The position numbers and the translations under genes are program-made. The notes under the pieces were generated by a model. The model was not told the origin of the DNA, searched no databases, and was given only the letters and a program-made list of their open reading frames with translations. Positions 1-64,000 of a stretch of 64,000 nt of DNA are shown here, piece by piece; positions within the stretch are counted from its first letter, which is position 1; every line of letters begins with the position of its first letter. This DNA comes from an uncultured delta proteobacterium (GTDB lineage Bacteria > Desulfobacterota > Desulfomonilia > Desulfomonilales > Desulfomonilaceae): NCBI GenBank assembly GCA_963729795.1, contig CAVSPC010000054.1, positions 1 through 64,000 on the forward strand. The letters are read 5' to 3'.

Positions 1-604
1 CGGCCACAAGATACAAAAGTCGCGATTGGTCGTTCAGTCCGCATAATTCGACTGCCTCTTCATCGTAGAATGCTCCGACTCCGCAGCATCCCAATCGCAT
101 GGATGTAGCCGCCAAGTAGATGCGTTGCCCGAGACGGCCCGCGGACAACATTGCATGGCGGTAGCCCCGCAGGCCACGACTCTCTTCGAGAAGCTTCAAG
201 TTACTGAAGAACAAAAAATGAATTGCACAATTAGCCAGCCAGGCCTGATCCAGGGCGACATGCGCCATACGATCCATCATATCACCTCGGCATACCGAGC
301 CTATCGACTCATGCCGGCGGTCCAGCAAATAGAAGCCTGGGTCGAATCCCTCAGCTTTTCCGACAAGGAGCCCTACAGAAACCGCATCGCCACCAGTCGG
401 CCGAGAGTCGACCTTGGCTCCTGTTTCATAACAGAGACTTTTCAAAAGAGCTGCCACGCAATCCACGGTCAATTCTTCCCGCACAAAGTTCCGCATGGAC
501 CGTCTCTTGAGAACCGCCTCAGAATAGTTCATCAGCTCCGGCGATTTCTCCGCGTGGCTAATTTTGCCACTTTCTTTAACGATTGGCCCCAGGTTGTGCA
601 ACAT
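1..604 (-). CDS. SagB-type dehydrogenase / nitroreductase-family protein, C-terminal part runs off the window start. The start codon is tentative.
   Basis: Manual minus-strand translation gives ...AVLKRRSMRNFVREELTV...PGFYLLDRR...HAMLSAGRLGQRIYLAATSMRLGCCGVGAFYDEEAVELCGLNDQSRLLYLVA. It has the nitroreductase RRSxRxF motif and the C-terminal G-x-GAF signature. An ATG at 602-604 is preceded by GGGAAGGG. The frame is not in the ORF track because it has no stop inside the window. Confidence 0.5.
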   Translation of the reverse strand, partial: MLHNLGPIVKESGKISHAEKSPELMNYSEAVLKRRSMRNFVREELTVDCVAALLKSLCYETGAKVDSRPTGGDAVSVGLLVGKAEGFDPGFYLLDRRHESIGSVCRGDMMDRMAHVALDQAWLANCAIHFLFFSNLKLLEESRGLRGYRHAMLSAGRLGQRIYLAATSMRLGCCGVGAFYDEEAVELCGLNDQSRLLYLVA

Positions 605-725
605 TCGCGGCCCTTCCCGTGGAGCTTCGATCACGTGAGAAGTAGCTGAATGAATTTCTTGAATAAAAGGATAGTGGGCCTCCCTTGCCGCAACACGGCT
701 CGCATCCGCCAGGTCGATTTCAGGC

Positions 726-1460
726 TCAGCGAGGTCCACCGACGTCGCTGGGGCCACTGGTCTCGTTCCATGCGCAGACCACGGCCAGGCAAGCCTCACG
801 CGTCGGGTCCACTCCTAACAGGCTGTTAACGGATTCATCCGCAAAGTCGTAATGAACCTCAAACGGGACAGACGCGGCTGTGAGAGCTAAGGCTAGGTTT
901 TCCGCCAAATGGCCGGTGTCGAGCAGATGATACCGATAGGCACGATCGCGATACTTCCAGGAGCTTCTGTAGAATATGGAAGTAAGGAAAAAGACCAGGC
1001 CGGGGGGCGTGTCCCGCCGGGTTTTCACCGCGCCGTCCAGAGCGAGGTTGACGTTGCCTTCTCGCAATAGGGTCAGACCTTGACTGGCAACGCTGTGGTG
1101 GTAAAGCCCGCTATTTAGGCCTGGGATGTTCGACAAGCCCACGTACAGCTCGAACGGGTAAAGTGCCCCCGCAGAAGCCACGCTGCGATAGAAGAAATCG
1201 ACACCGCCATATCGTGCCTTTGCAGTCAAAGAGTGCGTAAGGCGAAGTATAAGCGCCAGGCAATTGTGGTCGATCTCAGGGGGCGTCAAATGGGCGACGT
1301 CTCGTTTCAGGAGTGCGAACAAATTATCTGCCGGCCGGGGAGTTGGCTCGCGGCAGAGAAATCGTTTCCAAGCCTGAATAAGTCTTGAAAACATCCGGCT
1401 GAGTGCCCCAATCCAGTCCTTGGCCCGACATGCCATGTCGCCGGTATGCGGTTTGGTCAT
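726..1460 (-). CDS. SagB/ThcOx-type dehydrogenase (nitroreductase superfamily)
   Basis: 244-aa ORF with the GALYPFELYV motif and the C-terminal HLLDTGHLAENLALALTAASVPFEVHYDFADESVNSLLGVD motif typical of SagB-type FMN dehydrogenases. It lies in tandem with a second such domain gene downstream. Confidence 0.6.
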   Translation of the reverse strand: MTKPHTGDMACRAKDWIGALSRMFSRLIQAWKRFLCREPTPRPADNLFALLKRDVAHLTPPEIDHNCLALILRLTHSLTAKARYGGVDFFYRSVASAGALYPFELYVGLSNIPGLNSGLYHHSVASQGLTLLREGNVNLALDGAVKTRRDTPPGLVFFLTSIFYRSSWKYRDRAYRYHLLDTGHLAENLALALTAASVPFEVHYDFADESVNSLLGVDPTREACLAVVCAWNETSGPSDVGGPR

Positions 1461-1531
1461 GATATTCCAGGATGGATTTAGTCACTTAAGCCCTCCGTCA
1501 ATGCACAGGTAGGCTTCGCAATCCGCCGGAT

Positions 1532-2041
1532 TCATCCTCCCCAGGGCATCAGAGCATAGATATCAGAGAGTCTGTCGCGGAATTCTCGGAAGAACTTCTC
1601 ATGCTCCTTCTCCCAATTTGAGAGCATCGTAAGAGCTTGTTTTGCCTTCCCCTCCGTTAGGTCGGCCATTGCCGCGTAGTACTCGCTCAAGTCCTTCTCG
1701 ATAAGCCAGGCCGTGTTGAAAACGGTTACATCGGGCACCATGGAACCCTCAATACACCTCTCGAGGAACTCCGACCGAGCCCGATCGTCGAAATAGTCCG
1801 TGGGCTCTATAACAAGGTCTTTCATATTCGAGAGCTGAAGTTCTTGATCTTCTTTAAGGTCGTTGATAATCCTGGTTATGAATGCGATATGCATTTGCTC
1901 TTCTTGAATTAAGGTCTTGAACGCAGTAACGGCCGCGCCCATCCCCAAACGCTCCAGCGAATGTTGAAAAAAACTCAGGCCGGTCTTTTCCTGGTTAAGT
2001 GCGTACTCAAAGATCTTAATCACTTTCTCGTTTGCGGGCAT
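1532..2041 (-). CDS. Rubrerythrin / ferritin-like diiron protein
   Basis: 169 aa with two E-x-x-H motifs (EEQMHIAF, EKEHEKFF). There is a strong AGGAGA RBS 5 nt upstream of the ATG. Confidence 0.6.
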   Translation of the reverse strand: MPANEKVIKIFEYALNQEKTGLSFFQHSLERLGMGAAVTAFKTLIQEEQMHIAFITRIINDLKEDQELQLSNMKDLVIEPTDYFDDRARSEFLERCIEGSMVPDVTVFNTAWLIEKDLSEYYAAMADLTEGKAKQALTMLSNWEKEHEKFFREFRDRLSDIYALMPWGG

Positions 2042-2080
2042 ACGTTTCTCCTATTTGCCTTAGTTATGAGGCTGCGCCGA

Positions 2081-3601
2081 TCACTCACTCTTTTTCTGCT
2101 CTTGCGATGCCAAAAGCGGCTCGTCGGTCGATCCTTCGTTCCTTAATGCGATTTTACCCAGGAATTCCGGCAACTCCAAGCCGGCCATCCTAGCCAAATC
2201 ATGCATAGGAGGAAGTGTCCCCATTATGCGCTGCCCCAAGTTTGACATGCCGCCATCCCCGCCGCCATCCCAAACGATGATTTTTTCTATCGGCAGGTTC
2301 TTCACTGCTTCAGTTTGGATGCGGGCCACGTCCACCAACTTCTCGATGAGTAGGAACGCTGCCGTAAGGCTGGGTTCCTGCGCGCATGCCGCGACCAGCG
2401 ATTTGTAACCCCCGGCTTTCCCATCAAGAATGGCCTGCTGCCCCTTGGCTTCGGCCTGCATCCTGACCGTCACCGCTTCCGCCTCACCCTGGGCTACCAG
2501 TATTTTCTGCTGTCGCTCCGCTTCAGCTTCTACTACCGCTTTTTGTTTGGCAGCCTCCGCGGGTACGACTACCTCGGCATTGAGCCGCGCCTGTTCCCGT
2601 TTAGCACGAGCTTCCTCGGCCGATTTTTGGGCTTCTTCCTGGGCTACTCGTATGGCACCGTCTGCCTTCATTGCGGCCGATTGGGCTTTGCTTCTCGCTT
2701 CTTCTTCAGCCACTTTCTGGCCCGCGTGGTAGCCCGCCTTATTAGCATTTGCCGTAGTTTCGGTTTCAACAGCCTGGGCGTCGAGCAATGAGGTCTGCTG
2801 TCTGCGGTCTCGCTCAGCCTGTGCCTCCCCTACGGCGGCCAACGCATTGGCTGCCGCGACTGCTTTGCGACGGTTGGATTCTGCCTCTGCTTCTCCTACA
2901 GCCGCTTCCGCAGCCGCTGCCGCTACAGAGCGACGCTGATCTCGGTCTCGTTCGGCAACTCCGATTTTTCCGATCTTATCCTGTTCAGCTACGTCGATCA
3001 TGGCCTGATTGATGGCCTCAGCAGCGGCCTTGCGTCCCAGGGCCTTTATGTACCCGCTTTCGTCCTCAACATCCTTGATGTTGACATTTATGACGGCAAG
3101 ACCAATTTTTTCGATTTCTATGGCCACGGCCTCGTTCACCTTGGCCATAAATGAGATCCGGTCCCGGTTGATCTCTTCAATTCGCATGGTTGCCATAACC
3201 GCGCGCATCTGGCCGAGGATAATGTCCTGAGCCAGCCTCTGAACTTCCTCTCTGCTACGGCCCAAAAGGCGGATCGCGGCGTTTTGCATCAGCCCTTCTT
3301 CGGTACTTATCGCGGCGGTGACCGTAGTGGGCACGGTCACGCGAATGTTCTCATGAGACAGGGCGCTGGTTAGCTCCAAAGTGATGTCGAAGGGATCCAG
3401 ATCGAGCCAATCGAAAGACTGGAGGACAGGCCAGACGAAAGCTGCTCCTCCGTGTACGCATTTGGCGACGCCCTGTCCGGTCTTTCCATAGATCACCAGG
3501 ATTTTGTTTGACGGGCAACGCTTGAAGCGACTCATGAACATCTGAAGAATCGCAGCCACAAAGATGGCGAGAATTATCGTTAAGACGATCGCTGTTTCCA
3601 T
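2081..3601 (-). CDS. Flotillin-family SPFH-domain protein (YqiK-like)
   Basis: 506 aa with an N-terminal TM helix, an SPFH domain, and a long Ala/Glu/Gln-rich coiled coil with a conserved C-terminus. AAGGAGA RBS. Confidence 0.85.
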   Translation of the reverse strand: METAIVLTIILAIFVAAILQMFMSRFKRCPSNKILVIYGKTGQGVAKCVHGGAAFVWPVLQSFDWLDLDPFDITLELTSALSHENIRVTVPTTVTAAISTEEGLMQNAAIRLLGRSREEVQRLAQDIILGQMRAVMATMRIEEINRDRISFMAKVNEAVAIEIEKIGLAVINVNIKDVEDESGYIKALGRKAAAEAINQAMIDVAEQDKIGKIGVAERDRDQRRSVAAAAAEAAVGEAEAESNRRKAVAAANALAAVGEAQAERDRRQQTSLLDAQAVETETTANANKAGYHAGQKVAEEEARSKAQSAAMKADGAIRVAQEEAQKSAEEARAKREQARLNAEVVVPAEAAKQKAVVEAEAERQQKILVAQGEAEAVTVRMQAEAKGQQAILDGKAGGYKSLVAACAQEPSLTAAFLLIEKLVDVARIQTEAVKNLPIEKIIVWDGGGDGGMSNLGQRIMGTLPPMHDLARMAGLELPEFLGKIALRNEGSTDEPLLASQEQKKSE

Positions 3602-3622
3602 ACAAATCTCCTTTTCGATTCT

Positions 3623-4276
3623 CTACTCTATGGGCTCGACCTCGATGACACTTTGGTCGGAGATCCCTATGACCCGCACTTTGGTTCCACGACTCACTGG
3701 TTCCCTTGTCTTGGAACGCGCTTTGACGTAGCTAATCACCCCACTGACCTTGATCCGGACTTGGCCGGTCCCATTCGAGGGGATACCAATGTACACCGTG
3801 CCCTCTTCAAACAGTGCAGTTTCAAGATCAATATTGCCGATTTCTTCCAAATTGAGCAGCCGGTACATCAGATAAGAGACAACTAACATCCCGAGCAGTC
3901 CCCACACCACGCTGAAACCTATCGCCCAGGCAGGATGGGTGCCTCCCATCAAATAAAGGGCCCCCGACCAACAGAATAGCGTGCCGAAGGCCATCAACGA
4001 GCGGATGGAGACGAAGGTGAATGCAGATTCCTCGGCGTCGTGGGCTCCATGAGGATGAGCTGCGTGCGAATGGCCCGCGCCGCCCGAAGATGAGCCTAAG
4101 TGGTGCGTGGACAAGTCTGCGTGGTGCATGCCTCCCACATGATCCAGGTGCCCGTGGATGTGCCCCACGCCGAATAACATGGCTATCAGTTGACCGGATG
4201 AGACTACCGAGAAAAAAACCGCTCCAAGCAAGAAGACTTGAGTCAACGTTGAAAGTCCTTGCCACCAGGCTTCCAT
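3623..4276 (-). CDS. NfeD-like membrane protein (YqiJ-like partner of flotillin) with a His-rich loop
   Basis: 217 aa with N-terminal TM helices, a C-terminal OB-fold-like beta segment (VRIKVSG...VRVIGISDQSVIEVEPI), and a His-rich insertion (HIHGHLDHVGGMHHADLSTHHLG...HSHAAHPHGAHD). It sits immediately upstream of the flotillin gene, as in yqiJK. Confidence 0.65.
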   Translation of the reverse strand: MEAWWQGLSTLTQVFLLGAVFFSVVSSGQLIAMLFGVGHIHGHLDHVGGMHHADLSTHHLGSSSGGAGHSHAAHPHGAHDAEESAFTFVSIRSLMAFGTLFCWSGALYLMGGTHPAWAIGFSVVWGLLGMLVVSYLMYRLLNLEEIGNIDLETALFEEGTVYIGIPSNGTGQVRIKVSGVISYVKARSKTREPVSRGTKVRVIGISDQSVIEVEPIE

Positions 4277-4427
4277 TTTTCTTGACCTTCCGTGGTAGGA
4301 CCGATCTCGCGGGGCGCGGGACCGGTTAATGAGCCGTGCTTAGCGCGGGCATTCTGTTGAATGGTCCGTTTGTCTTCAGGTGCAAGGTATTGCCATGACC
4401 TCTGACAAATGGATCATTCCCGCTTAG

Positions 4428-5702
4428 TCAGTGCTTCCGATCTTCCAGTAACGCAACCCTCTCCGGCAGAGGTGGATGAGAATAATAGAACCATACATAA
4501 AACGGATGAGGTGTCAAATTAGAAAGATTGTGTGCGCCTATTCTCTTGAGAGCTGTGGCAAGACTCTGAGGATTCTTTTGCAGATTTGCCGCGAAAGCGT
4601 CTGCTTGCGTCTCGAAGCGTCTGGATGCGGCCGCATAAAAAGGCTTCATAAAGAAACCGATTTTGAGCCAGAATATGCCGATAATGAACAGTGCGATATA
4701 CGATTGGGCGTAGTGGAGGCCGAAAGTCGAATACAGCAGATCCCATCCGAGCATAAGATGAGTGACGTAGAGGCCCACAAGCGTGGTCAACAGACCGGCC
4801 GCGTAAAACCGCCAGATGTGCTTGAGCTTGTAGTGCCCCAGTTCGTGTGCCAGCACCGCAAGGATCTCGTCTCGAGTGTGGCGTTCTAGAAGTGTATCAA
4901 AGAGCACTATACGTTTGGCTTTGCCAAAGCCGGTGAAATAGGCGTTTGAGTGGGTGCTTCTCCGACCCGCATCCATTTTGAATATACCGCCCGACCTCAT
5001 TCCCACATCCTGCACCAGCTTTTCCACCGCAGCAACAAGGTCTCTGTCTTCCAGCGGTTCGAACTTGTTGAATAGCGGGGCTATAAGCACCGGATAGACC
5101 ACCACAACAATAAATTGGATCGCGGCGACAATAATGAAGCCCCACAACCACCAATAGTTTGGCGACACATGAATTGTCCACAATAGCGGCGCCATAACCC
5201 CCACAAGAAAGACCACCGATAACAATTCTCCTTTAAGGTTGTCGGCAACCCATGTCATCGTGTCTGATTTGTTAAAACCATATTTTTCTTCGATCACAAA
5301 AGTGTTGTAATAGTCGAAAGGCAGGCCCAGCACGAAAAACAGCACGCCCACGGATATGAAGAAAACCAGTCCGGCCCAGATATAATGAACTTCTCGATTG
5401 AGGGAATAACTGTCCGCAATAGGAAGTAAGCCGGCCAGGACGATCCCAAGAAGGGTGAAGTCGACCGTAATCTTTCGGATTTCGACAAGTCGACTTTTGT
5501 CTATGGAATAGGCATTAATGCGCGCGAGCGTGTCTGCATCAACAAATTCTTTGAACGGTGCGGGCACTTCGTTACCCGATTGCTGGAGATGGTTACGATT
5601 CAGCCGTTCCAACCATAACGAAAAGAGAAACTGGAAGAGATAAGCCGCTACGAAGATCAGAGATAGAGTGTTGAATTTCATTTTTTCCGGCAATCGCGTC
5701 AA
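4428..5702 (-). CDS. M48-family Zn metalloprotease (Ste24/HtpX-like). The start is either TTG at 5702 or ATG at 5681.
   Basis: HELGHYKLKH zincin motif and multiple TM helices. Confidence 0.8.
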   Translation of the reverse strand: MTRLPEKMKFNTLSLIFVAAYLFQFLFSLWLERLNRNHLQQSGNEVPAPFKEFVDADTLARINAYSIDKSRLVEIRKITVDFTLLGIVLAGLLPIADSYSLNREVHYIWAGLVFFISVGVLFFVLGLPFDYYNTFVIEEKYGFNKSDTMTWVADNLKGELLSVVFLVGVMAPLLWTIHVSPNYWWLWGFIIVAAIQFIVVVVYPVLIAPLFNKFEPLEDRDLVAAVEKLVQDVGMRSGGIFKMDAGRRSTHSNAYFTGFGKAKRIVLFDTLLERHTRDEILAVLAHELGHYKLKHIWRFYAAGLLTTLVGLYVTHLMLGWDLLYSTFGLHYAQSYIALFIIGIFWLKIGFFMKPFYAAASRRFETQADAFAANLQKNPQSLATALKRIGAHNLSNLTPHPFYVWFYYSHPPLPERVALLEDRKH

Positions 5703-5759
5703 ATGGGTTGTAGATCTCCTCGTGTCAGCAGAGGGTCCACAGTTTTAGAACGTCTCCGT

Positions 5760-7181
5760 TCATTTGAACGGGGGTACGTACGGAAGCCACATTGCAAAGA
5801 GCCAACAAAGGAAGAAAATGATCGGAATATGAAAAAGCAATTGCAGCACCGAGTATCCCACAAGGTCGCGGGCTTTTATATGGAGGATGCCAAGCAACGG
5901 GAGCATCCAGAAGGGATTGAGCAGATTTGGCAGGGCTTCGGCTGCATTGTATATCTGCACGACCCATCCGAGGTGCACTTTCAATTCGTTTGCGGCTGTA
6001 AGGACATAGGTTGCCTCAATGACCCACTTGCTGCCGCCGGAAGGAATAAACACCCCGAGCACGGAGGAATAGAATGCCACAAGCAACGGATACGTGTGCT
6101 GGGTAGTAACCGAGACGAAGATGTGAGCCAGCCACTTGTTGATTCCCGTGCCGGCAATCATGCCAAAAATGACCGCGTAAAACGGAAACTGAATAAGAAC
6201 TCCTCCCGTGGCCGGTACGGACTGGGCCACAGCTCGAAGAAACCGTTTGGGCCTCCAGTGCAGAAGAAGGCCAACGGAAATGAAGATCAGGTTATACGTG
6301 TTCAGGTCCAGTGCTGCGAGAGGCCCCTTGGCCGATGTCACGAAGTCACTTACCAAGTACACAAATAACAGCAAGGACACGAGGATGGTTAACAAAGGAC
6401 TGTATTCGAGCCATTCGCCAGGTTTAGTTCTCGGCTCAAGCTCTACGTTGATCGGTTCAAAGACCAGTCCGTAGTCCTTCACGGTTTTTGCATGCTCAGG
6501 GTTCGGCGCGGACCAATAGGCTACTATTACGGACACAATTACCAGTATGGCTGCTGTCGCTATACTCTGCGATAAGAAGATGGTTTGGGACAGTGGGATC
6601 AACCCGCTGATGTTGTAGAGCGCGGGCGGTATTGATCCCTTGGTAGCCATCATCAGAGCGGCTGACGAGGACAAACCTAGGGCCCAGATACTGCCCAGCC
6701 CGAGATATGCGGATGCACCGATGGCACGATAGTCGATCCCGTCCATGCGTCTGACGATTTCGCGAACCAATAGGCCGCTGAAAATAAGGCTGAAGCCCCA
6801 TGAGATTAGCGAAGTTAACATAGAGAAAAAAGCCACAAAGGCAACTGCACCTCTCGGGGTCGACGGAACTGCGGCGAGACGCTGAATCAACCAATAGACC
6901 GCGGGCGTGGAGGCCAACACGTATCCGCCGATAATAATCATGGCCATTTGCATGGTGAAGGGGATAAGGACCCAAAACTCCTTTCCCCCCTCGATGGCCA
7001 ACGTATAAGGTTTTTCGCCGATCAAAAGGCCCACGACGAAAACAATCACAATGCCAAGGAGCGCAAACACGAGAGCATCAGGAAACCAGCGTTCGCTCCA
7101 ATTGGCCAAGCCTAACCCAAGACGTGCAAGGGTGCCCTCGGCCAATGTTTCCGTCTTCGTTGCAGTTTTTTCCTCGACCAT
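5760..7181 (-). CDS. atoE: Short-chain fatty acid transporter AtoE family
   Basis: Blocks align with E. coli AtoE: RWFPDALVFALLG, TMQMAMIIIGGYVLAS and IQFPFYAVIF. I trimmed the start from the track ORF (7316) to the internal ATG at 7181, which has a perfect GGAAAGGAGG Shine-Dalgarno 6 nt upstream. Confidence 0.8.
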   Translation of the reverse strand: MVEEKTATKTETLAEGTLARLGLGLANWSERWFPDALVFALLGIVIVFVVGLLIGEKPYTLAIEGGKEFWVLIPFTMQMAMIIIGGYVLASTPAVYWLIQRLAAVPSTPRGAVAFVAFFSMLTSLISWGFSLIFSGLLVREIVRRMDGIDYRAIGASAYLGLGSIWALGLSSSAALMMATKGSIPPALYNISGLIPLSQTIFLSQSIATAAILVIVSVIVAYWSAPNPEHAKTVKDYGLVFEPINVELEPRTKPGEWLEYSPLLTILVSLLLFVYLVSDFVTSAKGPLAALDLNTYNLIFISVGLLLHWRPKRFLRAVAQSVPATGGVLIQFPFYAVIFGMIAGTGINKWLAHIFVSVTTQHTYPLLVAFYSSVLGVFIPSGGSKWVIEATYVLTAANELKVHLGWVVQIYNAAEALPNLLNPFWMLPLLGILHIKARDLVGYSVLQLLFHIPIIFFLCWLFAMWLPYVPPFK

Positions 7182-7508
7182 CGCGATCCTCCTTTCCACA
7201 AATTGTGACATACCCAAAACAAGAGAACGAAGGAACCATGTGATTGTTGAGCGCGGCACCTGCGAGTCGTTGTGCCTCCAGGTCTTTCCCGCAGGGTCAG
7301 GTGTCCAGATTACCATATTGGTTGCAGGCGGGGGTGTCCCCCAATTTCCGAGACTCAGCAGCAGGATTTTACCTTGTCTCCGGCATTATCGTCACATGTC
7401 TTGGTCCTTTTATTCAAGACAAAAGTTGAGCTTATCTGAGAATACGAAACTACGACTTTTTTCCCACTGGCGGCTGCTTTGTGCTAGTATCACGCTCCTC
7501 AATCCTGA

Positions 7509-8573
7509 TTGAGAGGTGTTGTTTTGAAGCAGCTATTTCGTTTCATCGGAAAGGTGGTCAAGTGCCTAATAGTTGCCGTCATTTGCGTGGAGGTTTTGAG
7601 CTTTTTGGCCATTACCGCCAGCAATTACATTCTTTACGGCCGCGCTCGCGAAGGGGGCCGCGCGGTTTACGATCCCTATACGCTTTTTTTGCAGAAGGAA
7701 GGAGTTCGTCCGACCGCGAACAATTCTCGATCAAAAGACAAAGGAAAGAATAAAGTACTTTGGCTTCTGGGCGGTTCGACCATGCGGGGGGCCACTCCAC
7801 GAGATGACACAACGATTCCAAGCTTTCTGTCCGGTTTTCTCAACTCAAATCAACAGGATTTGCATTTCACTGTAATTAATTTCGGCGTAGACTCCTTCAA
7901 TTCTCTATTGGAAACCAAGTACCTCCAAAAACTACTCATAGAGAGCTCTGAGCGGCCGGATTTCATAATCTTTTACGATGGGGCTAACGACGCCAAGTAC
8001 TTCCTGGAACATCGAGACCCGTACGCTCATCATGGCTACCGGAGGGTTAGGGCACTCATCGAAAGCTACTACAGAAGGTGGTTAGGACTGCTGAAACCGC
8101 TAAATGCAGCTATATATGCCTCGTTTACGAAAGAGCTTTATGATAAGATCCACCAGGTGTGGATTCCTCTGGACCCTAACTCCCCCGCGCTAAAGAAACT
8201 TGTTGTAGGGGTAGAACAGAGATACGATCATGTCAACAAAATCGCACACTGTTATGGCGCCGAGTTTAGGGTCATCTGGCAGCCGATCGTTTGGGTCGAG
8301 GACTGCCAAGTGTCCGCGGAGATACATGACAGCGAGAAAGATTTCTTCGTGGATACGGAAAAGCTGGCCACAATGCGCCGAAACTTCGTCATCCCCTATT
8401 TGGCTTGCGTGAAACGTCTCAATCGGAAACCTTACTTCGTTGATTTCCGCAAAGTATTGTGCGGCCGAAAAGAAGCCGCGTACCAGCCTGATGGAGTCCA
8501 TCTCACCGATGCGGGCCGAAAAATGGTCGCGGAACAGATGTATCGGCTCCTAAACGGGTTGATCTTGAAATAG
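7509..8573 (+). CDS. Membrane-anchored hypothetical protein, possibly an SGNH/GDSL-like hydrolase
   Basis: 354 aa with an N-terminal TM segment and a GDS-like block LWLLGGSTMRG followed by DGAND. The start codon is TTG at 7509 or 7524, and GAGAGGTG sits upstream. Confidence 0.45.
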   Translation: MRGVVLKQLFRFIGKVVKCLIVAVICVEVLSFLAITASNYILYGRAREGGRAVYDPYTLFLQKEGVRPTANNSRSKDKGKNKVLWLLGGSTMRGATPRDDTTIPSFLSGFLNSNQQDLHFTVINFGVDSFNSLLETKYLQKLLIESSERPDFIIFYDGANDAKYFLEHRDPYAHHGYRRVRALIESYYRRWLGLLKPLNAAIYASFTKELYDKIHQVWIPLDPNSPALKKLVVGVEQRYDHVNKIAHCYGAEFRVIWQPIVWVEDCQVSAEIHDSEKDFFVDTEKLATMRRNFVIPYLACVKRLNRKPYFVDFRKVLCGRKEAAYQPDGVHLTDAGRKMVAEQMYRLLNGLILK

Positions 8574-8892
8574 GGGTGCTGGGCTGCAGACGCCAAATTA
8601 GAACTGGTTACTCGTTGTGAGCGCCTTAAGTGGTTCTATAGACCTCAAAGCCCCCATAAAGGGGGAATTAGGGTAATTTTCGAGGAGTTATACAAGAATC
8701 CCAGTGAGCCCCCTTTAAGAAAGGGGGAAAATCCACGGTTCGCGGACCTATCTCGATGTTTATAAGGTCACGGGCTTGTTTTCGGCGGAGACATGGTCAT
8801 TACGGGTAGCCAGCCGGGCTGGAATTTCCGGGTAAATCGTGTACTATTGAAGGAGACCATAAGGAAGACTGTTGTGGACTGCATAGAAAACT

Positions 8893-8912
8893 GGGCACGG
8901 CATGCCGTGCCC
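8893..8912. promoter_or_regulatory. Perfect 20-bp palindrome GGGCACGGCATGCCGTGCCC about 160 bp upstream of the permease gene
   Basis: Read directly. The exact reverse-complement symmetry suggests a dimeric regulator site. Confidence 0.3.
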
Positions 8913-9069
8913 CTACATGACTACATGGCATGCGCACGCCTGCACCGAGGTGTAGAGGCAAAGCATGCTACGTCCGCTCCCAATTTGGGGCACGGAGCGA
9001 ATATCGTTGCAGCCCACTACGTTTAGGCTGCAGGCACAGGAGCTTCACGGGTTGAAATTCGATGATCTC

Positions 9070-10236
9070 ATGACCATGTGCTGGCGTCTAGTGTTGCGCA
9101 ACCGCCGCCGTTACAAAGCGGTAATTGCCGGCATAGCCGTCGGCACTGCTGGATTCATAATTATTCAAACCATGGGGAATTCGGTAGAGAAAAAGATGGG
9201 TGAGCACCTCGAGCTCCTCGGGGAAGCTACCGTCATGAAAGCGGAATGGCAAAATGATGAGAATTATCACCCGGGTGAGTACTACCCGAGGGATGTCATA
9301 AAGCTGAAACAGCTTCCCCACGTGATGGCAGTCGCACCTGTCGTTTCGCTACCCCAAATCGACGTTTATTTTCACAGCACGGAGTGGAGCCCCGGTCTCT
9401 TTGGCATTGACCAATCGTTTTGGAGAACTCAAACTCCCACTTTGCTGTACGGGCGTCTGATCGGTCCATCGGATGTCGTAGGGAGGAAGAACGTCTGTGT
9501 GCTTGGCCATGACGTCGTCAAGTATCTGTTCAAAAATCCCAATCCTGTCGGAGAGACGATCCGCGTGGGGAATTTGTCTTTTGAGGTCATAGGGATTCTA
9601 GGTGGCATTCAGAATTCAGATATTAGCCGCTCGGTCTTTGTCCCGATCACAACAGCGCGGAACCTGTTTCAAGACCTCATGTGGATAAGAGAGATCTACT
9701 TGAGAGTAGATGATTGGAATGCGGTGGAACCTGTCCGTGATCTAGCTCTTCGCTCCCTCAAGGGATCTCACAAGGGTTACGAAGCGGGAATACGAGTGGT
9801 CCACTATCCTGAGCGTATCAAAAAGGTAAAGGGAACGGTTTATATCGTCAAGGTCTTGGTCTATGCGGCGCTAGGCATAACTATAGTTCTTGGCGGCCTC
9901 GGTATCACGAACGTGATGCTTGCCGCTGTGCGGGATCGAACGCGAGAGATAGGTCTCCGCAAGGCCCTAGGGGCCCGAGAAGAGATTATCATGGTTCAAT
10001 TCCTCACTGAGGCGATTTTCATAAGTCTTTTTGCCGGCATAATCGGCGCCATTTGTGGGGTTTTGTGTGTTCAGGTTTTGAAAAGGCCACTGGGTGTGGA
10101 AGTCTCTCCTTTGATGATGACTGCGAGCCTCTTCGGAGGTCTCATATTTACCTTTCTTCTTGGGGTACTTTCTGGGCTATATCCGTCCATCAGGGCGAGC
10201 AGGCTGGATTCGGTAAGCGCTATGCGCTTCGAATGA
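9070..10236 (+). CDS. ABC transporter permease, FtsX/MacB-like, with no adjacent ATPase gene
   Basis: An N-terminal TM helix, a large periplasmic domain, and three C-terminal TM helices with the FtsX signature. The start is trimmed to the ATG at 9070; the track ORF begins at 8965. Confidence 0.7.
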   Translation: MTMCWRLVLRNRRRYKAVIAGIAVGTAGFIIIQTMGNSVEKKMGEHLELLGEATVMKAEWQNDENYHPGEYYPRDVIKLKQLPHVMAVAPVVSLPQIDVYFHSTEWSPGLFGIDQSFWRTQTPTLLYGRLIGPSDVVGRKNVCVLGHDVVKYLFKNPNPVGETIRVGNLSFEVIGILGGIQNSDISRSVFVPITTARNLFQDLMWIREIYLRVDDWNAVEPVRDLALRSLKGSHKGYEAGIRVVHYPERIKKVKGTVYIVKVLVYAALGITIVLGGLGITNVMLAAVRDRTREIGLRKALGAREEIIMVQFLTEAIFISLFAGIIGAICGVLCVQVLKRPLGVEVSPLMMTASLFGGLIFTFLLGVLSGLYPSIRASRLDSVSAMRFE

Positions 10237-10386
10237 GTCTTGCGGGTGTGGCTGACCCGCGTACACGGGCGCGGTTCGATCCGGCAGTCCCGCTGTCAAG
10301 ACACAGACGCCTGCAAGACATCTTGGTTGGGCTTTTACGACGGCTCATCTAAACATGAACGACCCTGAAAAGCAAATTTAGCAATT

Positions 10387-10466
10387 CGCGTTCAAAATGA
10401 TGAGAAAATGGTCTCTAACCCCCCTTTACTTAAGAGAAAGGGGGGATTTTGAATGTGGATTGGTAA
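10387..10466 (+). repeat. About 80-bp hairpin repeat element, copy 1: ...TTCAAAATGATGAGAAAATGG..CTCTAACCCCCCTTTACTTAAGAGAAAGGGGGGATTTTGAATG...
   Basis: Near-identical to the copy at 11567..11646. It contains a C6/G6 stem-loop. Confidence 0.6.
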
Positions 10467-10515
10467 TAGTCGTGTCCTTTGACGAAACTCTGTCGGCGGT
10501 GTATCTTCCACGCTC

Positions 10516-11544
10516 ATGAAAATTGCAGAAAAGAATTTGCGGATCGGCGTCGTGGGTGTCGGCACTATGGGGCAACACCACGTTCGCATCATTTCTCAGA
10601 CTCCGGATGTGGAGTTGGCAGGGTTTCATGACCCCGATCCGGTAAGAGCCGCAGAAATTTGCAGCAGGCACGGTTGCGAATGTTTTGGCACGCTGGATGA
10701 ATTGCTGAATCAGAGCGATGCGGTTATTGTGGCGGCGCCCACTTCAACGCACTACGAAATCGGAGAAAAATGCTTGGGCCGAGGTATCCACGTGTTGATG
10801 GAGAAGCCGCTGGCCCATGAGGTAGAAGCCGCTGCCAAGTTGGTAGACCTCTCGCGGAGAGCCGGCGTGGTACTTATGGTAGGCCATGTCGAACGTTACA
10901 ATCCGGCAGTGGGTAAGCTTATGGAGCTTCTTCGCCAGGAACATGAAGAGATCATTTCAATCGATGCTCGAAGGCTGGCCCCCTTCGACGGTTCCCGCTG
11001 CATTGATGTTGACGTGCTCTATGATTTGCTTATCCACGATATCGACCTTTCTCTGGAAATAGCCGGCTCTTCCGTTCTAAACGTGTCCGCAGTAGGCCGT
11101 CCGGTCTTTTCCAAGAAAACCGACGTCGCTCACACACGAATTGAATTCGGCAATGGTGTCGCGGGAATTTTCTGGACCGGCAAATGCTCTCCTCTAAAGG
11201 TTCGTTCCTTGACCGTCAGCACCCCCAGACGTTGCCTGGTAGCCGACACACTCGCCTGTACCCTCACAGTGTACGCCGCTGAACAACTCTCTCCAATGGA
11301 AAACGGCCTATGCATGATGGGAACCGTTGAGAAACAAGAGATTTTAGTACCGCATGAAGAGCCACTTCGGCGTGAAATCGCGGACTTCCTTCTAGCGATC
11401 CGGGAAGGGAATCTTCCACTGGTGGACGGTTGGAGAGGCCTGCGTGCGATGCAAGCTCTTGCCCTAGTGGAGAAATCAATAGCTGCCCGTGGGGCTGTAA
11501 TCCAAATTGCCTCGGATGATAAGCGCTATAGTGAACTGCGTTGA
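10516..11544 (+). CDS. Gfo/Idh/MocA-family NAD(P)-dependent oxidoreductase
   Basis: Rossmann motif GVVGVGTMG at the N-terminus and an EKP motif (LMEKPLA). Confidence 0.85.
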   Translation: MKIAEKNLRIGVVGVGTMGQHHVRIISQTPDVELAGFHDPDPVRAAEICSRHGCECFGTLDELLNQSDAVIVAAPTSTHYEIGEKCLGRGIHVLMEKPLAHEVEAAAKLVDLSRRAGVVLMVGHVERYNPAVGKLMELLRQEHEEIISIDARRLAPFDGSRCIDVDVLYDLLIHDIDLSLEIAGSSVLNVSAVGRPVFSKKTDVAHTRIEFGNGVAGIFWTGKCSPLKVRSLTVSTPRRCLVADTLACTLTVYAAEQLSPMENGLCMMGTVEKQEILVPHEEPLRREIADFLLAIREGNLPLVDGWRGLRAMQALALVEKSIAARGAVIQIASDDKRYSELR

Positions 11545-11566
11545 AAATTTGGCTTGATGCCGATTC

Positions 11567-11646
11567 GCTTTCAAAATTGTAAGAAAATCCCCTCTAACCC
11601 CCGTTTAGTAAAGGGGGGACGGGGGGATTCTGAATGCGAGTCGGTG
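11567..11646 (+). repeat. About 80-bp hairpin repeat element, copy 2, in the same orientation as copy 1
   Basis: TTCAAAATTGTAAGAAAATCCCCTCTAACCCCCGTTTAGTAAAGGGGGGACGGGGGGATTCTGAATG aligns with copy 1. The two copies flank the oxidoreductase gene. Confidence 0.6.
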
Positions 11647-11714
11647 TGAGATCTAGAAATGGGCATGTGATACCACGCCGCATGCCCGATTCGAGGTGCA
11701 TTGGCACAGAATAC

Positions 11715-12593
11715 TCAAATCACCTTGTTGAGGGCATACTCGACGATACCCGTAGCTCCGGCCTTCAATAGCTTCGGAATAAGGGAACGCACGACTTCTT
11801 CGGATACCACCGACTCGACCGAAAACCATTCCGATTTGTAAAGCCCGGCAACTGTAGGGGCATTTAGGGATGGCAGCAGGCCCACTACCTTGTCCAAATT
11901 GTCCCGTGGAACGTTCATCTTGAGACCCACCATCTTGCGCGCCTCCAGAGCGGCTTGTAGCAAGAGGTGAATCTGTTCGATTTTCTCTCTTTTGAAGGGA
12001 TCCTGAAACGCTCTTCGGTTTGCAATGAATTGGGTGTTGGTCGTGAGCAGGTTGTGAATGATGCGAAGTCCGTTTGCTCTAAGTGTGCTGCCGGTCTCGG
12101 TGACGTCCACAATCGCATCCACGACTCTTTCATTGACCTTGGCCTCGGTGCTTCCCCATGAAAACTCGACCTCGACTTTCACGCCTCGTTCCGAGAAGAA
12201 TTTCCTTGTGAACCGGACTAGTTCGGTGGCGATACGCTTTCCGTCAAGGTCCTCGGGTACGTGATAATCGGATTCCGCGTCGACAGCTAGCACCCAACGT
12301 GCCGGATTTTGAGATACTTTCGAATAGACTAAATCGTCGATAACCATCACGTCGGATTCGTTTTCAAGGATCCAGTCTCTTCCTGTAAGGCCCGCGTCAA
12401 ATGTGCCTGCTTCGACGTAACGAGATATTTCCTGGGCTCTCAAACGAGCCATGATGATTTCGTCGTCGTCAACAATGGGAAAATAGCTGCGAGGAGAAAC
12501 ATTGATGTTCCATCCCGCTCTGCGAAACAAATCTATGGTAGCCTGTTCGAGGCTCCCCTTCGGTATAACGAGCTTGAGTGCTTCTTTATTCAT
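11715..12593 (-). CDS. hisG: ATP phosphoribosyltransferase, long form
   Basis: 292 aa with the typical HisG N-terminus ([10 protein letters not shown]) and a C-terminal regulatory domain. Confidence 0.9.
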
Positions 12594-12957
12594 CTATGTT
12601 CAGAATCTCTCCTTGCGGGGTAAGACGACGGAAGAAACAGCTCCACTTTCCAGTGTGGCAAGCCCCTCTTCCCTGCTGTTCTACCAAGAGTAGTATGGTA
12701 TCGTGATCGCAATCTACCAGTACATCTTTGACAATCTGAATGTCGCCCGAAGTAGCTCCTTTGCGCCACAGTTCTTGCCGGGAACGGCTCCAGTAGCAAG
12801 CCCTGCCTTCCTTCAGAGTCGTCTCCAGCGCTTCCCTGTTCATGTAAGCCATCATAAGGACTTTACCGGTACGAACATCCTGAGCTATGGCCGGAACGAG
12901 CCCATTGCCTTTTTCAAAATCAACCACCGGTTGATCGATCTTCACCTGCGCATTCAT
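12586..12957 (-). CDS. hisI: Phosphoribosyl-AMP cyclohydrolase
   Basis: 123 aa with LVPAIAQD and the [10 protein letters not shown]...GACHTG motifs. It overlaps hisG by 8 nt. Confidence 0.9.
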
Positions 12958-13349
12958 CCGGAGCCCTCCTCACTCTCGGTCATGAACTCCTGTTCCATTG
13001 CACGGAGGATACCCATCACGATACCGGAGGCCACTTGCGCCGTTTCAGGCTCCATGCTCCCATTCAAGACGGCGCCCAGGAGGTCATTCAGAACACGCAC
13101 TGCATCCACCGGTCTGCGAATCAAGGGCTCGCGTGAGGCTGCATAAACGGGGGAGAGGTGCTCCGATTTTCCAGGATCGCGTTCGCTTCCTCCTAGATAT
13201 ACATCTTGTCCTCGTCTTTCCCGAAGGATTTCTTCGAAAATCTTTATCGCCTCCGGAGTGTAATCGTCTCTCTCCTCTTGGAGTATTCTGATTATCTCCT
13301 CGGTAGAATTAGCCTCCAATACGGCTCTATCCACCTTGATCTCCACCAT
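12954..13349 (-). CDS. Hypothetical acidic protein, translationally coupled to hisI by an ATGA overlap
   Basis: 131 aa with protein-like composition. GGAGG RBS 5 nt upstream. Confidence 0.5.
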
Positions 13350-13448
13350 CTGAGCCTCCGAGTGATTCGAATTGTCGGGGCGAAATAGCGCTTGTCAGCT
13401 CAAGAAACTGACATCCTTCAGCTTCGGTCATGCCCCAGCACAGTATCT

Positions 13449-13589
13449 TCACTTTATAAAGATGTCCACGATGCGGACAGTTTGGTCGTCGCGCTCCCAA
13501 TCCATATCATTGATCCGCTGTAATAACTTACTCCAAGAGCAACTGGAAAGCAGCACCAGAGTGAGGGCTACCAGCAACCATTTTTTCAT
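13449..13589 (-). CDS. Small putative lipoprotein, about 46 aa
   Basis: MKKWLLVALTLVLLSSC has a lipobox LSSC. GAGGA RBS upstream of the internal ATG. Confidence 0.4.
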   Translation of the reverse strand: MKKWLLVALTLVLLSSCSWSKLLQRINDMDWERDDQTVRIVDIFIK

Positions 13590-13880
13590 CGTGATCCTCG
13601 TGTGGGCCAACCGCGATCCCTGGGGAAAATGTTCAGCCACTGATGATACCTCGCCGGATCAAAGGAGGCAAGTCGGCCCAATATCGAATGTCGATTCTAG
13701 GTATACTCAACATCACAGTGTAATAATAAGTAATTTTATTGATTTTTGCAACTCATTATGATAGTATGGCCACGTGAATCAAATCCCGTGAATGCCCTGA
13801 CTTGGACAAATATCATGGGACGGAGACAAATCTGAATGTTCGACAGCGCGGCGGACATTCGGACCACGGAGGACGAGATG

Positions 13881-14345
13881 AAAAAATACCTGATCTTGGC
13901 CGTGGCAATGGTTCTGATAATCGGAATGGGTTGCTGGTCATTTGCGTTTGAGACAGATTTTGACGATCTGTACAGCTTCGACAGGTGCCTCCCTGCCTGG
14001 AAACTTGGGCGAGGCTTTGTGGATCTTATATCAGGTCCGCACGAACTCGCTACACACTTCGCAAACAGCGCTATTAACGGAGCCTATGTCGGCGCTTACG
14101 AGAGTGGTTGGTGGGGGCACATAGCAGGATCTCTTAATGGGATGATTGCCGGAACAGCGTCCGGCTTTGTGTACGGGCTCAAAAGAATGACATTAGGCGC
14201 TCTTGAGATTGCCACATTCTGGAAGCCTGAATACGGCCCCACGATGGACCCGGAGTTCGGAACTCGTTGCCGAGCGTTTGAGGATCAGGATTACTTTGAC
14301 CCGCATCCTTTCTGGTACACTGGGCCGACGCGTGCGGTACGTTAA
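13881..14345 (+). CDS. Hypothetical exported protein
   Basis: Signal peptide MKKYLILAVAMVLIIGMGCWSFA. GGAGGA RBS. A sigma70-like TTGATT -35 and TAGTAT -10 pair lies at about 13737-13765. Confidence 0.45.
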   Translation, partial: KKYLILAVAMVLIIGMGCWSFAFETDFDDLYSFDRCLPAWKLGRGFVDLISGPHELATHFANSAINGAYVGAYESGWWGHIAGSLNGMIAGTASGFVYGLKRMTLGALEIATFWKPEYGPTMDPEFGTRCRAFEDQDYFDPHPFWYTGPTRAVR

Positions 14346-14405
14346 GTGAAATGTGATGCGTCCTACTCGTATTTGCCCTCTATGAAAAAGTGGAGGGGCT
14401 GGTGT

Positions 14406-15326
14406 TCAACTCATGCTTTCCAGATACTGTTGTGCGCTGTAAGCGGCTATAGCCCCGTCCCCGACTGCGGTGGAGATCTGCCGGAGGATTTTGGCTCGTA
14501 TGTCTCCGGCAGCGAAGACGCCTGGCCTGGAGCAGGCCATTTTACTATCCGTAATTATGAATCCTCTTTCGTCCGTATCTACGAAGTCGCGGAATCCTTG
14601 CGAATTGGGAGTCAAGCCGACATAGAAGAAAATCCCACCCACCGGCAGCACCTCTTCAGACGCGTCAGTCACTGAACGAACGCGCAGCCCTTGAACCTCG
14701 TGCTCACCTAGAATCTCCATTGGAACAGAATTCCAGTGGATTGCGATTTTGGGTTGGACAAAAGCCTTTTCCTGAATTTCTTGCACGGCCCGCAGCTTGT
14801 CACGCCTGTGGATAAGATGAACCTTCGAAGCGAACCTGGTCAGATAGCAAGCTTCTTCAACTGCCGAATCGCCGCCTCCCACTACAGCGACTTCCAGATC
14901 CCTGAAGAAAGGGCCGTCACAAACGGCGCAGTAGCTCACTCCTCTGCCCGCTAGTTTCAACTCTCCCGGGATCCCTAACTTGACCGGCTGCGCTCCTGTG
15001 GCCAAGATCAATACTTGGCATGCGAAATCTTCCCCCGCGTCGGTCCTTATGGAAAAGCCCTCATCTGTCGGCGTTATGCGTTTCACCTCGGTCTGGACTA
15101 TCTCCACACCGAACTTCTTCGCGTGGGCCTCCATTTTTTGGGCCAGCTCAAACCCCAAAATTGGCTCGCTGAAGCCAGGGTAGTTGTCCACAGTCTCCGT
15201 TGCGGTCAATTGCCCACCGGGCAAGCCCTTTTCAAGGATGGCAACGGGCACGCGAGCTCTAGCCGCGTACAGACCGGCCGTTAGGCCTGCCGGTCCGCCT
15301 CCCAAAATAAGAAGATCTTTCTTCAT
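14406..15326 (-). CDS. trxB: Thioredoxin-disulfide reductase
   Basis: GGGPAG FAD motif, redox-active CAVCD, and an NADPH motif. Confidence 0.9.
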   Translation of the reverse strand: MKKDLLILGGGPAGLTAGLYAARARVPVAILEKGLPGGQLTATETVDNYPGFSEPILGFELAQKMEAHAKKFGVEIVQTEVKRITPTDEGFSIRTDAGEDFACQVLILATGAQPVKLGIPGELKLAGRGVSYCAVCDGPFFRDLEVAVVGGGDSAVEEACYLTRFASKVHLIHRRDKLRAVQEIQEKAFVQPKIAIHWNSVPMEILGEHEVQGLRVRSVTDASEEVLPVGGIFFYVGLTPNSQGFRDFVDTDERGFIITDSKMACSRPGVFAAGDIRAKILRQISTAVGDGAIAAYSAQQYLESMS

Positions 15327-15327
15327 G

Positions 15328-15660
15328 CTAAGAGGCCTTGTCTAGCAGCTCCTTTATACGGCTTTTGGGAACCGCACCCACAATTTGGTCGACTACTTGT
15401 CCATCTTTGAACAGCATCAAAGTTGGGATGCCCCTGACTCCGTATTTGCTCGCAATCTGCTTGTTGTTGTCGACATCCAGCTTGGCGACCTTGACTTTCC
15501 CCCTATATTCATCCGCGAGTTCTTCCACGATCGGACCCACGGTTCGGCAGGGGCCACACCACGCGGCCCAGAAGTCCACCAGTGCGGGCAAATCCGACTG
15601 CAGGATTTGTTGATCGAAATCTCCATCGGTAACATGGCAAAGGTTCTCATTTTCAGACAT
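15328..15660 (-). CDS. trxA: Thioredoxin
   Basis: WCGPC active site. 110 aa. Confidence 0.9.
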   Translation of the reverse strand: MSENENLCHVTDGDFDQQILQSDLPALVDFWAAWCGPCRTVGPIVEELADEYRGKVKVAKLDVDNNKQIASKYGVRGIPTLMLFKDGQVVDQIVGAVPKSRIKELLDKAS

Positions 15661-15680
15661 TATAGACTCCTCTCAAAAGT

Positions 15681-15923
15681 TTAAATTTGCTCTCTCCCGC
15701 AATGCTCTCTTAAAAACATTTTCAGTTTGGTCCGCACATCTTCCGGGATATCCTCGGAAACACCTCTGGCGCACAGTTGCACAGTCGCCCTAAGTGACTG
15801 ATATACCAGTGAGCAAGGTTCGCATAGCGCTAAGTGCTCTTCGATGCACTTGCACTCATCTTCCCCGATGTCGCCGTCCAGGAAATCGGACAGATGATCG
15901 CAATAATCTTTGCAAGTCTTCAT
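15681..15923 (-). CDS. Zinc-binding anti-sigma factor (ZAS family, RsrA-like)
   Basis: 80 aa with the H-x3-C-x2-C motif (EEHLALCEPC) plus additional N-terminal Cys residues. It sits 3 nt downstream of the ECF sigma gene. Confidence 0.6.
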   Translation of the reverse strand: MKTCKDYCDHLSDFLDGDIGEDECKCIEEHLALCEPCSLVYQSLRATVQLCARGVSEDIPEDVRTKLKMFLREHCGREQI

Positions 15924-15926
15924 TTT

Positions 15927-16535
15927 CTATCTCGATGCCCTCCGCGTACTGGAGGAAACGTCTTTTTCCATGTAATAGGAATTCAAAGCCAAGCGCACCG
16001 AATTCCGAGCCCTATGAAGCCGCGATTTTACGGCCGCCACTGAAGAATCCATTATCTCGGAAACTTCCTTGAGCGAAAAACCTTCGACATCTCTCAGAAC
16101 AATTACCGAACGATACAACACGGGAAGGTCATCAATCGCTTCTTCAATTTTCTTGCAGCCTTCTTTTGAAAGAAGAAGATCCAGCGGCGAACTCGCAAAC
16201 TCAACTGAACCCGGTGCAGATACGGTACCCGAAGAGTTCTTAAGTTGATCGTCGTATTCGATGAGTTCCGGCTTATTCTTCCTGAGAGACATCAAGGCAT
16301 TATTCGTTGCTATCCTGAATAACCATGTGGAAAACGAGGATGTACCGCTGAAGCCTTTCAATCCCTTGTACGCGTTCAAGAAAGTCTCCTGCAATAAATC
16401 TTGTGCCTGATGGTTGTCCTTAACAATTTTTCTCAAATGCCGATAAATCCTGCCCTCGTATTTCGCCACCAGGCGCTCGAAAGCATCGTAGTCTCCGGCG
16501 AGGACCTCTGCTATTGTTTGTCGGTCTTCGTCCAT
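15927..16535 (-). CDS. RNA polymerase ECF-type sigma-70 family factor
   Basis: Sigma-70 region 2 (YRHLRKIVKDNHQAQDLLQETFLNAYKGL) and region 4 (LPVLYRSVIVLRDVEGFSLKEVSEIMDSSVAAVKSRLHRAR). The start is trimmed to the ATG at 16535; the TTG at 16568 is possible. Confidence 0.8.
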   Translation of the reverse strand: MDEDRQTIAEVLAGDYDAFERLVAKYEGRIYRHLRKIVKDNHQAQDLLQETFLNAYKGLKGFSGTSSFSTWLFRIATNNALMSLRKNKPELIEYDDQLKNSSGTVSAPGSVEFASSPLDLLLSKEGCKKIEEAIDDLPVLYRSVIVLRDVEGFSLKEVSEIMDSSVAAVKSRLHRARNSVRLALNSYYMEKDVSSSTRRASR

Positions 16536-16671
16536 GCTCGTCCCTATGTCCAAGGATAGGTGCTTCAAAGCAAAATAATCGCAAAATTGATATTTATCTA
16601 TTTAACCATAGTATCTACATCTTACTTGTGTCAAGGGCAAAGCCGAGGAGCCGATAAGCGTTCACTTACGT

Positions 16672-16946
16672 GGGGCAGGCTTTCCAGCACGCCTTTTCGT
16701 AATTTGGCCGCCGGCAGGCTGGAAGAAACTGTCTCAAAATGGAGGTGTGGGCGAGATTCGTGGCACGATGACCCTCTTTCCCGGCAATGAATTACCGGGC
16801 TACTGTCCCTCGTCCCTCCGGGACGCTTTCGTTTGAGCCCCATCGGGGCGATAGAAAGTAGACCGGTGCTTTAGCGCCGGGCTGCCATCGTGGCACGATT
16901 CTGGCCATCAAAATAGTTTTGAGACAGTTTCGGAAAGCCTGCCCCC
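16672..16946. mobile_element. About 275-bp element bounded by imperfect 29-bp inverted repeats, MITE-like or a long cruciform
   Basis: GGGGCAGGCTTTCC (16672-85) plus GAAACTGTCTCAAAA (16725-39) is the reverse complement of TTTTGAGACAGTTTCGGAAAGCCTGCCCC (16917-46). The interior has short hairpins and CGTGGCACGAT motifs. Confidence 0.35.
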
Positions 16947-17275
16947 AGGCTTAATGATACCTTCGGGCTGAAAATTGATGCTTATAGGTGCCGAGAGGTG
17001 GGATGAGCGTAAAAGGCCGACGAACTTTTGGTCCCGGAGAGGATCTGCCCGGACTCTCGAGGTTATCAATAGCGAGCTGAAGAGATTGCCGGCTCATCGT
17101 GCCAATTATCTAATGAAAGTCTACACTAATCGGGCTGTTATCGGTTTGTTCAAATTCCCTCTCTGATTGATCGGTTGCTCACCGTAGAGATCGTTACTTG
17201 AAATTCGATCTTCCCGGAAAAATCGGTTGCGTGATTGCTCGACCCCTTATAATATGAAAAAAACAAGGAGAGCGC

Positions 17276-18068
17276 ATGGAAGACCTCATAGAAAAAGTTG
17301 CACAGAGCATAGTGCGCGCCAAAAACGCAGTAGCGTTGACCGGTGCCGGAATCGGTACCTGAATCCGGTATCCCTGATTTCCGAAGCCCGGGCGGACTTT
17401 GGACACGCGTCGATCCCGGCGAATTTTCCATAGACCGCTTTCTCCAAAATCCTGCGCGATTCTGGCGGCTTCACTCGAAGTTGAAAGAATCCGGTGACTT
17501 CGACCTAGCTTCAGCAGAGCCTAATGCGGCTCACTTCGCTCTGTCTCGTCTGGAACAAATGGGAATGCTGAAGTGCATCATCACTCAAAACGTGGACAAC
17601 CTTCACCAAAGAGCGGGCTCCGTTGACGTAGTTGAATTTCATGGAAATCTATTGCGGGCTGTATGTATGAAATGTCGGACGCTTGAGCCCATAGGAGAGG
17701 TGGAGGCTCGACTCGCCAGCGTTGCAGACGGAGCCCCGAGATGCCAAAAATGCGGAGGTTTGCTCAAACCCGATGCAATTTTCTTTGGAGAAGCCATTCC
17801 ATCCAAGGCGCTCATGATTTCTCAGGTCCAGTCTCAAAAATGTGACGTGCTCCTAGTTATCGGGACTTCCCTGCAAGTGTTCCCGGCAGCCCAGATTCCG
17901 CTCTCGGTCAAACTAAAGTATCCGCCGGCAACGGTTGTTGAGATCAACCGAGAAGCATCGGCGATGTACGAGCAGGTCAGTGACATTTTGCTCTTGGGAA
18001 GTGCTAGCGAAATCCTCAACAGACTCATGGAAGTGCTGGAAGGTAAGGTAATGGCGGGTGCGTGCTAG
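17276..18068 (+). pseudogene. cobB: NAD-dependent protein deacylase (sirtuin CobB) with a +1 frameshift near 17360
   Basis: The ATG at 17276 has an AAGGAG RBS and encodes MEDLIEKVAQSIVRAKNAVALTGAGIGT followed by TGA. The +1 frame continues ESGIPDFRSPGGLW...FHGNLLRAVCMKC...CQKCGG (the sirtuin Zn ribbon). Removing a single T in ACC-T-GAA restores GAGIGTESGIPDFR. Confidence 0.75.
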
Positions 18069-18426
18069 GAGCCTGTCGCGCAACCTCACTCGTCGGCGCC
18101 ATCGTGCTACGCGGAGGTTCCACTCATTGTTCCGTGACCTTCCCCTGGCTTCTAGGAGTCTGACATACTAAGTTTGTCCCATGGCAACCTCTGAGAGATC
18201 CCGATAGATTAGTCGCCATCGTGCCACGAATTCGGGAAAGTCCCGCGGGACGCGGGATTACGCAACAGCCTCCTAGACCGACATGAGCTTGCCGACCAGA
18301 AGGGTCATGGAGCAACAGTCCTAGTTGGACAGCAAACACCTTCAGCCAAATTTCCCTCTCAAGTTGCAATATTCTATGAGGGGCCACCCAGGGCCATGGC
18401 CCAAGGCATGCATATTGAGTCGGTAT

Positions 18427-19173
18427 CTAAAATAGAACTGAAGATTCGATAAAGAAACCCGTACGATTTATATCAATAGTGTCCCGATCCCGTTTGGATT
18501 TGACGTGCCACATTCGATACCCGGAGTTAACGGTCCAGGTCCAGAGGCTATTTACAGGGATGTCCACTGACCCGCTGACCTCCCAATCCCACGTCTCAAG
18601 ATCTTTGTAATTCCACCAGTCAGCCCTGCCGGACACACATGGGCGTAGAGAGATACCTTCTATTATGGGGTAGAAACTTCCGTGCAGGCCAAGAGTTGGA
18701 ATCGTGCGAGTCTGGTTTTCACTGTAATCAAAAAAAGAATTCGCAACCGTAACATCACTGACTCTGGTCTCCGTGTTCAAGATTCCAAGATCGCAATTGG
18801 CACCCAAGAGGGTCTGCGGGGTCATGTAGAAATCGCAATCATAACCCAGTTGAAAATAACGTATTCTTTGAAAAGAGTTGTTCCTTGAGCCATAGAGACT
18901 GTTCGGTTCGCAGCGGAACCTGAACACGTGTATATTATCTAATCTGAAATTCGCAAAGTATTCCCACACAAGTTTATTACTATCCACGCCGACATTGTCG
19001 ATGATGTCCAATTTGGTTCTATCGCTCTGTATAAGATCTCCTTGAAGCACCGAGAACCACATTCTATAACCGGCGCTCAGTCGCAGAAACGCAGGCACTT
19101 CCCATGCATGGACGTTTCCGAGGAGGAGAAACCAGAGGGCCGTGAGCCAAGCAGTGACGAGCAGTTTTTTCAT
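18427..19173 (-). CDS. Outer-membrane beta-barrel protein, family unassigned
   Basis: Signal peptide MKKLLVTAWLTALWFLLLGNVHA, alternating amphipathic beta-strands, and a C-terminal aromatic residue (…SVLF). Confidence 0.55.
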   Translation of the reverse strand: MKKLLVTAWLTALWFLLLGNVHAWEVPAFLRLSAGYRMWFSVLQGDLIQSDRTKLDIIDNVGVDSNKLVWEYFANFRLDNIHVFRFRCEPNSLYGSRNNSFQRIRYFQLGYDCDFYMTPQTLLGANCDLGILNTETRVSDVTVANSFFDYSENQTRTIPTLGLHGSFYPIIEGISLRPCVSGRADWWNYKDLETWDWEVSGSVDIPVNSLWTWTVNSGYRMWHVKSKRDRDTIDINRTGFFIESSVLF

Positions 19174-19529
19174 TATCGAAAGCCGATGCGCCGCCGAACT
19201 CAAACATTACTTTAATAAAACGTCGCAAGTAATATCTTTTAATGATGAATTTGTCAAGAGGAAGTGAAGGGGTGTGCTCGGACGATGGCCTGTTTGGCCG
19301 CAGCCCACATTGGGAAACCACTGTCGGAATCCGATGCAGATTTCCGGAACAAATAAGGGGGTGAGCAGTGCAGACTTGCATCTGCCATTATGAGGATTGC
19401 AGGAGAGAGGAATTCCTCTGTTTACAGTTGTCGGGGATAAGTCAGCTCTCTTGCAGAGGCAGCCGCTAAGCCTCGTGGACGGGGTCCGAGCGACGCAATT
19501 CCAGACCGCCGGCGGCCTGAACAATAAGC

Positions 19530-20369
19530 TCAACCAAATCGGCCTGTTATGTAGCCTTCTGTCTGCTGGTTTTTCGGGTTTGTGAATACTTGGCTCGTGG
19601 GGCCGACTTCGATTATCCGGCCCTCAAAAAAGAAGGCAGTATAGTCCGATATTCGGGCAGCTTGTTGCATGTTGTGTGTAACGATAACTATGGTGAAATT
19701 CTCCTTCAAGGATTCGACCAACTCTTCTATTTTGTCGGTAGCCCTTGGGTCGATAGCGGATGTGGGCTCGTCCATCAACAAGACTTCAGGCTGTACAGCA
19801 ATGGCTCTGGCTATGCAAAGTCGTTGTTGCTGACCGCCGGAGAGTGCGGTCCCCGGAGAGTAGAGCTTGTCCTTAACTTCATCCAGGAGGGCTGCGCCTT
19901 CCAACGCCTGGTCCACCCGTTCCGAAAGGTCACGGCTGGATAGCTTATAATGCAACTTCAGTCCCCAAGCTATGTTCTCGAATACCGTCATTGGAAAGGG
20001 AGTAGGCTTTTGAAATATCATTCCGACTTTTCGCCGCAATTCTAGGATGTTGACGGACGGTGAAAGGATGTTCATACCGTCCATAAGAATCTCCCCGGCG
20101 GCTCTTTGATCGCGGTAGAGTTCGTAAATTCTGTTATAGACTCGTATGTGAGTGGATTTGCCACATCCCGACGGCCCAATTATTGCAGTCACTTTATTGG
20201 AGACAATATCCAGATCATTCGAGTGTAGGGCCTGATGATTGCCATAGTAGAAATCGAGGTTTCTAACCGAAACCTTGACCTCCGTTTCCAAAGCGGTGTC
20301 TTGTGATTTTGGCATTTCATTAACCGGTTGCGGCTCTGCAAGATAAGAGAAAGCCGGGGTTTTCTTCAT
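19530..20369 (-). CDS. pstB: Phosphate ABC transporter ATP-binding protein
   Basis: Walker [18 protein letters not shown] signature, and the PstB-specific C-terminus. The start is trimmed to the ATG at 20369, which forms an ATGA overlap with the pstA stop; the track ORF extends to 20543. Confidence 0.9.
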
Positions 20370-21250
20370 CGTTGGGACTCCCTGAAAGCCGTACGCGCAG
20401 CTATCGTCAGTGCCAGCACCGCGATCATGATCAAAAGTGAGGCTCCCCATGCAAGCTGCTGCCAGTAAGCATAAGGTGACATCGCATAATTGAAAATGGT
20501 TACGGTCAAGTTTGCGGTGGGTGCGGCGAACTGGCTCGGCCAATAAGGGCTGTTAAGTGCGGTGAACAATAGAGGTGCGGTTTCCCCGCTCACCCTCGCT
20601 ATCGAAAGTATTATCCCTGTGACAATTCCAGCCTTTGCTGCGGCGAAGACTACCTGGAGAGTTATCTTCCATCGGGGGGCGCCAATAGCTATAGCGGATT
20701 CGCGTAATTCGTTCGGCACCAGGTTGAGCATGGCCTCGGAGGTACCGACAACGACCGGAAACATTATCACGGCCAATGATACTGCTCCCGCGTAGCCGGA
20801 GAATTTGCCCATCGGTACAACCATGGAGGCATACACGAAAAGTCCTACTATAATTGACGGAATCCCTATCAAGCAATTGGTGACGAAACGTGCGGCGGCC
20901 CCCAAGATGGATTTCTGCCCGAACTCTGACAAATATATTCCGGCAAGTAGCCCGAGGGGCACGGCGATGAGGGTTGCCAAGCCAGTGAGCTCCAACGTTC
21001 CTAAAATGGCGTTGGCCAGCCCTCCCTCCTCGCTTCCTGGCGGCGGGGGCAGTTGCGTGAAAAAAGACCAGTTAAGCGCATGCATGCCGTTTTGGACTAC
21101 TTCGATGAGAACCCATCCCAGAAAAATAATGCCGAGAAACGCACACGAGGTTGCTACAACCTTGGCTGCAAAATTCACAAAATTACGCATTCCGGAAGAG
21201 CGACGAGTCAAATACCTACTCCAATCGAACCACGAATCTGTTTGAGCCAC
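20366..21250 (-). CDS. pstA: Phosphate ABC transporter permease PstA
   Basis: [18 protein letters not shown] motif. Confidence 0.9.
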
Positions 21251-22146
21251 AACTGGGCAAGGATCTGTATCACCAGAGTTATCGCGAACAAAATGAGACC
21301 AAGCTCAACAAGGGCACTTAGATAAAGTGGCGAAGACGCCTCTGTGAACTCATTGGCCATGGTTGAGGCGATTGTATTGCCTGCGGAAAACAGGGAAGCT
21401 GAAAAAGCATGCGTATTGCCTATGACAAAAGTCACCGCCATCGTTTCGCCGAGCGCTCTGCCGAGCCCCAGAAACGCGGCCCCAACCATCCCTGTGAACC
21501 CATACGGGATGGTCACGTGTCGAGTCACTTCCCATGTACTACTCCCGATGCCATAACCTGCTTCTTTGACCACCTTCGGAACCATCGTGAACACGTCTCT
21601 CATCACTGCGCTGATAAAGGGTAGAATCATAAGGGCGAGTATAATTCCGGCGGTAAGCATGCCGATTCCCATTGGTGGTCCTTGAAAGAGAGGCAGGAAT
21701 CCCAAGTACTTCCCCAGGAGTGGCTGAACGTGGTCCGCCATGAAGGGAGCAAAAACGAACAGACCCCACATGCCGTAAATAATGCTGGGTATTGCCGCTA
21801 GTAGCTCAATAGCATATCCCACCGGCTTGCTTATGACGGGGGGGGCAAGCTCAGCAAGGAACAATGCAATGAAGAGACTTATCGGCAACGCAAGAAGCAT
21901 CGCGATCGCAGTAGACGCTAGGGTGCCGAAGATGCTGCTCGCTGCCCCGAAGTCCTCTGTGACCGGGTTCCAGGCGTTGGATGCAAGAAAAGCGAGCCCA
22001 AAACGGTGCAGAGACAAGTCGCTGGCACGAATGAGTTGCACCATGAGGGCTGTCATAAGCAACACGAGAGCCGCGGCACCAGAGGCTGCGGCCAATCGAA
22101 ATATCGTGTCGCCCGTATTGCGGATTTTATTCTTCTGAGGGCCCAT
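21208..22146 (-). CDS. pstC: Phosphate ABC transporter permease PstC
   Basis: Typical PstC TM topology and the EAA-like loop. Confidence 0.9.
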   Translation of the reverse strand: MGPQKNKIRNTGDTIFRLAAASGAAALVLLMTALMVQLIRASDLSLHRFGLAFLASNAWNPVTEDFGAASSIFGTLASTAIAMLLALPISLFIALFLAELAPPVISKPVGYAIELLAAIPSIIYGMWGLFVFAPFMADHVQPLLGKYLGFLPLFQGPPMGIGMLTAGIILALMILPFISAVMRDVFTMVPKVVKEAGYGIGSSTWEVTRHVTIPYGFTGMVGAAFLGLGRALGETMAVTFVIGNTHAFSASLFSAGNTIASTMANEFTEASSPLYLSALVELGLILFAITLVIQILAQLWLKQIRGSIGVGI

Positions 22147-22223
22147 TCATACTTATCCGTGTCGCTCTATGCTGAAATCGAGGGGGAGAGCAGGAACCCC
22201 CTCGATTTTCCGTCATCAGATGA

Positions 22224-23303
22224 TTATTTCCACACGGGCTTGTCGCCTGATTTTACATCAGCCTTCCACGTGGCCTTCACGAGTTCCACCACGTTCTTCG
22301 GCAGCGGGATATAGAGAAGCTTTGCTGCCATCTCGTCCCCCTTGTCGTAGCACCAGGAAAAGAATTTTAAGACGGCCTCGGCTTTAGCCGCGTCGGGCTG
22401 CTCTTTATAGAACAGGATGTAGGTAGCGCCTACTATCGGCCAACTCTTCTCACCCGGCTGGTTAACGAGGCTGATATAATACATCGGAGCATTCTTCCAA
22501 TCTGCGTTAGCTGCTGCAGACTTGAACGTGTCAATGGTTGGCTCCACAAATTTGCCCGCCTTGTTCTGTAACTGGGCGTAAACAAGGTTGTTTTGTAAAG
22601 CGTACGCAAACTCTACGTAGCCGATGCCACCGTTAGTGCGCTGCACGAAGGCGGAAACCCCTTCATTGCCCTTGCCGCCGATTCCGGCGGGCCATGAGAC
22701 GGCATTGGCCGAGCCAACCTTCTCCTTCCACTCTTTTGAGATCGCGCTTAAGTAACTAGTAAAAATCCAGGTCGTCCCTGAACCGTCGGACCGGTGAACT
22801 ACCACGATGGCCTGATCAGGGAGCTTAAGATCAGGATTCACTTTCTTGATCTTCTCGTCTTTCCAGTTTGTTATCTTTCCAAGATAAATTTCACTCAACA
22901 ACTCCGGGGTGAGCTTGAGCTTCCCTTTTTCAATTCCTTTAACGTGAGTTACCGGGACCACTCCACCCATAACCATCGGCCATTGTATGAGCCCGTGCTT
23001 AACAAGCACGTCCTTCTTGAGTGGTTCGTCTGATGCACCGAAGTTCACGGTCTTTGCCTTGATTTGGGCGATTCCGCCACCGGAGCCGATGGACTGATAA
23101 TTCAATTGAACGCCTGTTTTCTTCTGGTACTCGTGGGCCCACGCCGAATAAATCGGGTACGGAAAAGTCGCGCCTGCTCCGCTGATCGCTATCGGCCCCG
23201 CTGCATTGCAGACGGAGCCCGCGGCGGGAACCAGCAGGAAAAAAGCAGCGACAAACGCTGCAACCACTAGGGAGCCTGACATGATTGTACGCCCGGCCTT
23301 CAT
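22224..23303 (-). CDS. pstS: Phosphate-binding periplasmic protein
   Basis: Signal peptide, SGAGATFPYPIY and SDGSGTT motifs. AAGGAG RBS. Confidence 0.9.
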   Translation of the reverse strand: MKAGRTIMSGSLVVAAFVAAFFLLVPAAGSVCNAAGPIAISGAGATFPYPIYSAWAHEYQKKTGVQLNYQSIGSGGGIAQIKAKTVNFGASDEPLKKDVLVKHGLIQWPMVMGGVVPVTHVKGIEKGKLKLTPELLSEIYLGKITNWKDEKIKKVNPDLKLPDQAIVVVHRSDGSGTTWIFTSYLSAISKEWKEKVGSANAVSWPAGIGGKGNEGVSAFVQRTNGGIGYVEFAYALQNNLVYAQLQNKAGKFVEPTIDTFKSAAANADWKNAPMYYISLVNQPGEKSWPIVGATYILFYKEQPDAAKAEAVLKFFSWCYDKGDEMAAKLLYIPLPKNVVELVKATWKADVKSGDKPVWK

Positions 23304-23586
23304 AAGTAACTCCTTTCATCACACCATTTCAATAGCTTACCGGATAGCCAACTGCTGGTAAGTTGTAACCTAAAAAATAGGCTCTATTCATTAGAGGGCC
23401 GTAAGGAGAATATTAGAAGTTAGTCACGCAAAGATTAGATGAGTGTGAGCGCTATGTTAGAAAATGATTAGGGAAGCTAATGGATGAGCTATAAAGGCTT
23501 ATTGGCAACAAAGGCACATTCCGGTTCACGTAAATGCACGGCCTGATTAATCTTCATTGACACGGAGGCTCTCTTATCGCCCTTAT

Positions 23587-26500
23587 TTACTTCACAAATT
23601 CAACCGACACTACGTTTGATACTCCAGGTTCTTCCATAGTTATTCCATAGAGTGAATCGGCCTCTTCCATGCTTCGCTTGTTATGGGTAATGACGAGAAA
23701 TTGGGTCCTGTCCGAGAGTTTTCTAAGCATCTCGTTGAAGCGGATGAGGTTCGCGTCATCGAGAGGTGCATCCACCTCGTCAAGAAGGCAGAACGGCGAC
23801 GGCCGTATAAGGAATATGGAGAAGATTAGAGCCACCGCCGTAAGTGCCTTTTCGCCACCGGACAGGAGGTCCATGTTCTGGATTCTCTTACCCGGGGGGC
23901 GAGCCATTATGTCCACGCCGGTTTCGAGAAGATCCTCCTCATCGGTAAGCTCCAATCGTGCCTCGCCGCCCCTGAAAAGAAACGGAAATATCTCCTGGAA
24001 TTTCTCGTTGACGCTGTCGAAAGCCGCGCGAAAGCGTTCCCGAGTGGTTTTATTGATGGTATTGATAGTGGTGTACAGTGAATCTACCGCCTTTTTTAGG
24101 TCTTGTTCCTGATCGAGCAGAAATGTCAGCCTTTCGTCAGCTTGTTTGCTCTCCGCGATGGCGGCCAGATTCACCTCACCCATTGCGTTCATCTTATTCC
24201 GAATATCGGATATCAGTTGATCGTCGGGAGGAGACTCAGGGCAGGGCAGGGAGCGGGGATCTACCTGATACCGTTCAAGGATTCTTTCAACGAGGCCCTG
24301 TTGGGCTTGGTCCAGACGTACGGCCTCCATTTCCAAGCCGTGGACGGTCTCCTTGAGTTCTTTGATTGCCTTCCCGGTTGCAGCGACCTCTCTCTCCAGC
24401 GCTTCTATAGAAACAGAGAACTCTTTGGATTCGGTTTGCAGCGTCTCAATCTGAGCTGCTTGCGCGCCATGATGATCCATCAGCTCCTTTTCTCTCAGCT
24501 CAGCACGGGCGAGCTGCTCCCCAAGGTTATTCCTTTCAATCTCATTTCGCTCAATCTCGGCCGAAAGGGCGGCTAACCTGGCCTGATGTTGTTTAAGGCT
24601 TTCCCGCGAAGTCCCGCACTCGCGATCCAGTGAACGGCTTCTTTCATCCATTTGTGCAACTCTGACTCGGAGCTGATTTGTGAACTGTGATTTTTCTGAG
24701 GCAAGACGGCTGGAAGCCTCGACTTTGCGGCTCACATCCTCTCTTTCTTGCTGGATACAGACCCGTCTGCCTTCTAGGAGGCCAATGGCTTCCTCAGCCT
24801 CGGCGAGGTCGATAGAAAGGTCCTTACGTTCCTTTGTCCCCCTCGCTCTTTCCAGGTTAAGCACTTCAAGTTTCCGCTCCGCATTTGCAAATCGGGCTTC
24901 AAGGACTTCTTGATCCTTGCGTAAACGAACTCCGTTCACGTTCAATTCGTTCAAAAGCCGCTCAACCTGATCGACCTGCAAAGAAAGCTTTTCAAGATGT
25001 GCCTCCTCCTGCTTTGTGTTTAACTGCAATCCGTCGAGCCTGGGCTGAAGAGATGCAATTTTATGTTCAAGTTCCGCGATCTCGCGGCGCTGCTCAAAGA
25101 CTATTTCTCGACCGTCCTCCTGGGAGCCTGCTGTGATCTCACCGTGGCGATTGAGCATGTCGCCCCCCGGAGTTACCAGGTCGACGTGGATTCCGTTATT
25201 TTCCCAAATCTCAACTGCTTGTCGAATGTCTTCGACAACAAAGCAGCGGTTCAGCAGGAAATCCCCCAGCCTCTCATAGCCTTTCCGAAAACAAACCACC
25301 TCCTGCAGCGGAGTGAGGCCGTCGGGCACATTACCAGGCCCTAACTCCGAGGCCGGTCGAGGAGATAGCGGAATAAATGTGGATCTGCCTACGCCCGCTT
25401 CCTTGAGCCTATCTGCGGCTTTGGCCCCATCACGAGTCGAGGTGACCACCAGATGGCCCAAACGATCTCCAAGGGCTGCTGAAAGCGCCTTTTGGAATTC
25501 CGGGGGGACGTCGATCATCTCGGCCAGAGGGCCTAAGAGAGCCCCTTTAGTTCCGGATTCTCCATCCTTAAGCAGGAATCTAACTGCCCGACCATAACCA
25601 CTGTAGTTTCTTTGCAGTTCTTCAAGTGATTCCAGCCTCGCCTGAGCCGATGCCAACTGCTTTTCCACTACTCTGAGGTTTTCCCTCAGCGAACCTATCT
25701 GTTGCCTGGAAACTTCCCGAGCTTTGAGGTGTTCCGCTTTTGCGGCCGCGTTCTCTTCTTGGATTCGGATGAGTTCGGCCAAATTGTCAGTAAGTCGTTC
25801 TTTTGCCGTCCGGTCCTCATCCAGACTAGCGCGCGTTTCTGCAAAGTCCTTGGAAATCTTGTCCAGAGTAGCTTCTATTTCAATGCCGCGTCTTGTCAGA
25901 GTTTCCTTTCGATTTTTCTCCCGGGATGTCTCTTGAAGAGCATGGAACAGGTCATCCTTGAGTTGATCCAGACGTTCGCGTTGGCTGACAACATCTTTTT
26001 CAACTTCCTCCGAGTCTTCCAGGGCTTGCTTCAATTGCCCGCGGACAAGCTCCAACTCTTTATTGACCTCTTCCTTATCCTTGTGCAGTGCATCTTGGAG
26101 GGATCGCGCTTCTTCGACCTTTTGTTCCAGGACTTGTTTTTCCCCGAGAGATCGTTGGGTCTGCTGCGCAAGTTGCGAAACGCGGTTCCGATCTCTCTCC
26201 ATGCTGCCTCTTAGGCCGGACAGATCCAGCTCCACACGATGGCGTGCTTCAAGAAGATCTTTAAGGACCTTTTCGCGCTCCAAGGCTTTCAGTCTGTCAT
26301 GTTCGAGTCGAGCCGTTATGATGGAGTAATGAGATTCTTTCTGCAAAAGATCCGATCGACCTGTTTCCAGTTCCCCTTGGACTTGTTCCATTTGTTTCCG
26401 GAGTTCGCTGCACTTGTACGCATGGAGCGCGACGTCCAGTTCGCGAAGATGCTCGTTCAGCTCGCGATAACGTTGGGCCTTCGAGGCTTGTCTCTTCAGG

Positions 26501-27120
26501 GAAGTACTGTGGCGCTTCACCTCTCCAATAACATCACTGATTCGCAATAAGTTTTGCCGGGTTTGTTCAAGTTTCTTTAGTGCGGTTTCCCGGCGGGATT
26601 TATAGCGGTTGATCCCTGCCGCCTCCTCGATCAACACACGGCGATCTTCGGGCCTTGACGCGACGATCGCATCGACGCTCCCCTGCTCGATAATGGCATA
26701 GGAGTTCTTGCCTACTCCGGTGTCGAGGAAAAAATCAGTGACGTCCGAGAGTCGACAGGCGACGTTATTGATTTCATATTGAGATTCTCCATCTCGGAAC
26801 AGGCGGCGCGTTATCATTATTTCGTCGTAATCGGCCATGGAAGAAGGTGACAGCCCTTCGGTATTGGATAGAACCAGACGAACTTCCGCCATACCCACGG
26901 GCTTGCGGCTTTCAGAACCATTGAAGATGACATCTTCCATCTTCTTGCCCCGCAGGCTGCGAACCCTCTGCTCCCCCATGACCCATCGTAATGTTTCAAA
27001 AATATTACTTTTACCGCAACCGTTGGGGCCCACAATGGCAGTTATGCCGGGCTTGAAGTCAAAGACGGTCCTGTCCGGAAAGCTTTTGAATCCTTTGACT
27101 TCGAGTCTTGTGATCTTCAT
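23587..27120 (-). CDS. smc: Chromosome segregation protein SMC
   Basis: 1177 aa with an N-terminal Walker A (GPNGCGKSN), long coiled coils, a hinge, and the C-terminal LSGGEKALTAVALIFSIF signature with a Walker B (LLDEVDAPLD). Confidence 0.95.
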   Translation of the reverse strand: MKITRLEVKGFKSFPDRTVFDFKPGITAIVGPNGCGKSNIFETLRWVMGEQRVRSLRGKKMEDVIFNGSESRKPVGMAEVRLVLSNTEGLSPSSMADYDEIMITRRLFRDGESQYEINNVACRLSDVTDFFLDTGVGKNSYAIIEQGSVDAIVASRPEDRRVLIEEAAGINRYKSRRETALKKLEQTRQNLLRISDVIGEVKRHSTSLKRQASKAQRYRELNEHLRELDVALHAYKCSELRKQMEQVQGELETGRSDLLQKESHYSIITARLEHDRLKALEREKVLKDLLEARHRVELDLSGLRGSMERDRNRVSQLAQQTQRSLGEKQVLEQKVEEARSLQDALHKDKEEVNKELELVRGQLKQALEDSEEVEKDVVSQRERLDQLKDDLFHALQETSREKNRKETLTRRGIEIEATLDKISKDFAETRASLDEDRTAKERLTDNLAELIRIQEENAAAKAEHLKAREVSRQQIGSLRENLRVVEKQLASAQARLESLEELQRNYSGYGRAVRFLLKDGESGTKGALLGPLAEMIDVPPEFQKALSAALGDRLGHLVVTSTRDGAKAADRLKEAGVGRSTFIPLSPRPASELGPGNVPDGLTPLQEVVCFRKGYERLGDFLLNRCFVVEDIRQAVEIWENNGIHVDLVTPGGDMLNRHGEITAGSQEDGREIVFEQRREIAELEHKIASLQPRLDGLQLNTKQEEAHLEKLSLQVDQVERLLNELNVNGVRLRKDQEVLEARFANAERKLEVLNLERARGTKERKDLSIDLAEAEEAIGLLEGRRVCIQQEREDVSRKVEASSRLASEKSQFTNQLRVRVAQMDERSRSLDRECGTSRESLKQHQARLAALSAEIERNEIERNNLGEQLARAELREKELMDHHGAQAAQIETLQTESKEFSVSIEALEREVAATGKAIKELKETVHGLEMEAVRLDQAQQGLVERILERYQVDPRSLPCPESPPDDQLISDIRNKMNAMGEVNLAAIAESKQADERLTFLLDQEQDLKKAVDSLYTTINTINKTTRERFRAAFDSVNEKFQEIFPFLFRGGEARLELTDEEDLLETGVDIMARPPGKRIQNMDLLSGGEKALTAVALIFSIFLIRPSPFCLLDEVDAPLDDANLIRFNEMLRKLSDRTQFLVITHNKRSMEEADSLYGITMEEPGVSNVVSVEFVK

Positions 27121-27483
27121 TAGAGTTCAAGGCCAATTCATTGAAATGTGCGGATACTATCTTTGGTCAGGTTCAATGTAAAGTAAAAATCTGAAGTAGC
27201 CTTTGTCCGTTATTCTGGTACGTGGTGCGGTCATTACGGATTCTCGAAAGTAATCACCGAAAAAGAAAATCATTTCGTGACGGCGGGCATCTTGGTGGGG
27301 ATGGGCATCCTGCCCGTCCGTCAGCGACAGGCTGGAAGCCCCGGATATTCGGCGTAAGAATCAAGCTCAAGATGCGTTCGGAATATCGCAAATCCTCATG
27401 CTAATGGACTAACTACAACAGTGCGAGACACAGAGTAAATACCGCGCGCCTGGCATATCCGACACCCAATACAATCTCATTTT

Positions 27484-27852
27484 TCATAGATAACGGGAAA
27501 AAGTCTCTCCTTTAGAATCCGTCAGCTCACACGATATAATCCACCGTGTTGGGATCCAACGAGACATGCGCTCGCCAATCCGTCCGGTTGAACCAGGTCC
27601 GGTGATCACAGTTGCATCCACGATCTTGATCGGATAACCCACCGGCTTGGATTCAATTCCTTGGCTTAAAACATCAACTAAGAGCCTCTCGAACCACGAC
27701 TCGGCCGTCTTTAAACGATAATGCAAGCCCGGGCCGCTGATGAAGGCTATCTCAAGGCCCTGGCCCACGCAGCAACATCCTTTAAAGACAAATGATACCG
27801 CAAACCTGTCCCACCAATCCAAATTAGGTGTCCACGCACCCATGACCCCCAA
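27484..27852 (-). CDS. Hypothetical protein
   Basis: The ORF lies upstream of smc and has no recognisable motif. Confidence 0.3.
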   Translation of the reverse strand: MGVMGAWTPNLDWWDRFAVSFVFKGCCCVGQGLEIAFISGPGLHYRLKTAESWFERLLVDVLSQGIESKPVGYPIKIVDATVITGPGSTGRIGERMSRWIPTRWIISCELTDSKGETFSRYL

Positions 27853-27948
27853 TTAATTCGAGAACCAGTATAGGCCGACAAGAGCCTTACATGCCGTAAT
27901 CTGCGATTCTCTCTAAACGGATGTTTTCCATCATGCTATTATACCTCT

Positions 27949-28458
27949 ATGAACACGTTAGATGAATACGATTACATTCTCATCCGAGAGGCGAACATTC
28001 TGGTTAAGATTCTGCGCGATACGGCAGAAGTAGGTCAGCGAGCTTCACCGGAATTTTTCGACGTGAGGACAGGAGTTCAGCTCAAAGAAATCCACCCTGC
28101 TTTGCAGGCAGATGAGTTGCATCGCGGCTATGTACTCCCCGACAGCCACGCAGGCGCTATCCTTAAAGGGGGCACCCCCATAACGGGTGGTCCATCCGTT
28201 GATCCTTCGAAGGTGGTGACCATTCTGGGCGCCCGGCAGAGGAAGCTCGATGCCATCGTGGCAGATTCGATTTTCGACCAACTCAAGACATTGACAAATG
28301 TGCTGGAGGGGGTGCTGGATGCTGCCGATCATGCACAAAAAGAACAAAGATTTTGGTTGGCACAACAGGTTCTGACTTTGGTGAGGAAGTTCTCCGGGAG
28401 AGAGCTGGCCGAGTTGGAAGGAGTTGTGGAATGGCTCAGAACAAGGCCTCCGAAATGA
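27949..28458 (+). CDS. Hypothetical protein
   Basis: 169 aa with protein-like composition. It sits upstream of the TPR/protease gene. Confidence 0.4.
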   Translation: MNTLDEYDYILIREANILVKILRDTAEVGQRASPEFFDVRTGVQLKEIHPALQADELHRGYVLPDSHAGAILKGGTPITGGPSVDPSKVVTILGARQRKLDAIVADSIFDQLKTLTNVLEGVLDAADHAQKEQRFWLAQQVLTLVRKFSGRELAELEGVVEWLRTRPPK

Positions 28459-28561
28459 CAAGGTCGCGCCTCAGACCGGGACGTGCGAAAAACGGCCTTC
28501 AAGTGGGAAACTCCCGTTATGGGCCGTCCTGGAAAGTTATTGTATAAGGCGAGGATTCTTG

Positions 28562-29716
28562 GATCCACTAAAACTACAATTTCCTGTGCGTAAAATCATA
28601 TTGGCCCGCAGCGCCGGCTTGTTGGTTTTCACTTCGCTCATGGTCGTTATCGCTTTCACTCTCCGGGCGTTTGGCGGCGATAACGTGGAAACCAATTTTG
28701 AAAAAGGAAAACAATTAATTAAAACCGGCCACTACGAGCAAGCAGTTCAACTCTTTTCCGAGGCCCTGAACTCGGTGGATCCCGGCACTCACAATGCGCT
28801 GGTGTTGAGGCTATCCCGAGCTCAAGCTTATTTCGGTGGAGGTGACCTGAAACACGCTTTCAAGGACATTAACGAACTGCTGCGCTCCGACGGCCTAGAA
28901 GGTGAAGTACTGGCCTCAGGCTTGCAGCTTCGTGGTGTGTTAAGCCTCAGGAAAGGCAGTGGAAAAAGCGCCTTGGCAGATTTTACGGCTGCAATCAAGA
29001 CCACCCATGAGAACGAATCTCTGCGCTCAGTCTGTTTTGCCAACCGTGGGATTACCTTTATAAACCTGGGGCGTTTTGACGAGGCTGTCAGCGACCTCAA
29101 CAAAGCCATAGAATTGGACCCGAAGTCCAGTTTTGCCTATGCTGGGAGAGGGTTGGCATACCTTCGCGAGGACAGAGTGGAATCCTCTCGCAGAGACGCG
29201 GAAAAAGCTTTGAGCCTTAGGCCCGACAAAGAAACTAGAAAGATGGCGGAAAAGATTCTGAAGGAGATGTCAGCTTCGGCCTCAGGCCCCATGAGTGTAA
29301 TAGTCCCCATTAGCGAAAAGGGTCACATTTTCGTGCTAGTTCGCTTCCGCAAGAATGGGACACCGCACCGGTTTCTCCTGGACACCGGGGCTACATCTTC
29401 ACTTATCGACCGGGACCTCCTTGAGGAGATTGGGCACGATACCGAAGTGACTAAGATAGGAAAGGGATTTGTCACTATCGCGGATGGTTCCGTGCACAGG
29501 GTGACCCGCTACAAAGTGAAGACAGCTTTTCTCTTCAATTTGCCTTTAGGTAAGATCGAAGTGCAGGTGTTTGACAAAAACATCAGGCGGGTCACAAATC
29601 TGCTGGGTGTAAGAAGTCTCAGGAAGGTTGCTATCTCTATAGATAATGCGTCTCGGAGAGCTGAGATTCGTCGCAAGGAATCTACGGACAACAATAAAGA
29701 AGATCAAATGGAATGA
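28562..29716 (+). CDS. Membrane-anchored TPR-repeat protein with a C-terminal retropepsin-like (clan AA) aspartic protease domain
   Basis: A signal-anchor (ILARSAGLLVFTSLMVVIAFTL), TPR-like repeats (YEQAVQLFSEAL..., FDEAVSDLNKAIELDP...), and a C-terminal LLDTGATSSLID catalytic D-T-G motif. The start codon is tentatively TTG at 28562 with a GAGGA RBS; the track ORF starts at 28424. Confidence 0.65.
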   Translation, partial: DPLKLQFPVRKIILARSAGLLVFTSLMVVIAFTLRAFGGDNVETNFEKGKQLIKTGHYEQAVQLFSEALNSVDPGTHNALVLRLSRAQAYFGGGDLKHAFKDINELLRSDGLEGEVLASGLQLRGVLSLRKGSGKSALADFTAAIKTTHENESLRSVCFANRGITFINLGRFDEAVSDLNKAIELDPKSSFAYAGRGLAYLREDRVESSRRDAEKALSLRPDKETRKMAEKILKEMSASASGPMSVIVPISEKGHIFVLVRFRKNGTPHRFLLDTGATSSLIDRDLLEEIGHDTEVTKIGKGFVTIADGSVHRVTRYKVKTAFLFNLPLGKIEVQVFDKNIRRVTNLLGVRSLRKVAISIDNASRRAEIRRKESTDNNKEDQME

Positions 29717-29737
29717 AACTCGAACAAGGTATGGAGT

Positions 29738-31045
29738 TCAACCCTTGAATAGGTCGAAAAGATCGGCATCCGGACCGACAGGGCCCAGAGCCACAATGGT
29801 AAGACGCTCCGGATTAATTATCTGTTCCGCAGTCGCGTGCAACTCACTTGCAGTTACTTTCTCCATAGAACCGATCATTTCATCCAGCGGGAGGTGCCGG
29901 CCGAAATAAAACTCTCCCTTGGCAAGCCGATTCATGCGGGAGTCTGTGGATTCCATCGCAAGAATGATGTTCCCCTTGATCTGGCTCTTTGCCGTGACAA
30001 TGTCTTCGTCTGTGACTCTTTCTGAGAGTTCCAACGTTTCGTTACCCATGGTCTGCATAAGCTCTTCGAGGCGTTCGGGGTCGCATCCGGCGTAAATCCC
30101 GAAGATTCCGGTATCCGAGACCGAGGAGAGGAAAGAGTACACGGAATATGCCAATCCTCTCTTTTCCCTGACTTCCTGAAAGAGCTTGGAACTCATCCCG
30201 CCGCCCAGGATAGTATTGAGTATATATGCAGCGTGCCGACTCTCATCTACTGCGCTGGGGGCTTCCGCTGCAACACAAACGTGCACCTGTTCGAGATCGC
30301 GCTCGACAACATTAGCCGATGAGTCACTTTTGGGCGCGGTGAACCGCGTTTGGGCCGCTGCTCGCGGAAAGTCTCGCATCCGTTTTTCGATTGAATCTAC
30401 GAAGCGGTCGTGCTTAATATTTCCGGCCGCGCACACGACCGTCTCCTCAGGGGTGTAATAATTACGCTTGAACCCTAAGATGGTGTCTCTGTCCAGCTTA
30501 GCGACGTTAGGAATGGTTCCGAGTATAGGCTGGCCCAAAGGATCATCCCGCCAAAACCTGGCGCCAAGGATTTCGTGCACTAAATCTTCCGGATTATCTT
30601 CTACCTGGTGGATCTCCTGGGAGATCACTTGCTTTTCCCGCTCGATCTCTTCTTCCGGAAACGACGAGTTGAGAAAAATATCGGTCAGCAGGTCTATGGC
30701 GAGTTCAAGGTTCTCGCTGAGGATGCGGCAGTAGAAGGAGGTCAATTCTTTGCTGGTAAAGGCATTAAGCACACCGCCTACCGAATCGATTTCCTTGGCT
30801 ATGGTAAAGGCTGAACGGCGCTCAGTACCCTTGAAGAGCATGTGTTCGATAAAATGACAAATTCCGTTGACCGCCGGCTGCTCAAACCTTGACCCGGAAC
30901 GTACCCATATTCCGAGTGAAACGGATTGCAGGTACGGCATTTCCTCCGTAACAATCCGTAAACCATTGTCGAGAGTGGTTTTGCGGTAGATGCTGAGGTC
31001 GCCGAATTTGGTGGCCAGAGGTGGGATCACGATTTCTTGATTCAT
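29738..31045 (-). CDS. M16-family (pitrilysin/insulinase-like) Zn peptidase
   Basis: HFIEH inverted zincin motif. ATGA overlap with the pnp stop. Confidence 0.85.
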   Translation of the reverse strand: MNQEIVIPPLATKFGDLSIYRKTTLDNGLRIVTEEMPYLQSVSLGIWVRSGSRFEQPAVNGICHFIEHMLFKGTERRSAFTIAKEIDSVGGVLNAFTSKELTSFYCRILSENLELAIDLLTDIFLNSSFPEEEIEREKQVISQEIHQVEDNPEDLVHEILGARFWRDDPLGQPILGTIPNVAKLDRDTILGFKRNYYTPEETVVCAAGNIKHDRFVDSIEKRMRDFPRAAAQTRFTAPKSDSSANVVERDLEQVHVCVAAEAPSAVDESRHAAYILNTILGGGMSSKLFQEVREKRGLAYSVYSFLSSVSDTGIFGIYAGCDPERLEELMQTMGNETLELSERVTDEDIVTAKSQIKGNIILAMESTDSRMNRLAKGEFYFGRHLPLDEMIGSMEKVTASELHATAEQIINPERLTIVALGPVGPDADLFDLFKG

Positions 31046-33132
31046 TTGTCGGGATTTTGACCGATTGCCTCTTTCCGTGAAAGTTTGATCTTACCCTGAG
31101 GATCAATTCCGATGACTTTGACAGGGAAAGTATCTCCTTCTCGGATAACGTCTGTTACCTTGCGGACACGTTCCGGAGCAAGCTGTGATATGTGCACCAA
31201 GCCGTCGGTACCAGGGAAGATTTCCACGAAGGCCCCGAAATCAGTGATCTTGCGAACCGTCCCCATGTAAATTCTGCCCACTTCAGCTTCTTGGGTGAGA
31301 GACTTAATGGCGGCCTTCGCCTGATCCGCTCCCTGGACGTCCACCGAGGCAATAACTACTTTTCCTGTGTCGTCCACCTCGATCTTGGTGTTGGTTTCTT
31401 CCTGTATGGCCCGGATTACCTTGCCGCCTGGGCCGATGATGTCCCTGATTCTCTCAGGGTTTACATACATAACGAAGATCCTCGGCGCGTATGGGGATAT
31501 TTCTGTCCTCGACTTGTCGATGGTCTGGGCCATTATGTCTAATATGTGTGTGCGCCCATCTCTCGCCTGAAACAGTGCCTGGGTCAGGACCTCGCGAGTG
31601 ATTCCCTGGATCTTGATGTCCATTTGCAGGGCAGTAATGCCGCCTCTAGTCCCCGCCACCTTGAAATCCATATCCCCGTGATGATCCTCATCTCCAATGA
31701 TATCGGAGAGCACGATCACGCGGCCGTCTTCTTTGAGAAGCCCCATGGCTATCCCTGCTACGGGTTCCGCGAGTGGAACCCCGGCGTCCATGAGGGAAAG
31801 TGATGCTCCACAAACCGTGGCCATGGAGGACGATCCGTTGGACTCCAGTATCTCGGAGACTACGCGGATAGTGTAAGGGAATTCTTCGTCATTGGGGAGC
31901 AAATACGACAGGGCCCTTTCTGCAAGGGCGCCGTGGCCTACCTCTCGGCGAGACGGTCCCCTAAGGAATTTGACCTCTCCCACAGAAAATGGCGGAAATT
32001 TGTAGTGGAGCATGAACGATTTGTAGCTCGAACCTTCGAGCGCCTCGATCTTCTGCTCGTCGGAGGATGTGCCCAGCGTGACTACAACCAGCGCTTGAGT
32101 TTCGCCTCGAGTGAACAGCGCGCTACCGTGAGTTCGGGGCAAGACCGCTATTTCTGTCGATATATTACGAATATCGGTAAAGGAACGTCCTCCGATGCGG
32201 ACCCCCTTTTCCTGAATCATCTTCCGAATATACTCGCCCTCGATCTTCTCCAGATAGCCGAGGATCTCCGAGCGGCGCTGTGCGGCTTCTTCGCCTACGG
32301 ATTCGAAGACCTTCTCATAGATCGTGCTCAAGGTGCCCTGTCGTTCAAGCTTCGCCGGAATGGCTACGGCGCTTTCGATCTGGTCACCCCATTCGCTTCT
32401 GATCTTCTCTATCAATTCTTCGTCTTGGACTGGGGGCGTGATCTCTCTCTTGGGCTTTCCGGCCTGCTCACGCAGTTTTTCCTGAGCCTCCACTATTTGC
32501 ATAATTTCGTCTTGAGCTTTGAATATGGCTTCCAGGATGACTTCCTCGGAAATTCGATCCGCGCCTCCTTCGACCATAACTATGCCCTGACGGGACCCGA
32601 CAACTATTAAGCTCAGGTCCGAATAGGAATCCTCCAACGGTGAGGGATTGATGACCAGATTTCCATCGATTCGGCCCACTCGTACCGCTCCAATGGGTCC
32701 AGCAAAGGGGATGTCTGAAATGTGGAGAGCAGCGGAGGCCCCATTTATAGCCAGCATGTCAGAATCACTTTCGCCGTCGGAGGAAAGAACGGTCGCTATG
32801 ATCTGTGTTTCCGACTTAAAGCCCTTGGGAAACAAAGGTCGTATGGGGCGATCGATAAACCTGGCTGTTAGAACTTCTTTTTCAGTAGGGCGACCTTCTC
32901 TCTTAAAAAAACCACCGGGTATCTTTCCGGCGGCGTAGGTCATTTCCAGGTAGTCAACGGTGAGTGGAAAGAAATCGATCCCTTCTCTGCCGTGTTTTTC
33001 TGCCACGGCCGTAACGAGAACCACCGTCTCTCCGCTACGAACGAGAACAGCTCCTGAGGCCTGTTTGGCCAGGCGCCCTGACTCGAACACGATTTCTTTG
33101 CCTGAAACAGTGGTGCTTGCAATATGAGCCAT
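31042..33132 (-). CDS. pnp: Polynucleotide phosphorylase
   Basis: Two RNase PH domains, a KH domain and a C-terminal S1 domain. The start is trimmed to MAHIASTTVSGKEIVFESG, which aligns with the E. coli PNPase N-terminus. Confidence 0.95.
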   Translation of the reverse strand: MAHIASTTVSGKEIVFESGRLAKQASGAVLVRSGETVVLVTAVAEKHGREGIDFFPLTVDYLEMTYAAGKIPGGFFKREGRPTEKEVLTARFIDRPIRPLFPKGFKSETQIIATVLSSDGESDSDMLAINGASAALHISDIPFAGPIGAVRVGRIDGNLVINPSPLEDSYSDLSLIVVGSRQGIVMVEGGADRISEEVILEAIFKAQDEIMQIVEAQEKLREQAGKPKREITPPVQDEELIEKIRSEWGDQIESAVAIPAKLERQGTLSTIYEKVFESVGEEAAQRRSEILGYLEKIEGEYIRKMIQEKGVRIGGRSFTDIRNISTEIAVLPRTHGSALFTRGETQALVVVTLGTSSDEQKIEALEGSSYKSFMLHYKFPPFSVGEVKFLRGPSRREVGHGALAERALSYLLPNDEEFPYTIRVVSEILESNGSSSMATVCGASLSLMDAGVPLAEPVAGIAMGLLKEDGRVIVLSDIIGDEDHHGDMDFKVAGTRGGITALQMDIKIQGITREVLTQALFQARDGRTHILDIMAQTIDKSRTEISPYAPRIFVMYVNPERIRDIIGPGGKVIRAIQEETNTKIEVDDTGKVVIASVDVQGADQAKAAIKSLTQEAEVGRIYMGTVRKITDFGAFVEIFPGTDGLVHISQLAPERVRKVTDVIREGDTFPVKVIGIDPQGKIKLSRKEAIGQNPDK

Positions 33133-33201
33133 AATTACGATAATCCTCATCACGCGATCGGGGATGACCCCATCACAATGTCGCGCCTTACGGGGTCAGT
33201 G
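33133..33201 (-). promoter_or_regulatory. rpsO-pnp intergenic stem-loop (putative rpsO terminator and pnp leader hairpin)
   Basis: Inverted repeat TGACCCC...GGGGTCA within the 70-nt spacer. It resembles the RNase III-processed pnp leader known in other bacteria. Confidence 0.35.
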
Positions 33202-33471
33202 CTATTTCCTGATACCCAGTTCGGCGATGATGGTTTTGTACCGGTCAACGCTCTTGGCTCTCAAATAATCCAACAACCGTCGGCGCTGCCCGACGAGCTT
33301 GAGAAGGCCTCGACGAGAATGATGGTCTTTCTTATGGATCTTGAAATGCTCGGTAAGATATCCAATTCGTTCGCTTAGGAGCGCTATTTGGACTTCAGGG
33401 GACCCTGTATCACTCTCGTGGAGCCGGTACTTCTCGATGATTGTTTTTTTCTTCTCCGTTTGAAATGCCAA
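33202..33471 (-). CDS. rpsO: 30S ribosomal protein S15
   Basis: [53 protein letters not shown]. The probable TTG start at 33471 has AGGAGG 9 nt upstream and gives the canonical 89 aa. Confidence 0.9.
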
Positions 33472-33698
33472 TCTCGTCTTCCTCCTGATAGGCATGCAAA
33501 AGCTTAGTCAGCTCAATCTAGTATTACTATCATACGCGGTTCACGAAGTAAACAGTGCTTCTCACTTTTTCGTATCCTTTCGGTTATCCGGGGTCATCGA
33601 TCTGTTCCAACCGGTCACATTGCTTCGTCGCTTTGCTCCTCGCAATGACAATTTCCCGCCGGTAAGTGAACGGTCACACTTTTTCTCCCCAAGCATTT

Positions 33699-33733
33699 AA
33701 GAACAAGAAAGGGGAAGGCCCTGGGCCTTCCCC
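33699..33733 (-). terminator. Rho-independent terminator downstream of actP
   Basis: GGGGAAGGCC-CTG-GGCCTTCCCC hairpin followed by a T-tract on the minus strand. Confidence 0.6.
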
Positions 33734-33757
33734 AAGAGTGGGAAATAAATCTCCAGA

Positions 33758-35707
33758 CTAATGCTCGAAAGCTTTCGCAATCCCCACGCCAGTGTTTTGG
33801 CGAACGTAAAGTTCGTCGAACGCGTCCTCTTCTTCCTTCCTTCGAAAGAGCAAGGACAATATGATCGCTGCCAAGAATCCTAAGGGAATAGAAATAATGC
33901 CCGGATTCTTTAGGCTGAATAGAGGCTTGTCCAGACCGAAAAGGAGGGACGTGCCATTTTTGTTCTTCTCGTAGGAGGCTTTGGCAGCAGCCAGGACTGT
34001 CTTCTCCTTGTCTGTAAGGGTCGCACCACCAGCCTGCTTTTTCTCCAGCGCGGTGATCACCTTCTGATTTCCCGCGGCAATCATTTTGGGATACTGCAGG
34101 TTGGGGGAGACCATGACCAGGAGTATTGAAACTACCGTACCTATCACCAGCCCCCCGACGATCCCCGCGGTGTTCATTTTCCTCCAGAACAAGGAGAGCA
34201 CCACTGTCGGGAGATTACCGGCAGATGCCACGGCAAAGGCCAGAGCCACCAGGTGGGCAACATTCTGGCCTTCTGCCAAGACCCCGATAACAACTGCTAT
34301 AGCGCCAACGATGATGGAAGCGATCCTAGCGGCCATCACTTGCTCATGCGGATCAGCCTTGCCGCCCTTGATGGCATTGACGTAGATGTCGTGCGAAACG
34401 GCTGCAGCAGACGCGAGCACTAGACCGGAAACAACCGCAAGTATGGTTGCAAAAGCCACAGCGCAGAGGAACGCTAAAAAGATGTCCCCGAACACGGGGT
34501 AGATCATATTACCCAGCATCTGGGCAAGAAGCAGATTGGACATGTTGCCGCCCGGGTCCACACCCGCTGAAATCTGTGGAGTCACCCAGACAGCGGAACC
34601 GAAGCCCAAGAGGGTTGTTAAGATGTAGAAGAAGCCGATGAGAAACATGGCTACGATAACGGACTTACGTGCAGCCTGCGCTGTGGGCACCGTAAAGAAG
34701 CGCATGAGTATGTGAGGCATACCCGCAGTCCCCAGCACAAGGGCCATGCCCAAAGAGATCTGGTCCCAAACATTTTTCAGCAACAACCCGGGTTCGAGGA
34801 AGCGCTGCCCATAGTCAAAGCCGGGTCTCGCCACCGCCTCATGGAGAAGATGTATTCTGGTCCAATCTTGAATTTGCGGACTGGTAGCTATTTCATGGAA
34901 AAACCGCACGGGATTGAAACCAGCGTGAGCCGCGACCAGGAAGCTCAGGAATATCGCCCCTGTCATAAGGAGAGCAGCCTTGATTATCTGCACCCAGGTG
35001 GTAGCTATCATGCCTCCCAAGGCCACATAGACGATCATAAGACAGCCAACCCCGATAATAGAGACCTTGAACGGGATGCCGATAAGCAGCTTTATTAGCA
35101 TACCGGCTCCGACCATCTGAGCAGTGAGGTAAAAAATCGAGACCAGCACCGTCGAGAAGGCGGCAGCAGCTCGGACAGGCACGGGCGAGGACCGGAAAGC
35201 GAGAATGTCCCCCATCGTATACTTCCCGGCATTACGACAGGGTTCCGCAACGATCAGGAGCACCGTAACATAGGCGACTAGCCATCCTACCGAATACATG
35301 AAGCCGTCGTATCCGTATAGACAAATGAGGCCTGCTATGCCAAGGAACGAGGCGGCGGACATGTAATCCCCCGCGATTGCCCATCCGTTTTGCCATCCTG
35401 TAATGGCCCCGCGGGCCGCATAGAAGTCGGCTGTGGTTTTAGTTCGTTTGGCGGCCCAATACACGATGTACATGGTTATCAAAATGATAATAATGAACAT
35501 CGTGATAGTGATCCCCCTGTGCACTTCGACTTTCCTGGGGACCGGAGGCTTTGCGGCCGGGGCTTGAGCCACGACCGCGTTTGAAATCACACTTTCAGGG
35601 CCGGCAAACGCCGGTCCTGGCGCTGAAAGGTGCGCTACGATCAAACCCAGCGATAGCGCCAGGGTCAAGGTTATGAACAGGCTTTTCATTCGTGCATTCC
35701 TCCTCAC
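33758..35707 (-). CDS. actP: Cation/acetate symporter, sodium:solute symporter (SSF) family
   Basis: 649 aa with about 13-14 TM helices, SSF motifs, and an N-terminal signal-like segment as in ActP. It overlaps the upstream DUF485 gene by 4 nt, matching the yjcH-actP arrangement. Confidence 0.85.
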   Translation of the reverse strand: MRRNARMKSLFITLTLALSLGLIVAHLSAPGPAFAGPESVISNAVVAQAPAAKPPVPRKVEVHRGITITMFIIIILITMYIVYWAAKRTKTTADFYAARGAITGWQNGWAIAGDYMSAASFLGIAGLICLYGYDGFMYSVGWLVAYVTVLLIVAEPCRNAGKYTMGDILAFRSSPVPVRAAAAFSTVLVSIFYLTAQMVGAGMLIKLLIGIPFKVSIIGVGCLMIVYVALGGMIATTWVQIIKAALLMTGAIFLSFLVAAHAGFNPVRFFHEIATSPQIQDWTRIHLLHEAVARPGFDYGQRFLEPGLLLKNVWDQISLGMALVLGTAGMPHILMRFFTVPTAQAARKSVIVAMFLIGFFYILTTLLGFGSAVWVTPQISAGVDPGGNMSNLLLAQMLGNMIYPVFGDIFLAFLCAVAFATILAVVSGLVLASAAAVSHDIYVNAIKGGKADPHEQVMAARIASIIVGAIAVVIGVLAEGQNVAHLVALAFAVASAGNLPTVVLSLFWRKMNTAGIVGGLVIGTVVSILLVMVSPNLQYPKMIAAGNQKVITALEKKQAGGATLTDKEKTVLAAAKASYEKNKNGTSLLFGLDKPLFSLKNPGIISIPLGFLAAIILSLLFRRKEEEDAFDELYVRQNTGVGIAKAFEH

Positions 35708-36018
35708 TTCAATTTCAGTTCGTCAACCAGCTCGCTGGTCAGCTTGTCGGCCACCCTGGTCGCCCAACTAGCGTAATATAAAGCCAAGGCCCACGAGACA
35801 AAAAACTGAGAGAGGGCAAACAAGTACCCGATATTAATATTCCCTATCACCTTGACGCTGAAAAGGCCCGGAGCCGCCCCCGCGCCGATGGGGAGGAGGA
35901 AATAGTAGATGGTAGAGAATATCCACCAACCGAAAAGAAAATAGGCTTTTCTCCTGCTGAGTTCTAAGAACTTAGGATTTCTGGCTATTGCAGCCCAGTC
36001 TTCTTTCTTTTCCGCCAC
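35704..36018 (-). CDS. yjcH: DUF485 inner-membrane protein (YjcH-like), partner of ActP
   Basis: 104 aa with two TM helices and a FLFGWW motif. Coupled to actP. Confidence 0.8.
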   Translation of the reverse strand: MAEKKEDWAAIARNPKFLELSRRKAYFLFGWWIFSTIYYFLLPIGAGAAPGLFSVKVIGNINIGYLFALSQFFVSWALALYYASWATRVADKLTSELVDELKLK

Positions 36019-37386
36019 TGTTCTTACTCCTTCCTTGTTGGGCCACGGACGGTGAGTTCAATTGATTTCGGGAATACGCGTATGCTCGGATTGCTACCGG
36101 GTCGCTTGGTCCTGGTAGGCACACGACTCCCTAAGCGGAACTCCGCCCGCGCCACGTCTCATTTTTTTGGAAAAATTGGAGTTTTTCTCAAGAACACATG
36201 TTGCCGTTTGCGGCCTACAGAGAGGCCTCGATAGCCGTCACAGCAACACTTGGAGGTGACCGGCCAACTGCTGTGATAAAAAAAACTATTCTCCCTAGGA
36301 TTTCCGGTGACTCCGATCTGGAATGTCGCGGCCTTCTTTTCTGAACGACGGTGACAATGAAAAGGCCATCATCCAGGGTCCAAGTTCGTCTAATTAGGGA
36401 ACAACGCTTTGCGTCAGTGGCTATGGAATCTGACAAGGTCGGGGTGGGAACTATGAGGAGAGCTATGAAAGTGAAATAAGTATATCGGTATCTGGGTGAA
36501 AATGGTCTAGGAATCAGATTCCGAACGTTTCTGAGAAAGGTCTTTCGGTGTGTTGGCCCGGCCAAGAAAGATGCCCCGGACGTCTTGGCAAAGGACTTTT
36601 CGAGTTTCCAAAAGTCTAAGGGAAACGGCTCTACGAAAAAATCGCCAAATGCAGGACCAGCCCATCCAGGCCCCGCTCCCGGACCCTTAAGGCTCTGCCT
36701 TCGGTAGACTCGGACCATGCATCGATAGCTGCTTTTCCGTGATTTCCGAGACACTCGGTTATTCCCTGTCGCCGCGCTCTTTTGCTCAGGCTTTCAGTGC
36801 AATTGTCGGTTGAAGTCTCAGATCGAAATTTTGTACATGTATGATGGGGACAAAGTTGCGGGAGCACGCCCACTTTTATTTGCCCCGATAAAACTCCTTC
36901 ACGTCGCTGAGGTCTAACCTGTTACAGGTGGTAATTCGATGATACATCTGACCGCTTACATTAAAGTCTCTATGCGGACCGTGTCAACTTCTATTTTTTT
37001 GAGGAAATTTTTATTATAGGCGCCTGATAGTCTGTGCTGAACGGTGGCTTCGGAAGATCCTTCCGATAATCTTGCGCCAAAGCTATATCTGTAAGAACGA
37101 CACCATTCTCGATTCGTAGATTGATTCACTAGTGTGAAATTCAAATCTTGATCCGCCAAATCTTCGCGAGAAGATGGTTCCAGCCCATGGGGATTGAAAG
37201 CCTTGGCCGCCAGTGCTTGAACCGGTCCATGTAGCCAAAGAATGGTTGCGATGATTATCGAAAAGTGTCATGATCGTTATTCGCTCCGATCAGGTCAGAA
37301 CGTGGCGTCAACCACTTTTTCAAGCACACTGTGAACTTTCCCGAACCAAGCCATTATAGTCGTAAACACCGCCTCTGGAGGTCAAT

Positions 37387-39282
37387 ATGAAGTATGAGGA
37401 AGCTTACAGGGAATCTTTGGCAAGCCCCGAAACTTTCTGGGGGAAGGCTGCCGAAGAGATCGCTTGGGACCGGCATTGGGACCAAGTTCTTGACCGATCG
37501 ACCCGACCTTTCTACCGATGGTTTCGTGGTGGCATGCTGAACACCTGCTTCAACGCTCTCGACTATCATGTCCAACAAGGTAGGGGTAATCAGACGGCCG
37601 TTATTTACGACAGCCCGGTTACGGACACAGTTGAGAAATTCACGTATTCGGAACTCCAGAAGAGGGTATCACGAATCGCAGGTTTCTTGAGAGGGCTGGG
37701 TGTGGGGAAGGGCGACACCGTACTGATCTATATGCCGATGATTCCCGAAGCCCTGATGTCCATGCTTGCTTGTGCTCGTCTCGGTGCAATCCATTCGGTA
37801 GTTTTCGGAGGCTTCGCTCCACGTGAACTGGCAGTACGCGTTGACGATGCAAAACCGAAAGTCATCCTCTCTGCCTCCTGCGGCATCGAAGTGCAGCGGG
37901 TGATCCCTTATAAGCCGCTCCTCGATGAAGCCATCGAAATTGCCACCCACAAACCGGAAAAATGCGTGATGTTTCAGCGGCCTCAAGCGACGGCAGAACT
38001 AAAACCGGGCCGCGATCTCGACTGGCTTGAGCTGGAATCCACGGCCCAGCCTGCGGATTGCGTTTCTGTGGCTGCTACGGATCCGCTGTACATTTTGTAT
38101 ACATCCGGGACGACCGGCAAGCCGAAAGGGGTGGTCCGAGACAACGGAGGACATGCGGTTGCTCTCAAGTGGAGCATGAAACATATATATGATATCGGCC
38201 CCGGAGAAGTGTACTGGGCCGCATCGGATGTCGGCTGGGTAGTTGGGCATTCATACATAGTTTATGCGCCCCTCTTTATGGGGGCTACTACGATAATCTA
38301 CGAGGGTAAACCGGTGGGGACGCCGGACCCGGGGGCTTTTTGGCGTGTCATTTCTCAGCATGGCGTCAAAGCGCTTTTCACCGCACCCACAGCAATTAGG
38401 GCCATCAAGAGGGAAGATCCCGCAGGGGAGTACCTCAAAAAATACGACATGTCAAAATTTGAAACCCTGTTCCTCGCTGGTGAAAGACTCGATCCCGACA
38501 CTTATTATTGGGCGACGAAGCTGTTAGGAAAGCCGGTTATAGATCACTGGTGGCAGACTGAGACTGGTTGGGCAATTTGCGGGAATTTCCGTGGTCTCGA
38601 GGAATTTCCCACAAAGCCCGGTTCGGCTACGAAGCCAATGCCGGGGTATGATGTCCAGATCCTTGATTCCGGGACTGCAACGGAATTAGGTCCCAATCAA
38701 AACGGCGTGATCGCTGTCAGATTGCCCCTACCTCCGGGGAATCTCCCAACACTCTGGAATGATGACCAGCGTTTCATCGAGTCATACATGAATCCTTTCC
38801 CCGGATTCTATCTAACAGGAGATGGCGGGTACATTGACGAAGAGGGATATGTTTTTGTAATGGGCCGTGTCGACGACGTGATAAATGTGGCAGGCCATCG
38901 GTTGTCCACCGGGGGCATGGAGGAAGTGTTGGCGAAACATCCGGATGTGGCCGAGTGCGCGGTCGTTGGAGCAGCCGACGATCTTAAAGGCCAAGTGCCT
39001 CTGGGCTTCGTGGTGCTCAAAGCCGGGGTTACTCGTTCCAAAGAAGAGATAGTTGCTGATGTCATTCAAATGGTCCGCAACGACATCGGCCCAGTTGCCT
39101 CCTTCAAGAAAGCGGTGGTGGTAAACCGACTCCCCAAGACACGTTCCGGTAAGGTCCTCAGGTCGACCATGAGAAGAATAGCAGATGGTGAAGCTTATAG
39201 TGTTCCCTCGACAATCGATGATCCCGCGGTCCTTGATGAAATAGGATCTGCAGTAAAGGAGATCGGATACGGCAAAAGCTAA
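37387..39282 (+). CDS. prpE: Propionate--CoA ligase-like AMP-forming acyl-CoA synthetase
   Basis: 631 aa. The N-terminus aligns closely with E. coli PrpE (ETFWGKAAEEIAWDRHWDQVLDRSTRPFYRWF...). It has the YTSGTTGKPKG AMP-binding motif and a C-terminal [16 protein letters not shown]. Confidence 0.75.
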   Translation: MKYEEAYRESLASPETFWGKAAEEIAWDRHWDQVLDRSTRPFYRWFRGGMLNTCFNALDYHVQQGRGNQTAVIYDSPVTDTVEKFTYSELQKRVSRIAGFLRGLGVGKGDTVLIYMPMIPEALMSMLACARLGAIHSVVFGGFAPRELAVRVDDAKPKVILSASCGIEVQRVIPYKPLLDEAIEIATHKPEKCVMFQRPQATAELKPGRDLDWLELESTAQPADCVSVAATDPLYILYTSGTTGKPKGVVRDNGGHAVALKWSMKHIYDIGPGEVYWAASDVGWVVGHSYIVYAPLFMGATTIIYEGKPVGTPDPGAFWRVISQHGVKALFTAPTAIRAIKREDPAGEYLKKYDMSKFETLFLAGERLDPDTYYWATKLLGKPVIDHWWQTETGWAICGNFRGLEEFPTKPGSATKPMPGYDVQILDSGTATELGPNQNGVIAVRLPLPPGNLPTLWNDDQRFIESYMNPFPGFYLTGDGGYIDEEGYVFVMGRVDDVINVAGHRLSTGGMEEVLAKHPDVAECAVVGAADDLKGQVPLGFVVLKAGVTRSKEEIVADVIQMVRNDIGPVASFKKAVVVNRLPKTRSGKVLRSTMRRIADGEAYSVPSTIDDPAVLDEIGSAVKEIGYGKS

Positions 39283-39491
39283 GATTCCGCGAAGGTCTGT
39301 CATGGCAAACCCGTTCGAATTGCGCTGACTTCGCACTCAGTCAAACGCGGTCGTCAGCTTGACAGAGATTCTTCGACCACTTTTCCGGCGGGAGAGGGCG
39401 TTTCGAGGATTTCCGTTTAATCCTCGTTCGGAGTGCTTGCCAATGAGCGCTTCCCATTGACATTGCGCTCCCCCGGGCAGGGAGGGCCGCC

Positions 39492-39725
39492 ATGAAAAGA
39501 ATCAAGGTTCTATTCGGTAGGCATGAGTTTCACTTACTGATTTTTTGCCTCAGTGTGGTTCTTTTTAGCTGGCCTCTGATTTCTTCTTCGGACCTCGATC
39601 ACATAGATGCAATGTTTGTCTATCTTTTTGTTTGCTGGACTGTTGTCATTTTCCTTCAATTTCTCATAAGCCGAGTTCTGCTGCCCCCTCATTCTTCCCA
39701 GCCGACCGACGACAGCGACCAATAG
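39492..39725 (+). CDS. Small two-helix membrane protein upstream of the sensor kinase (CbrX/DUF4212-like position)
   Basis: 77 aa with two hydrophobic helices. Its stop is 9 nt before the kinase start. Confidence 0.4.
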   Translation: MKRIKVLFGRHEFHLLIFCLSVVLFSWPLISSSDLDHIDAMFVYLFVCWTVVIFLQFLISRVLLPPHSSQPTDDSDQ

Positions 39726-39734
39726 GGGTTCTCT

Positions 39735-42497
39735 GTGCTCGACTCCTTCTCAGTCCTGATGGTTTTCTGCCTCTATATGGGGATCCTTTTTCTCACCGCC
39801 CTGTGGGTGGAACGGAGGTCAGCGGAAGCCAAGAGCCCGGTGGACAACTCCATTGTTTATTCCCTTTCTCTCGGGGTTTATTGCACTGCCTGGACGTATT
39901 ACGGGAGCGTCGGAAAAGCGGCAACATCGGGACTGCTATTTCTTCCCATATATCTCGGCCCCACGATAGTCATAACCCTGTGGTGGATAGTGCTTAGAAA
40001 GCTGGTAAGGATAAAGACCATCCACCATATAACGAGCATCGCGGATTTCATTTCAGCCAGATACGACAAGTCCCTTTCCGTCGGCGCACTTGCTACACTG
40101 ATGGCACTGATCGGGACCATGCCTTACATTGCTCTACAGTTTAAAGCCATCTTCACCACTTTTGAAATAATCACGTCAGAGAAAGGGGCACCTCCTTCTT
40201 GGATCACTCTCCATCTGGGGCCCGTGGTAGTCGGCCTAATGATAGTTTTCACCATAGTGTTGGGTGTAAGGCGACTGGATCCCACTGAGCGACATCCCGG
40301 GCTGATAATGGCCGTAGCGGTAGAATGCCTCGTTAAGCTGGTGGCTTTCCTTGCGGCCGGGGTCTTCGTCACTTACTTCATGTTTGGAGGATTCGGGGAC
40401 ATATTGAACCGACTTTCAACCGAACTCCCCGCACAAATTGTCCCTACGTGGAATGGCGATCAGGCATGGTCAGTCACATGGATGACTTATCTCATTCTGT
40501 CCATGTCTGCAATAATGTTTTTGCCGCGCCAGTTTCATATAAGTGTAGTGGAGAATTTTGACGAGAAGCACATCCGCACCTCCCTCTGGCTCTTTCCTCT
40601 TTACATGTTACTAATCAATATCTTTGTGTTTCCCATTGCGATGGGCGGGATACTCAAGGGATACAGCCCGTGGGAAGCGGACACGTTTGTCCTGGGGCTG
40701 CCGCTTCATGCGGGACACAAATGGCTGTCCTTGCTCGTTTTCATTGGAGGTGCCTCTGCTGCCACAGGCATGATAATGATAAGTTCCATCACGATCTCCA
40801 CCATGATTACAAATCATTTCTTGTCGCCCGCGGTGGGTCGAGTTCCAGGGCTTGCATTTCTTAGAAGACGACTCCTTCACTGCCGTTGGGCCGCCGTTGC
40901 CCTTGTAATTCTAATAGGATATTGGTTCGAGCGGGGGGTGGGCGAGTCGTATATGCTCGTGAATATCGGGATGATATCGTTTGCTGCTGCCTTTCAGTTC
41001 GCTCCGGTAATACTAGGAGGAATTTTCTGGCGCCGTGGTAACAAGGCGGGGGCCCTTATGGGCCTAGCCGCAGGATTTGCAATCTGGTTTTACACTTTGT
41101 TGTTGCCCGCGTTCGTCCGGAGCGGGTGGATTGCTAACAAATTTCTTGAGGAGGGGCTCTGGGGCATTGCTTTTCTCCGACCTGAGCACCTCTTTGGGGT
41201 CCGCTCATTAGATTCTTTGTCCCACACCGTTTTCTGGTCAATTGTTTTCAACACGGGACTATACATTCTCGGATCTCTTGTTTTTAAGCAAAGCCCCTCG
41301 GAACAAAGTCTCGCGGAAAACTTTGTAGGATCTTTGACCGCCGAACAAGCGCTAAGCGGATCATCACGCCGGGAATCCCACATAGACCTGGCTTTGAAGG
41401 CTGGAATAATAGCAGAGCTTTTCGGTCAGTTCTTCTCGGAGGAAGAAGCCCGCACCATGACCCTGAAATGCCTGCGTCAGGCGCTTCTCGAGGCCACAGA
41501 CAGGATTTCGATAGTCGAACTGGCGCAACTGCACAGCGAGGTCGAGAGACTTCTCGCCGGCTCTGTGGGAGCAGCTTCAGCCCACCGTATACTGGCACAA
41601 TCCGATCTGTTCACCGAGCAGGAAGCTAGAGATCTTTCAGAAGTGTACGCCGAGATACTTGCGGGTTTGAAGGTCACGCCGGACGACCTGAAACGGCGGA
41701 TCGACTATCATCAGGAACGGGAAGCGCTTCTTGCCCAGCATGCTTCAGAACTCGAGGCAAAAGTTCGAGAACGCACTCGAGATTTGGAAGCTGCTCAGGG
41801 GGAATTGATAAAGCGGGAGCGGCTGTCGGTGCTTGGCCAGCTCACGGCGGTCGTCAGTCATGAGCTAAGAAACCCACTCGGGGTGATCAGCTTTTCGGCT
41901 TATTATCTCTCTAAGAATATTAAAGAGCTAGATGAAAAACTCACGAAGCACCTCAATCGGATCGGAGAACAAGTCGGGCATTGCGACCTGATTATCGACG
42001 AATTATTGGAATACACACGGGAGACTCGGTCATCACTTGCAAAAAGTGAGATCAATCCGTGGCTGGAAACGGTCCTTGACCAAATTTCCACGCCCAAGGG
42101 AATCACTTTGAAGCGGGAATTAGCTTCCGACCTACCTCCGGTCATCTTCGACGGTGAGAAGTTCCGCCGAGTCGTTATCAACCTTGTTGAAAACGCGTTT
42201 CACGCGGTGCAGGCACGAAGCGCCAAAGAGAGAGGCTCCTACCGGCCGCTTGTCACCGTCTCTACCTCCATGAAAGACGATGTAGTTAACATTAAGCTTG
42301 CGGACAATGGAATCGGGATGGATACTGAACAGGAATCGCGGGCCTTTGAACCTCTGTTTACCACCAAGCCGCGCGGTACAGGCCTAGGGCTCGCAGTGGT
42401 TAAGAAAGTTGTGGAAGAGCATCAAGGTCGAGTGTCGCTTTTGAGCCGGCGCAATCACGGGACTACCGTCACAGTTTCCCTAACGGTTGCACGGTAA
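39735..42497 (+). CDS. Hybrid sensor histidine kinase with an N-terminal sodium:solute symporter (SSF)-like domain, CrbS/CbrA-like
   Basis: About 13 TM helices of SSF type at the N-terminus, a linker with a coiled coil, a HisKA H-box (VVSHELRNPLGVIS), and a HATPase_c domain (N-box VENAFHA, G-box GTGLGLAVVK). Confidence 0.85.
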   Translation: MLDSFSVLMVFCLYMGILFLTALWVERRSAEAKSPVDNSIVYSLSLGVYCTAWTYYGSVGKAATSGLLFLPIYLGPTIVITLWWIVLRKLVRIKTIHHITSIADFISARYDKSLSVGALATLMALIGTMPYIALQFKAIFTTFEIITSEKGAPPSWITLHLGPVVVGLMIVFTIVLGVRRLDPTERHPGLIMAVAVECLVKLVAFLAAGVFVTYFMFGGFGDILNRLSTELPAQIVPTWNGDQAWSVTWMTYLILSMSAIMFLPRQFHISVVENFDEKHIRTSLWLFPLYMLLINIFVFPIAMGGILKGYSPWEADTFVLGLPLHAGHKWLSLLVFIGGASAATGMIMISSITISTMITNHFLSPAVGRVPGLAFLRRRLLHCRWAAVALVILIGYWFERGVGESYMLVNIGMISFAAAFQFAPVILGGIFWRRGNKAGALMGLAAGFAIWFYTLLLPAFVRSGWIANKFLEEGLWGIAFLRPEHLFGVRSLDSLSHTVFWSIVFNTGLYILGSLVFKQSPSEQSLAENFVGSLTAEQALSGSSRRESHIDLALKAGIIAELFGQFFSEEEARTMTLKCLRQALLEATDRISIVELAQLHSEVERLLAGSVGAASAHRILAQSDLFTEQEARDLSEVYAEILAGLKVTPDDLKRRIDYHQEREALLAQHASELEAKVRERTRDLEAAQGELIKRERLSVLGQLTAVVSHELRNPLGVISFSAYYLSKNIKELDEKLTKHLNRIGEQVGHCDLIIDELLEYTRETRSSLAKSEINPWLETVLDQISTPKGITLKRELASDLPPVIFDGEKFRRVVINLVENAFHAVQARSAKERGSYRPLVTVSTSMKDDVVNIKLADNGIGMDTEQESRAFEPLFTTKPRGTGLGLAVVKKVVEEHQGRVSLLSRRNHGTTVTVSLTVAR

Positions 42498-42547
42498 GCC
42501 ATCTCACGGGCAGGCCTCCAGGACTAACCGGATCGGAGGATATTACT

Positions 42548-42913
42548 GTGAAAAGGCGCATCCTTCTAGTGGACGACAATGAGCTATTTCTTGACAGTGC
42601 CCGCGACGTATTGGAAAGTGAAGGCTATGCAGTGATTACCGCAGAAAGCGGTGAGGAGGCCCTGGCCCGGATACGTTCCGAATATTTTCCGGTTGTCGTC
42701 ATGGACATTAAAATGGCGGGGCTGGACGGTGTTGCAACCTTTGTAGAAATGAAAAGGGTTAGGCCGGGCATACGGGTTATAATGTGCACAGCGCATCTGA
42801 TGGAACATCTAATCCGCAGGGCTGAAGAGGCGGGAGCATTTGCGGTCCTCAAGAAGCCCTTCCGGATCGCCCTGCTCCTGGACGCCATAGAAGATGCCTT
42901 CCGGGTCGAGTAG
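42548..42913 (+). CDS. Single-domain response regulator (CheY-like receiver only)
   Basis: 121 aa with LLVDDN, a phospho-acceptor Asp in VVVMDIKMAGLDG, and a conserved K in LKKPF. GTG start with a GGAGGA RBS. Confidence 0.8.
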   Translation: MKRRILLVDDNELFLDSARDVLESEGYAVITAESGEEALARIRSEYFPVVVMDIKMAGLDGVATFVEMKRVRPGIRVIMCTAHLMEHLIRRAEEAGAFAVLKKPFRIALLLDAIEDAFRVE

Positions 42914-43080
42914 GCCGAACTACGAGTACGGCGTAAGCGATTCCGGATTTCATTTGACAATTTTGGCTTATGTGCCACATCCAGCCGACTTTTTTCGGTG
43001 AGCCGCCCGGGCCCGATCACGATTCCTCGTATTCGTGAATTGCCTGGAAATTGCGGAAATTCTGAGTGAAGGGAACGATC

Positions 43081-43632
43081 ATGACGATGACGAGTTTCTT
43101 GAGGAAGATTTTTCCGAACAAGAGGCCGCCTAGTGAAAACGCTCGCAGAATTCTCATAGTGGATGATGATGAGAGCCTAAGCGATAGCCTTAAAGATATC
43201 CTAGAGGGAGAGGGCTACGACATCCTTCTGGCTTCCACAAGGGCTAGGGCGACTGAACTGGCCCAAGAGGCACTACCTAGCTTGGCCATAGTGGACCTCA
43301 AACTCCCGGACGGGTCCGGCACCGCGCTCCTGTCTGAACTGAACAGTGTGGCTCCGGGAATTACCTGCATACTCATGACAGCCTACGCCGACGTGGACTC
43401 TGCGGTCCTTGCCATTGAGAAAGGGGCTTTTTATTACCTACGCAAACCAGTGGACCCGCCTGAGCTTGTTGAATTGGTGGACCTTGCATTTGAGACAATT
43501 CGTCTCAAGGACGAAAAGTTGAAGGCAGAGGAGGCACTTAAAGCTAGAAACAAAGAGCTTGAGGAAACTGTCGAGCGACTTCAGAAGCTTACGGACCAGA
43601 GTACCGGTCAAAATCCTTCAAGGCGAAAGTAA
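43081..43632 (+). CDS. Response regulator: receiver domain plus a C-terminal coiled coil, with no DNA-binding domain
   Basis: ILIVDDDESL, acceptor Asp in LAIVDLKLPDGSG, K in LRKP, then a KLKAEEALKARNKELEETVERLQKL coiled coil. Confidence 0.75.
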   Translation: MTMTSFLRKIFPNKRPPSENARRILIVDDDESLSDSLKDILEGEGYDILLASTRARATELAQEALPSLAIVDLKLPDGSGTALLSELNSVAPGITCILMTAYADVDSAVLAIEKGAFYYLRKPVDPPELVELVDLAFETIRLKDEKLKAEEALKARNKELEETVERLQKLTDQSTGQNPSRRK

Positions 43633-43637
43633 GAGAT

Positions 43638-44345
43638 TCAAAATAGCCCCAGGCTGCTTCGGCTCATTGTATGAAGGTCTATCAGAGTTTTGCATCCGAA
43701 GCCTTGCATCTTTTTGACTATGAACACAAACAAGCACGCTGCCTGGAATGCATCTCCGAGGGCGTCGTGCTGTTCGAATGTCGGCAGATGGTATTTACGA
43801 GAGAGCGTTTTAAGGTTGTATCCGGCTGCCACTTCGATCCTGTCATAATAGCTCCCGAGTTGCCGCTCTTCATAAACCTGGGTCAGCTTCATGGAATCCA
43901 GGCAAGGGTTTCGCAAGGTCCCGCCCAGAAGTTTTCGTGCAGCCCTATTTATAAACGCCAGGTCTAGCCCGATGAAATGACCTACCAACAGAGCGTCACC
44001 TAGGAAATCCACAAAGTCAGGCAGAATCTTCTTCAGTTCCGGTGCGCTTTCGATCTGATCCGGAGTTATCCGGTGAATCAATGTGCTCACCTTGGGCATG
44101 GACTGCTGAGGTTTCACGTACGAAAAAAATGTTTCTCCCGTGATTATTTGTAAGCCATCTATGCGCACTGCCCCGATAGACACTATTGCATCGTGACGCA
44201 GGTTGAGCCCGGTCAGTTCGGTGTCAAGGGACACAAACTGGTATGTTTCTATTGGCTTGGTCCGGTCAAATCGTTCGAAGCGCCTGCGGTTTGCAATGAT
44301 TGCGGGGTGCTTATCGTTGCGAATCCATGGCCACTTCAACTTCAC
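43638..44345 (-). CDS. DnaQ-like 3'-5' exonuclease (DEDDh family)
   Basis: Exo I motif VSLDTELTGL, Exo II motif around LLVGHFIGLDLAF, and Exo III motif HDALGDAFQAA. It lies immediately downstream of the two DUF294 genes. Confidence 0.75.
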   Translation of the reverse strand: MKLKWPWIRNDKHPAIIANRRRFERFDRTKPIETYQFVSLDTELTGLNLRHDAIVSIGAVRIDGLQIITGETFFSYVKPQQSMPKVSTLIHRITPDQIESAPELKKILPDFVDFLGDALLVGHFIGLDLAFINRAARKLLGGTLRNPCLDSMKLTQVYEERQLGSYYDRIEVAAGYNLKTLSRKYHLPTFEQHDALGDAFQAACLFVFIVKKMQGFGCKTLIDLHTMSRSSLGLF

Positions 44346-44391
44346 AAAAATTCTCCCTTATCGGATGGCAGAACCTTATTATGAGCGGTTG

Positions 44392-46323
44392 CTATTCCAC
44401 AATTCTGATCTCTTCTTTTAGAAACGCCTGAATGTTGCTGATGACGCCGAATGCTTCCTTGAGAGTTTGTCTTTCTGTGTCGGTCAAGTCCACCGGATCA
44501 ATGTAATTGTCTGGGATCAGCCCGGCCAAAAGTCTTCTGAGTTGATGAACGAGGCGTACCTGCATTTGGAATTCGTAGGCTTCCCGTACCTCGGCGTAGA
44601 ACCCTCGAGGAATATGCTCGCCGTCTGCCAGAGCCTTCAATCTGGCAAGGGTATTAGTCTCCTTGATGCCGTATTTCAATGACATGACACGTGCAAAATC
44701 CACGAAAGGAACCAGTCCTCGAGTTTTGAGATCGACGCGATTCTTATGCTGGCCGTCTTTTTCCACGACAAATTCTCTGAAAAAGGTCAGAGGCGCTCTG
44801 CCGGTGAGGCAATCTTTGGCCAGAAACATTAAGAAGAGTTCTCTTCTCGGGGCCACTTCGGCCACATACTCTCTGAGACGGTCTCCGAGGGAAAAACTGC
44901 CATAACCCGGCCGGAAATCGAAGAAGATGGTGGCATGAAGGACAGCCTGGGGCTCCGGAGACGTCATCCAACGGTCAAAATAACCTTCCCAGACTTTGGA
45001 AGGCTTGCGCCAATTGGGCGTCGATGCCATCATCTTTCCTTTGCACAGGGCGTACCCGCATGCTTCAAGATGCTTCACAGCTTCGTTTCCGAATCTGCGA
45101 AAGTACAGTTTAGCTGTCTTGATGCGTTCCCAGTCGTCCGGTGGGTTGTCATAAAGCAAGGCATTGTCTTGATCCGTGGCAAAGGTTTGTTCGAAACGCC
45201 CTTCGCTGCCTAACATGAGCCAGCACCACCGATATGGGGCGGGCCCGATTTCTTCTTCCAGCAATGCCAGGACGCGGGTAACGATGTGGTCGTTAAGAGC
45301 AGCTACCATCCTCGTAATATCTTGTGCTTTGCCACCTTCTTGAATGAGAGCCGCAACAACAAGAGGCACTTTTTCCCCGAGAGAGTATAGGCCGTCAATG
45401 GTGCGCTGCGAAACAATTTCTCTGAAAAGCGAGATAGGCGAAGTCCCTTGCTGGATCATTATGTCGTGAGCTGTAATCATGCCGATAAGATCCCCATCTC
45501 TTTCCACACCGAGATGGTGCACCTGTTGATTCATCATCTGCAGCAACGCGTCGAAAGCCGGTGCGGTGTCGGGCACGAATTTGACCGGGGCAGACGCCAC
45601 GGATTGGACTGAACTGCCATAATCCAAGCCCTTTGCCACAACTTTGGTCCTAAGATCGTTGTCCGTGACGATACCAGCCACTTTTCCAGCTTGGTCTACT
45701 ACCAGTAGGGAGCCCAGCGAGAGATCGGTCATTTTGCGGGCGGCCGCCTGAACAGTTTCATACCCGTTTATAACTTCGGCCGGTCTCTTGACGATATCTT
45801 TCACTCTGGCGGTAAATAGGAACAAGCCACCTCGATTTGACCCAATTCTTTTTTGATCTCGCATCTCAGCGTACGCTGCGCCGACCACGTCGACGGAAAA
45901 CCTGTCCAAATAGTACTGTGCAAAGGCAGGATAACTATGAACGAGTCTGAGAAACACTTCCCTTTCCAGGAGATAGCAAAAAGTATCCTCTTCAGCCTGA
46001 ACCATGTGATTGGACCGGGACTGCTTTATGATGCCAAGCGCTCCAAAATAGCCCCGCTCCCCGACAAAATCGATAAGCTTAACCGAACCATCCGGCTCTA
46101 TGTGCTGGACCTTGACTCCTCCTCGCGTGACAAGTTGAAAGTGAGTAACTTCACTAATGCCTTGCTCGAGGATGATCGTCCCCCTTGGATAAAAATCCTG
46201 GGTGACTTTTGCCGAAACCTCCTTCAAGACGGAGAGTTCCAGATCTTTGAAAGGATGTGTCCGGCTGAGGAATTCCAGCACGGCTGCCGGGTCTGCGGCG
46301 GGAATCTCGTTTTGCTTCTCCAT
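44392..46323 (-). CDS. Signal-transduction protein: cNMP-binding domain, CBS pair, DUF294 GlnD-like nucleotidyltransferase and DUF294_C
   Basis: 643 aa. It has an N-terminal cNMP-binding-like beta-roll (GTIILEQGISEVTHFQLVTRGGVKV), two CBS motifs (GSLLVVDQAGKVAGIVTDNDL and HLGVERDGDLIGMITAHDIM), a nucleotidyltransferase motif LGSEGRFEQTFATDQDNALL (G-S...D-x-D), and a C-terminal helical domain. Confidence 0.85.
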   Translation of the reverse strand: MEKQNEIPAADPAAVLEFLSRTHPFKDLELSVLKEVSAKVTQDFYPRGTIILEQGISEVTHFQLVTRGGVKVQHIEPDGSVKLIDFVGERGYFGALGIIKQSRSNHMVQAEEDTFCYLLEREVFLRLVHSYPAFAQYYLDRFSVDVVGAAYAEMRDQKRIGSNRGGLFLFTARVKDIVKRPAEVINGYETVQAAARKMTDLSLGSLLVVDQAGKVAGIVTDNDLRTKVVAKGLDYGSSVQSVASAPVKFVPDTAPAFDALLQMMNQQVHHLGVERDGDLIGMITAHDIMIQQGTSPISLFREIVSQRTIDGLYSLGEKVPLVVAALIQEGGKAQDITRMVAALNDHIVTRVLALLEEEIGPAPYRWCWLMLGSEGRFEQTFATDQDNALLYDNPPDDWERIKTAKLYFRRFGNEAVKHLEACGYALCKGKMMASTPNWRKPSKVWEGYFDRWMTSPEPQAVLHATIFFDFRPGYGSFSLGDRLREYVAEVAPRRELFLMFLAKDCLTGRAPLTFFREFVVEKDGQHKNRVDLKTRGLVPFVDFARVMSLKYGIKETNTLARLKALADGEHIPRGFYAEVREAYEFQMQVRLVHQLRRLLAGLIPDNYIDPVDLTDTERQTLKEAFGVISNIQAFLKEEIRIVE

Positions 46324-46421
46324 TGACTTCCCTCTATCTATGTTTGTCCCTCAGAGCGCCCAGGCGCTTGCCGTCATTTCAATTCCTCGGCTCCAGAACC
46401 CTCGTAGTCAGGATGTCTAAG

Positions 46422-48368
46422 CTATCTTGCGCCGGGCTCCGGGAATCCATGTTGAAACTCACTTCTAACATGCGCCATCAGTCGTTGTATTACCGAAAAA
46501 GAAAATTGCAGAGTTTTCCTCTCCAGTTCGGAAAGCTCCGCGGCCAATACAAAGTTCTCCGGCTTTCGACCGGTCTCAACCATTTTGAGTTGGTGCACCA
46601 GCGTAAGATGGACGTCGAATTCGTAAGCTTGACTCGCATCAGCGTACAAGGCCAGCGGAATGTGGCCTTTATCCGCGAGAAGCCTAAGCCTTGCCAACGT
46701 GTTGGTTTCTCTGATTCCGTGTCGTAGAGACATGATGCGCGCAAATTCGACAAAAGGAGTCAGAGTTCTGGTTTTTAGATCCAATGCTTCAACCTTTGTG
46801 TCGTCTTTTTCCACAACAGAGTCGGAATAGAAAGTTACCGGCGGCTCGTTCAGCAAGAAATATTTGACGAAGTATTTTAGGAACTTATGTTGCCTTCCCG
46901 CTCTTTCTAGCACAGTTGTCCGGAGGTCCTCCGCAAGGTAAGCACTTCCTGCTACAGGTCGAAAATCAAAAAATATTGTCGAAAGGAATATGTCCGGCGG
47001 CATCGGCATGGTTATCCACTCGTCGAAACATTTAACCCATGACTTGAAACCCTGGCACCAGCGCGGGTTGGAAGACATGAAGTTGTTCTTGCATCGCGGA
47101 TTTCCGGACTTTTCAAGATGTTCCACTGCCTGAGTCGCAAAGGTCAGAAAATACTCTTGAGCCTTCTTCCGATCCCCTGCGTCAAGCAATGACTCGTGGA
47201 TCAACGCATTGTCCTGATCTGTTCTGAATGTCTGTTCTCTTCGGCCTTCGCTCCCCAGACCGAGCCAGCAAAACGAACAGGGCGGATCTCCCAAGTCTTC
47301 CATTATAATCGTGAGAATGCGGTTAAGAAGATGATCGCTGAACACGGTAAGCATCTGGGTGACACTTGCAGCTCTAGCACCCGCCTCAAGCAAGCTTCTA
47401 ACGAGGATCGGCACCTTCCTGGACAAACCGTAAAGCCCCTGAACGGTTCGCTGAGCGGAGATCTCACGAAAAAGATGGAGTGGAGAAGATCCAAGATGCA
47501 CCATCATATCCCGAGCATTAATTAAACCAATGATGTCTCTTCGATGCTCAACCGCAAGGTAATCCACCCGTTCCTGAATCATCGTGACAAGGGCCTCAAA
47601 GCAAAAGGCAAGAGCAGGGATGACCTTGACGGGAGAAGACATGATCCGGTCCACCGAAGCTTCGTAATCCAGCCCCTTGGCCACTACTTTGGTTCTGAGA
47701 TCCAGATTCGTTACTATACCGATGGCCTTGCCTGACAGGTCTTCGACCAACAAGGAACTTACGCCCTGTTTTGCCATCAGCGCGCCAACTTGCCGGACCG
47801 ATGCCGATGCTTGCACCGCTTCCGGCCGATGCTTGATGATGTCCACTATCCTGGTGTTGAACAGATGAAGAGATCCTTCTACTCTAAGACTGACCTTTTC
47901 CGTTCTTAACTCAGTATAAACGACCCCCATCATGTCTTCAGACATGTGTTCGTCGTAGTAGGCGGCAAAACGGGGGTTTTGACTCATTAGGGACAGAAAT
48001 ACCTCTCTGGGAATCAGCAAGCAGAACGTGTCTTCTACGGCCTCCACATCGAATGACGCCTTTTCCCCGTCTACGATTGAAGAAGCCCCGAATGAGGCCC
48101 CTTCGCCGCCGTATTCTTTTAGAGTGACGACTTTCTCGTCCGTAGTCATACTGACCCTCACGCCTCCTGTCTGAATCAGATAAACATGCGTGATGTCAGT
48201 TACATCCTGCTTTAAGATCAACGTTCCTTTGGAAAAATGCGCAAGAGTGCATTCTCTGCACAAATTCTCGATGGTTGTGGGGTCGAGATCGCTAAACGGC
48301 ATGGTCCGGCCCAGGAACTGCAAGACCGCACCGGGAACCACCGCGTAGCTGTTGGCACTTGTCTCCAT
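46422..48368 (-). CDS. Second paralog with the same cNMP-binding / CBS pair / DUF294 nucleotidyltransferase architecture
   Basis: About 50 percent identical to the neighbouring paralog (LGSEGRREQTFRTDQDNALI, CBS motifs conserved). The start is trimmed to the ATG at 48368 (METSANSY...) because it aligns with the paralog N-terminus; the track ORF begins at 48425. Confidence 0.85.
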   Translation of the reverse strand: METSANSYAVVPGAVLQFLGRTMPFSDLDPTTIENLCRECTLAHFSKGTLILKQDVTDITHVYLIQTGGVRVSMTTDEKVVTLKEYGGEGASFGASSIVDGEKASFDVEAVEDTFCLLIPREVFLSLMSQNPRFAAYYDEHMSEDMMGVVYTELRTEKVSLRVEGSLHLFNTRIVDIIKHRPEAVQASASVRQVGALMAKQGVSSLLVEDLSGKAIGIVTNLDLRTKVVAKGLDYEASVDRIMSSPVKVIPALAFCFEALVTMIQERVDYLAVEHRRDIIGLINARDMMVHLGSSPLHLFREISAQRTVQGLYGLSRKVPILVRSLLEAGARAASVTQMLTVFSDHLLNRILTIIMEDLGDPPCSFCWLGLGSEGRREQTFRTDQDNALIHESLLDAGDRKKAQEYFLTFATQAVEHLEKSGNPRCKNNFMSSNPRWCQGFKSWVKCFDEWITMPMPPDIFLSTIFFDFRPVAGSAYLAEDLRTTVLERAGRQHKFLKYFVKYFLLNEPPVTFYSDSVVEKDDTKVEALDLKTRTLTPFVEFARIMSLRHGIRETNTLARLRLLADKGHIPLALYADASQAYEFDVHLTLVHQLKMVETGRKPENFVLAAELSELERKTLQFSFSVIQRLMAHVRSEFQHGFPEPGAR

Positions 48369-49005
48369 AGACTCTCTTACGGAGCGGAAAGATTTGACCT
48401 TTTCAAGCCCCGATTTGAAGCTCATCGCCTCAGTGTCATCGAGATGCCCGCTGAGGTAAATCGGAACTTCCCTTCGAGGTCGTGCCGAATTCTGAGGAGC
48501 AATAAACTGTTGAAGCGTCCGGACCGGGGTCGGTCCCTCTAAACCGTCTTTACCATATCATTGGAAGGTCGGAAAAGCATCAATGGCCATGCCCTTGCTT
48601 GACGACCGAACAGTGAAAACTTGAGAACTCCAGATAATATCCTGATTTGAAGAAGGTTTCTGGCCTGACGGAAAGCCGGGAATTTTTTGTGGTGATCTTA
48701 CTTGACATTTGGTTCCCATACCGATTAAGCTCCGTCCGATAGTATATTATAGTGAACTCTTGTGCAACGTCCTCCAGACACGGGGAATTCCACGATGCGG
48801 ATGTGCAGTTTTGCATATTTCCGTAACGCAGGTGGGGATGGCGTCTTTCCTTCCTAAGATACAGCCCGGCGAGTGTGCAGCGGGTCAGGACGTGTTCGCC
48901 AGCTTTCCGGAATCATACTCTACGGAAATTTTAATAAATCTTTTGGGCGGCATTTGGAGTCCATCCGACGCGGTTAACCTCTGCGTGGATAGGGCCTTTT
49001 AGGGA

Positions 49006-49021
49006 GCCACCGCGCGGTGGC
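49006..49021. promoter_or_regulatory. Perfect 16-bp palindrome GCCACCGCGCGGTGGC in the acs upstream region
   Basis: Read directly. It lies about 265 bp upstream of the acs ATG, in an 860-bp divergent intergenic region. Confidence 0.25.
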
Positions 49022-49286
49022 GGGACCGTGAGGTTCTCAACAACTCTAAAATCGGCTTCCTGATCTTTGGCAGTAGCTGCGATTGACTGCCAGGCTTTGT
49101 CCTTAGCGGCTCTTGGTGGGTTGCTGTAAAGACGAGATGCAGGAAGGACATGGGCCTAAATCTGTGTCTGTGCTCTCAATCTCAGGCCCCCGTCAGTCTT
49201 GCTCCAAAGGATTCCACGTCGGACCGCCGACACGCCTTGCTCCGTGCCGGTCCCCCGGCGAAAAAACAAAAGAGGAGGGTCATTAA

Positions 49287-51251
49287 ATGGAGAATGCTCC
49301 CAAATGGTACGACGCCCATCTGGAGGAGTATCGAAAGATCGCGTACATCAAAAGCATGGAGGAGTACAAGGAACTTTACAGGCGCTCACTCGAAGACGTA
49401 GACAACTTCTGGGGTCAAGCGGCCAAGGAATATATATCCTGGTACAAGGATTGGGATTTCGTGCTCCGCTACGACTTTGAGAAGGCCAATATTGAATGGT
49501 TCGGTGGAGGCGTCCTTAATGTCACTTACAACTGCCTGGACAGACACCTGGACCAGCTACGGAATAAAGTGGCCTATTACTGGGAGGGAGATAATCCAGC
49601 CGAATCTCGGGTCGTGACCTATCTCGAACTTTACAAAGAAGTGAACAAATTCGCGGCAGTATTGAAAGCCCAGGGTATCAAGAAGGGAGATCGGGTGATC
49701 ATTTACATGCCGATGATCGTTGAACTCCCTGTCGCCATGTTGGCTTGTGCGAGAATCGGGGCCATCCACTGCGTTATATTCGGCGGATTCAGCGCCGAAT
49801 CCATCGCGAGTCGGATCGAAGATTGCAAGGCGAAGATGGTTGTGACCGTAGACGGCGGTTACCGGGCCGGTAAGCAGCTCAACCTGAAAGCCAATGTTGA
49901 TGAGGCATTGAAGCGATGTCCCGAAGTGGAAAAGGTCATCGTATTTAACCGTGTCCCGAGCTTGAATCTTCAGCTCGATCCGAAAAAGGAATTCTGGTGG
50001 CACGAACTGATGTCTGATCCGGCTCTGCCATCCTATGTCGAACCGGAGCGCATGGATGCGGAAGACCCGCTGTTTATACTTTACACCAGCGGCAGTACCG
50101 GGAAACCCAAGGGCGTGTTGCATACCCAGGCCGGGTACTTGCTAAATGTGGCCATGACCACCAAGCTGGTCTTCGATCTGAAGCCGGAGGAAACGTTTTG
50201 GTGTACCGCAGATATCGGCTGGGTGACCGGTCACAGTTACATAGTCTACGGGCCGCTGTGCTGTGGATTCACCAGTGTGATGTTCGAAGGTGTTCCCAGC
50301 TATCCCGATTTTGACCGATTCTGGGCCATTGTCGAAAAACTCCATGTTGACAAATTCTATACCGCACCCACGGCCATCCGGGCCTTGGCCAAAGAAGGCA
50401 GCGCCCATGTGGAGAAACATGATGTCTCCAGCCTCAAGCTTCTCGGAACCGTCGGAGAACCCATCAACCCCGAGGCATGGAGATGGTATTACCACTATGT
50501 GGGGCGTGACTGGTGCCCCATTGTGGACACATGGTGGCAAACGGAAACCGGCGCACAGTTGATGACCCCGCTGCCCGGGGTGGCTCCAATCAAGCCAGGT
50601 TCTTGCTCTTTCCCATTCTTCGGGGTTGATCCGGTCATTCTGGATCCTGAAACCGGCGAAGAAGTAAAGTATCCGAACGAGGAAGGGGCTCTTTTCATAA
50701 AAAGGCCGTGGCCGGGGATGATGAGAACGGTTTTCGGCGATCATGAACGATTCAGAGAAACCTACTTCTCGCGGGTCCCGGGGCTTTACTTTACCGGGGA
50801 CGGTGCCAAGAAGGATGAAGATGGATATTACTGGATCATCGGCCGCATCGACGACGTCATCAATGTTTCAGGGCATCGCATGGGAACTGCGGAAGTGGAA
50901 TCTGCACTCGTCCTTCACAACGACGTTGCAGAAGCCGCCGTGGTCGGTTTTCCGCATCCGATAAAGGGGCAGGGGATCTATGCGTTCGTCACCCTTAATA
51001 CCGGAGTGACAAAGTCAGAAGACTTGAAGAAGGAACTGGTCAAGCTAGTGCGAACCCAAATCGGTCCCATCGCTACCCCGGACGTGATTCAATGGGCTGA
51101 TGGCTTGCCAAAAACCCGCAGCGGAAAAATTATGAGACGTATCCTGAAGAAGATAGCCGCGGGTCAGGTCGAAGATCTCGGGGACACCACCACTCTGGCG
51201 GATCCGTCAGTTATGGAAGGCCTTGTAAAACAGCGTGGCGAGATCAAATAA
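49287..51251 (+). CDS. acs: Acetyl-CoA synthetase (AMP-forming)
   Basis: 654 aa with the canonical Acs N-terminus, the [11 protein letters not shown] motif, WWQTETG and the C-terminal [11 protein letters not shown] motif. GAGGAGG RBS. Confidence 0.95.
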
Positions 51252-51615
51252 TCAGCAAAAAGGTGAAGGCGGGCGTTTCGCAATGTCGGCGACCTGAGCA
51301 CGGGCGAGACGCCCGGTCTTCACTTAACGTCTCAGATGTATTACTCACCAAACCGCCCCAAAATCATCTAATTCGTAAGGCCACCTGAGACCCCTCGCAA
51401 ATTAACGTAGTATTGCGCTTGGACTACACCAAAAATCTTGTGACTGAAATGGCTGATCGGCTTGTGCTATTCTCTCGTATGTGAGATTTTGCCTATGCCC
51501 ACAGCGGAGGCCCTGCAACTGACACACAGACATAAGACAAGGAGATCGGAAGAGGTTCTGGCCAACGGGGAGTGGCAGCGGAATTGGAAGCGATAGAGAT
51601 AGAAGGGAGAATTTT

Positions 51616-51816
51616 AACAAGAAATATAAACCAGTACTTCGGCATTCAAAAGAAGGCTATAGTATTTCTGTTCCAGGTCTTCCTGGATGTTGGTCCCCGG
51701 GAGTTACGGAGGAAGAGGCCACTGAAAATATCCGAGATGCAATCCATGAGTATTTGGCGGTTATGGACGACTTGTTCCCTGACGCGGAAGTCCGTGAAAT
51801 AGAGGTAGCAATATAA
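51616..51816 (+). CDS. hicB: HicB-like (UPF0150 family) antitoxin. The start codon is unresolved.
   Basis: Frame read manually: KKYKPVLRHSKEGYSISVPGLPGCWSPGVTEEEATENIRDAIHEYLAVMDDLFPDAEVREIEVAI*. This matches the HicB GY..VP.LPGC.SQG.T.EEA..N..EAI motif. A strong AAGGGAG SD is at 51603-09, but no canonical ATG/GTG/TTG lies at the expected distance, so the 5' end is uncertain by about 12 nt. Confidence 0.45.
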   Translation, partial: NKKYKPVLRHSKEGYSISVPGLPGCWSPGVTEEEATENIRDAIHEYLAVMDDLFPDAEVREIEVAI

Positions 51817-51820
51817 CCTC

Positions 51821-52032
51821 ATGGGCAAGATTCCAGGTAGTGACCACTTGGCTGCCGTACGTGCTTTGAAAAATCCGGCTTTCATATTGTGCGTGAGGGG
51901 AAACACATCGTCATGTCGGATGGCCTCAAAACGCTTACTATTCTCAGGCATGATCCGGTAAATGCATATACTGTGGGCGACATTGTTCGTGAAGCCGGCC
52001 TTACACCTGAAGAGTTCAAACAATTGCTGTGA
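51821..52032 (+). pseudogene. hicA: HicA-like mRNA interferase toxin with a frameshift in an A5 homopolymer at about 51869-51873
   Basis: The ATG at 51821 gives MGKIPGSDHLAAVRALK. The correct continuation ...KSGFHIVREGKHIVMSDGLKTLTILRHDPVNAYTVGDIVREAGLTPEEFKQLL* is in the +2 frame. One extra A in the run TTGAAAAAT would restore a 70-aa YcfA/HicA protein. Confidence 0.5.
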
Positions 52033-52254
52033 CCGAGAATTGAACTCATCATTTGTAATGGCGGGTTTGACCGCTCAGAACCGTTAGTGATATATTGGCT
52101 GGACAATACAGTTGGGAATGTTTATCGAGTCTGATCCATCATCGGTTTTACTGCGCCCAGACCTTTCCAGAGACGCCGATGGACCTACGCACAGTACGGC
52201 CATCGAATCTTTGCCGGGGCGCTCATCAAAATCCATCAAGTATGGAAAAGCGAA

Positions 52255-52743
52255 ATGACTTCGCTTGATCGTATCTCCAGAGTTGACAAGACGGGCTGCC
52301 CATTTGAAGTAGGCAAATGCAACCCTGAATCTTCATCTGAAATCAAGAAAATGTATGACGGGTTCCCGAGGTTGGCCATAAGTCAAGGGCTTCCACCCGC
52401 GCAAAAAGAAGTCAGGGATAGGTGGATTGAAAAGCTTTTGGAATTCGGCAGAAACTTCTTGGCTTGGTCGGAAGGCAATGCCGTGGGTCATGCAGCGGTA
52501 ATTCCGGATTTCGACAGAGGCGATGGAGAATACGTAATATTTGTCAGCGCACCGTTTCGCAATCGCGGGTTCGGTACTGCCCTTACGGAACTAGCCATTG
52601 ACGATGCCAAGACTATTGGTTTGAGAAGGCTGTGGCTTACCGTCGAAGCGTTCAATTTCAGGGCTATACGACTTTATCGAAACGCCGGATTCACAGCCTT
52701 AGATCATGGCGAAAGAGAATTGACAATGATTATGAGACTTTGA
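52255..52743 (+). CDS. GNAT-family N-acetyltransferase, a candidate protein lysine acetyltransferase
   Basis: 162 aa with the GNAT motif A (RNRGFGTALTELAI). It is a paralog of the GNAT at 61499..62005, sharing the blocks QGLPP, GHAAVIPDF..GDGEYVIFV and LWLTVE..NFRAIRLY. Confidence 0.75.
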   Translation: MTSLDRISRVDKTGCPFEVGKCNPESSSEIKKMYDGFPRLAISQGLPPAQKEVRDRWIEKLLEFGRNFLAWSEGNAVGHAAVIPDFDRGDGEYVIFVSAPFRNRGFGTALTELAIDDAKTIGLRRLWLTVEAFNFRAIRLYRNAGFTALDHGERELTMIMRL

Positions 52744-52957
52744 TTAGTGGGGACGGCCGTCCGATCCTCGTGAGGCGTTGCCGATTCCAAAACATACCAC
52801 TCGATACTTCAACGTCCGAGATTTTCAACAAAATCCGTAAACAAATTGACAGCCCCACCGCAGACTGTTATGGTGCCATGCTAGATTCCCGGTCGGGGCG
52901 CATGTGTCCCCGTGCTCGAAATGGTTGAACTGGGAGATAGGGCTGCGCAGATCAATC

Positions 52958-53383
52958 ATGAGTAGATTTCTAACACCGATACGCGAGACAAAGCTCAGGA
53001 TTTTAATGTGTCTTGCAGTGGCCGCACTTGTCCAACCTCATCTGGTGTGGTGTTTTGAGGCAAGCGGGCAGATCAACGTAGAGGGCCCGGTGTATTGTTG
53101 TGATTTGCCGGTTTCCTCCGCCCAATCCGGAGATCACTCCCTTTGGAAGCCTTGCTGCGAGTCTTGTGACTCCTGCTTTGACGTCCCTATATCGCTGACA
53201 GCGTTGAAGGGGGATGCGTCGGCAACAAAGGTGACATTGAAAGTGCAAGGAGCCCAATATGTAGTTCCAGCAGGTCTCCATTCCGAACGTACTTTTATTC
53301 CGTCATGTGCCTACAATTCCTGCCATTCTCACCTATGTAGTCAATCTCTTCATGCAGTCCAATCGACAGTTCTTCTTATTTGA
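52958..53383 (+). CDS. Hypothetical Cys-rich exported protein
   Basis: Putative signal peptide MSRFLTPIRETKLRILMCLAVAALV. About 15 Cys residues, including CC and CCESCDSC. It sits upstream of the metal-efflux genes. Confidence 0.3.
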   Translation: MSRFLTPIRETKLRILMCLAVAALVQPHLVWCFEASGQINVEGPVYCCDLPVSSAQSGDHSLWKPCCESCDSCFDVPISLTALKGDASATKVTLKVQGAQYVVPAGLHSERTFIPSCAYNSCHSHLCSQSLHAVQSTVLLI

Positions 53384-53591
53384 TCCTCTCCAAAAGTAGA
53401 TTTGCTGCGTCTCGCCTAGAAAAGAGCGTGTAGCGGTCTGCTGTCTTCAAGCATCATCTATCCAAGACGATTACATTCTGGGGGTGTGTTCTAACACAGA
53501 AAGAAGTCAGGGCAGATCACCAGAGAAAACTGCAGCATGCACTCTGCATCTTCCGAGATGCGCTGCAAATGCAGCACAGAGGAGAGGTACA

Positions 53592-53828
53592 ATGAAAAGA
53601 CTCACCGCTATTTTGGCTCTTATCATCTTATTGGCTCCGATTTCCGTGGCCTTATCGAGGGGAGGCAACTTCACTTATATACTCGACCAACGGTGGAAAC
53701 GCGAACAGGCCTTCCAAAAGAGGCAAGACGAAAAGTTTAAGAGGCTTGAACGTGAGGCTGACAGAGCAATGGTGTCTCCCAATCCGGCCCGAAATGTCCG
53801 TCCGAGGGGAACTTTCAGGAATCCTTAG
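53592..53828 (+). CDS. Small secreted basic protein
   Basis: Signal peptide MKRLTAILALIILLAPISVALS. GGAGAGG RBS. It ends 24 nt before the adaptor-subunit gene. Confidence 0.45.
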   Translation: MKRLTAILALIILLAPISVALSRGGNFTYILDQRWKREQAFQKRQDEKFKRLEREADRAMVSPNPARNVRPRGTFRNP

Positions 53829-53851
53829 CCCCTTCAGATACAGAGGAAGCA

Positions 53852-55117
53852 ATGAAACACGAGTGGAAGTCTATCTTTGTGGTAGCGATCGTAGCCGTTG
53901 TACTGCTAGCTGCTTTGGCGAGCCGTAACTTCGTGCGGGCATCCGTTTCCCTGGCTCAGCCTCAAAAGAGTGAGAAGACCATAAACAAGAAGGGCTTTGA
54001 GAATCATGATAAGGCGGAACACCGAGAAAGTCACGAATACGGAGAGAAACATGAAGATGAGAAATACATAATTCTCCCCCCGGAAGAGATGGAACGTTTC
54101 GGAATCGAAGTTAAAACTGCCGGACCGGGCAGGCTCCGCAGCAGTTTGACTTTCCCTGCCGAAATCACGGTCAATTGGGACCACACTGCTCAAATTGTGC
54201 CCCGATTGACGGGTGCGGTGAGCGAAGTTCGGAAAAACATCGGGGATACCGTGAGCGCCGGTGAAGTGATGGCTGTCATTGAGAGCAGACAACTTGCGGA
54301 AGCTAAGGCGAAATATTTGACGGCGTTGTCCAAGGTGGAGCTTGCTCAGAGGAATTTCACGAAATACGAGAGCCTCTTCAAAGATCGGTTGGTTACTGAA
54401 AAACAACTTCTCGAAATGAAAAACGCTTCTGAAGAGGCTGACATTGAGCGGCGATCGTACAAACAAAAGCTTTTGGCTATGGGCTTATCGGCAGATGACC
54501 TGAAAAAGCTTCCCAGGTGTCCAGAGGATGACTCATTGACCAGATACGAAGTCGTCGCTCCGTTCACAGGGACGGTCCTCAGCAAACGAATAACCCTTGG
54601 AGAGATGAGAAAAGACGACTACGGAGCCTTCGTAATTTCGGACTTGGGCTCTGTGTGGGCAAATGTCAACGTTTCACAGAAAGATCTGCCGTACGTGAAG
54701 CGAGGCCAGACAGTCACCATTTCCACGGGCAACGGTATTCCTGATGCTCAAGGGGTCATCGCATATCTGGTACCCGTGCTTGGGGATAAAACGCGGTCGG
54801 CCGTCGCTCGGGTCGTCCTTCCGAACCCCAAGAGGGAATGGACGCCGGGACTCTTTGTGACTGCGAAGGTTACGGTAAAGACTGTCGACGTGGCCATGCT
54901 TGTTCCTAAAGCTGCTGTGCAGACCATCGAAGGAAAATCTGTGGTCTTCGTCCGGAAAGGTGAGGGCTTTGAGGCTCGGACAGTGAAGATCGGTCGCCAG
55001 AATGGAACTGAGGTCGAGATCGTTTCAGGTATTGATGCCGGGGATAAGGTTGTGAGCAAGCAGAGTTTTCTGCTCAAAGCCGATCTGGGGAAGTCTGAAG
55101 CTAAAGACAACGACTGA
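53852..55117 (+). CDS. Efflux RND periplasmic adaptor subunit, heavy-metal type (CzcB/CusB-like)
   Basis: 421 aa with a signal anchor, a His/Glu-rich N-terminal segment (HDKAEHRESHEYGEKHEDEKY), biotinyl-lipoyl-like and beta-barrel domains. GAGGAAG RBS. Confidence 0.85.
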   Translation: MKHEWKSIFVVAIVAVVLLAALASRNFVRASVSLAQPQKSEKTINKKGFENHDKAEHRESHEYGEKHEDEKYIILPPEEMERFGIEVKTAGPGRLRSSLTFPAEITVNWDHTAQIVPRLTGAVSEVRKNIGDTVSAGEVMAVIESRQLAEAKAKYLTALSKVELAQRNFTKYESLFKDRLVTEKQLLEMKNASEEADIERRSYKQKLLAMGLSADDLKKLPRCPEDDSLTRYEVVAPFTGTVLSKRITLGEMRKDDYGAFVISDLGSVWANVNVSQKDLPYVKRGQTVTISTGNGIPDAQGVIAYLVPVLGDKTRSAVARVVLPNPKREWTPGLFVTAKVTVKTVDVAMLVPKAAVQTIEGKSVVFVRKGEGFEARTVKIGRQNGTEVEIVSGIDAGDKVVSKQSFLLKADLGKSEAKDND

Positions 55118-55400
55118 CGCCGGCCGCTGAATCTGCCGGAAATAGGTATAGTCCGCTTGCTAAAATGGCATGCGGAAGAAGGCGGGCGGCTGGGAATAAG
55201 CAAAAATGACTGAGCATTCCTTTTCGCAAATACGGTGACGTTAAGACCCGGTACGGAAGAAGATTGCTTTGCTACGCTCGCAATGACAGGTAGTGGGAAT
55301 GTCATTGCGAGGAGTGAAATCCCGCGTTCCCGCGGGAAAGCAATCTCCACTGTGAAAATACGTGGCCGAATTTATGAAACAGAGTACTAAGGTGTAGTTC

Positions 55401-58400
55401 ATGCTCGAACGTATATTGAAATTTTCTATTGAACACAGATTTCTCATTGTTCTCGGGATTGCGGCGCTTGCAGGGATCGGGGTGTATTCGTTACAGCGAT
55501 TGCCGATTGATGCCGTACCTGACATCACTCCAAATCAAGTTCAAATCAACACCGTCGTTGCCGGGCTGTCCCCGGTCGAAATTGAAAAACAGGTCACGTT
55601 CCCACTGGAGACGGCATTGGCGGGGATTCCCGGTCTTATCGGCACCAGGTCCCTGTCGCGAAATGGCTTCTCGCAAGTTGTCGCGGTGTTCGGGGACAAC
55701 ATAGACATTTACTTTGGCAGGCAGCAGGTCAATGAGAGGCTGCTCGAAGCCCGAAGGACCCTGCCTGCCGGGGCAGAGCCTCAAATGGGGGCCATAACCA
55801 CGGGCCTTGGCGAGGTATACGTTTGGACCGTCGACTATGAACATCCCGGCGGAAAGGGCGCTCAGATAAAGGATGATTCACCCGGATGGCAAAGTGACGG
55901 CACTTATTTGACGCCCGAGGGCCACAGATTGGCCACCGGACTGGAACGAATGGCGTATCTCCGAACCGTCCAAGACTGGATCATTCGTCCTCAACTCAAA
56001 GGATTGAACGGCGTAGCCGACGTGGATGCGATCGGCGGGTATGAAAAGAAATATCAAGTTCAGCCGGACCCGATGAAGCTCTATTCGTACGGATTTTCGT
56101 TCAAGGATCTCATCGAAGCGATACAGCGGAACAATTTGAGCACAGGGGCCGGATACATCGAGCGCCAAGGCGAATCTTATGTGGTGCGAGCCGAAGGGCG
56201 AATCGCAAGCGAAGATCAGATTGCCGCCATCGTGGCTGGCGACGCGAGCCGGAATTCCGATCCACATCCATGATGTGGCGACTGTTTCCATAGGAAAGGA
56301 GTTGAGGACCGGCAGCGCGAGTGAAAACGGGCGGGAATTGGTTGTGGGAACGGCTTGGATGCTCGTAGGAGCGAATAGCCGAACCGTTGCCGCTGCGGTG
56401 GCGGCGAAATTGGACAAGATCAACTCAACGCTCCCCGCGGACATTCATGCCAAACCCGTCCTAAGCCGAGTGAAGTTGGTCGACGCCACCATCGCTACGG
56501 TGAGGCGGAATTTAACCGAAGGTGCATTATTGGTAATTACCGTGTTGTTTCTTTTGTTGGGGAACTTCCGCGCGGCACTGATTACTGCCGCTGCCATTCC
56601 CCTTTCCATGCTTATGGCAGCCACAGGCATGGTGCAGATGAAGATCAGCGGAAACCTCATGAGCCTCGGAGCTATTGACTTTGGCCTCATTGTGGATGGG
56701 GCAGTGATTATCATAGAAAATTGCTTGCGCCGACTGGGAGAGAGGCAACATGAACTCGGTCGTTTGCTGACCCTGCCGGAGCGTCTGCAAGAAGTCATGG
56801 TCGCAAGTAAGGAGATGATTCAACCCTCGGTCTTCGGTCAAGCCATCATAATAACAGTGTATTTTCCCATTCTCTCTCTGACGGGCGTAGAGGGCAAGAT
56901 GTTTCATCCTATGGCAACGACCGTCATACTGGCCCTTGTGTCTGCCTTTATCCTTTCTATGACGTTCGTTCCCGCGATGGTTGCGATCGTTATCAGGGGA
57001 CGGGTGAAAGAGACGAAGAACTTGTTGATGCGAATCGCCGAACGGGCATATGAGCCTTGCTTGAGACTGGCGATTCAATACAAGTTCACCGTCGTACTCG
57101 CGGCAGTAGCACTCTTTGCCGCATCCTTGCTCCTTTTTGGGCGATTGGGCCAGGAATTTGTCCCGACACTGGACGAAAAAGACCTGTTGATTCAGCCCGC
57201 CCGTATTCCCAGCACAAGCCTCACCCAGTCTACGACGATGCAGTTTGAAGTTGAAAGGACGATAAAGGGATTTTCGGAGGTAGCTTTAGTCTATTCAAAA
57301 ACTGGAACCGCGGAAATGGCAACTGATCCGATGCCGCCCAACTTGTCGGACACCTTTGTAATTCTCAAACCACGCAAACAGTGGCCCGACCCTGACGAAC
57401 CCAAACAGGAGCTGATAGAGCGGCTTGAAAAGGCACTGAAGAAATTGCCGGGCAACAATTACGAGTTCACCCAGCCGATTCAGATGCGTTTCAACGAACT
57501 CATAGCAGGGGTTCGGAGTGACGTTGCGGTGAAGCTTTACGGGGACAGTTTCGAAGATATGGTGAAGACGGCAAACACCATTGCCGGGGTAATCAAGAAA
57601 GTTCAGGGGGCAGCAGACGTGAAGGTGGAGCAGACACAGGGGGCTCCTACCATAGAGGTGAAAACGGATCGTTCGGCCATCTCACGCTACGGATTAAGCA
57701 TGGCGGATGTCCATGATGCCGTGGCAATTGCTGTCGGCGGCAGAGAAGCAGGGCTGGTTTTTGAAGGAGACCGGCGATTCGACATCATCGTCAGGCTGCC
57801 TGAAACTCTACGGAATGATGTTGAAGCCCTTGAAACCTTGCCTGTGCCTCTTCCAAAAGCAGGAGAAGGAAGAGTACTTCTCACGACTCTCTCCAGAAAT
57901 CCTGAACAAAAAGAAGCGCCTGAGAAAAAGGAATCAGAGAGACGGTACTTTGTTCCTCTTAAGGCAGTAGCCAAGATAGAAGTTAAAGAAGGCCTTAACC
58001 AGGTCAGCCGGGAAAACGGCAAACGCCGAGTGGTTGTACAGGCGAACGTGAGGGGACGGGACCTCGGTTCCTTCGTTGCAGAGGCTCAACAAAAGATTGG
58101 CCGTCAAGTAAAAATCCCTCCAGGGCAATGGTTGGATTGGGGCGGGCAGTTCGAGAACCTTTTGGCTGCAAGAAAACGACTGAGTATTGTAATTCCGGTC
58201 TGTCTCTTTTCGATTTTCTTGCTGCTGTTCAGCGCTTTCAACTCGGTGAAATACGCCTTGCTCGTATTCACCGGCGTCCCGTTGGCTTTAACGGGAGGGA
58301 TTGTTTCTCTTTGGGTGCGAGGGATGCCTTTTTCCATAACTGCCGCCGTAGGGTTCATCGCTCTTGCCGGTGTTGCTGTTCTCAACGGTCTGGTCATGGT

Positions 58401-58689
58401 CACCTTGATCAATCAGTTACGGCAACAGGGGACGCCTCCGGACGAGGCACTTGTCGCGGGGTCGTTGAAGAGACTGCGGCCCGTGCTCATGACGGCACTT
58501 GTTGCGTCTTTGGGGTTTGTTCCGATGGCTCTGTCAACCGGAACCGGAGCTGAGGTACAAAGACCCTTGGCTACCGTAGTCATCGGTGGATTGATCTCAA
58601 GTACTGCCTTGACGCTGCTGGTATTGCCGGCACTGTACGCAATTCTTGCCGGGAAAGACGCTGTAGGTGAGAGTCTAAATCGGGAGTAG
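55401..58689 (+). pseudogene. Heavy-metal-efflux RND transporter (CzcA/CusA family) interrupted by a +1 frameshift at about 56235
   Basis: ORF 55401..56273 is MLERILKFSIEHRFLIVLG..., a CzcA N-terminus. ORF 56179..58689 holds the rest of the roughly 1090-aa pump. The frames join as ...DQIAAIV | LATRAGIPIHIHDVATV if one extra G in ATCGTG-G-CTGGCG is removed. Confidence 0.85.
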
Positions 58690-58707
58690 AAGTGCCGCAG
58701 CCTTCCG

Positions 58708-60447
58708 TCAGACTTCGTGTTCGGAAAAAGGCTCGTCTTGTAAGCCCAATAAATCACCCTCAGGAAGACCCAACTCGCGCGCCCTTAAGACTCTCCTTAG
58801 GAGTTTACCGGATCGTGTTTTGGGAAGCTCGCTGATGAAGTCAACCTCATTCAACTGTACTGCGGAGGAAATATTGGATCTGAGGAAAGCTCTGATTTCA
58901 TGCCGTAACCGCATCGACGGTTTGTAGCCTTCCGAGACCGTGACGAACGCCTTTAGTGAAGATTTTCCCTGAGAAACTTCCTTAGAAATTACGGCAGCTT
59001 CGTGCACGGCAGGATGTCTACACAGAACCTGTTCAATCTCATAGGGGCCGACAATTTTCTCGCCGAACTTGATAAGATCGTCCATACGCCCTTGATGAAA
59101 AAAGTATCCATCTTCGTCTACAATGGCCATGTCACCGGTCAGGAACCAGCCGGGGAGCCGAAAATATGCCCGGTATCTCAGTTTGTCCTGCCATATCTCT
59201 CTCATCATGGCGGGCCACCCGGGCTTAAGGGCTAACTGGCCCAATGTGAGCATGGGAAGCTTCTCCCCGTCTTCAGACACAATCGCAGCTTCGACTCCAG
59301 GTACCGGCTTTCCCATCGATCCTGGCTTGACGTCCATTGACGGGAAATTAGCGAGGCATATCATCCCGGTCTCGGTCATCCACCATGTGTCGTGTGGAGA
59401 CAAGCCTATGTTGCCGCGGACCCAGTGGAACAGCTCCGGCCCAAGCGCTTCACCGACGGTACAAATGTGGCGCAGATTTGAAAAGTCGTATCTCGGGGGC
59501 AGATCCTCGCCTGCATCCATGAGTTTTCGAATTCGACTTGGAGTGGTGTACCATACTTCGACTTTGTGCTTCTCCAGGGTGCGATACCAGCTTGACGCCG
59601 AGAACGGATCGGCCATAACTATTGAGGTTGCTCCACACAGCCAGGGAGCAAACGTGCCGTACATCGTACCCAATACCCAGGCAGGGTGCCCATCGGTCCA
59701 CAATAAGGTGCCTTCATTCAGCTCAAGTACGTATTTTGCCGTTAATTTGAGGCCCAGCATATCCTGATGTGAGTGAACAACCCCTTTGGGGGGGCCGGTG
59801 GATCCCGAAGTATATAAAAGGTAAAGCCGTGCATCCCGTTCGACCCACACAGTTTCGAATTCATCCGGCATTTCTTGAGCCAGGTTTTCGATAACCGACT
59901 CGCCTCGAAAAAGCCCTGGAGAAGGGCCTTCTGTGAGAAGGACGTGTTCGACGTCGGCCATTGCTTCAGGGGGGAGGTTCTCCGCCAGATCAGGATGAGT
60001 CAATATGATTGTCGGCGCAGCGTTACGAATACGGTCTTCAAGTTCGTCAAAAACCAATGTGGGATAAAGCGGACAGAATACCACTCCCATGCGGGCGCAG
60101 GCTATCATTGCGAAATATAGTTCAGGACACGGGTCAAGGTAAATAAACAACCGATCGCCCTTGGTCAAACCATAACGGGAAAGAAGATTGGCCCACTGGC
60201 AAGAAATTCTCCTTAAATCAAGATAGGTGAAGCTCTGCGTCTTCCCGGCCTTTTCCAAGATTAAAGCCTTGATGTGCGCTCTATCCGGCACATGGCGGTC
60301 GATGGCCTCAAACGCTATATTGGTAAGGTTAGGACCTTTCCATGCGAACTCCTCTTCTACTTTTGCCCAGGAGAAGGATCGGTACGCCTGGTCATAGGAA
60401 CTCAGGTTTGCTTCACTGCGTTCGGCTTTGATTCTAGATTTGATCAT
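58708..60447 (-). CDS. acsA: Acetyl-CoA synthetase, short Bacillus AcsA type (AMP-forming)
   Basis: 579 aa that aligns along its whole length with B. subtilis AcsA as I recall it: [57 protein letters not shown], and the ELGLPEGDL tail. Confidence 0.85.
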   Translation of the reverse strand: MIKSRIKAERSEANLSSYDQAYRSFSWAKVEEEFAWKGPNLTNIAFEAIDRHVPDRAHIKALILEKAGKTQSFTYLDLRRISCQWANLLSRYGLTKGDRLFIYLDPCPELYFAMIACARMGVVFCPLYPTLVFDELEDRIRNAAPTIILTHPDLAENLPPEAMADVEHVLLTEGPSPGLFRGESVIENLAQEMPDEFETVWVERDARLYLLYTSGSTGPPKGVVHSHQDMLGLKLTAKYVLELNEGTLLWTDGHPAWVLGTMYGTFAPWLCGATSIVMADPFSASSWYRTLEKHKVEVWYTTPSRIRKLMDAGEDLPPRYDFSNLRHICTVGEALGPELFHWVRGNIGLSPHDTWWMTETGMICLANFPSMDVKPGSMGKPVPGVEAAIVSEDGEKLPMLTLGQLALKPGWPAMMREIWQDKLRYRAYFRLPGWFLTGDMAIVDEDGYFFHQGRMDDLIKFGEKIVGPYEIEQVLCRHPAVHEAAVISKEVSQGKSSLKAFVTVSEGYKPSMRLRHEIRAFLRSNISSAVQLNEVDFISELPKTRSGKLLRRVLRARELGLPEGDLLGLQDEPFSEHEV

Positions 60448-60468
60448 GAGCCGGTTCCCTGCGGAGTA

Positions 60469-61509
60469 TCAATCCGTCCACACGCCATATTTCGAATGAA
60501 AATCGCGGGCGGTTGTGAGCAATAGCTCTCCGGTCGGAGTGCTTTCATTGGGGAGTTTGACCGCAGAGTCCGGTTGTGTCAAGACTTTAAGCACCTCTCG
60601 GACGGACTTCACCAGGGCCGGGATTCTGTATCCTCCTTCAAGGCCAAGAAGCAAGGGAGGATCCCCTACCTCTTTTTTACGATCCAGAATTAGTCTGGTG
60701 AGCATTCCGAAGACCTTCTCTGTGATCTTTGCTCTGCTGAAAATGTCCTGCCCGTGGAGATCAAAGCCGGCGGCTACGAGAATCAGGTCAGGTTTGTATC
60801 TTCTTATAGCTTCCCCCACAACTTCGCCGTAAAGATATATTAAATCGGCATCCTCAATCGCCTTGGTCAGCACCATGTTGACATTATACCCTCCCCCTTC
60901 GCCTGCGCCTGTCTCCTCCCATTCACCGCTGTACGGGAAGATGTTGGTATAGTGAGACGATATGTAAAGCACCTGCTTCTCATTGTAAAACAGATACTGT
61001 AATGCGTTGCCGTGATGCAGGTCCCAGTCCACTATCAAGATACGTTTGTAGTCATATCTTCTCATGGCATATCGCGCGGTTATGCCAAGATTGTTAAAAA
61101 TGCAAAAACCACCGGCTCTGTCCGGTTGTGCATGATGTCCAGGCGGCCGTACCAAAGAGAAACAAACGTCGCACTCACCTGACCGAAGCATCTCCAAAGC
61201 CGTGGTGCAGCCGCCGACCGCTAACCAAGCAGCCATATAAGAGCGTGGACTGGTCGGGGTGTCCTGGGCCAAGTGCGTAAAGTCGAGATTGGCAGTATGC
61301 AATACTTTTCTCACGTACGACGGCGTGTGCACAACCTCAAGATCCTCAAGTGTAACAGGCTGCGGTTTAATATAAATCACCTCTCGAGAAAACTCTGCAT
61401 CCACCATGCTGTAAATGTACTTCAGGCGATTCGGATGCTCAGGATGAATTATGCCCGTCCTATGCTCGAGGTATCTATCATCCCTGACCACTCCGATCTT
61501 AAGCGCCAT
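60469..61509 (-). CDS. Histone-deacetylase-family protein (class I HDAC, AcuC-like protein deacetylase)
   Basis: HDAC signature: PPGHHA, Zn ligands in DWDLHHGNA and GFD. The start is ATG at 61509 or 61521. Confidence 0.8.
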   Translation of the reverse strand: MALKIGVVRDDRYLEHRTGIIHPEHPNRLKYIYSMVDAEFSREVIYIKPQPVTLEDLEVVHTPSYVRKVLHTANLDFTHLAQDTPTSPRSYMAAWLAVGGCTTALEMLRSGECDVCFSLVRPPGHHAQPDRAGGFCIFNNLGITARYAMRRYDYKRILIVDWDLHHGNALQYLFYNEKQVLYISSHYTNIFPYSGEWEETGAGEGGGYNVNMVLTKAIEDADLIYLYGEVVGEAIRRYKPDLILVAAGFDLHGQDIFSRAKITEKVFGMLTRLILDRKKEVGDPPLLLGLEGGYRIPALVKSVREVLKVLTQPDSAVKLPNESTPTGELLLTTARDFHSKYGVWTD

Positions 61510-62005
61510 CGGTTTCCTCAATTCTCAGTGTCATTTTCCTCTCGGACAGGCCCGCATCACAAAATCGAAAGCCCATTTTCTTGTACAACTTTATGGCCTT
61601 AAAGTTGTCGGACTCCACTGTGAGCCAGACCGATTTCAAACCGAGTATCTTGGCGCGCTGAATTGCCATCTGGGTGAGAACAGTCGCAAGGCCGCGTTTC
61701 CTGTGAGGTCCACCCACAAAGATCACGTACTCACCGTCGTTTGTCTCGCTTTTAGGCAAGATAGCCGCATGGCCCACGACCTTCCCCTCTATGATCGCAG
61801 CATAGTTCTCCCCGGTTTGGAGAAGAGTTCGAATCCAAATGTGTCGTGTTGCTTTGTCTGTCGGAGGAAGACCCTGGGCAACCGCTTCGGGCATAAAAGA
61901 GTCGTACATGTCGAGGATACGCTTAAAGTCGCCGGCGCCGCAACTCACCACGACAAACGGTGTACCAAGCCTGTCATGGAAAGTCCTTTGCTCCGTGTGG
62001 TCCAT
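61499..62005 (-). CDS. GNAT-family N-acetyltransferase, a paralog of 52255..52743
   Basis: Motif A HRKRGLATVLTQMAI. The start is trimmed to the ATG at 62005 (MDHTEQRTF...) to match the paralog N-terminus; the track ORF starts at 62164 and would overlap acs. It overlaps the HDAC start by about 11 nt. Confidence 0.7.
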   Translation of the reverse strand: MDHTEQRTFHDRLGTPFVVVSCGAGDFKRILDMYDSFMPEAVAQGLPPTDKATRHIWIRTLLQTGENYAAIIEGKVVGHAAILPKSETNDGEYVIFVGGPHRKRGLATVLTQMAIQRAKILGLKSVWLTVESDNFKAIKLYKKMGFRFCDAGLSERKMTLRIEETDGA

Positions 62006-62105
62006 GATTTTCTTTCGTGGCGCGACGGCCCAAAAAAGATAGTTCCGCGATCCACGGAAGCCAACAACCTTTCTGCCGTGCTGAACCGCCGGTCGGCGGG
62101 TAATG

Positions 62106-64000
62106 CTACGCGCGCAACTCCAAGCGACCCTGGACAAGACTCTCGACAACCGCAGGGTCGGCAATGGCGGAAAAGTCTTTCAGGGTTGTAACATCGCCTG
62201 CCGCGATCTTTTGAAGGATTACTCTGAGGATCTTACCGCTCGGAGTCCGAGGCAAAGTATTAACCCACTGAATGACATCGATTTCGGCGAAGTCGGCGAC
62301 TGTGCTGCGTACTAGATCCATGAGCTCGCTTTTGAGTTCCGCTGACTGCTCCGCTCGATCCCGAAGGTGGACAAACGCATATACCCCCCTGCCTTTTATG
62401 GGATGCGGATAGCCAACTACCGCTACCTCGGCCACCTTTTCGTGCTGAATAATAATAGACTCCAGTTCGGGTATTCCTAGGCGGTGCCCCGCCGAATTAA
62501 TGACATCGTCGACACGGCCGATTATCCAATATTCCCCGTCTTCATCCTGCTTGGCTCCGTCCCCGGTGAAGTACAGACCCGGAACTCGATTGAAATGGCC
62601 TTCCAGAAACCGTTCGTGATCGCCGAAGATCGTCCTCGCCATACCCGGCCAGGCTCGGTCGATACAAAGTACACCCTCTTGATTCGGAAACTTGGCTTTT
62701 TCGCCCGTACCGGGGTCCAATATCACCGGCTTTACTCCAAAGAAAGGAAGCGAGCAACATCCGGCTTTCAAGGGAGCGGCACCAGGAAAAGGCGCGATAA
62801 GAATTCCGCCTGCCTCAGCTTGAGAATACGCATTTACTACCGGGCATCGTCCTCTGCCCACTCGTTCGTAGAACCACTTCCACGTTTCAGGGCTAACCAT
62901 TTCGCGCATGAGACCCAGGAGCTTGAGCGAGGTAATATCGTGTCCATCCACGGAGTTTGGGGCCTGTTCGGAGAGGAATCGGACAACGCTCGGCAGAGTG
63001 CAGAATTTGTCCACCTTGTGCTTGGCCACTATTTCCCACACTCTGTTCGGGTCCGAATAACCAGGCACGCCCTCGAAAATGACAGAGGTGAGGCCGTTCA
63101 ACAGTGGTCCGTAGACTGCATAACTGTGCCCGGCCATCCAAGCTATGTCCTCAGTCATCCACAAAGTTTCTTCATCTTTCAAATCGAACACTAGACGACT
63201 TGTCATCGAGGCATAAAGCAAGTATCCGCCATGAGTATGGACAAACCCTTTCGGCCTTCCGGAGGGGCCGCTTGCATACAAAATGAAGAGAGGATCTTCT
63301 GCATCCATAGGTTCAGGAGCGACGTACGAGGGCAAAGCAGGATCGGCGACTGCTTCGTGCCACCAGATGTCCCTTGTGCCACTCAGTTGAATTGGCTCGT
63401 CGGTGTGCTTAAGGACTATTACCACTTCCACTGAGTTACAGCTCTCAAGGGCTGCATCGACTTTGGATTTTAACAGCACCGGTTCGCCACCGCGAAAGCT
63501 TCCGTCGGCTGTGATCACCGCTTTAGCAAGGCAGTTTTGAATACGATAAGCTAGCGCTGCCGCTCCGAAGCCCGAATAAACCACACAGTGGACCGCCCCG
63601 ATCCTCGCGCACGCGAGCATGGCGATGGGCAACTCAAGCACCATCGGCATGTAAATGACTACTCTGTCCCCGCGTTCGACCCCTCTAGACTTTAGCAGGG
63701 CCGCGAACTTGTTTATTTTTTCGTAGAGCTCCCGATACGTGACAGTGCAAGATCGGCTCGCGTCCTCGCCTTCCCAATGGTAAGCAGGCTTATGGCCGAG
63801 TTTCCCGATATGTCGGTCCACGCAATTGTAAGCCGCGTTGAGTATCCCGCCAGGGAACCACTCGATCCTTGCTTCCTCAAAGTCAGACCGGACCACAACA
63901 TCCCACTTTTTCATCCACGAAAGATAGTTTTCCGCCTGCTCAGCCCAGAAGTTCTCGGCAGAATTCAATGACCTTTCATAGAGTTCTCTGTACATCTCCG
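62106..64000 (-). CDS. acs: Acetyl-CoA synthetase, second copy. The N-terminus lies beyond the 3' end of the window.
   Basis: About 60 percent identical to the Acs at 49287..51251 ([40 protein letters not shown]). The sequence begins at the conserved YRELYERS, so about 25 N-terminal residues are missing. Confidence 0.9.
   Translation of the reverse strand, partial: EMYRELYERSLNSAENFWAEQAENYLSWMKKWDVVVRSDFEEARIEWFPGGILNAAYNCVDRHIGKLGHKPAYHWEGEDASRSCTVTYRELYEKINKFAALLKSRGVERGDRVVIYMPMVLELPIAMLACARIGAVHCVVYSGFGAAALAYRIQNCLAKAVITADGSFRGGEPVLLKSKVDAALESCNSVEVVIVLKHTDEPIQLSGTRDIWWHEAVADPALPSYVAPEPMDAEDPLFILYASGPSGRPKGFVHTHGGYLLYASMTSRLVFDLKDEETLWMTEDIAWMAGHSYAVYGPLLNGLTSVIFEGVPGYSDPNRVWEIVAKHKVDKFCTLPSVVRFLSEQAPNSVDGHDITSLKLLGLMREMVSPETWKWFYERVGRGRCPVVNAYSQAEAGGILIAPFPGAAPLKAGCCSLPFFGVKPVILDPGTGEKAKFPNQEGVLCIDRAWPGMARTIFGDHERFLEGHFNRVPGLYFTGDGAKQDEDGEYWIIGRVDDVINSAGHRLGIPELESIIIQHEKVAEVAVVGYPHPIKGRGVYAFVHLRDRAEQSAELKSELMDLVRSTVADFAEIDVIQWVNTLPRTPSGKILRVILQKIAAGDVTTLKDFSAIADPAVVESLVQGRLELRA

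Follow-up and report, generated by a model that had tools for sequence, protein, structure and literature searches.

In other systems, the AMP-forming synthetases Acs, AcsA and PrpE are acetylated on the lysine of a PX4GK motif (PMC6640162 Table 1; PMC11532494), and Bacillus-type AcsA is the proven substrate class of AcuA/AcuC (PMC11255334). The locus described here lies in a window of 64,000 nt (the whole stretch of DNA analysed) from a Desulfomonilaceae-type sulfate-reducer genome, and comprises four AMP-forming synthetases, two paralogous GNAT acetyltransferases and one HDAC-family deacetylase, with a sirtuin at 17 kb (Table 1). Pfam and NCBIfam searches recovered every gene named in a preliminary description of this DNA at or near its reported position; the island's other regulators, and an RND efflux block that interrupts it, were absent from that description. 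From the genes present, their operon-like spacing and conservation, the families to which they belong, and catalytic and target motifs that are intact, we propose that the acs–GNAT–HDAC–acsA-like operon is probably a reversible switch, complete in itself, that controls AMP-forming acetyl-CoA synthetases by lysine acetylation. It would most likely turn acetate activation on and off with parts that differ from those of the Bacillus AcuA/AcuC system, and it is the core of a larger acetate/short-chain-acid island.

Table 1. Features of the island and the distant sirtuin (window coordinates)
Feature	Coordinates	Strand	Evidence or details
CobB-type sirtuin	17217..18068	+	SIR2 core 17343-18068; Pfam SIR2, 154 bits
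ActP/MctC-like cation:monocarboxylate (acetate) symporter, left edge of island	33758..35707	-	Pfam SSF, 295 bits
DUF485 (YjcH-like) membrane protein	35704..36018	-	Pfam DUF485, 82 bits
PrpE-like AMP-forming acyl-CoA synthetase (propionate/acetate class)	37387..39282	+	K589 in PKTRSGK
Sensor histidine kinase, SLC5/SSF-type membrane N-terminus	39735..42497	+	Pfam HisKA, HATPase_c, SSF
RR1, stand-alone receiver	42548..42913	+	Pfam Response_reg, 93 bits
RR2, receiver with short coiled C-terminal tail	43066..43632	+	Pfam Response_reg, 83 bits
DEDD (DnaQ/RNase T-type) 3'-5' exonuclease, DUF294 partner	43638..44345	-	Pfam RNase_T, 98 bits
DUF294 signalling nucleotidyltransferase, copy a	44392..46323	-	Pfam: cNMP-binding + CBS pair + DUF294 + DUF294_C
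DUF294 signalling nucleotidyltransferase, copy b	46422..48425	-	Pfam
Acs1, canonical AMP-forming acetyl-CoA synthetase	49287..51251	+	NF001208, 1006 bits; K614 in PKTRSGK
GNAT1, 162-aa single-domain Pat-like acetyltransferase	52255..52743	+	Pfam Acetyltransf_1
RND efflux block, 5.9 kb, not part of the regulatory system	52762..58703	+	Pfam HlyD_D23, ACR_tran
RND block members: orf159, orf114			
RND block member: membrane-fusion protein	53852-55117		
RND block member: AcrB-type pump	55401-58689		
AcsA-like, short (579 aa) Bacillus-type acetyl-CoA synthetase	58708..60447	-	K548 in PKTRSGK
Predicted Zn-dependent class II (HDAC6/HdaH-like) lysine deacetylase, 346 aa	60469..61509	-	PF00850, 278 bits
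GNAT2, 168-aa single-domain Pat-like acetyltransferase	61499..62005	-	Pfam
Acs2, divergent Acs paralogue	62106..64000 and beyond	-	TIGR02188, 796 > 725

The core of the island is one tight minus-strand operon (58708–64000), with acs2 as its first gene and the acsA-like gene as its last. Its spacing is operon-like: 100 nt separate the acs2 stop from the GNAT2 start, GNAT2 is translationally coupled to the HDAC gene by an 11-nt overlap at the GNAT2 stop, and the acsA-like gene begins 21 nt after the HDAC end; in relatives, the GNAT–HDAC distance is mostly -7 to 30 nt. Among 40 related loci encoding the GNAT family of the window, the full acs–GNAT–HDAC–acsA-like order is present in 28, and contig ends cut it in 3 more. 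An acs gene lies directly upstream of the GNAT in 35 of the 40 and an HDAC gene directly downstream in 30, with the acsA-like gene next after HDAC in 31; counting against a switch, 8 loci are without the HDAC and 4 without the upstream acs. Carriers belong to the Desulfomonilales, Desulfatiglandales, Desulfobacterales and Desulfarculia, and include the cultured Desulfonema magnum (CP061800.1). Because the order recurs in so many loci from several Desulfobacterota orders, D. magnum included, we regard the linkage as real; a lack of conservation, which the preliminary description had named among the grounds for refuting its proposal, is not what these loci show.

GNAT1 and GNAT2 share 48% identity over 152 aa (E = 4e-51); GNAT1 aligns with the family over its full length, and nine relatives conserve the true ATG of GNAT2. 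The family carries the acetyl-CoA motif RKRGLA, invariant E92 and H79 and a near-invariant Y141 (>=90%), and its profile finds Sulfolobus Pat (3F8K) as top PDB sequence match (E = 1.6e-13), which places both proteins in the minimal Sulfolobus-Pat lineage. Kinship with AcuA was ruled out (hhalign probability 1.9%). A structure model of GNAT2 (pLDDT 85) superposes on Pat GNAT domains, with TM scores of 0.76 for the S. lividans PAT-Acs complex 4U5Y and 0.77 for PatZ; the top Foldseek E-values go to PA4866, ArsN and SpeG-type enzymes, leaving Pat-type and small-molecule GNATs inseparable by this comparison, and the NCBIfam matches are RimI-type only, all sub-threshold. Fusions of GNAT to HDAC occur in four independent 50%-identity clusters of the family, and of GNAT to CBS in one; the fusion proteins P0287 and P0253 are each one called gene. 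Since distant members and fusion proteins are not found beside acs genes, the family as a whole is not dedicated to Acs.

The deacetylase is by its sequence a class II/cluster-1 enzyme. Its best PDB relatives are the protein lysine deacetylases HDAC6, Hda1 and HdaH (179 bits for the HDAC6 catalytic domain, 163 bits for PA3774), and no class I HDAC entry stands among its best 60 PDB matches. The Zn/catalytic motifs RPPGHH, DWDLHHGN, FDLH and EGGY are all present, with RPPGHH retained in 32/32 orthologues, EGGY in 31/32 and XGGY in 32/32; a signature of the RPPGHH/XGGY type has been linked to robust deacetylases (Graf et al. 2024). The earlier label of AcuC-like thus fits at the superfamily level only, the RPPGHH/EGGY motifs and HDAC6/HdaH best matches differing from the GGGLHH/GGGY of the AcuC type.

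On the substrate side, the acetylatable PX4GK lysine is present in all four synthetases of the window and in all scanned orthologue matches except two. The PrpE-like protein has PrpE NF007815 as its top NCBIfam match (773 bits against a cutoff of 955) and passes the Acs subfamily model NF001208 (674 > 657). Acs1, with canonical core motifs throughout and the CoA loop DGGYRAGK, scores 800 bits against S. enterica Acs and has the cassette acs products of other Desulfobacterota as its orthologues (78-93% identical). The AcsA-like protein stays below the NF003313 cutoff (628 bits against 729) with its motifs intact, DTWW among them, and its top PDB match is the 572-aa AcsA chain of 9g79/9g7f (9g79_B, 547 bits), so that the last gene of the operon is of the same class as the proven AcuA/AcuC substrate. 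The 9g7f entry contains AcuA as well as AcsA. Acs2, 58% identical to Acs1, keeps its acetylatable lysine in PRTPSGK, with the acetate-pocket Trp replaced (NAYSQAEAG) and the P-loop relaxed; the window end cuts its 5' end, removing ~25 N-terminal codons (654 aa in locus L001). Synteny, spacing, the PX4GK lysines and the GNAT–HDAC fusions together argue for a dedicated writer/eraser pair tied genetically to the synthetases, as the preliminary description had held.

With ample acetyl-CoA as its donor, the Pat-like GNAT would modify neighbouring synthetases at their catalytic A10 lysine (PX4GK), blocking the adenylation half-reaction, and the co-translated HDAC would hydrolyse the acetyl group and restore activity; which GNAT acts on which synthetase, and in which direction the synthetases run in the cell, we infer. 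This logic is common to B. subtilis AcsA/AcuA/AcuC, but is built here from non-orthologous parts: a minimal GNAT of the Sulfolobus-Pat type takes the place of AcuA, a cluster-1 'robust deacetylase' that of AcuC, and, unlike the B. subtilis system, the operon is without AcuB.

The second acs–GNAT pair arose by a duplication specific to the lineage of the window: the acs–GNAT part was duplicated and inverted, so that acs1–GNAT1 came to face acsA-like–HDAC–GNAT2–acs2; Acs2 diverged, losing its acetate-pocket Trp and relaxing its P-loop, and the RND block was inserted later between the two halves. In loci L002-L006 and L009-L011 the block is missing, and the acsA-like gene and GNAT1 adjoin each other in convergent orientation; in the window its AcrB-type pump is split by a 1-nt frameshift near 56237 (relative to L008). 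A distance of 1003 nt separates GNAT1 from acs1, which precedes it on the same strand, and a promoter-like site (52067-52096) lies upstream of GNAT1; that it may have its own promoter, 1 kb from acs1, counts against the switch. Two GNATs, each with an acs, are indeed present, but the duplicated writers of the preliminary description arose by duplication within the lineage, and Acs2 has diverged at catalytic motifs.

Other readings must be weighed against the acetylation switch. A multi-input hub, in which two writers, the Zn-deacetylase and CobB govern synthetases run in reverse by a syntrophic fatty-acid oxidiser (acetyl-CoA + AMP + PPi -> acetate + ATP), seems to us unlikely. Acs1 makes ATP in S. 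aciditrophicus (PMC4992975; PMC8942843), and G196, T197 and K202 of the SaAcs1 CoA loop are named as bias determinants in a 2026 preprint (PMC13404658); with DGG(Y/F)RAGK, Acs1 of the window and nearly all cassette orthologues have Gly at E188/G196 and Lys at R194/K202, so that, of three residues reported as biasing the Syntrophus enzyme towards ATP formation, Acs1 has two (G196, K202). The T197 position, however, is Gly in Acs1, Lys at the K202 position also occurs in the AMP-biased C. neoformans Acs (K221), and Acs2, with Gly-Ser at 196/197, has Glu at the K202 position, a change (K202E) that abolished ATP formation in SaAcs1 (PMC13404658). The assayed S. aciditrophicus sirtuin, moreover, preferred long acyl groups over acetyl (PMC8942843). 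In the window, the sirtuin lies ~20 kb from the island's left edge and ~40 kb from the operon, flanked by the gene of an ECF sigma factor on one side and by an ORF without Pfam match on the other, just upstream of an ABC transporter operon; it is split by a frameshift, with its start and GAGI motif (17217-17362) in another frame, and scores 235 bits against NCBIfam CobB (< 320). As a hub would have it, L026 and L034 have a CobB homologue immediately after the cassette, but in only 2 of 40 loci does one adjoin it. Of the earlier interpretation, then, the writer/eraser pair tied to the synthetases stands and the AcuC type does not, and this locus does not bear out the stacking of both deacetylation routes, the sirtuin being unlinked, frameshifted and among unrelated genes. 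Nor is syntrophy an evident reason for the cassette, because the organism is Desulfomonilaceae-like, its closest relatives being Desulfomonilaceae, and the cassette is also carried by Desulfonema magnum, a sulfate reducer not known to be syntrophic.

It is quite improbable, in our view, that the substrate shared by the GNAT and the HDAC-family enzyme is a small molecule in place of protein, be it free lysine/N-epsilon-acetyl-lysine, a polyamine or some other amine, with the flanking synthetases feeding acetyl-CoA to the GNAT and recapturing acetate from the amidohydrolase. Small-molecule or polyamine amidohydrolases are numerous among bacterial HDAC-fold enzymes (PMC11532494), the GNAT model has its top Foldseek E-values against small-molecule GNATs, and acetate is at once deacetylase product and synthetase substrate. 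The HDAC also has its top single-domain PDB score against HDAC6 catalytic domain 1, slightly above domain 2, which counts against the switch: a 2026 preprint reports that domain 1 deacetylates free acetyl-lysine and is opposed by a GNAT. Polyamine deacetylases nevertheless score lower against the HDAC (APAH 132 and HDAC10 133 bits, against 163-179 for lysine deacetylases), its RPP is unaltered where the small-molecule hydrolases DmhA and PrpH have RPA, and protein acetylation is proven for the best sequence relative of the GNAT; a writer and eraser of one small molecule in one operon would form a futile cycle without evident purpose, and the gene arrangement parallels the proven AcsA/AcuA/AcuC logic. 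Genes that are neighbours by chance or through shared regulation only, the GNAT and HDAC having general cellular targets, would agree with the distant family members and fusions found away from acs genes and with the multiple substrates frequent for bacterial GNATs and HDACs. We judge this very improbable, and it is already disfavoured by conservation: gene order, orientation and near-zero spacing are kept in several taxonomic orders although the GNATs are only 41-55% identical, for which chance is inadequate.

Beyond the proposed acetylation switch, the left half of the island (actP, DUF485, the PrpE-like gene, the SLC5-type kinase, two receivers, the exonuclease, two DUF294 genes and Acs1) resembles the gammaproteobacterial CrbS/R acetate regulon, and probably supplies transcriptional or signalling control. 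The symporter scores 576 bits for MctC and 538 bits for ActP in NCBIfam, each below its own cutoff, and its start is overlapped by 4 nt by the DUF485 gene, the usual actP partner. The kinase (SSF match 24.8 bits, cutoff 22.8) has a CrbS/CbrA-like sensor architecture, but is not a hybrid; Pfam finds no output domain in RR1 and no DNA-binding domain in RR2, of which NCBIfam covers the receiver part only. RR1 adjoins the exonuclease/DUF294 block also in L019 and L027, and the exonuclease (NCBIfam NF006601, 138 bits) is syntenic in at least nine relatives. DUF294 copy b, 44% identical to copy a, points away from acs1, with 861 nt of intergenic DNA between the two genes, and shows synteny in relatives; a DUF294 homologue, Pflu5625, belongs to the CrbS/R regulon (PMC5715377).

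At the right end of the window four minus-strand genes lie close together, an acetyl-CoA synthetase-like gene (acs2), a GNAT acetyltransferase gene (GNAT2), an HDAC-family deacetylase gene and the gene of a short synthetase (acsA-like): the acs2 stop codon is followed after 100 nt by GNAT2, which overlaps the HDAC gene by 11 nt, and 21 nt separate the latter from acsA-like. We aligned the GNAT family, scanned one genome per species with the alignment and placed the window's proteins on the loci found by tblastn, obtaining 40 loci with true relatives, all in Desulfobacterota. An acs gene lies directly upstream of the GNAT gene in 35 of the 40 and an HDAC gene directly downstream in 30, mostly at a distance of -7 to 30 nt, with an AcsA-like gene next in 31; the complete four-gene order is present in 28 loci, and contig ends interrupt 3 further. 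Even at 41-55% GNAT identity the cassette is maintained, in Desulfatiglandales, Desulfobacterales and Desulfarculia, and it occurs in the complete genome of the cultured Desulfonema magnum (CP061800.1, 6.834-6.841 Mb), there with a 2-kb spacer ahead of the AcsA-like gene. At least nine loci share with the window an exonuclease-DUF294-DUF294 block divergent upstream of the cassette. The preliminary description, which saw the island as a set of synthetases under stacked acetylation regulators, had named non-conservation as grounds for giving up that idea; because the cassette is complete in so many loci, refutation on this ground fails. We found no description of the cassette in Desulfobacterota in the open-access literature, where matches to 'Desulfo' were to desulfo-CoA.

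Coordinates of features in the window and in contigs of its relatives (L numbers)
Feature	Sequence	Coordinates	Strand	Remarks
AtoE-like SCFA_trans gene	window	5760-7316	-	321 bits
Sirtuin, start codon and GAGI motif	window	17217-17362		frame differs from that of the core
Sirtuin, SIR2 core	window	17343-18068		CobB-type, 154 bits
actP-like symporter	window	33758-35707		
DUF485 gene	window	35704-36018		
PrpE-like synthetase	window	37387-39282	+	top family PrpE (NF007815), 773 bits; passes the Acs subfamily cutoff
Sensor kinase, SLC5-type N-terminus	window	39735-42497		SSF 24.8 bits, HisKA, HATPase_c
Receiver-only protein 1	window	42548-42913		
Receiver-only protein 2 (RR2)	window	43066-43632		
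acs1	window	49287-51251	+	NF001208/TIGR02188, 1006 and 996 bits
acs1-GNAT1 gap	window	51252-52254		1003 nt
125-aa ORF in the gap	window	51646-52023	-	unannotatable
Promoter-like site in the gap	window	52067-52096		
GNAT1	window	52255-52743	+	
RND efflux block	window	52762-58703		orf159, orf114, MFP, AcrB
AcrB-type pump, two parts	window	55401-56273 / 56179-58689		split site near 56237
Region of the 3.96-kb insertion	window	58541-58857		insertion absent
Region of the 3.96-kb insertion	L001	11667-15624		
Region of the 3.96-kb insertion	L008	13468-17425		
acsA-like (short synthetase)	window	58708-60447	-	NF003313, 628 bits (cutoff 729)
HDAC	window	60469-61509	-	PF00850, 278 bits
GNAT2	window	61499-62005	-	
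Terminator-like hairpin with T-run	window	62059-62043	-	between acs2 and GNAT2
acs2	window	62106 to window end	-	TIGR02188, 796 bits (cutoff 725)
Extra Acs-like paralogues	L017	365-2311		
	L020	2-1864		
	L021	10888-12762		
	L023	1-1653		
	L024	852-2735		
	L025	1141-3006		
CobB homologue after the cassette	L026	13532-14179		opposite strand to the cassette
CobB homologue after the cassette	L034	6995-7654		opposite strand to the cassette

ORF listing with Pfam and NCBIfam scans recovered all four of the AMP-forming synthetases claimed in the preliminary description, although its names need qualifying. [quoted passage not shown] The short synthetase falls below the equivalog cutoff for Bacillus-type AcsA (628 against 729 bits) and is best called AcsA-like: its architecture is short (~570 aa), with no ACAS_N domain in Pfam, and its top PDB match is the Bacillus-type AcsA chain 9g79_B (547 bits), the runner-up falling far below (347). 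'PrpE-like' is a fair label for the synthetase on the far left, since PrpE is its top-scoring family, but membership does not follow, the scores lying under both PrpE equivalog cutoffs (773 against 955 bits for NF007815; 725 against 827 for TIGR02316). The 'second Acs', Acs2, which lacks about 25 codons at the window edge (the protein has 654 aa in the near-identical contig L001), does score above the acetyl-CoA synthetase cutoff, yet it may be an Acs in name only, with its acetate-pocket tryptophan and catalytic motifs changed. Its A5 motif reads NAYSQAEAG, corresponding by alignment to W414S, T412A and T416A in S. enterica numbering, its P-loop is YASGPSGRPKG, and REM stands in place of GEP. 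W414, the second tryptophan of the canonical A5 motif, is the residue that restricts the Acs pocket to acetate. Throughout the Acs2 clade A5 is (V/I)(N/D)AYSQAEAG, without the tryptophan and the two threonines, and the P-loop and GEP motif vary, whereas A7, A8 and A10 are retained. Judged from these residues, the acetate specificity of Acs2 is doubtful. Conservation within the window's own clade amounts to 75-78% in Acs2 and 90-93% in Acs1; Acs2 evolves about three times as fast.

By textbook accounts, acetyl-CoA synthetase is controlled through acetylation and deacetylation of its A10 lysine. The PX4GK motif that carries this lysine reads PKTRSGK in the PrpE-like protein, Acs1 and AcsA-like and PRTPSGK in Acs2, and is conserved in the orthologues; when this lysine is acetylated, Acs, AcsA and PrpE lose their activity, as do many further ANL enzymes (PMC11532494, PMC6640162). 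Six of the relatives' contigs carry extra Acs-like paralogues adjoining the GNAT or exonuclease gene, with degenerate P-loops (e.g. FAAPAIGKPRP), altered A5 motifs (VTTWGQVETG, MNMWWQAESG) and an intact PKTRSGK; they are possible pseudo-enzymes, or perhaps catalyse a changed reaction.

The starts of the HDAC and GNAT2 genes were settled by reading the DNA together with alignments of relatives. The HDAC domain has RPPGHH, DWDLHHGN, FDLH and EGGY all present, RPPGHH being kept in 32 of 32 orthologues and EGGY in 31 of 32. Its best PDB matches are of class II: an HDAC6 catalytic domain (179 bits), PA3774 HdaH (163) and FB188 HDAH (149), with Hda1, HDA15 and HDAC4/7/10 also among them, and polyamine deacetylases near 132 bits; no class I HDAC stands among the best 60, and NCBIfam assigned the protein to no family. 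Among bacterial enzymes AcuC belongs to cluster 2c, which is related to class I and marked by XGGLHH and (G/A)GGY, the AcuC versions being GGGLHH/GGGY, and RPPXHH together with XGGY is tied to the robust deacetylases of cluster 1 (Graf et al. 2024, PMC11532494). The window's HDAC shows the arginase/deacetylase fold domain, the His-His dyad, the Asp/His/Asp zinc ligands, the XGGY tyrosine and the RPPXHH foot-pocket motif of cluster 1; by sequence it is of this robust class, and deacetylase activity is predicted. The earlier 'AcuC-like' assignment has to be withdrawn, as the published motifs and the PDB matches together rule out a cluster 2c identity.

The two GNATs are paralogues, as the preliminary description had it, 48% identical to each other. 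The best PDB match of their family profile is Sulfolobus Pat (3F8K; E = 1.6e-13, profile positions 15-149), and the family alignment contains the acetyl-CoA motif RKRGLA, invariant E92 and H79, and near-invariant Y141 (>=90%). They thus combine a GNAT fold, an acetyl-CoA motif, an acidic general base and similarity to a proven protein acetyltransferase, the marks of a minimal Pat of the Sulfolobus kind. A structural model (pLDDT 85) gave TM scores of 0.73-0.77 to the GNAT domains of Rv0998, SlPAT and PatZ; the fold alone is not decisive, because the model superposed equally well on small-molecule GNATs in Foldseek, which did not separate the two kinds. Membership of the AcuA family was considered and rejected: the profile aligned to AcuA with an hhalign probability of 1.9% (E = 0.026), and AcuA chains were not among its best 60 PDB matches. 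The B. subtilis AcuA query (210 aa) was validated against PDB 9g7f_C (487 bits); NCBIfam assigned it no family.

An exhaustive search of 1.84 billion representative proteins placed 123 clusters in the GNAT family at E <= 1e-30, among them four GNAT-HDAC fusions, one GNAT-CBS fusion (P0312) and one kinase-GNAT fusion. Two of the fusions are single called genes, distant from any acs, and no acs neighbours were found around the fusion proteins and distant family members that we looked up, the distant members having haloarchaeal-looking gene contexts. We conclude that the family is, by its predicted function, one of Pat-lineage protein acetyltransferases with a recurrent HDAC partnership, and that its recruitment beside acs genes is specific to Desulfobacterota; because the fusions and distant members are without acs neighbours, we claim the link to Acs for that clade alone. 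The fusion-bearing representatives are P0253, P0283, P0287, P0304, P0312 and P0172 (loci L052 and L053-L055); the CBS pair of the GNAT-CBS fusion is reminiscent of AcuB, and the kinase part is a histidine-kinase ATPase domain.

Taken in combination, the conserved operon, the GNAT-HDAC fusions, the intact deacetylase site and the Pat-like writer suggest that the operon probably encodes an Acu-like acetylation switch assembled from non-orthologous parts, with its neighbouring synthetases as presumed substrates. The GNAT would acetylate the PX4GK lysine of the synthetases and so inactivate them, and the HDAC would remove the acetyl group and reactivate them. This is the logic of Bacillus AcsA, inactivated by acetylation and reactivated by deacetylation (PMC11255334, PMC13121692). 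As in the B. subtilis acsA/acuABC locus, a GNAT gene and a gene of the Zn-dependent HDAC family lie beside that of a short AcsA with an RSGK lysine. In contrast to that system, the GNAT shares no more than the generic fold with AcuA, the deacetylase is of class II where AcuC is of cluster 2c, and the operon genes are co-directional with a long Acs first, where B. subtilis acsA is divergent from acuABC. The GNAT-HDAC-AcsA-like adjacency of an Acu-type module is present and conserved without an AcuB-like sensor gene: no CBS-ACT gene of that kind lies in the operon, and CBS pairs in the window occur only in two DUF294 proteins, 12-17 kb off.

Other known acetylation systems offer further likenesses. 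In R. palustris the components are dispersed and not clustered with their targets, and RpPat is a large multidomain Pat, unlike the minimal GNAT found here, whose gene shares an operon with those of its eraser and of the synthetases presumed to be its targets. The combination of two writers and both eraser types on acyl-CoA synthetases, on which the preliminary description dwelt, is already established from that organism, in which RpPat, KatA, LdaA and SrtN act on many synthetases including Acs and PrpE (PMC6640162). Like Salmonella and E. coli Pat(PatZ)-CobB, the proposed switch would act on the PX4GK lysine, and its GNAT fold matches that of PatZ (TM 0.71-0.77); unlike them, the GNAT has no NDP-forming acyl-CoA-synthetase-like regulatory domain, and the operon's eraser is Zn-dependent rather than a sirtuin. 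Of the proteins with a structure, Sulfolobus solfataricus Pat (3F8K) is the closest in sequence and, like the GNATs here, consists of one domain of about 160 aa, but the Desulfobacterota GNATs have an invariant N-terminal MYD..P...QGLPP...W of their own, and their genes stand in operons with acs and HDAC genes. The known substrate of the Sulfolobus enzyme is the chromatin protein Alba and not a synthetase. Dedicated writer/eraser pairs encoded in one operon are, AcuA/AcuC of Bacilli apart, essentially not known. What appears to be new here is that a class II HDAC is paired with a minimal Pat-type GNAT, that the pair keeps a fixed place flanked by one long and one short acetyl-CoA synthetase, and that it has spread in Desulfobacterota, organisms that, as sulfate reducers and their relatives, account for a large share of acetate turnover in anoxic sediments and in digesters. 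As a second module, put together independently, it would show that the control of acetyl-CoA synthetase evolved convergently. It would also provide the first likely physiological substrate both for a class II/HDAC6-like deacetylase of bacteria and for a bacterial protein from the archaeal Pat lineage; with four genes, available in cultured Desulfonema magnum, it is a compact experimental system.

The preliminary description counted a CobB sirtuin among the stacked regulators, and a SIR2 core is indeed there, but neither an intact ORF nor linkage to the synthetases was found. The N-terminal reading frame, MEDLIEKVAQSIVRAKNAVALTGAGIGT, ends in a stop at 17362 and the core runs on in another frame, so that the gene is either a pseudogene or split by an assembly indel, at about 17355. 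It lies ~20 kb from the island; next to it are the gene of an ECF sigma factor and an ORF without a Pfam match, an ABC transporter operon follows downstream, and a regulatory role for it in this system is unsupported. Two relatives have a CobB homologue, 40% identical to the window's sirtuin, directly after the cassette; they are Desulfatiglandaceae and Desulfobacteraceae MAGs, and no more than these 2 of the 40 loci have one there.

Much of the earlier interest lay in syntrophy, the stacked regulators being placed over an Acs that runs in the ATP-forming direction, a reading to which we give little credence. S. aciditrophicus does produce ATP with its Acs1 (PMC4992975), and the bias of that enzyme (SaAcs1) has been assigned to the CoA-loop residues G196, T197 and K202 (2026 preprint, PMC13404658). 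Acs1 and almost all cassette orthologues have DGG(Y/F)RAGK in this loop, with glycine and lysine at the G196 and K202 positions, two of the three residues thus matching in Acs1 (G190, G191, K196); against this, position 197 is the consensus glycine and not threonine in Acs1 and nearly all orthologues, and a lysine at the K202 site is found in an AMP-biased enzyme too (PMC13404658). The Acs2 loop, DGSFRGGE, has G, S and E at the three positions. We regard the resemblance of the Acs1 loop as a lead, not a test. The sirtuin, unlinked, broken in this assembly and seldom a neighbour of the cassette elsewhere, weighs against the idea, as does Desulfonema magnum, a carrier of the cassette that is not known as an obligate syntroph. 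The suggested tie to Syntrophaceae is taxonomically close, as Desulfomonile was formerly classified within that family, but protein relatives at 85-93% identity are labelled Desulfomonilaceae (class Desulfomonilia, Thermodesulfobacteriota).

A wider scheme, which we put forward as speculation and think unlikely, joins this direction question to the Acu-like switch. The operon would be an undescribed self-contained switch, with GNAT-HDAC fusion relatives elsewhere, whose writer, a minimal GNAT of archaeal Pat type, and HDAC6-like eraser would turn two synthetases of different structure off and on, the long one (of Acs1 type) bearing part of the CoA-loop signature of SaAcs1; it could then choose between making acetyl-CoA from acetate at the cost of ATP and splitting it to acetate with a gain of ATP. 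The duplicate in the window's lineage, Acs2, which has lost the acetate-pocket tryptophan and has relaxed ATP-site motifs, would have come either to activate a larger acid, still governed by this switch, or to act on the GNAT as a decoy or partner of weak catalytic power. As Acs1 agrees in part with the newly reported bias residues of SaAcs1, it is directly testable whether these anaerobes run an Acs in reverse and gate it by acetylation.

The island itself begins left of the limits first drawn, at the actP-like gene, and holds further regulators, including a sensor kinase with an SLC5-type N-terminus and, divergent from acs1, a DEDD exonuclease gene with genes for two paralogous cNMP-CBS-DUF294 nucleotidyltransferases. 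In the acetate regulon of Pseudomonas and Vibrio, CrbS/R co-regulates Pflu5625 (DUF294-type), actP and acs (PMC5715377), and the set of acs, actP with DUF485, a DUF294 protein and an SLC5-type sensor kinase resembles this CrbS/CrbR (MxtR/ErdR) regulon. CrbS/CrbR is defined by an SLC5-STAC hybrid sensor kinase and a DNA-binding response regulator activating acs and actP; the island, by contrast, has a kinase that is not hybrid, no DNA-binding regulator in sight and a duplicated DUF294 protein. Two receiver-only proteins adjoin the kinase, the second having just a ~50-aa charged coiled tail beyond its receiver; Pfam and NCBIfam detected neither an output domain or HTH in these response regulators nor a receiver domain in the kinase. 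Another gene for the uptake of short-chain acids, the AtoE-like one, is found 26 kb upstream of the island.

At gathering thresholds Rfam reported no RNA family anywhere in the window, so that neither a riboswitch nor an RNA leader accounts for the long region upstream of acs1, and promoter and terminator scans did no better than on shuffles. The terminator-like hairpin between acs2 and GNAT2 is shared with L008 alone and not with more distant members of the clade, and an attenuation model for this interval was dropped because the hairpin is not kept beyond the nearest relative. The acs1-GNAT1 gap is ~600 nt longer than in L002 and contains only the 125-aa ORF and the promoter-like site.

Relatives also indicate how the window's arrangement arose. 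The cassette acs of distant taxa is the orthologue of Acs1 (78-87% identical), and a second acs-GNAT pair exists only in the window's own clade (L001-L011), where acs2-GNAT2-HDAC-acsA-like faces GNAT1-acs1; in L002-L006 and L009-L011 acsA-like and GNAT1 converge, with about 32 nt between them. The RND efflux block that lies between them in the window is an insertion specific to the sub-lineage of the window, L001 and L008, with no evident tie to the synthetases; a repeat search around it gave short chance matches only and no mobile-element ends. Its acrB is split, with one extra base in the window (ATCGTGGCTGGCGAC) relative to L008 (ATCGTGG-TGGCGAC), and the acrB of L008 is itself split differently, which suggests long-read indel errors; assembly errors of this kind could plausibly explain the sirtuin split as well as that of acrB. 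The assembly GCA_049671785.1 encodes an identical HDAC protein, with a nucleotide identity of 99.67% over 58542-64000. L001 (99.7% identical) had been suspected of diverging or being chimeric downstream of acsA-like, an explanation rejected when blastn against L008 showed that the two share a 3.96-kb insertion between acsA-like and acrB that is absent from the window. On either side of this insertion stands a copy of a 317-bp segment to which the final 50 codons of acsA-like belong; within it are two small ORFs and the genes of a multi-Fer4 protein and of a regulator of the AraC/HTH_18 type.
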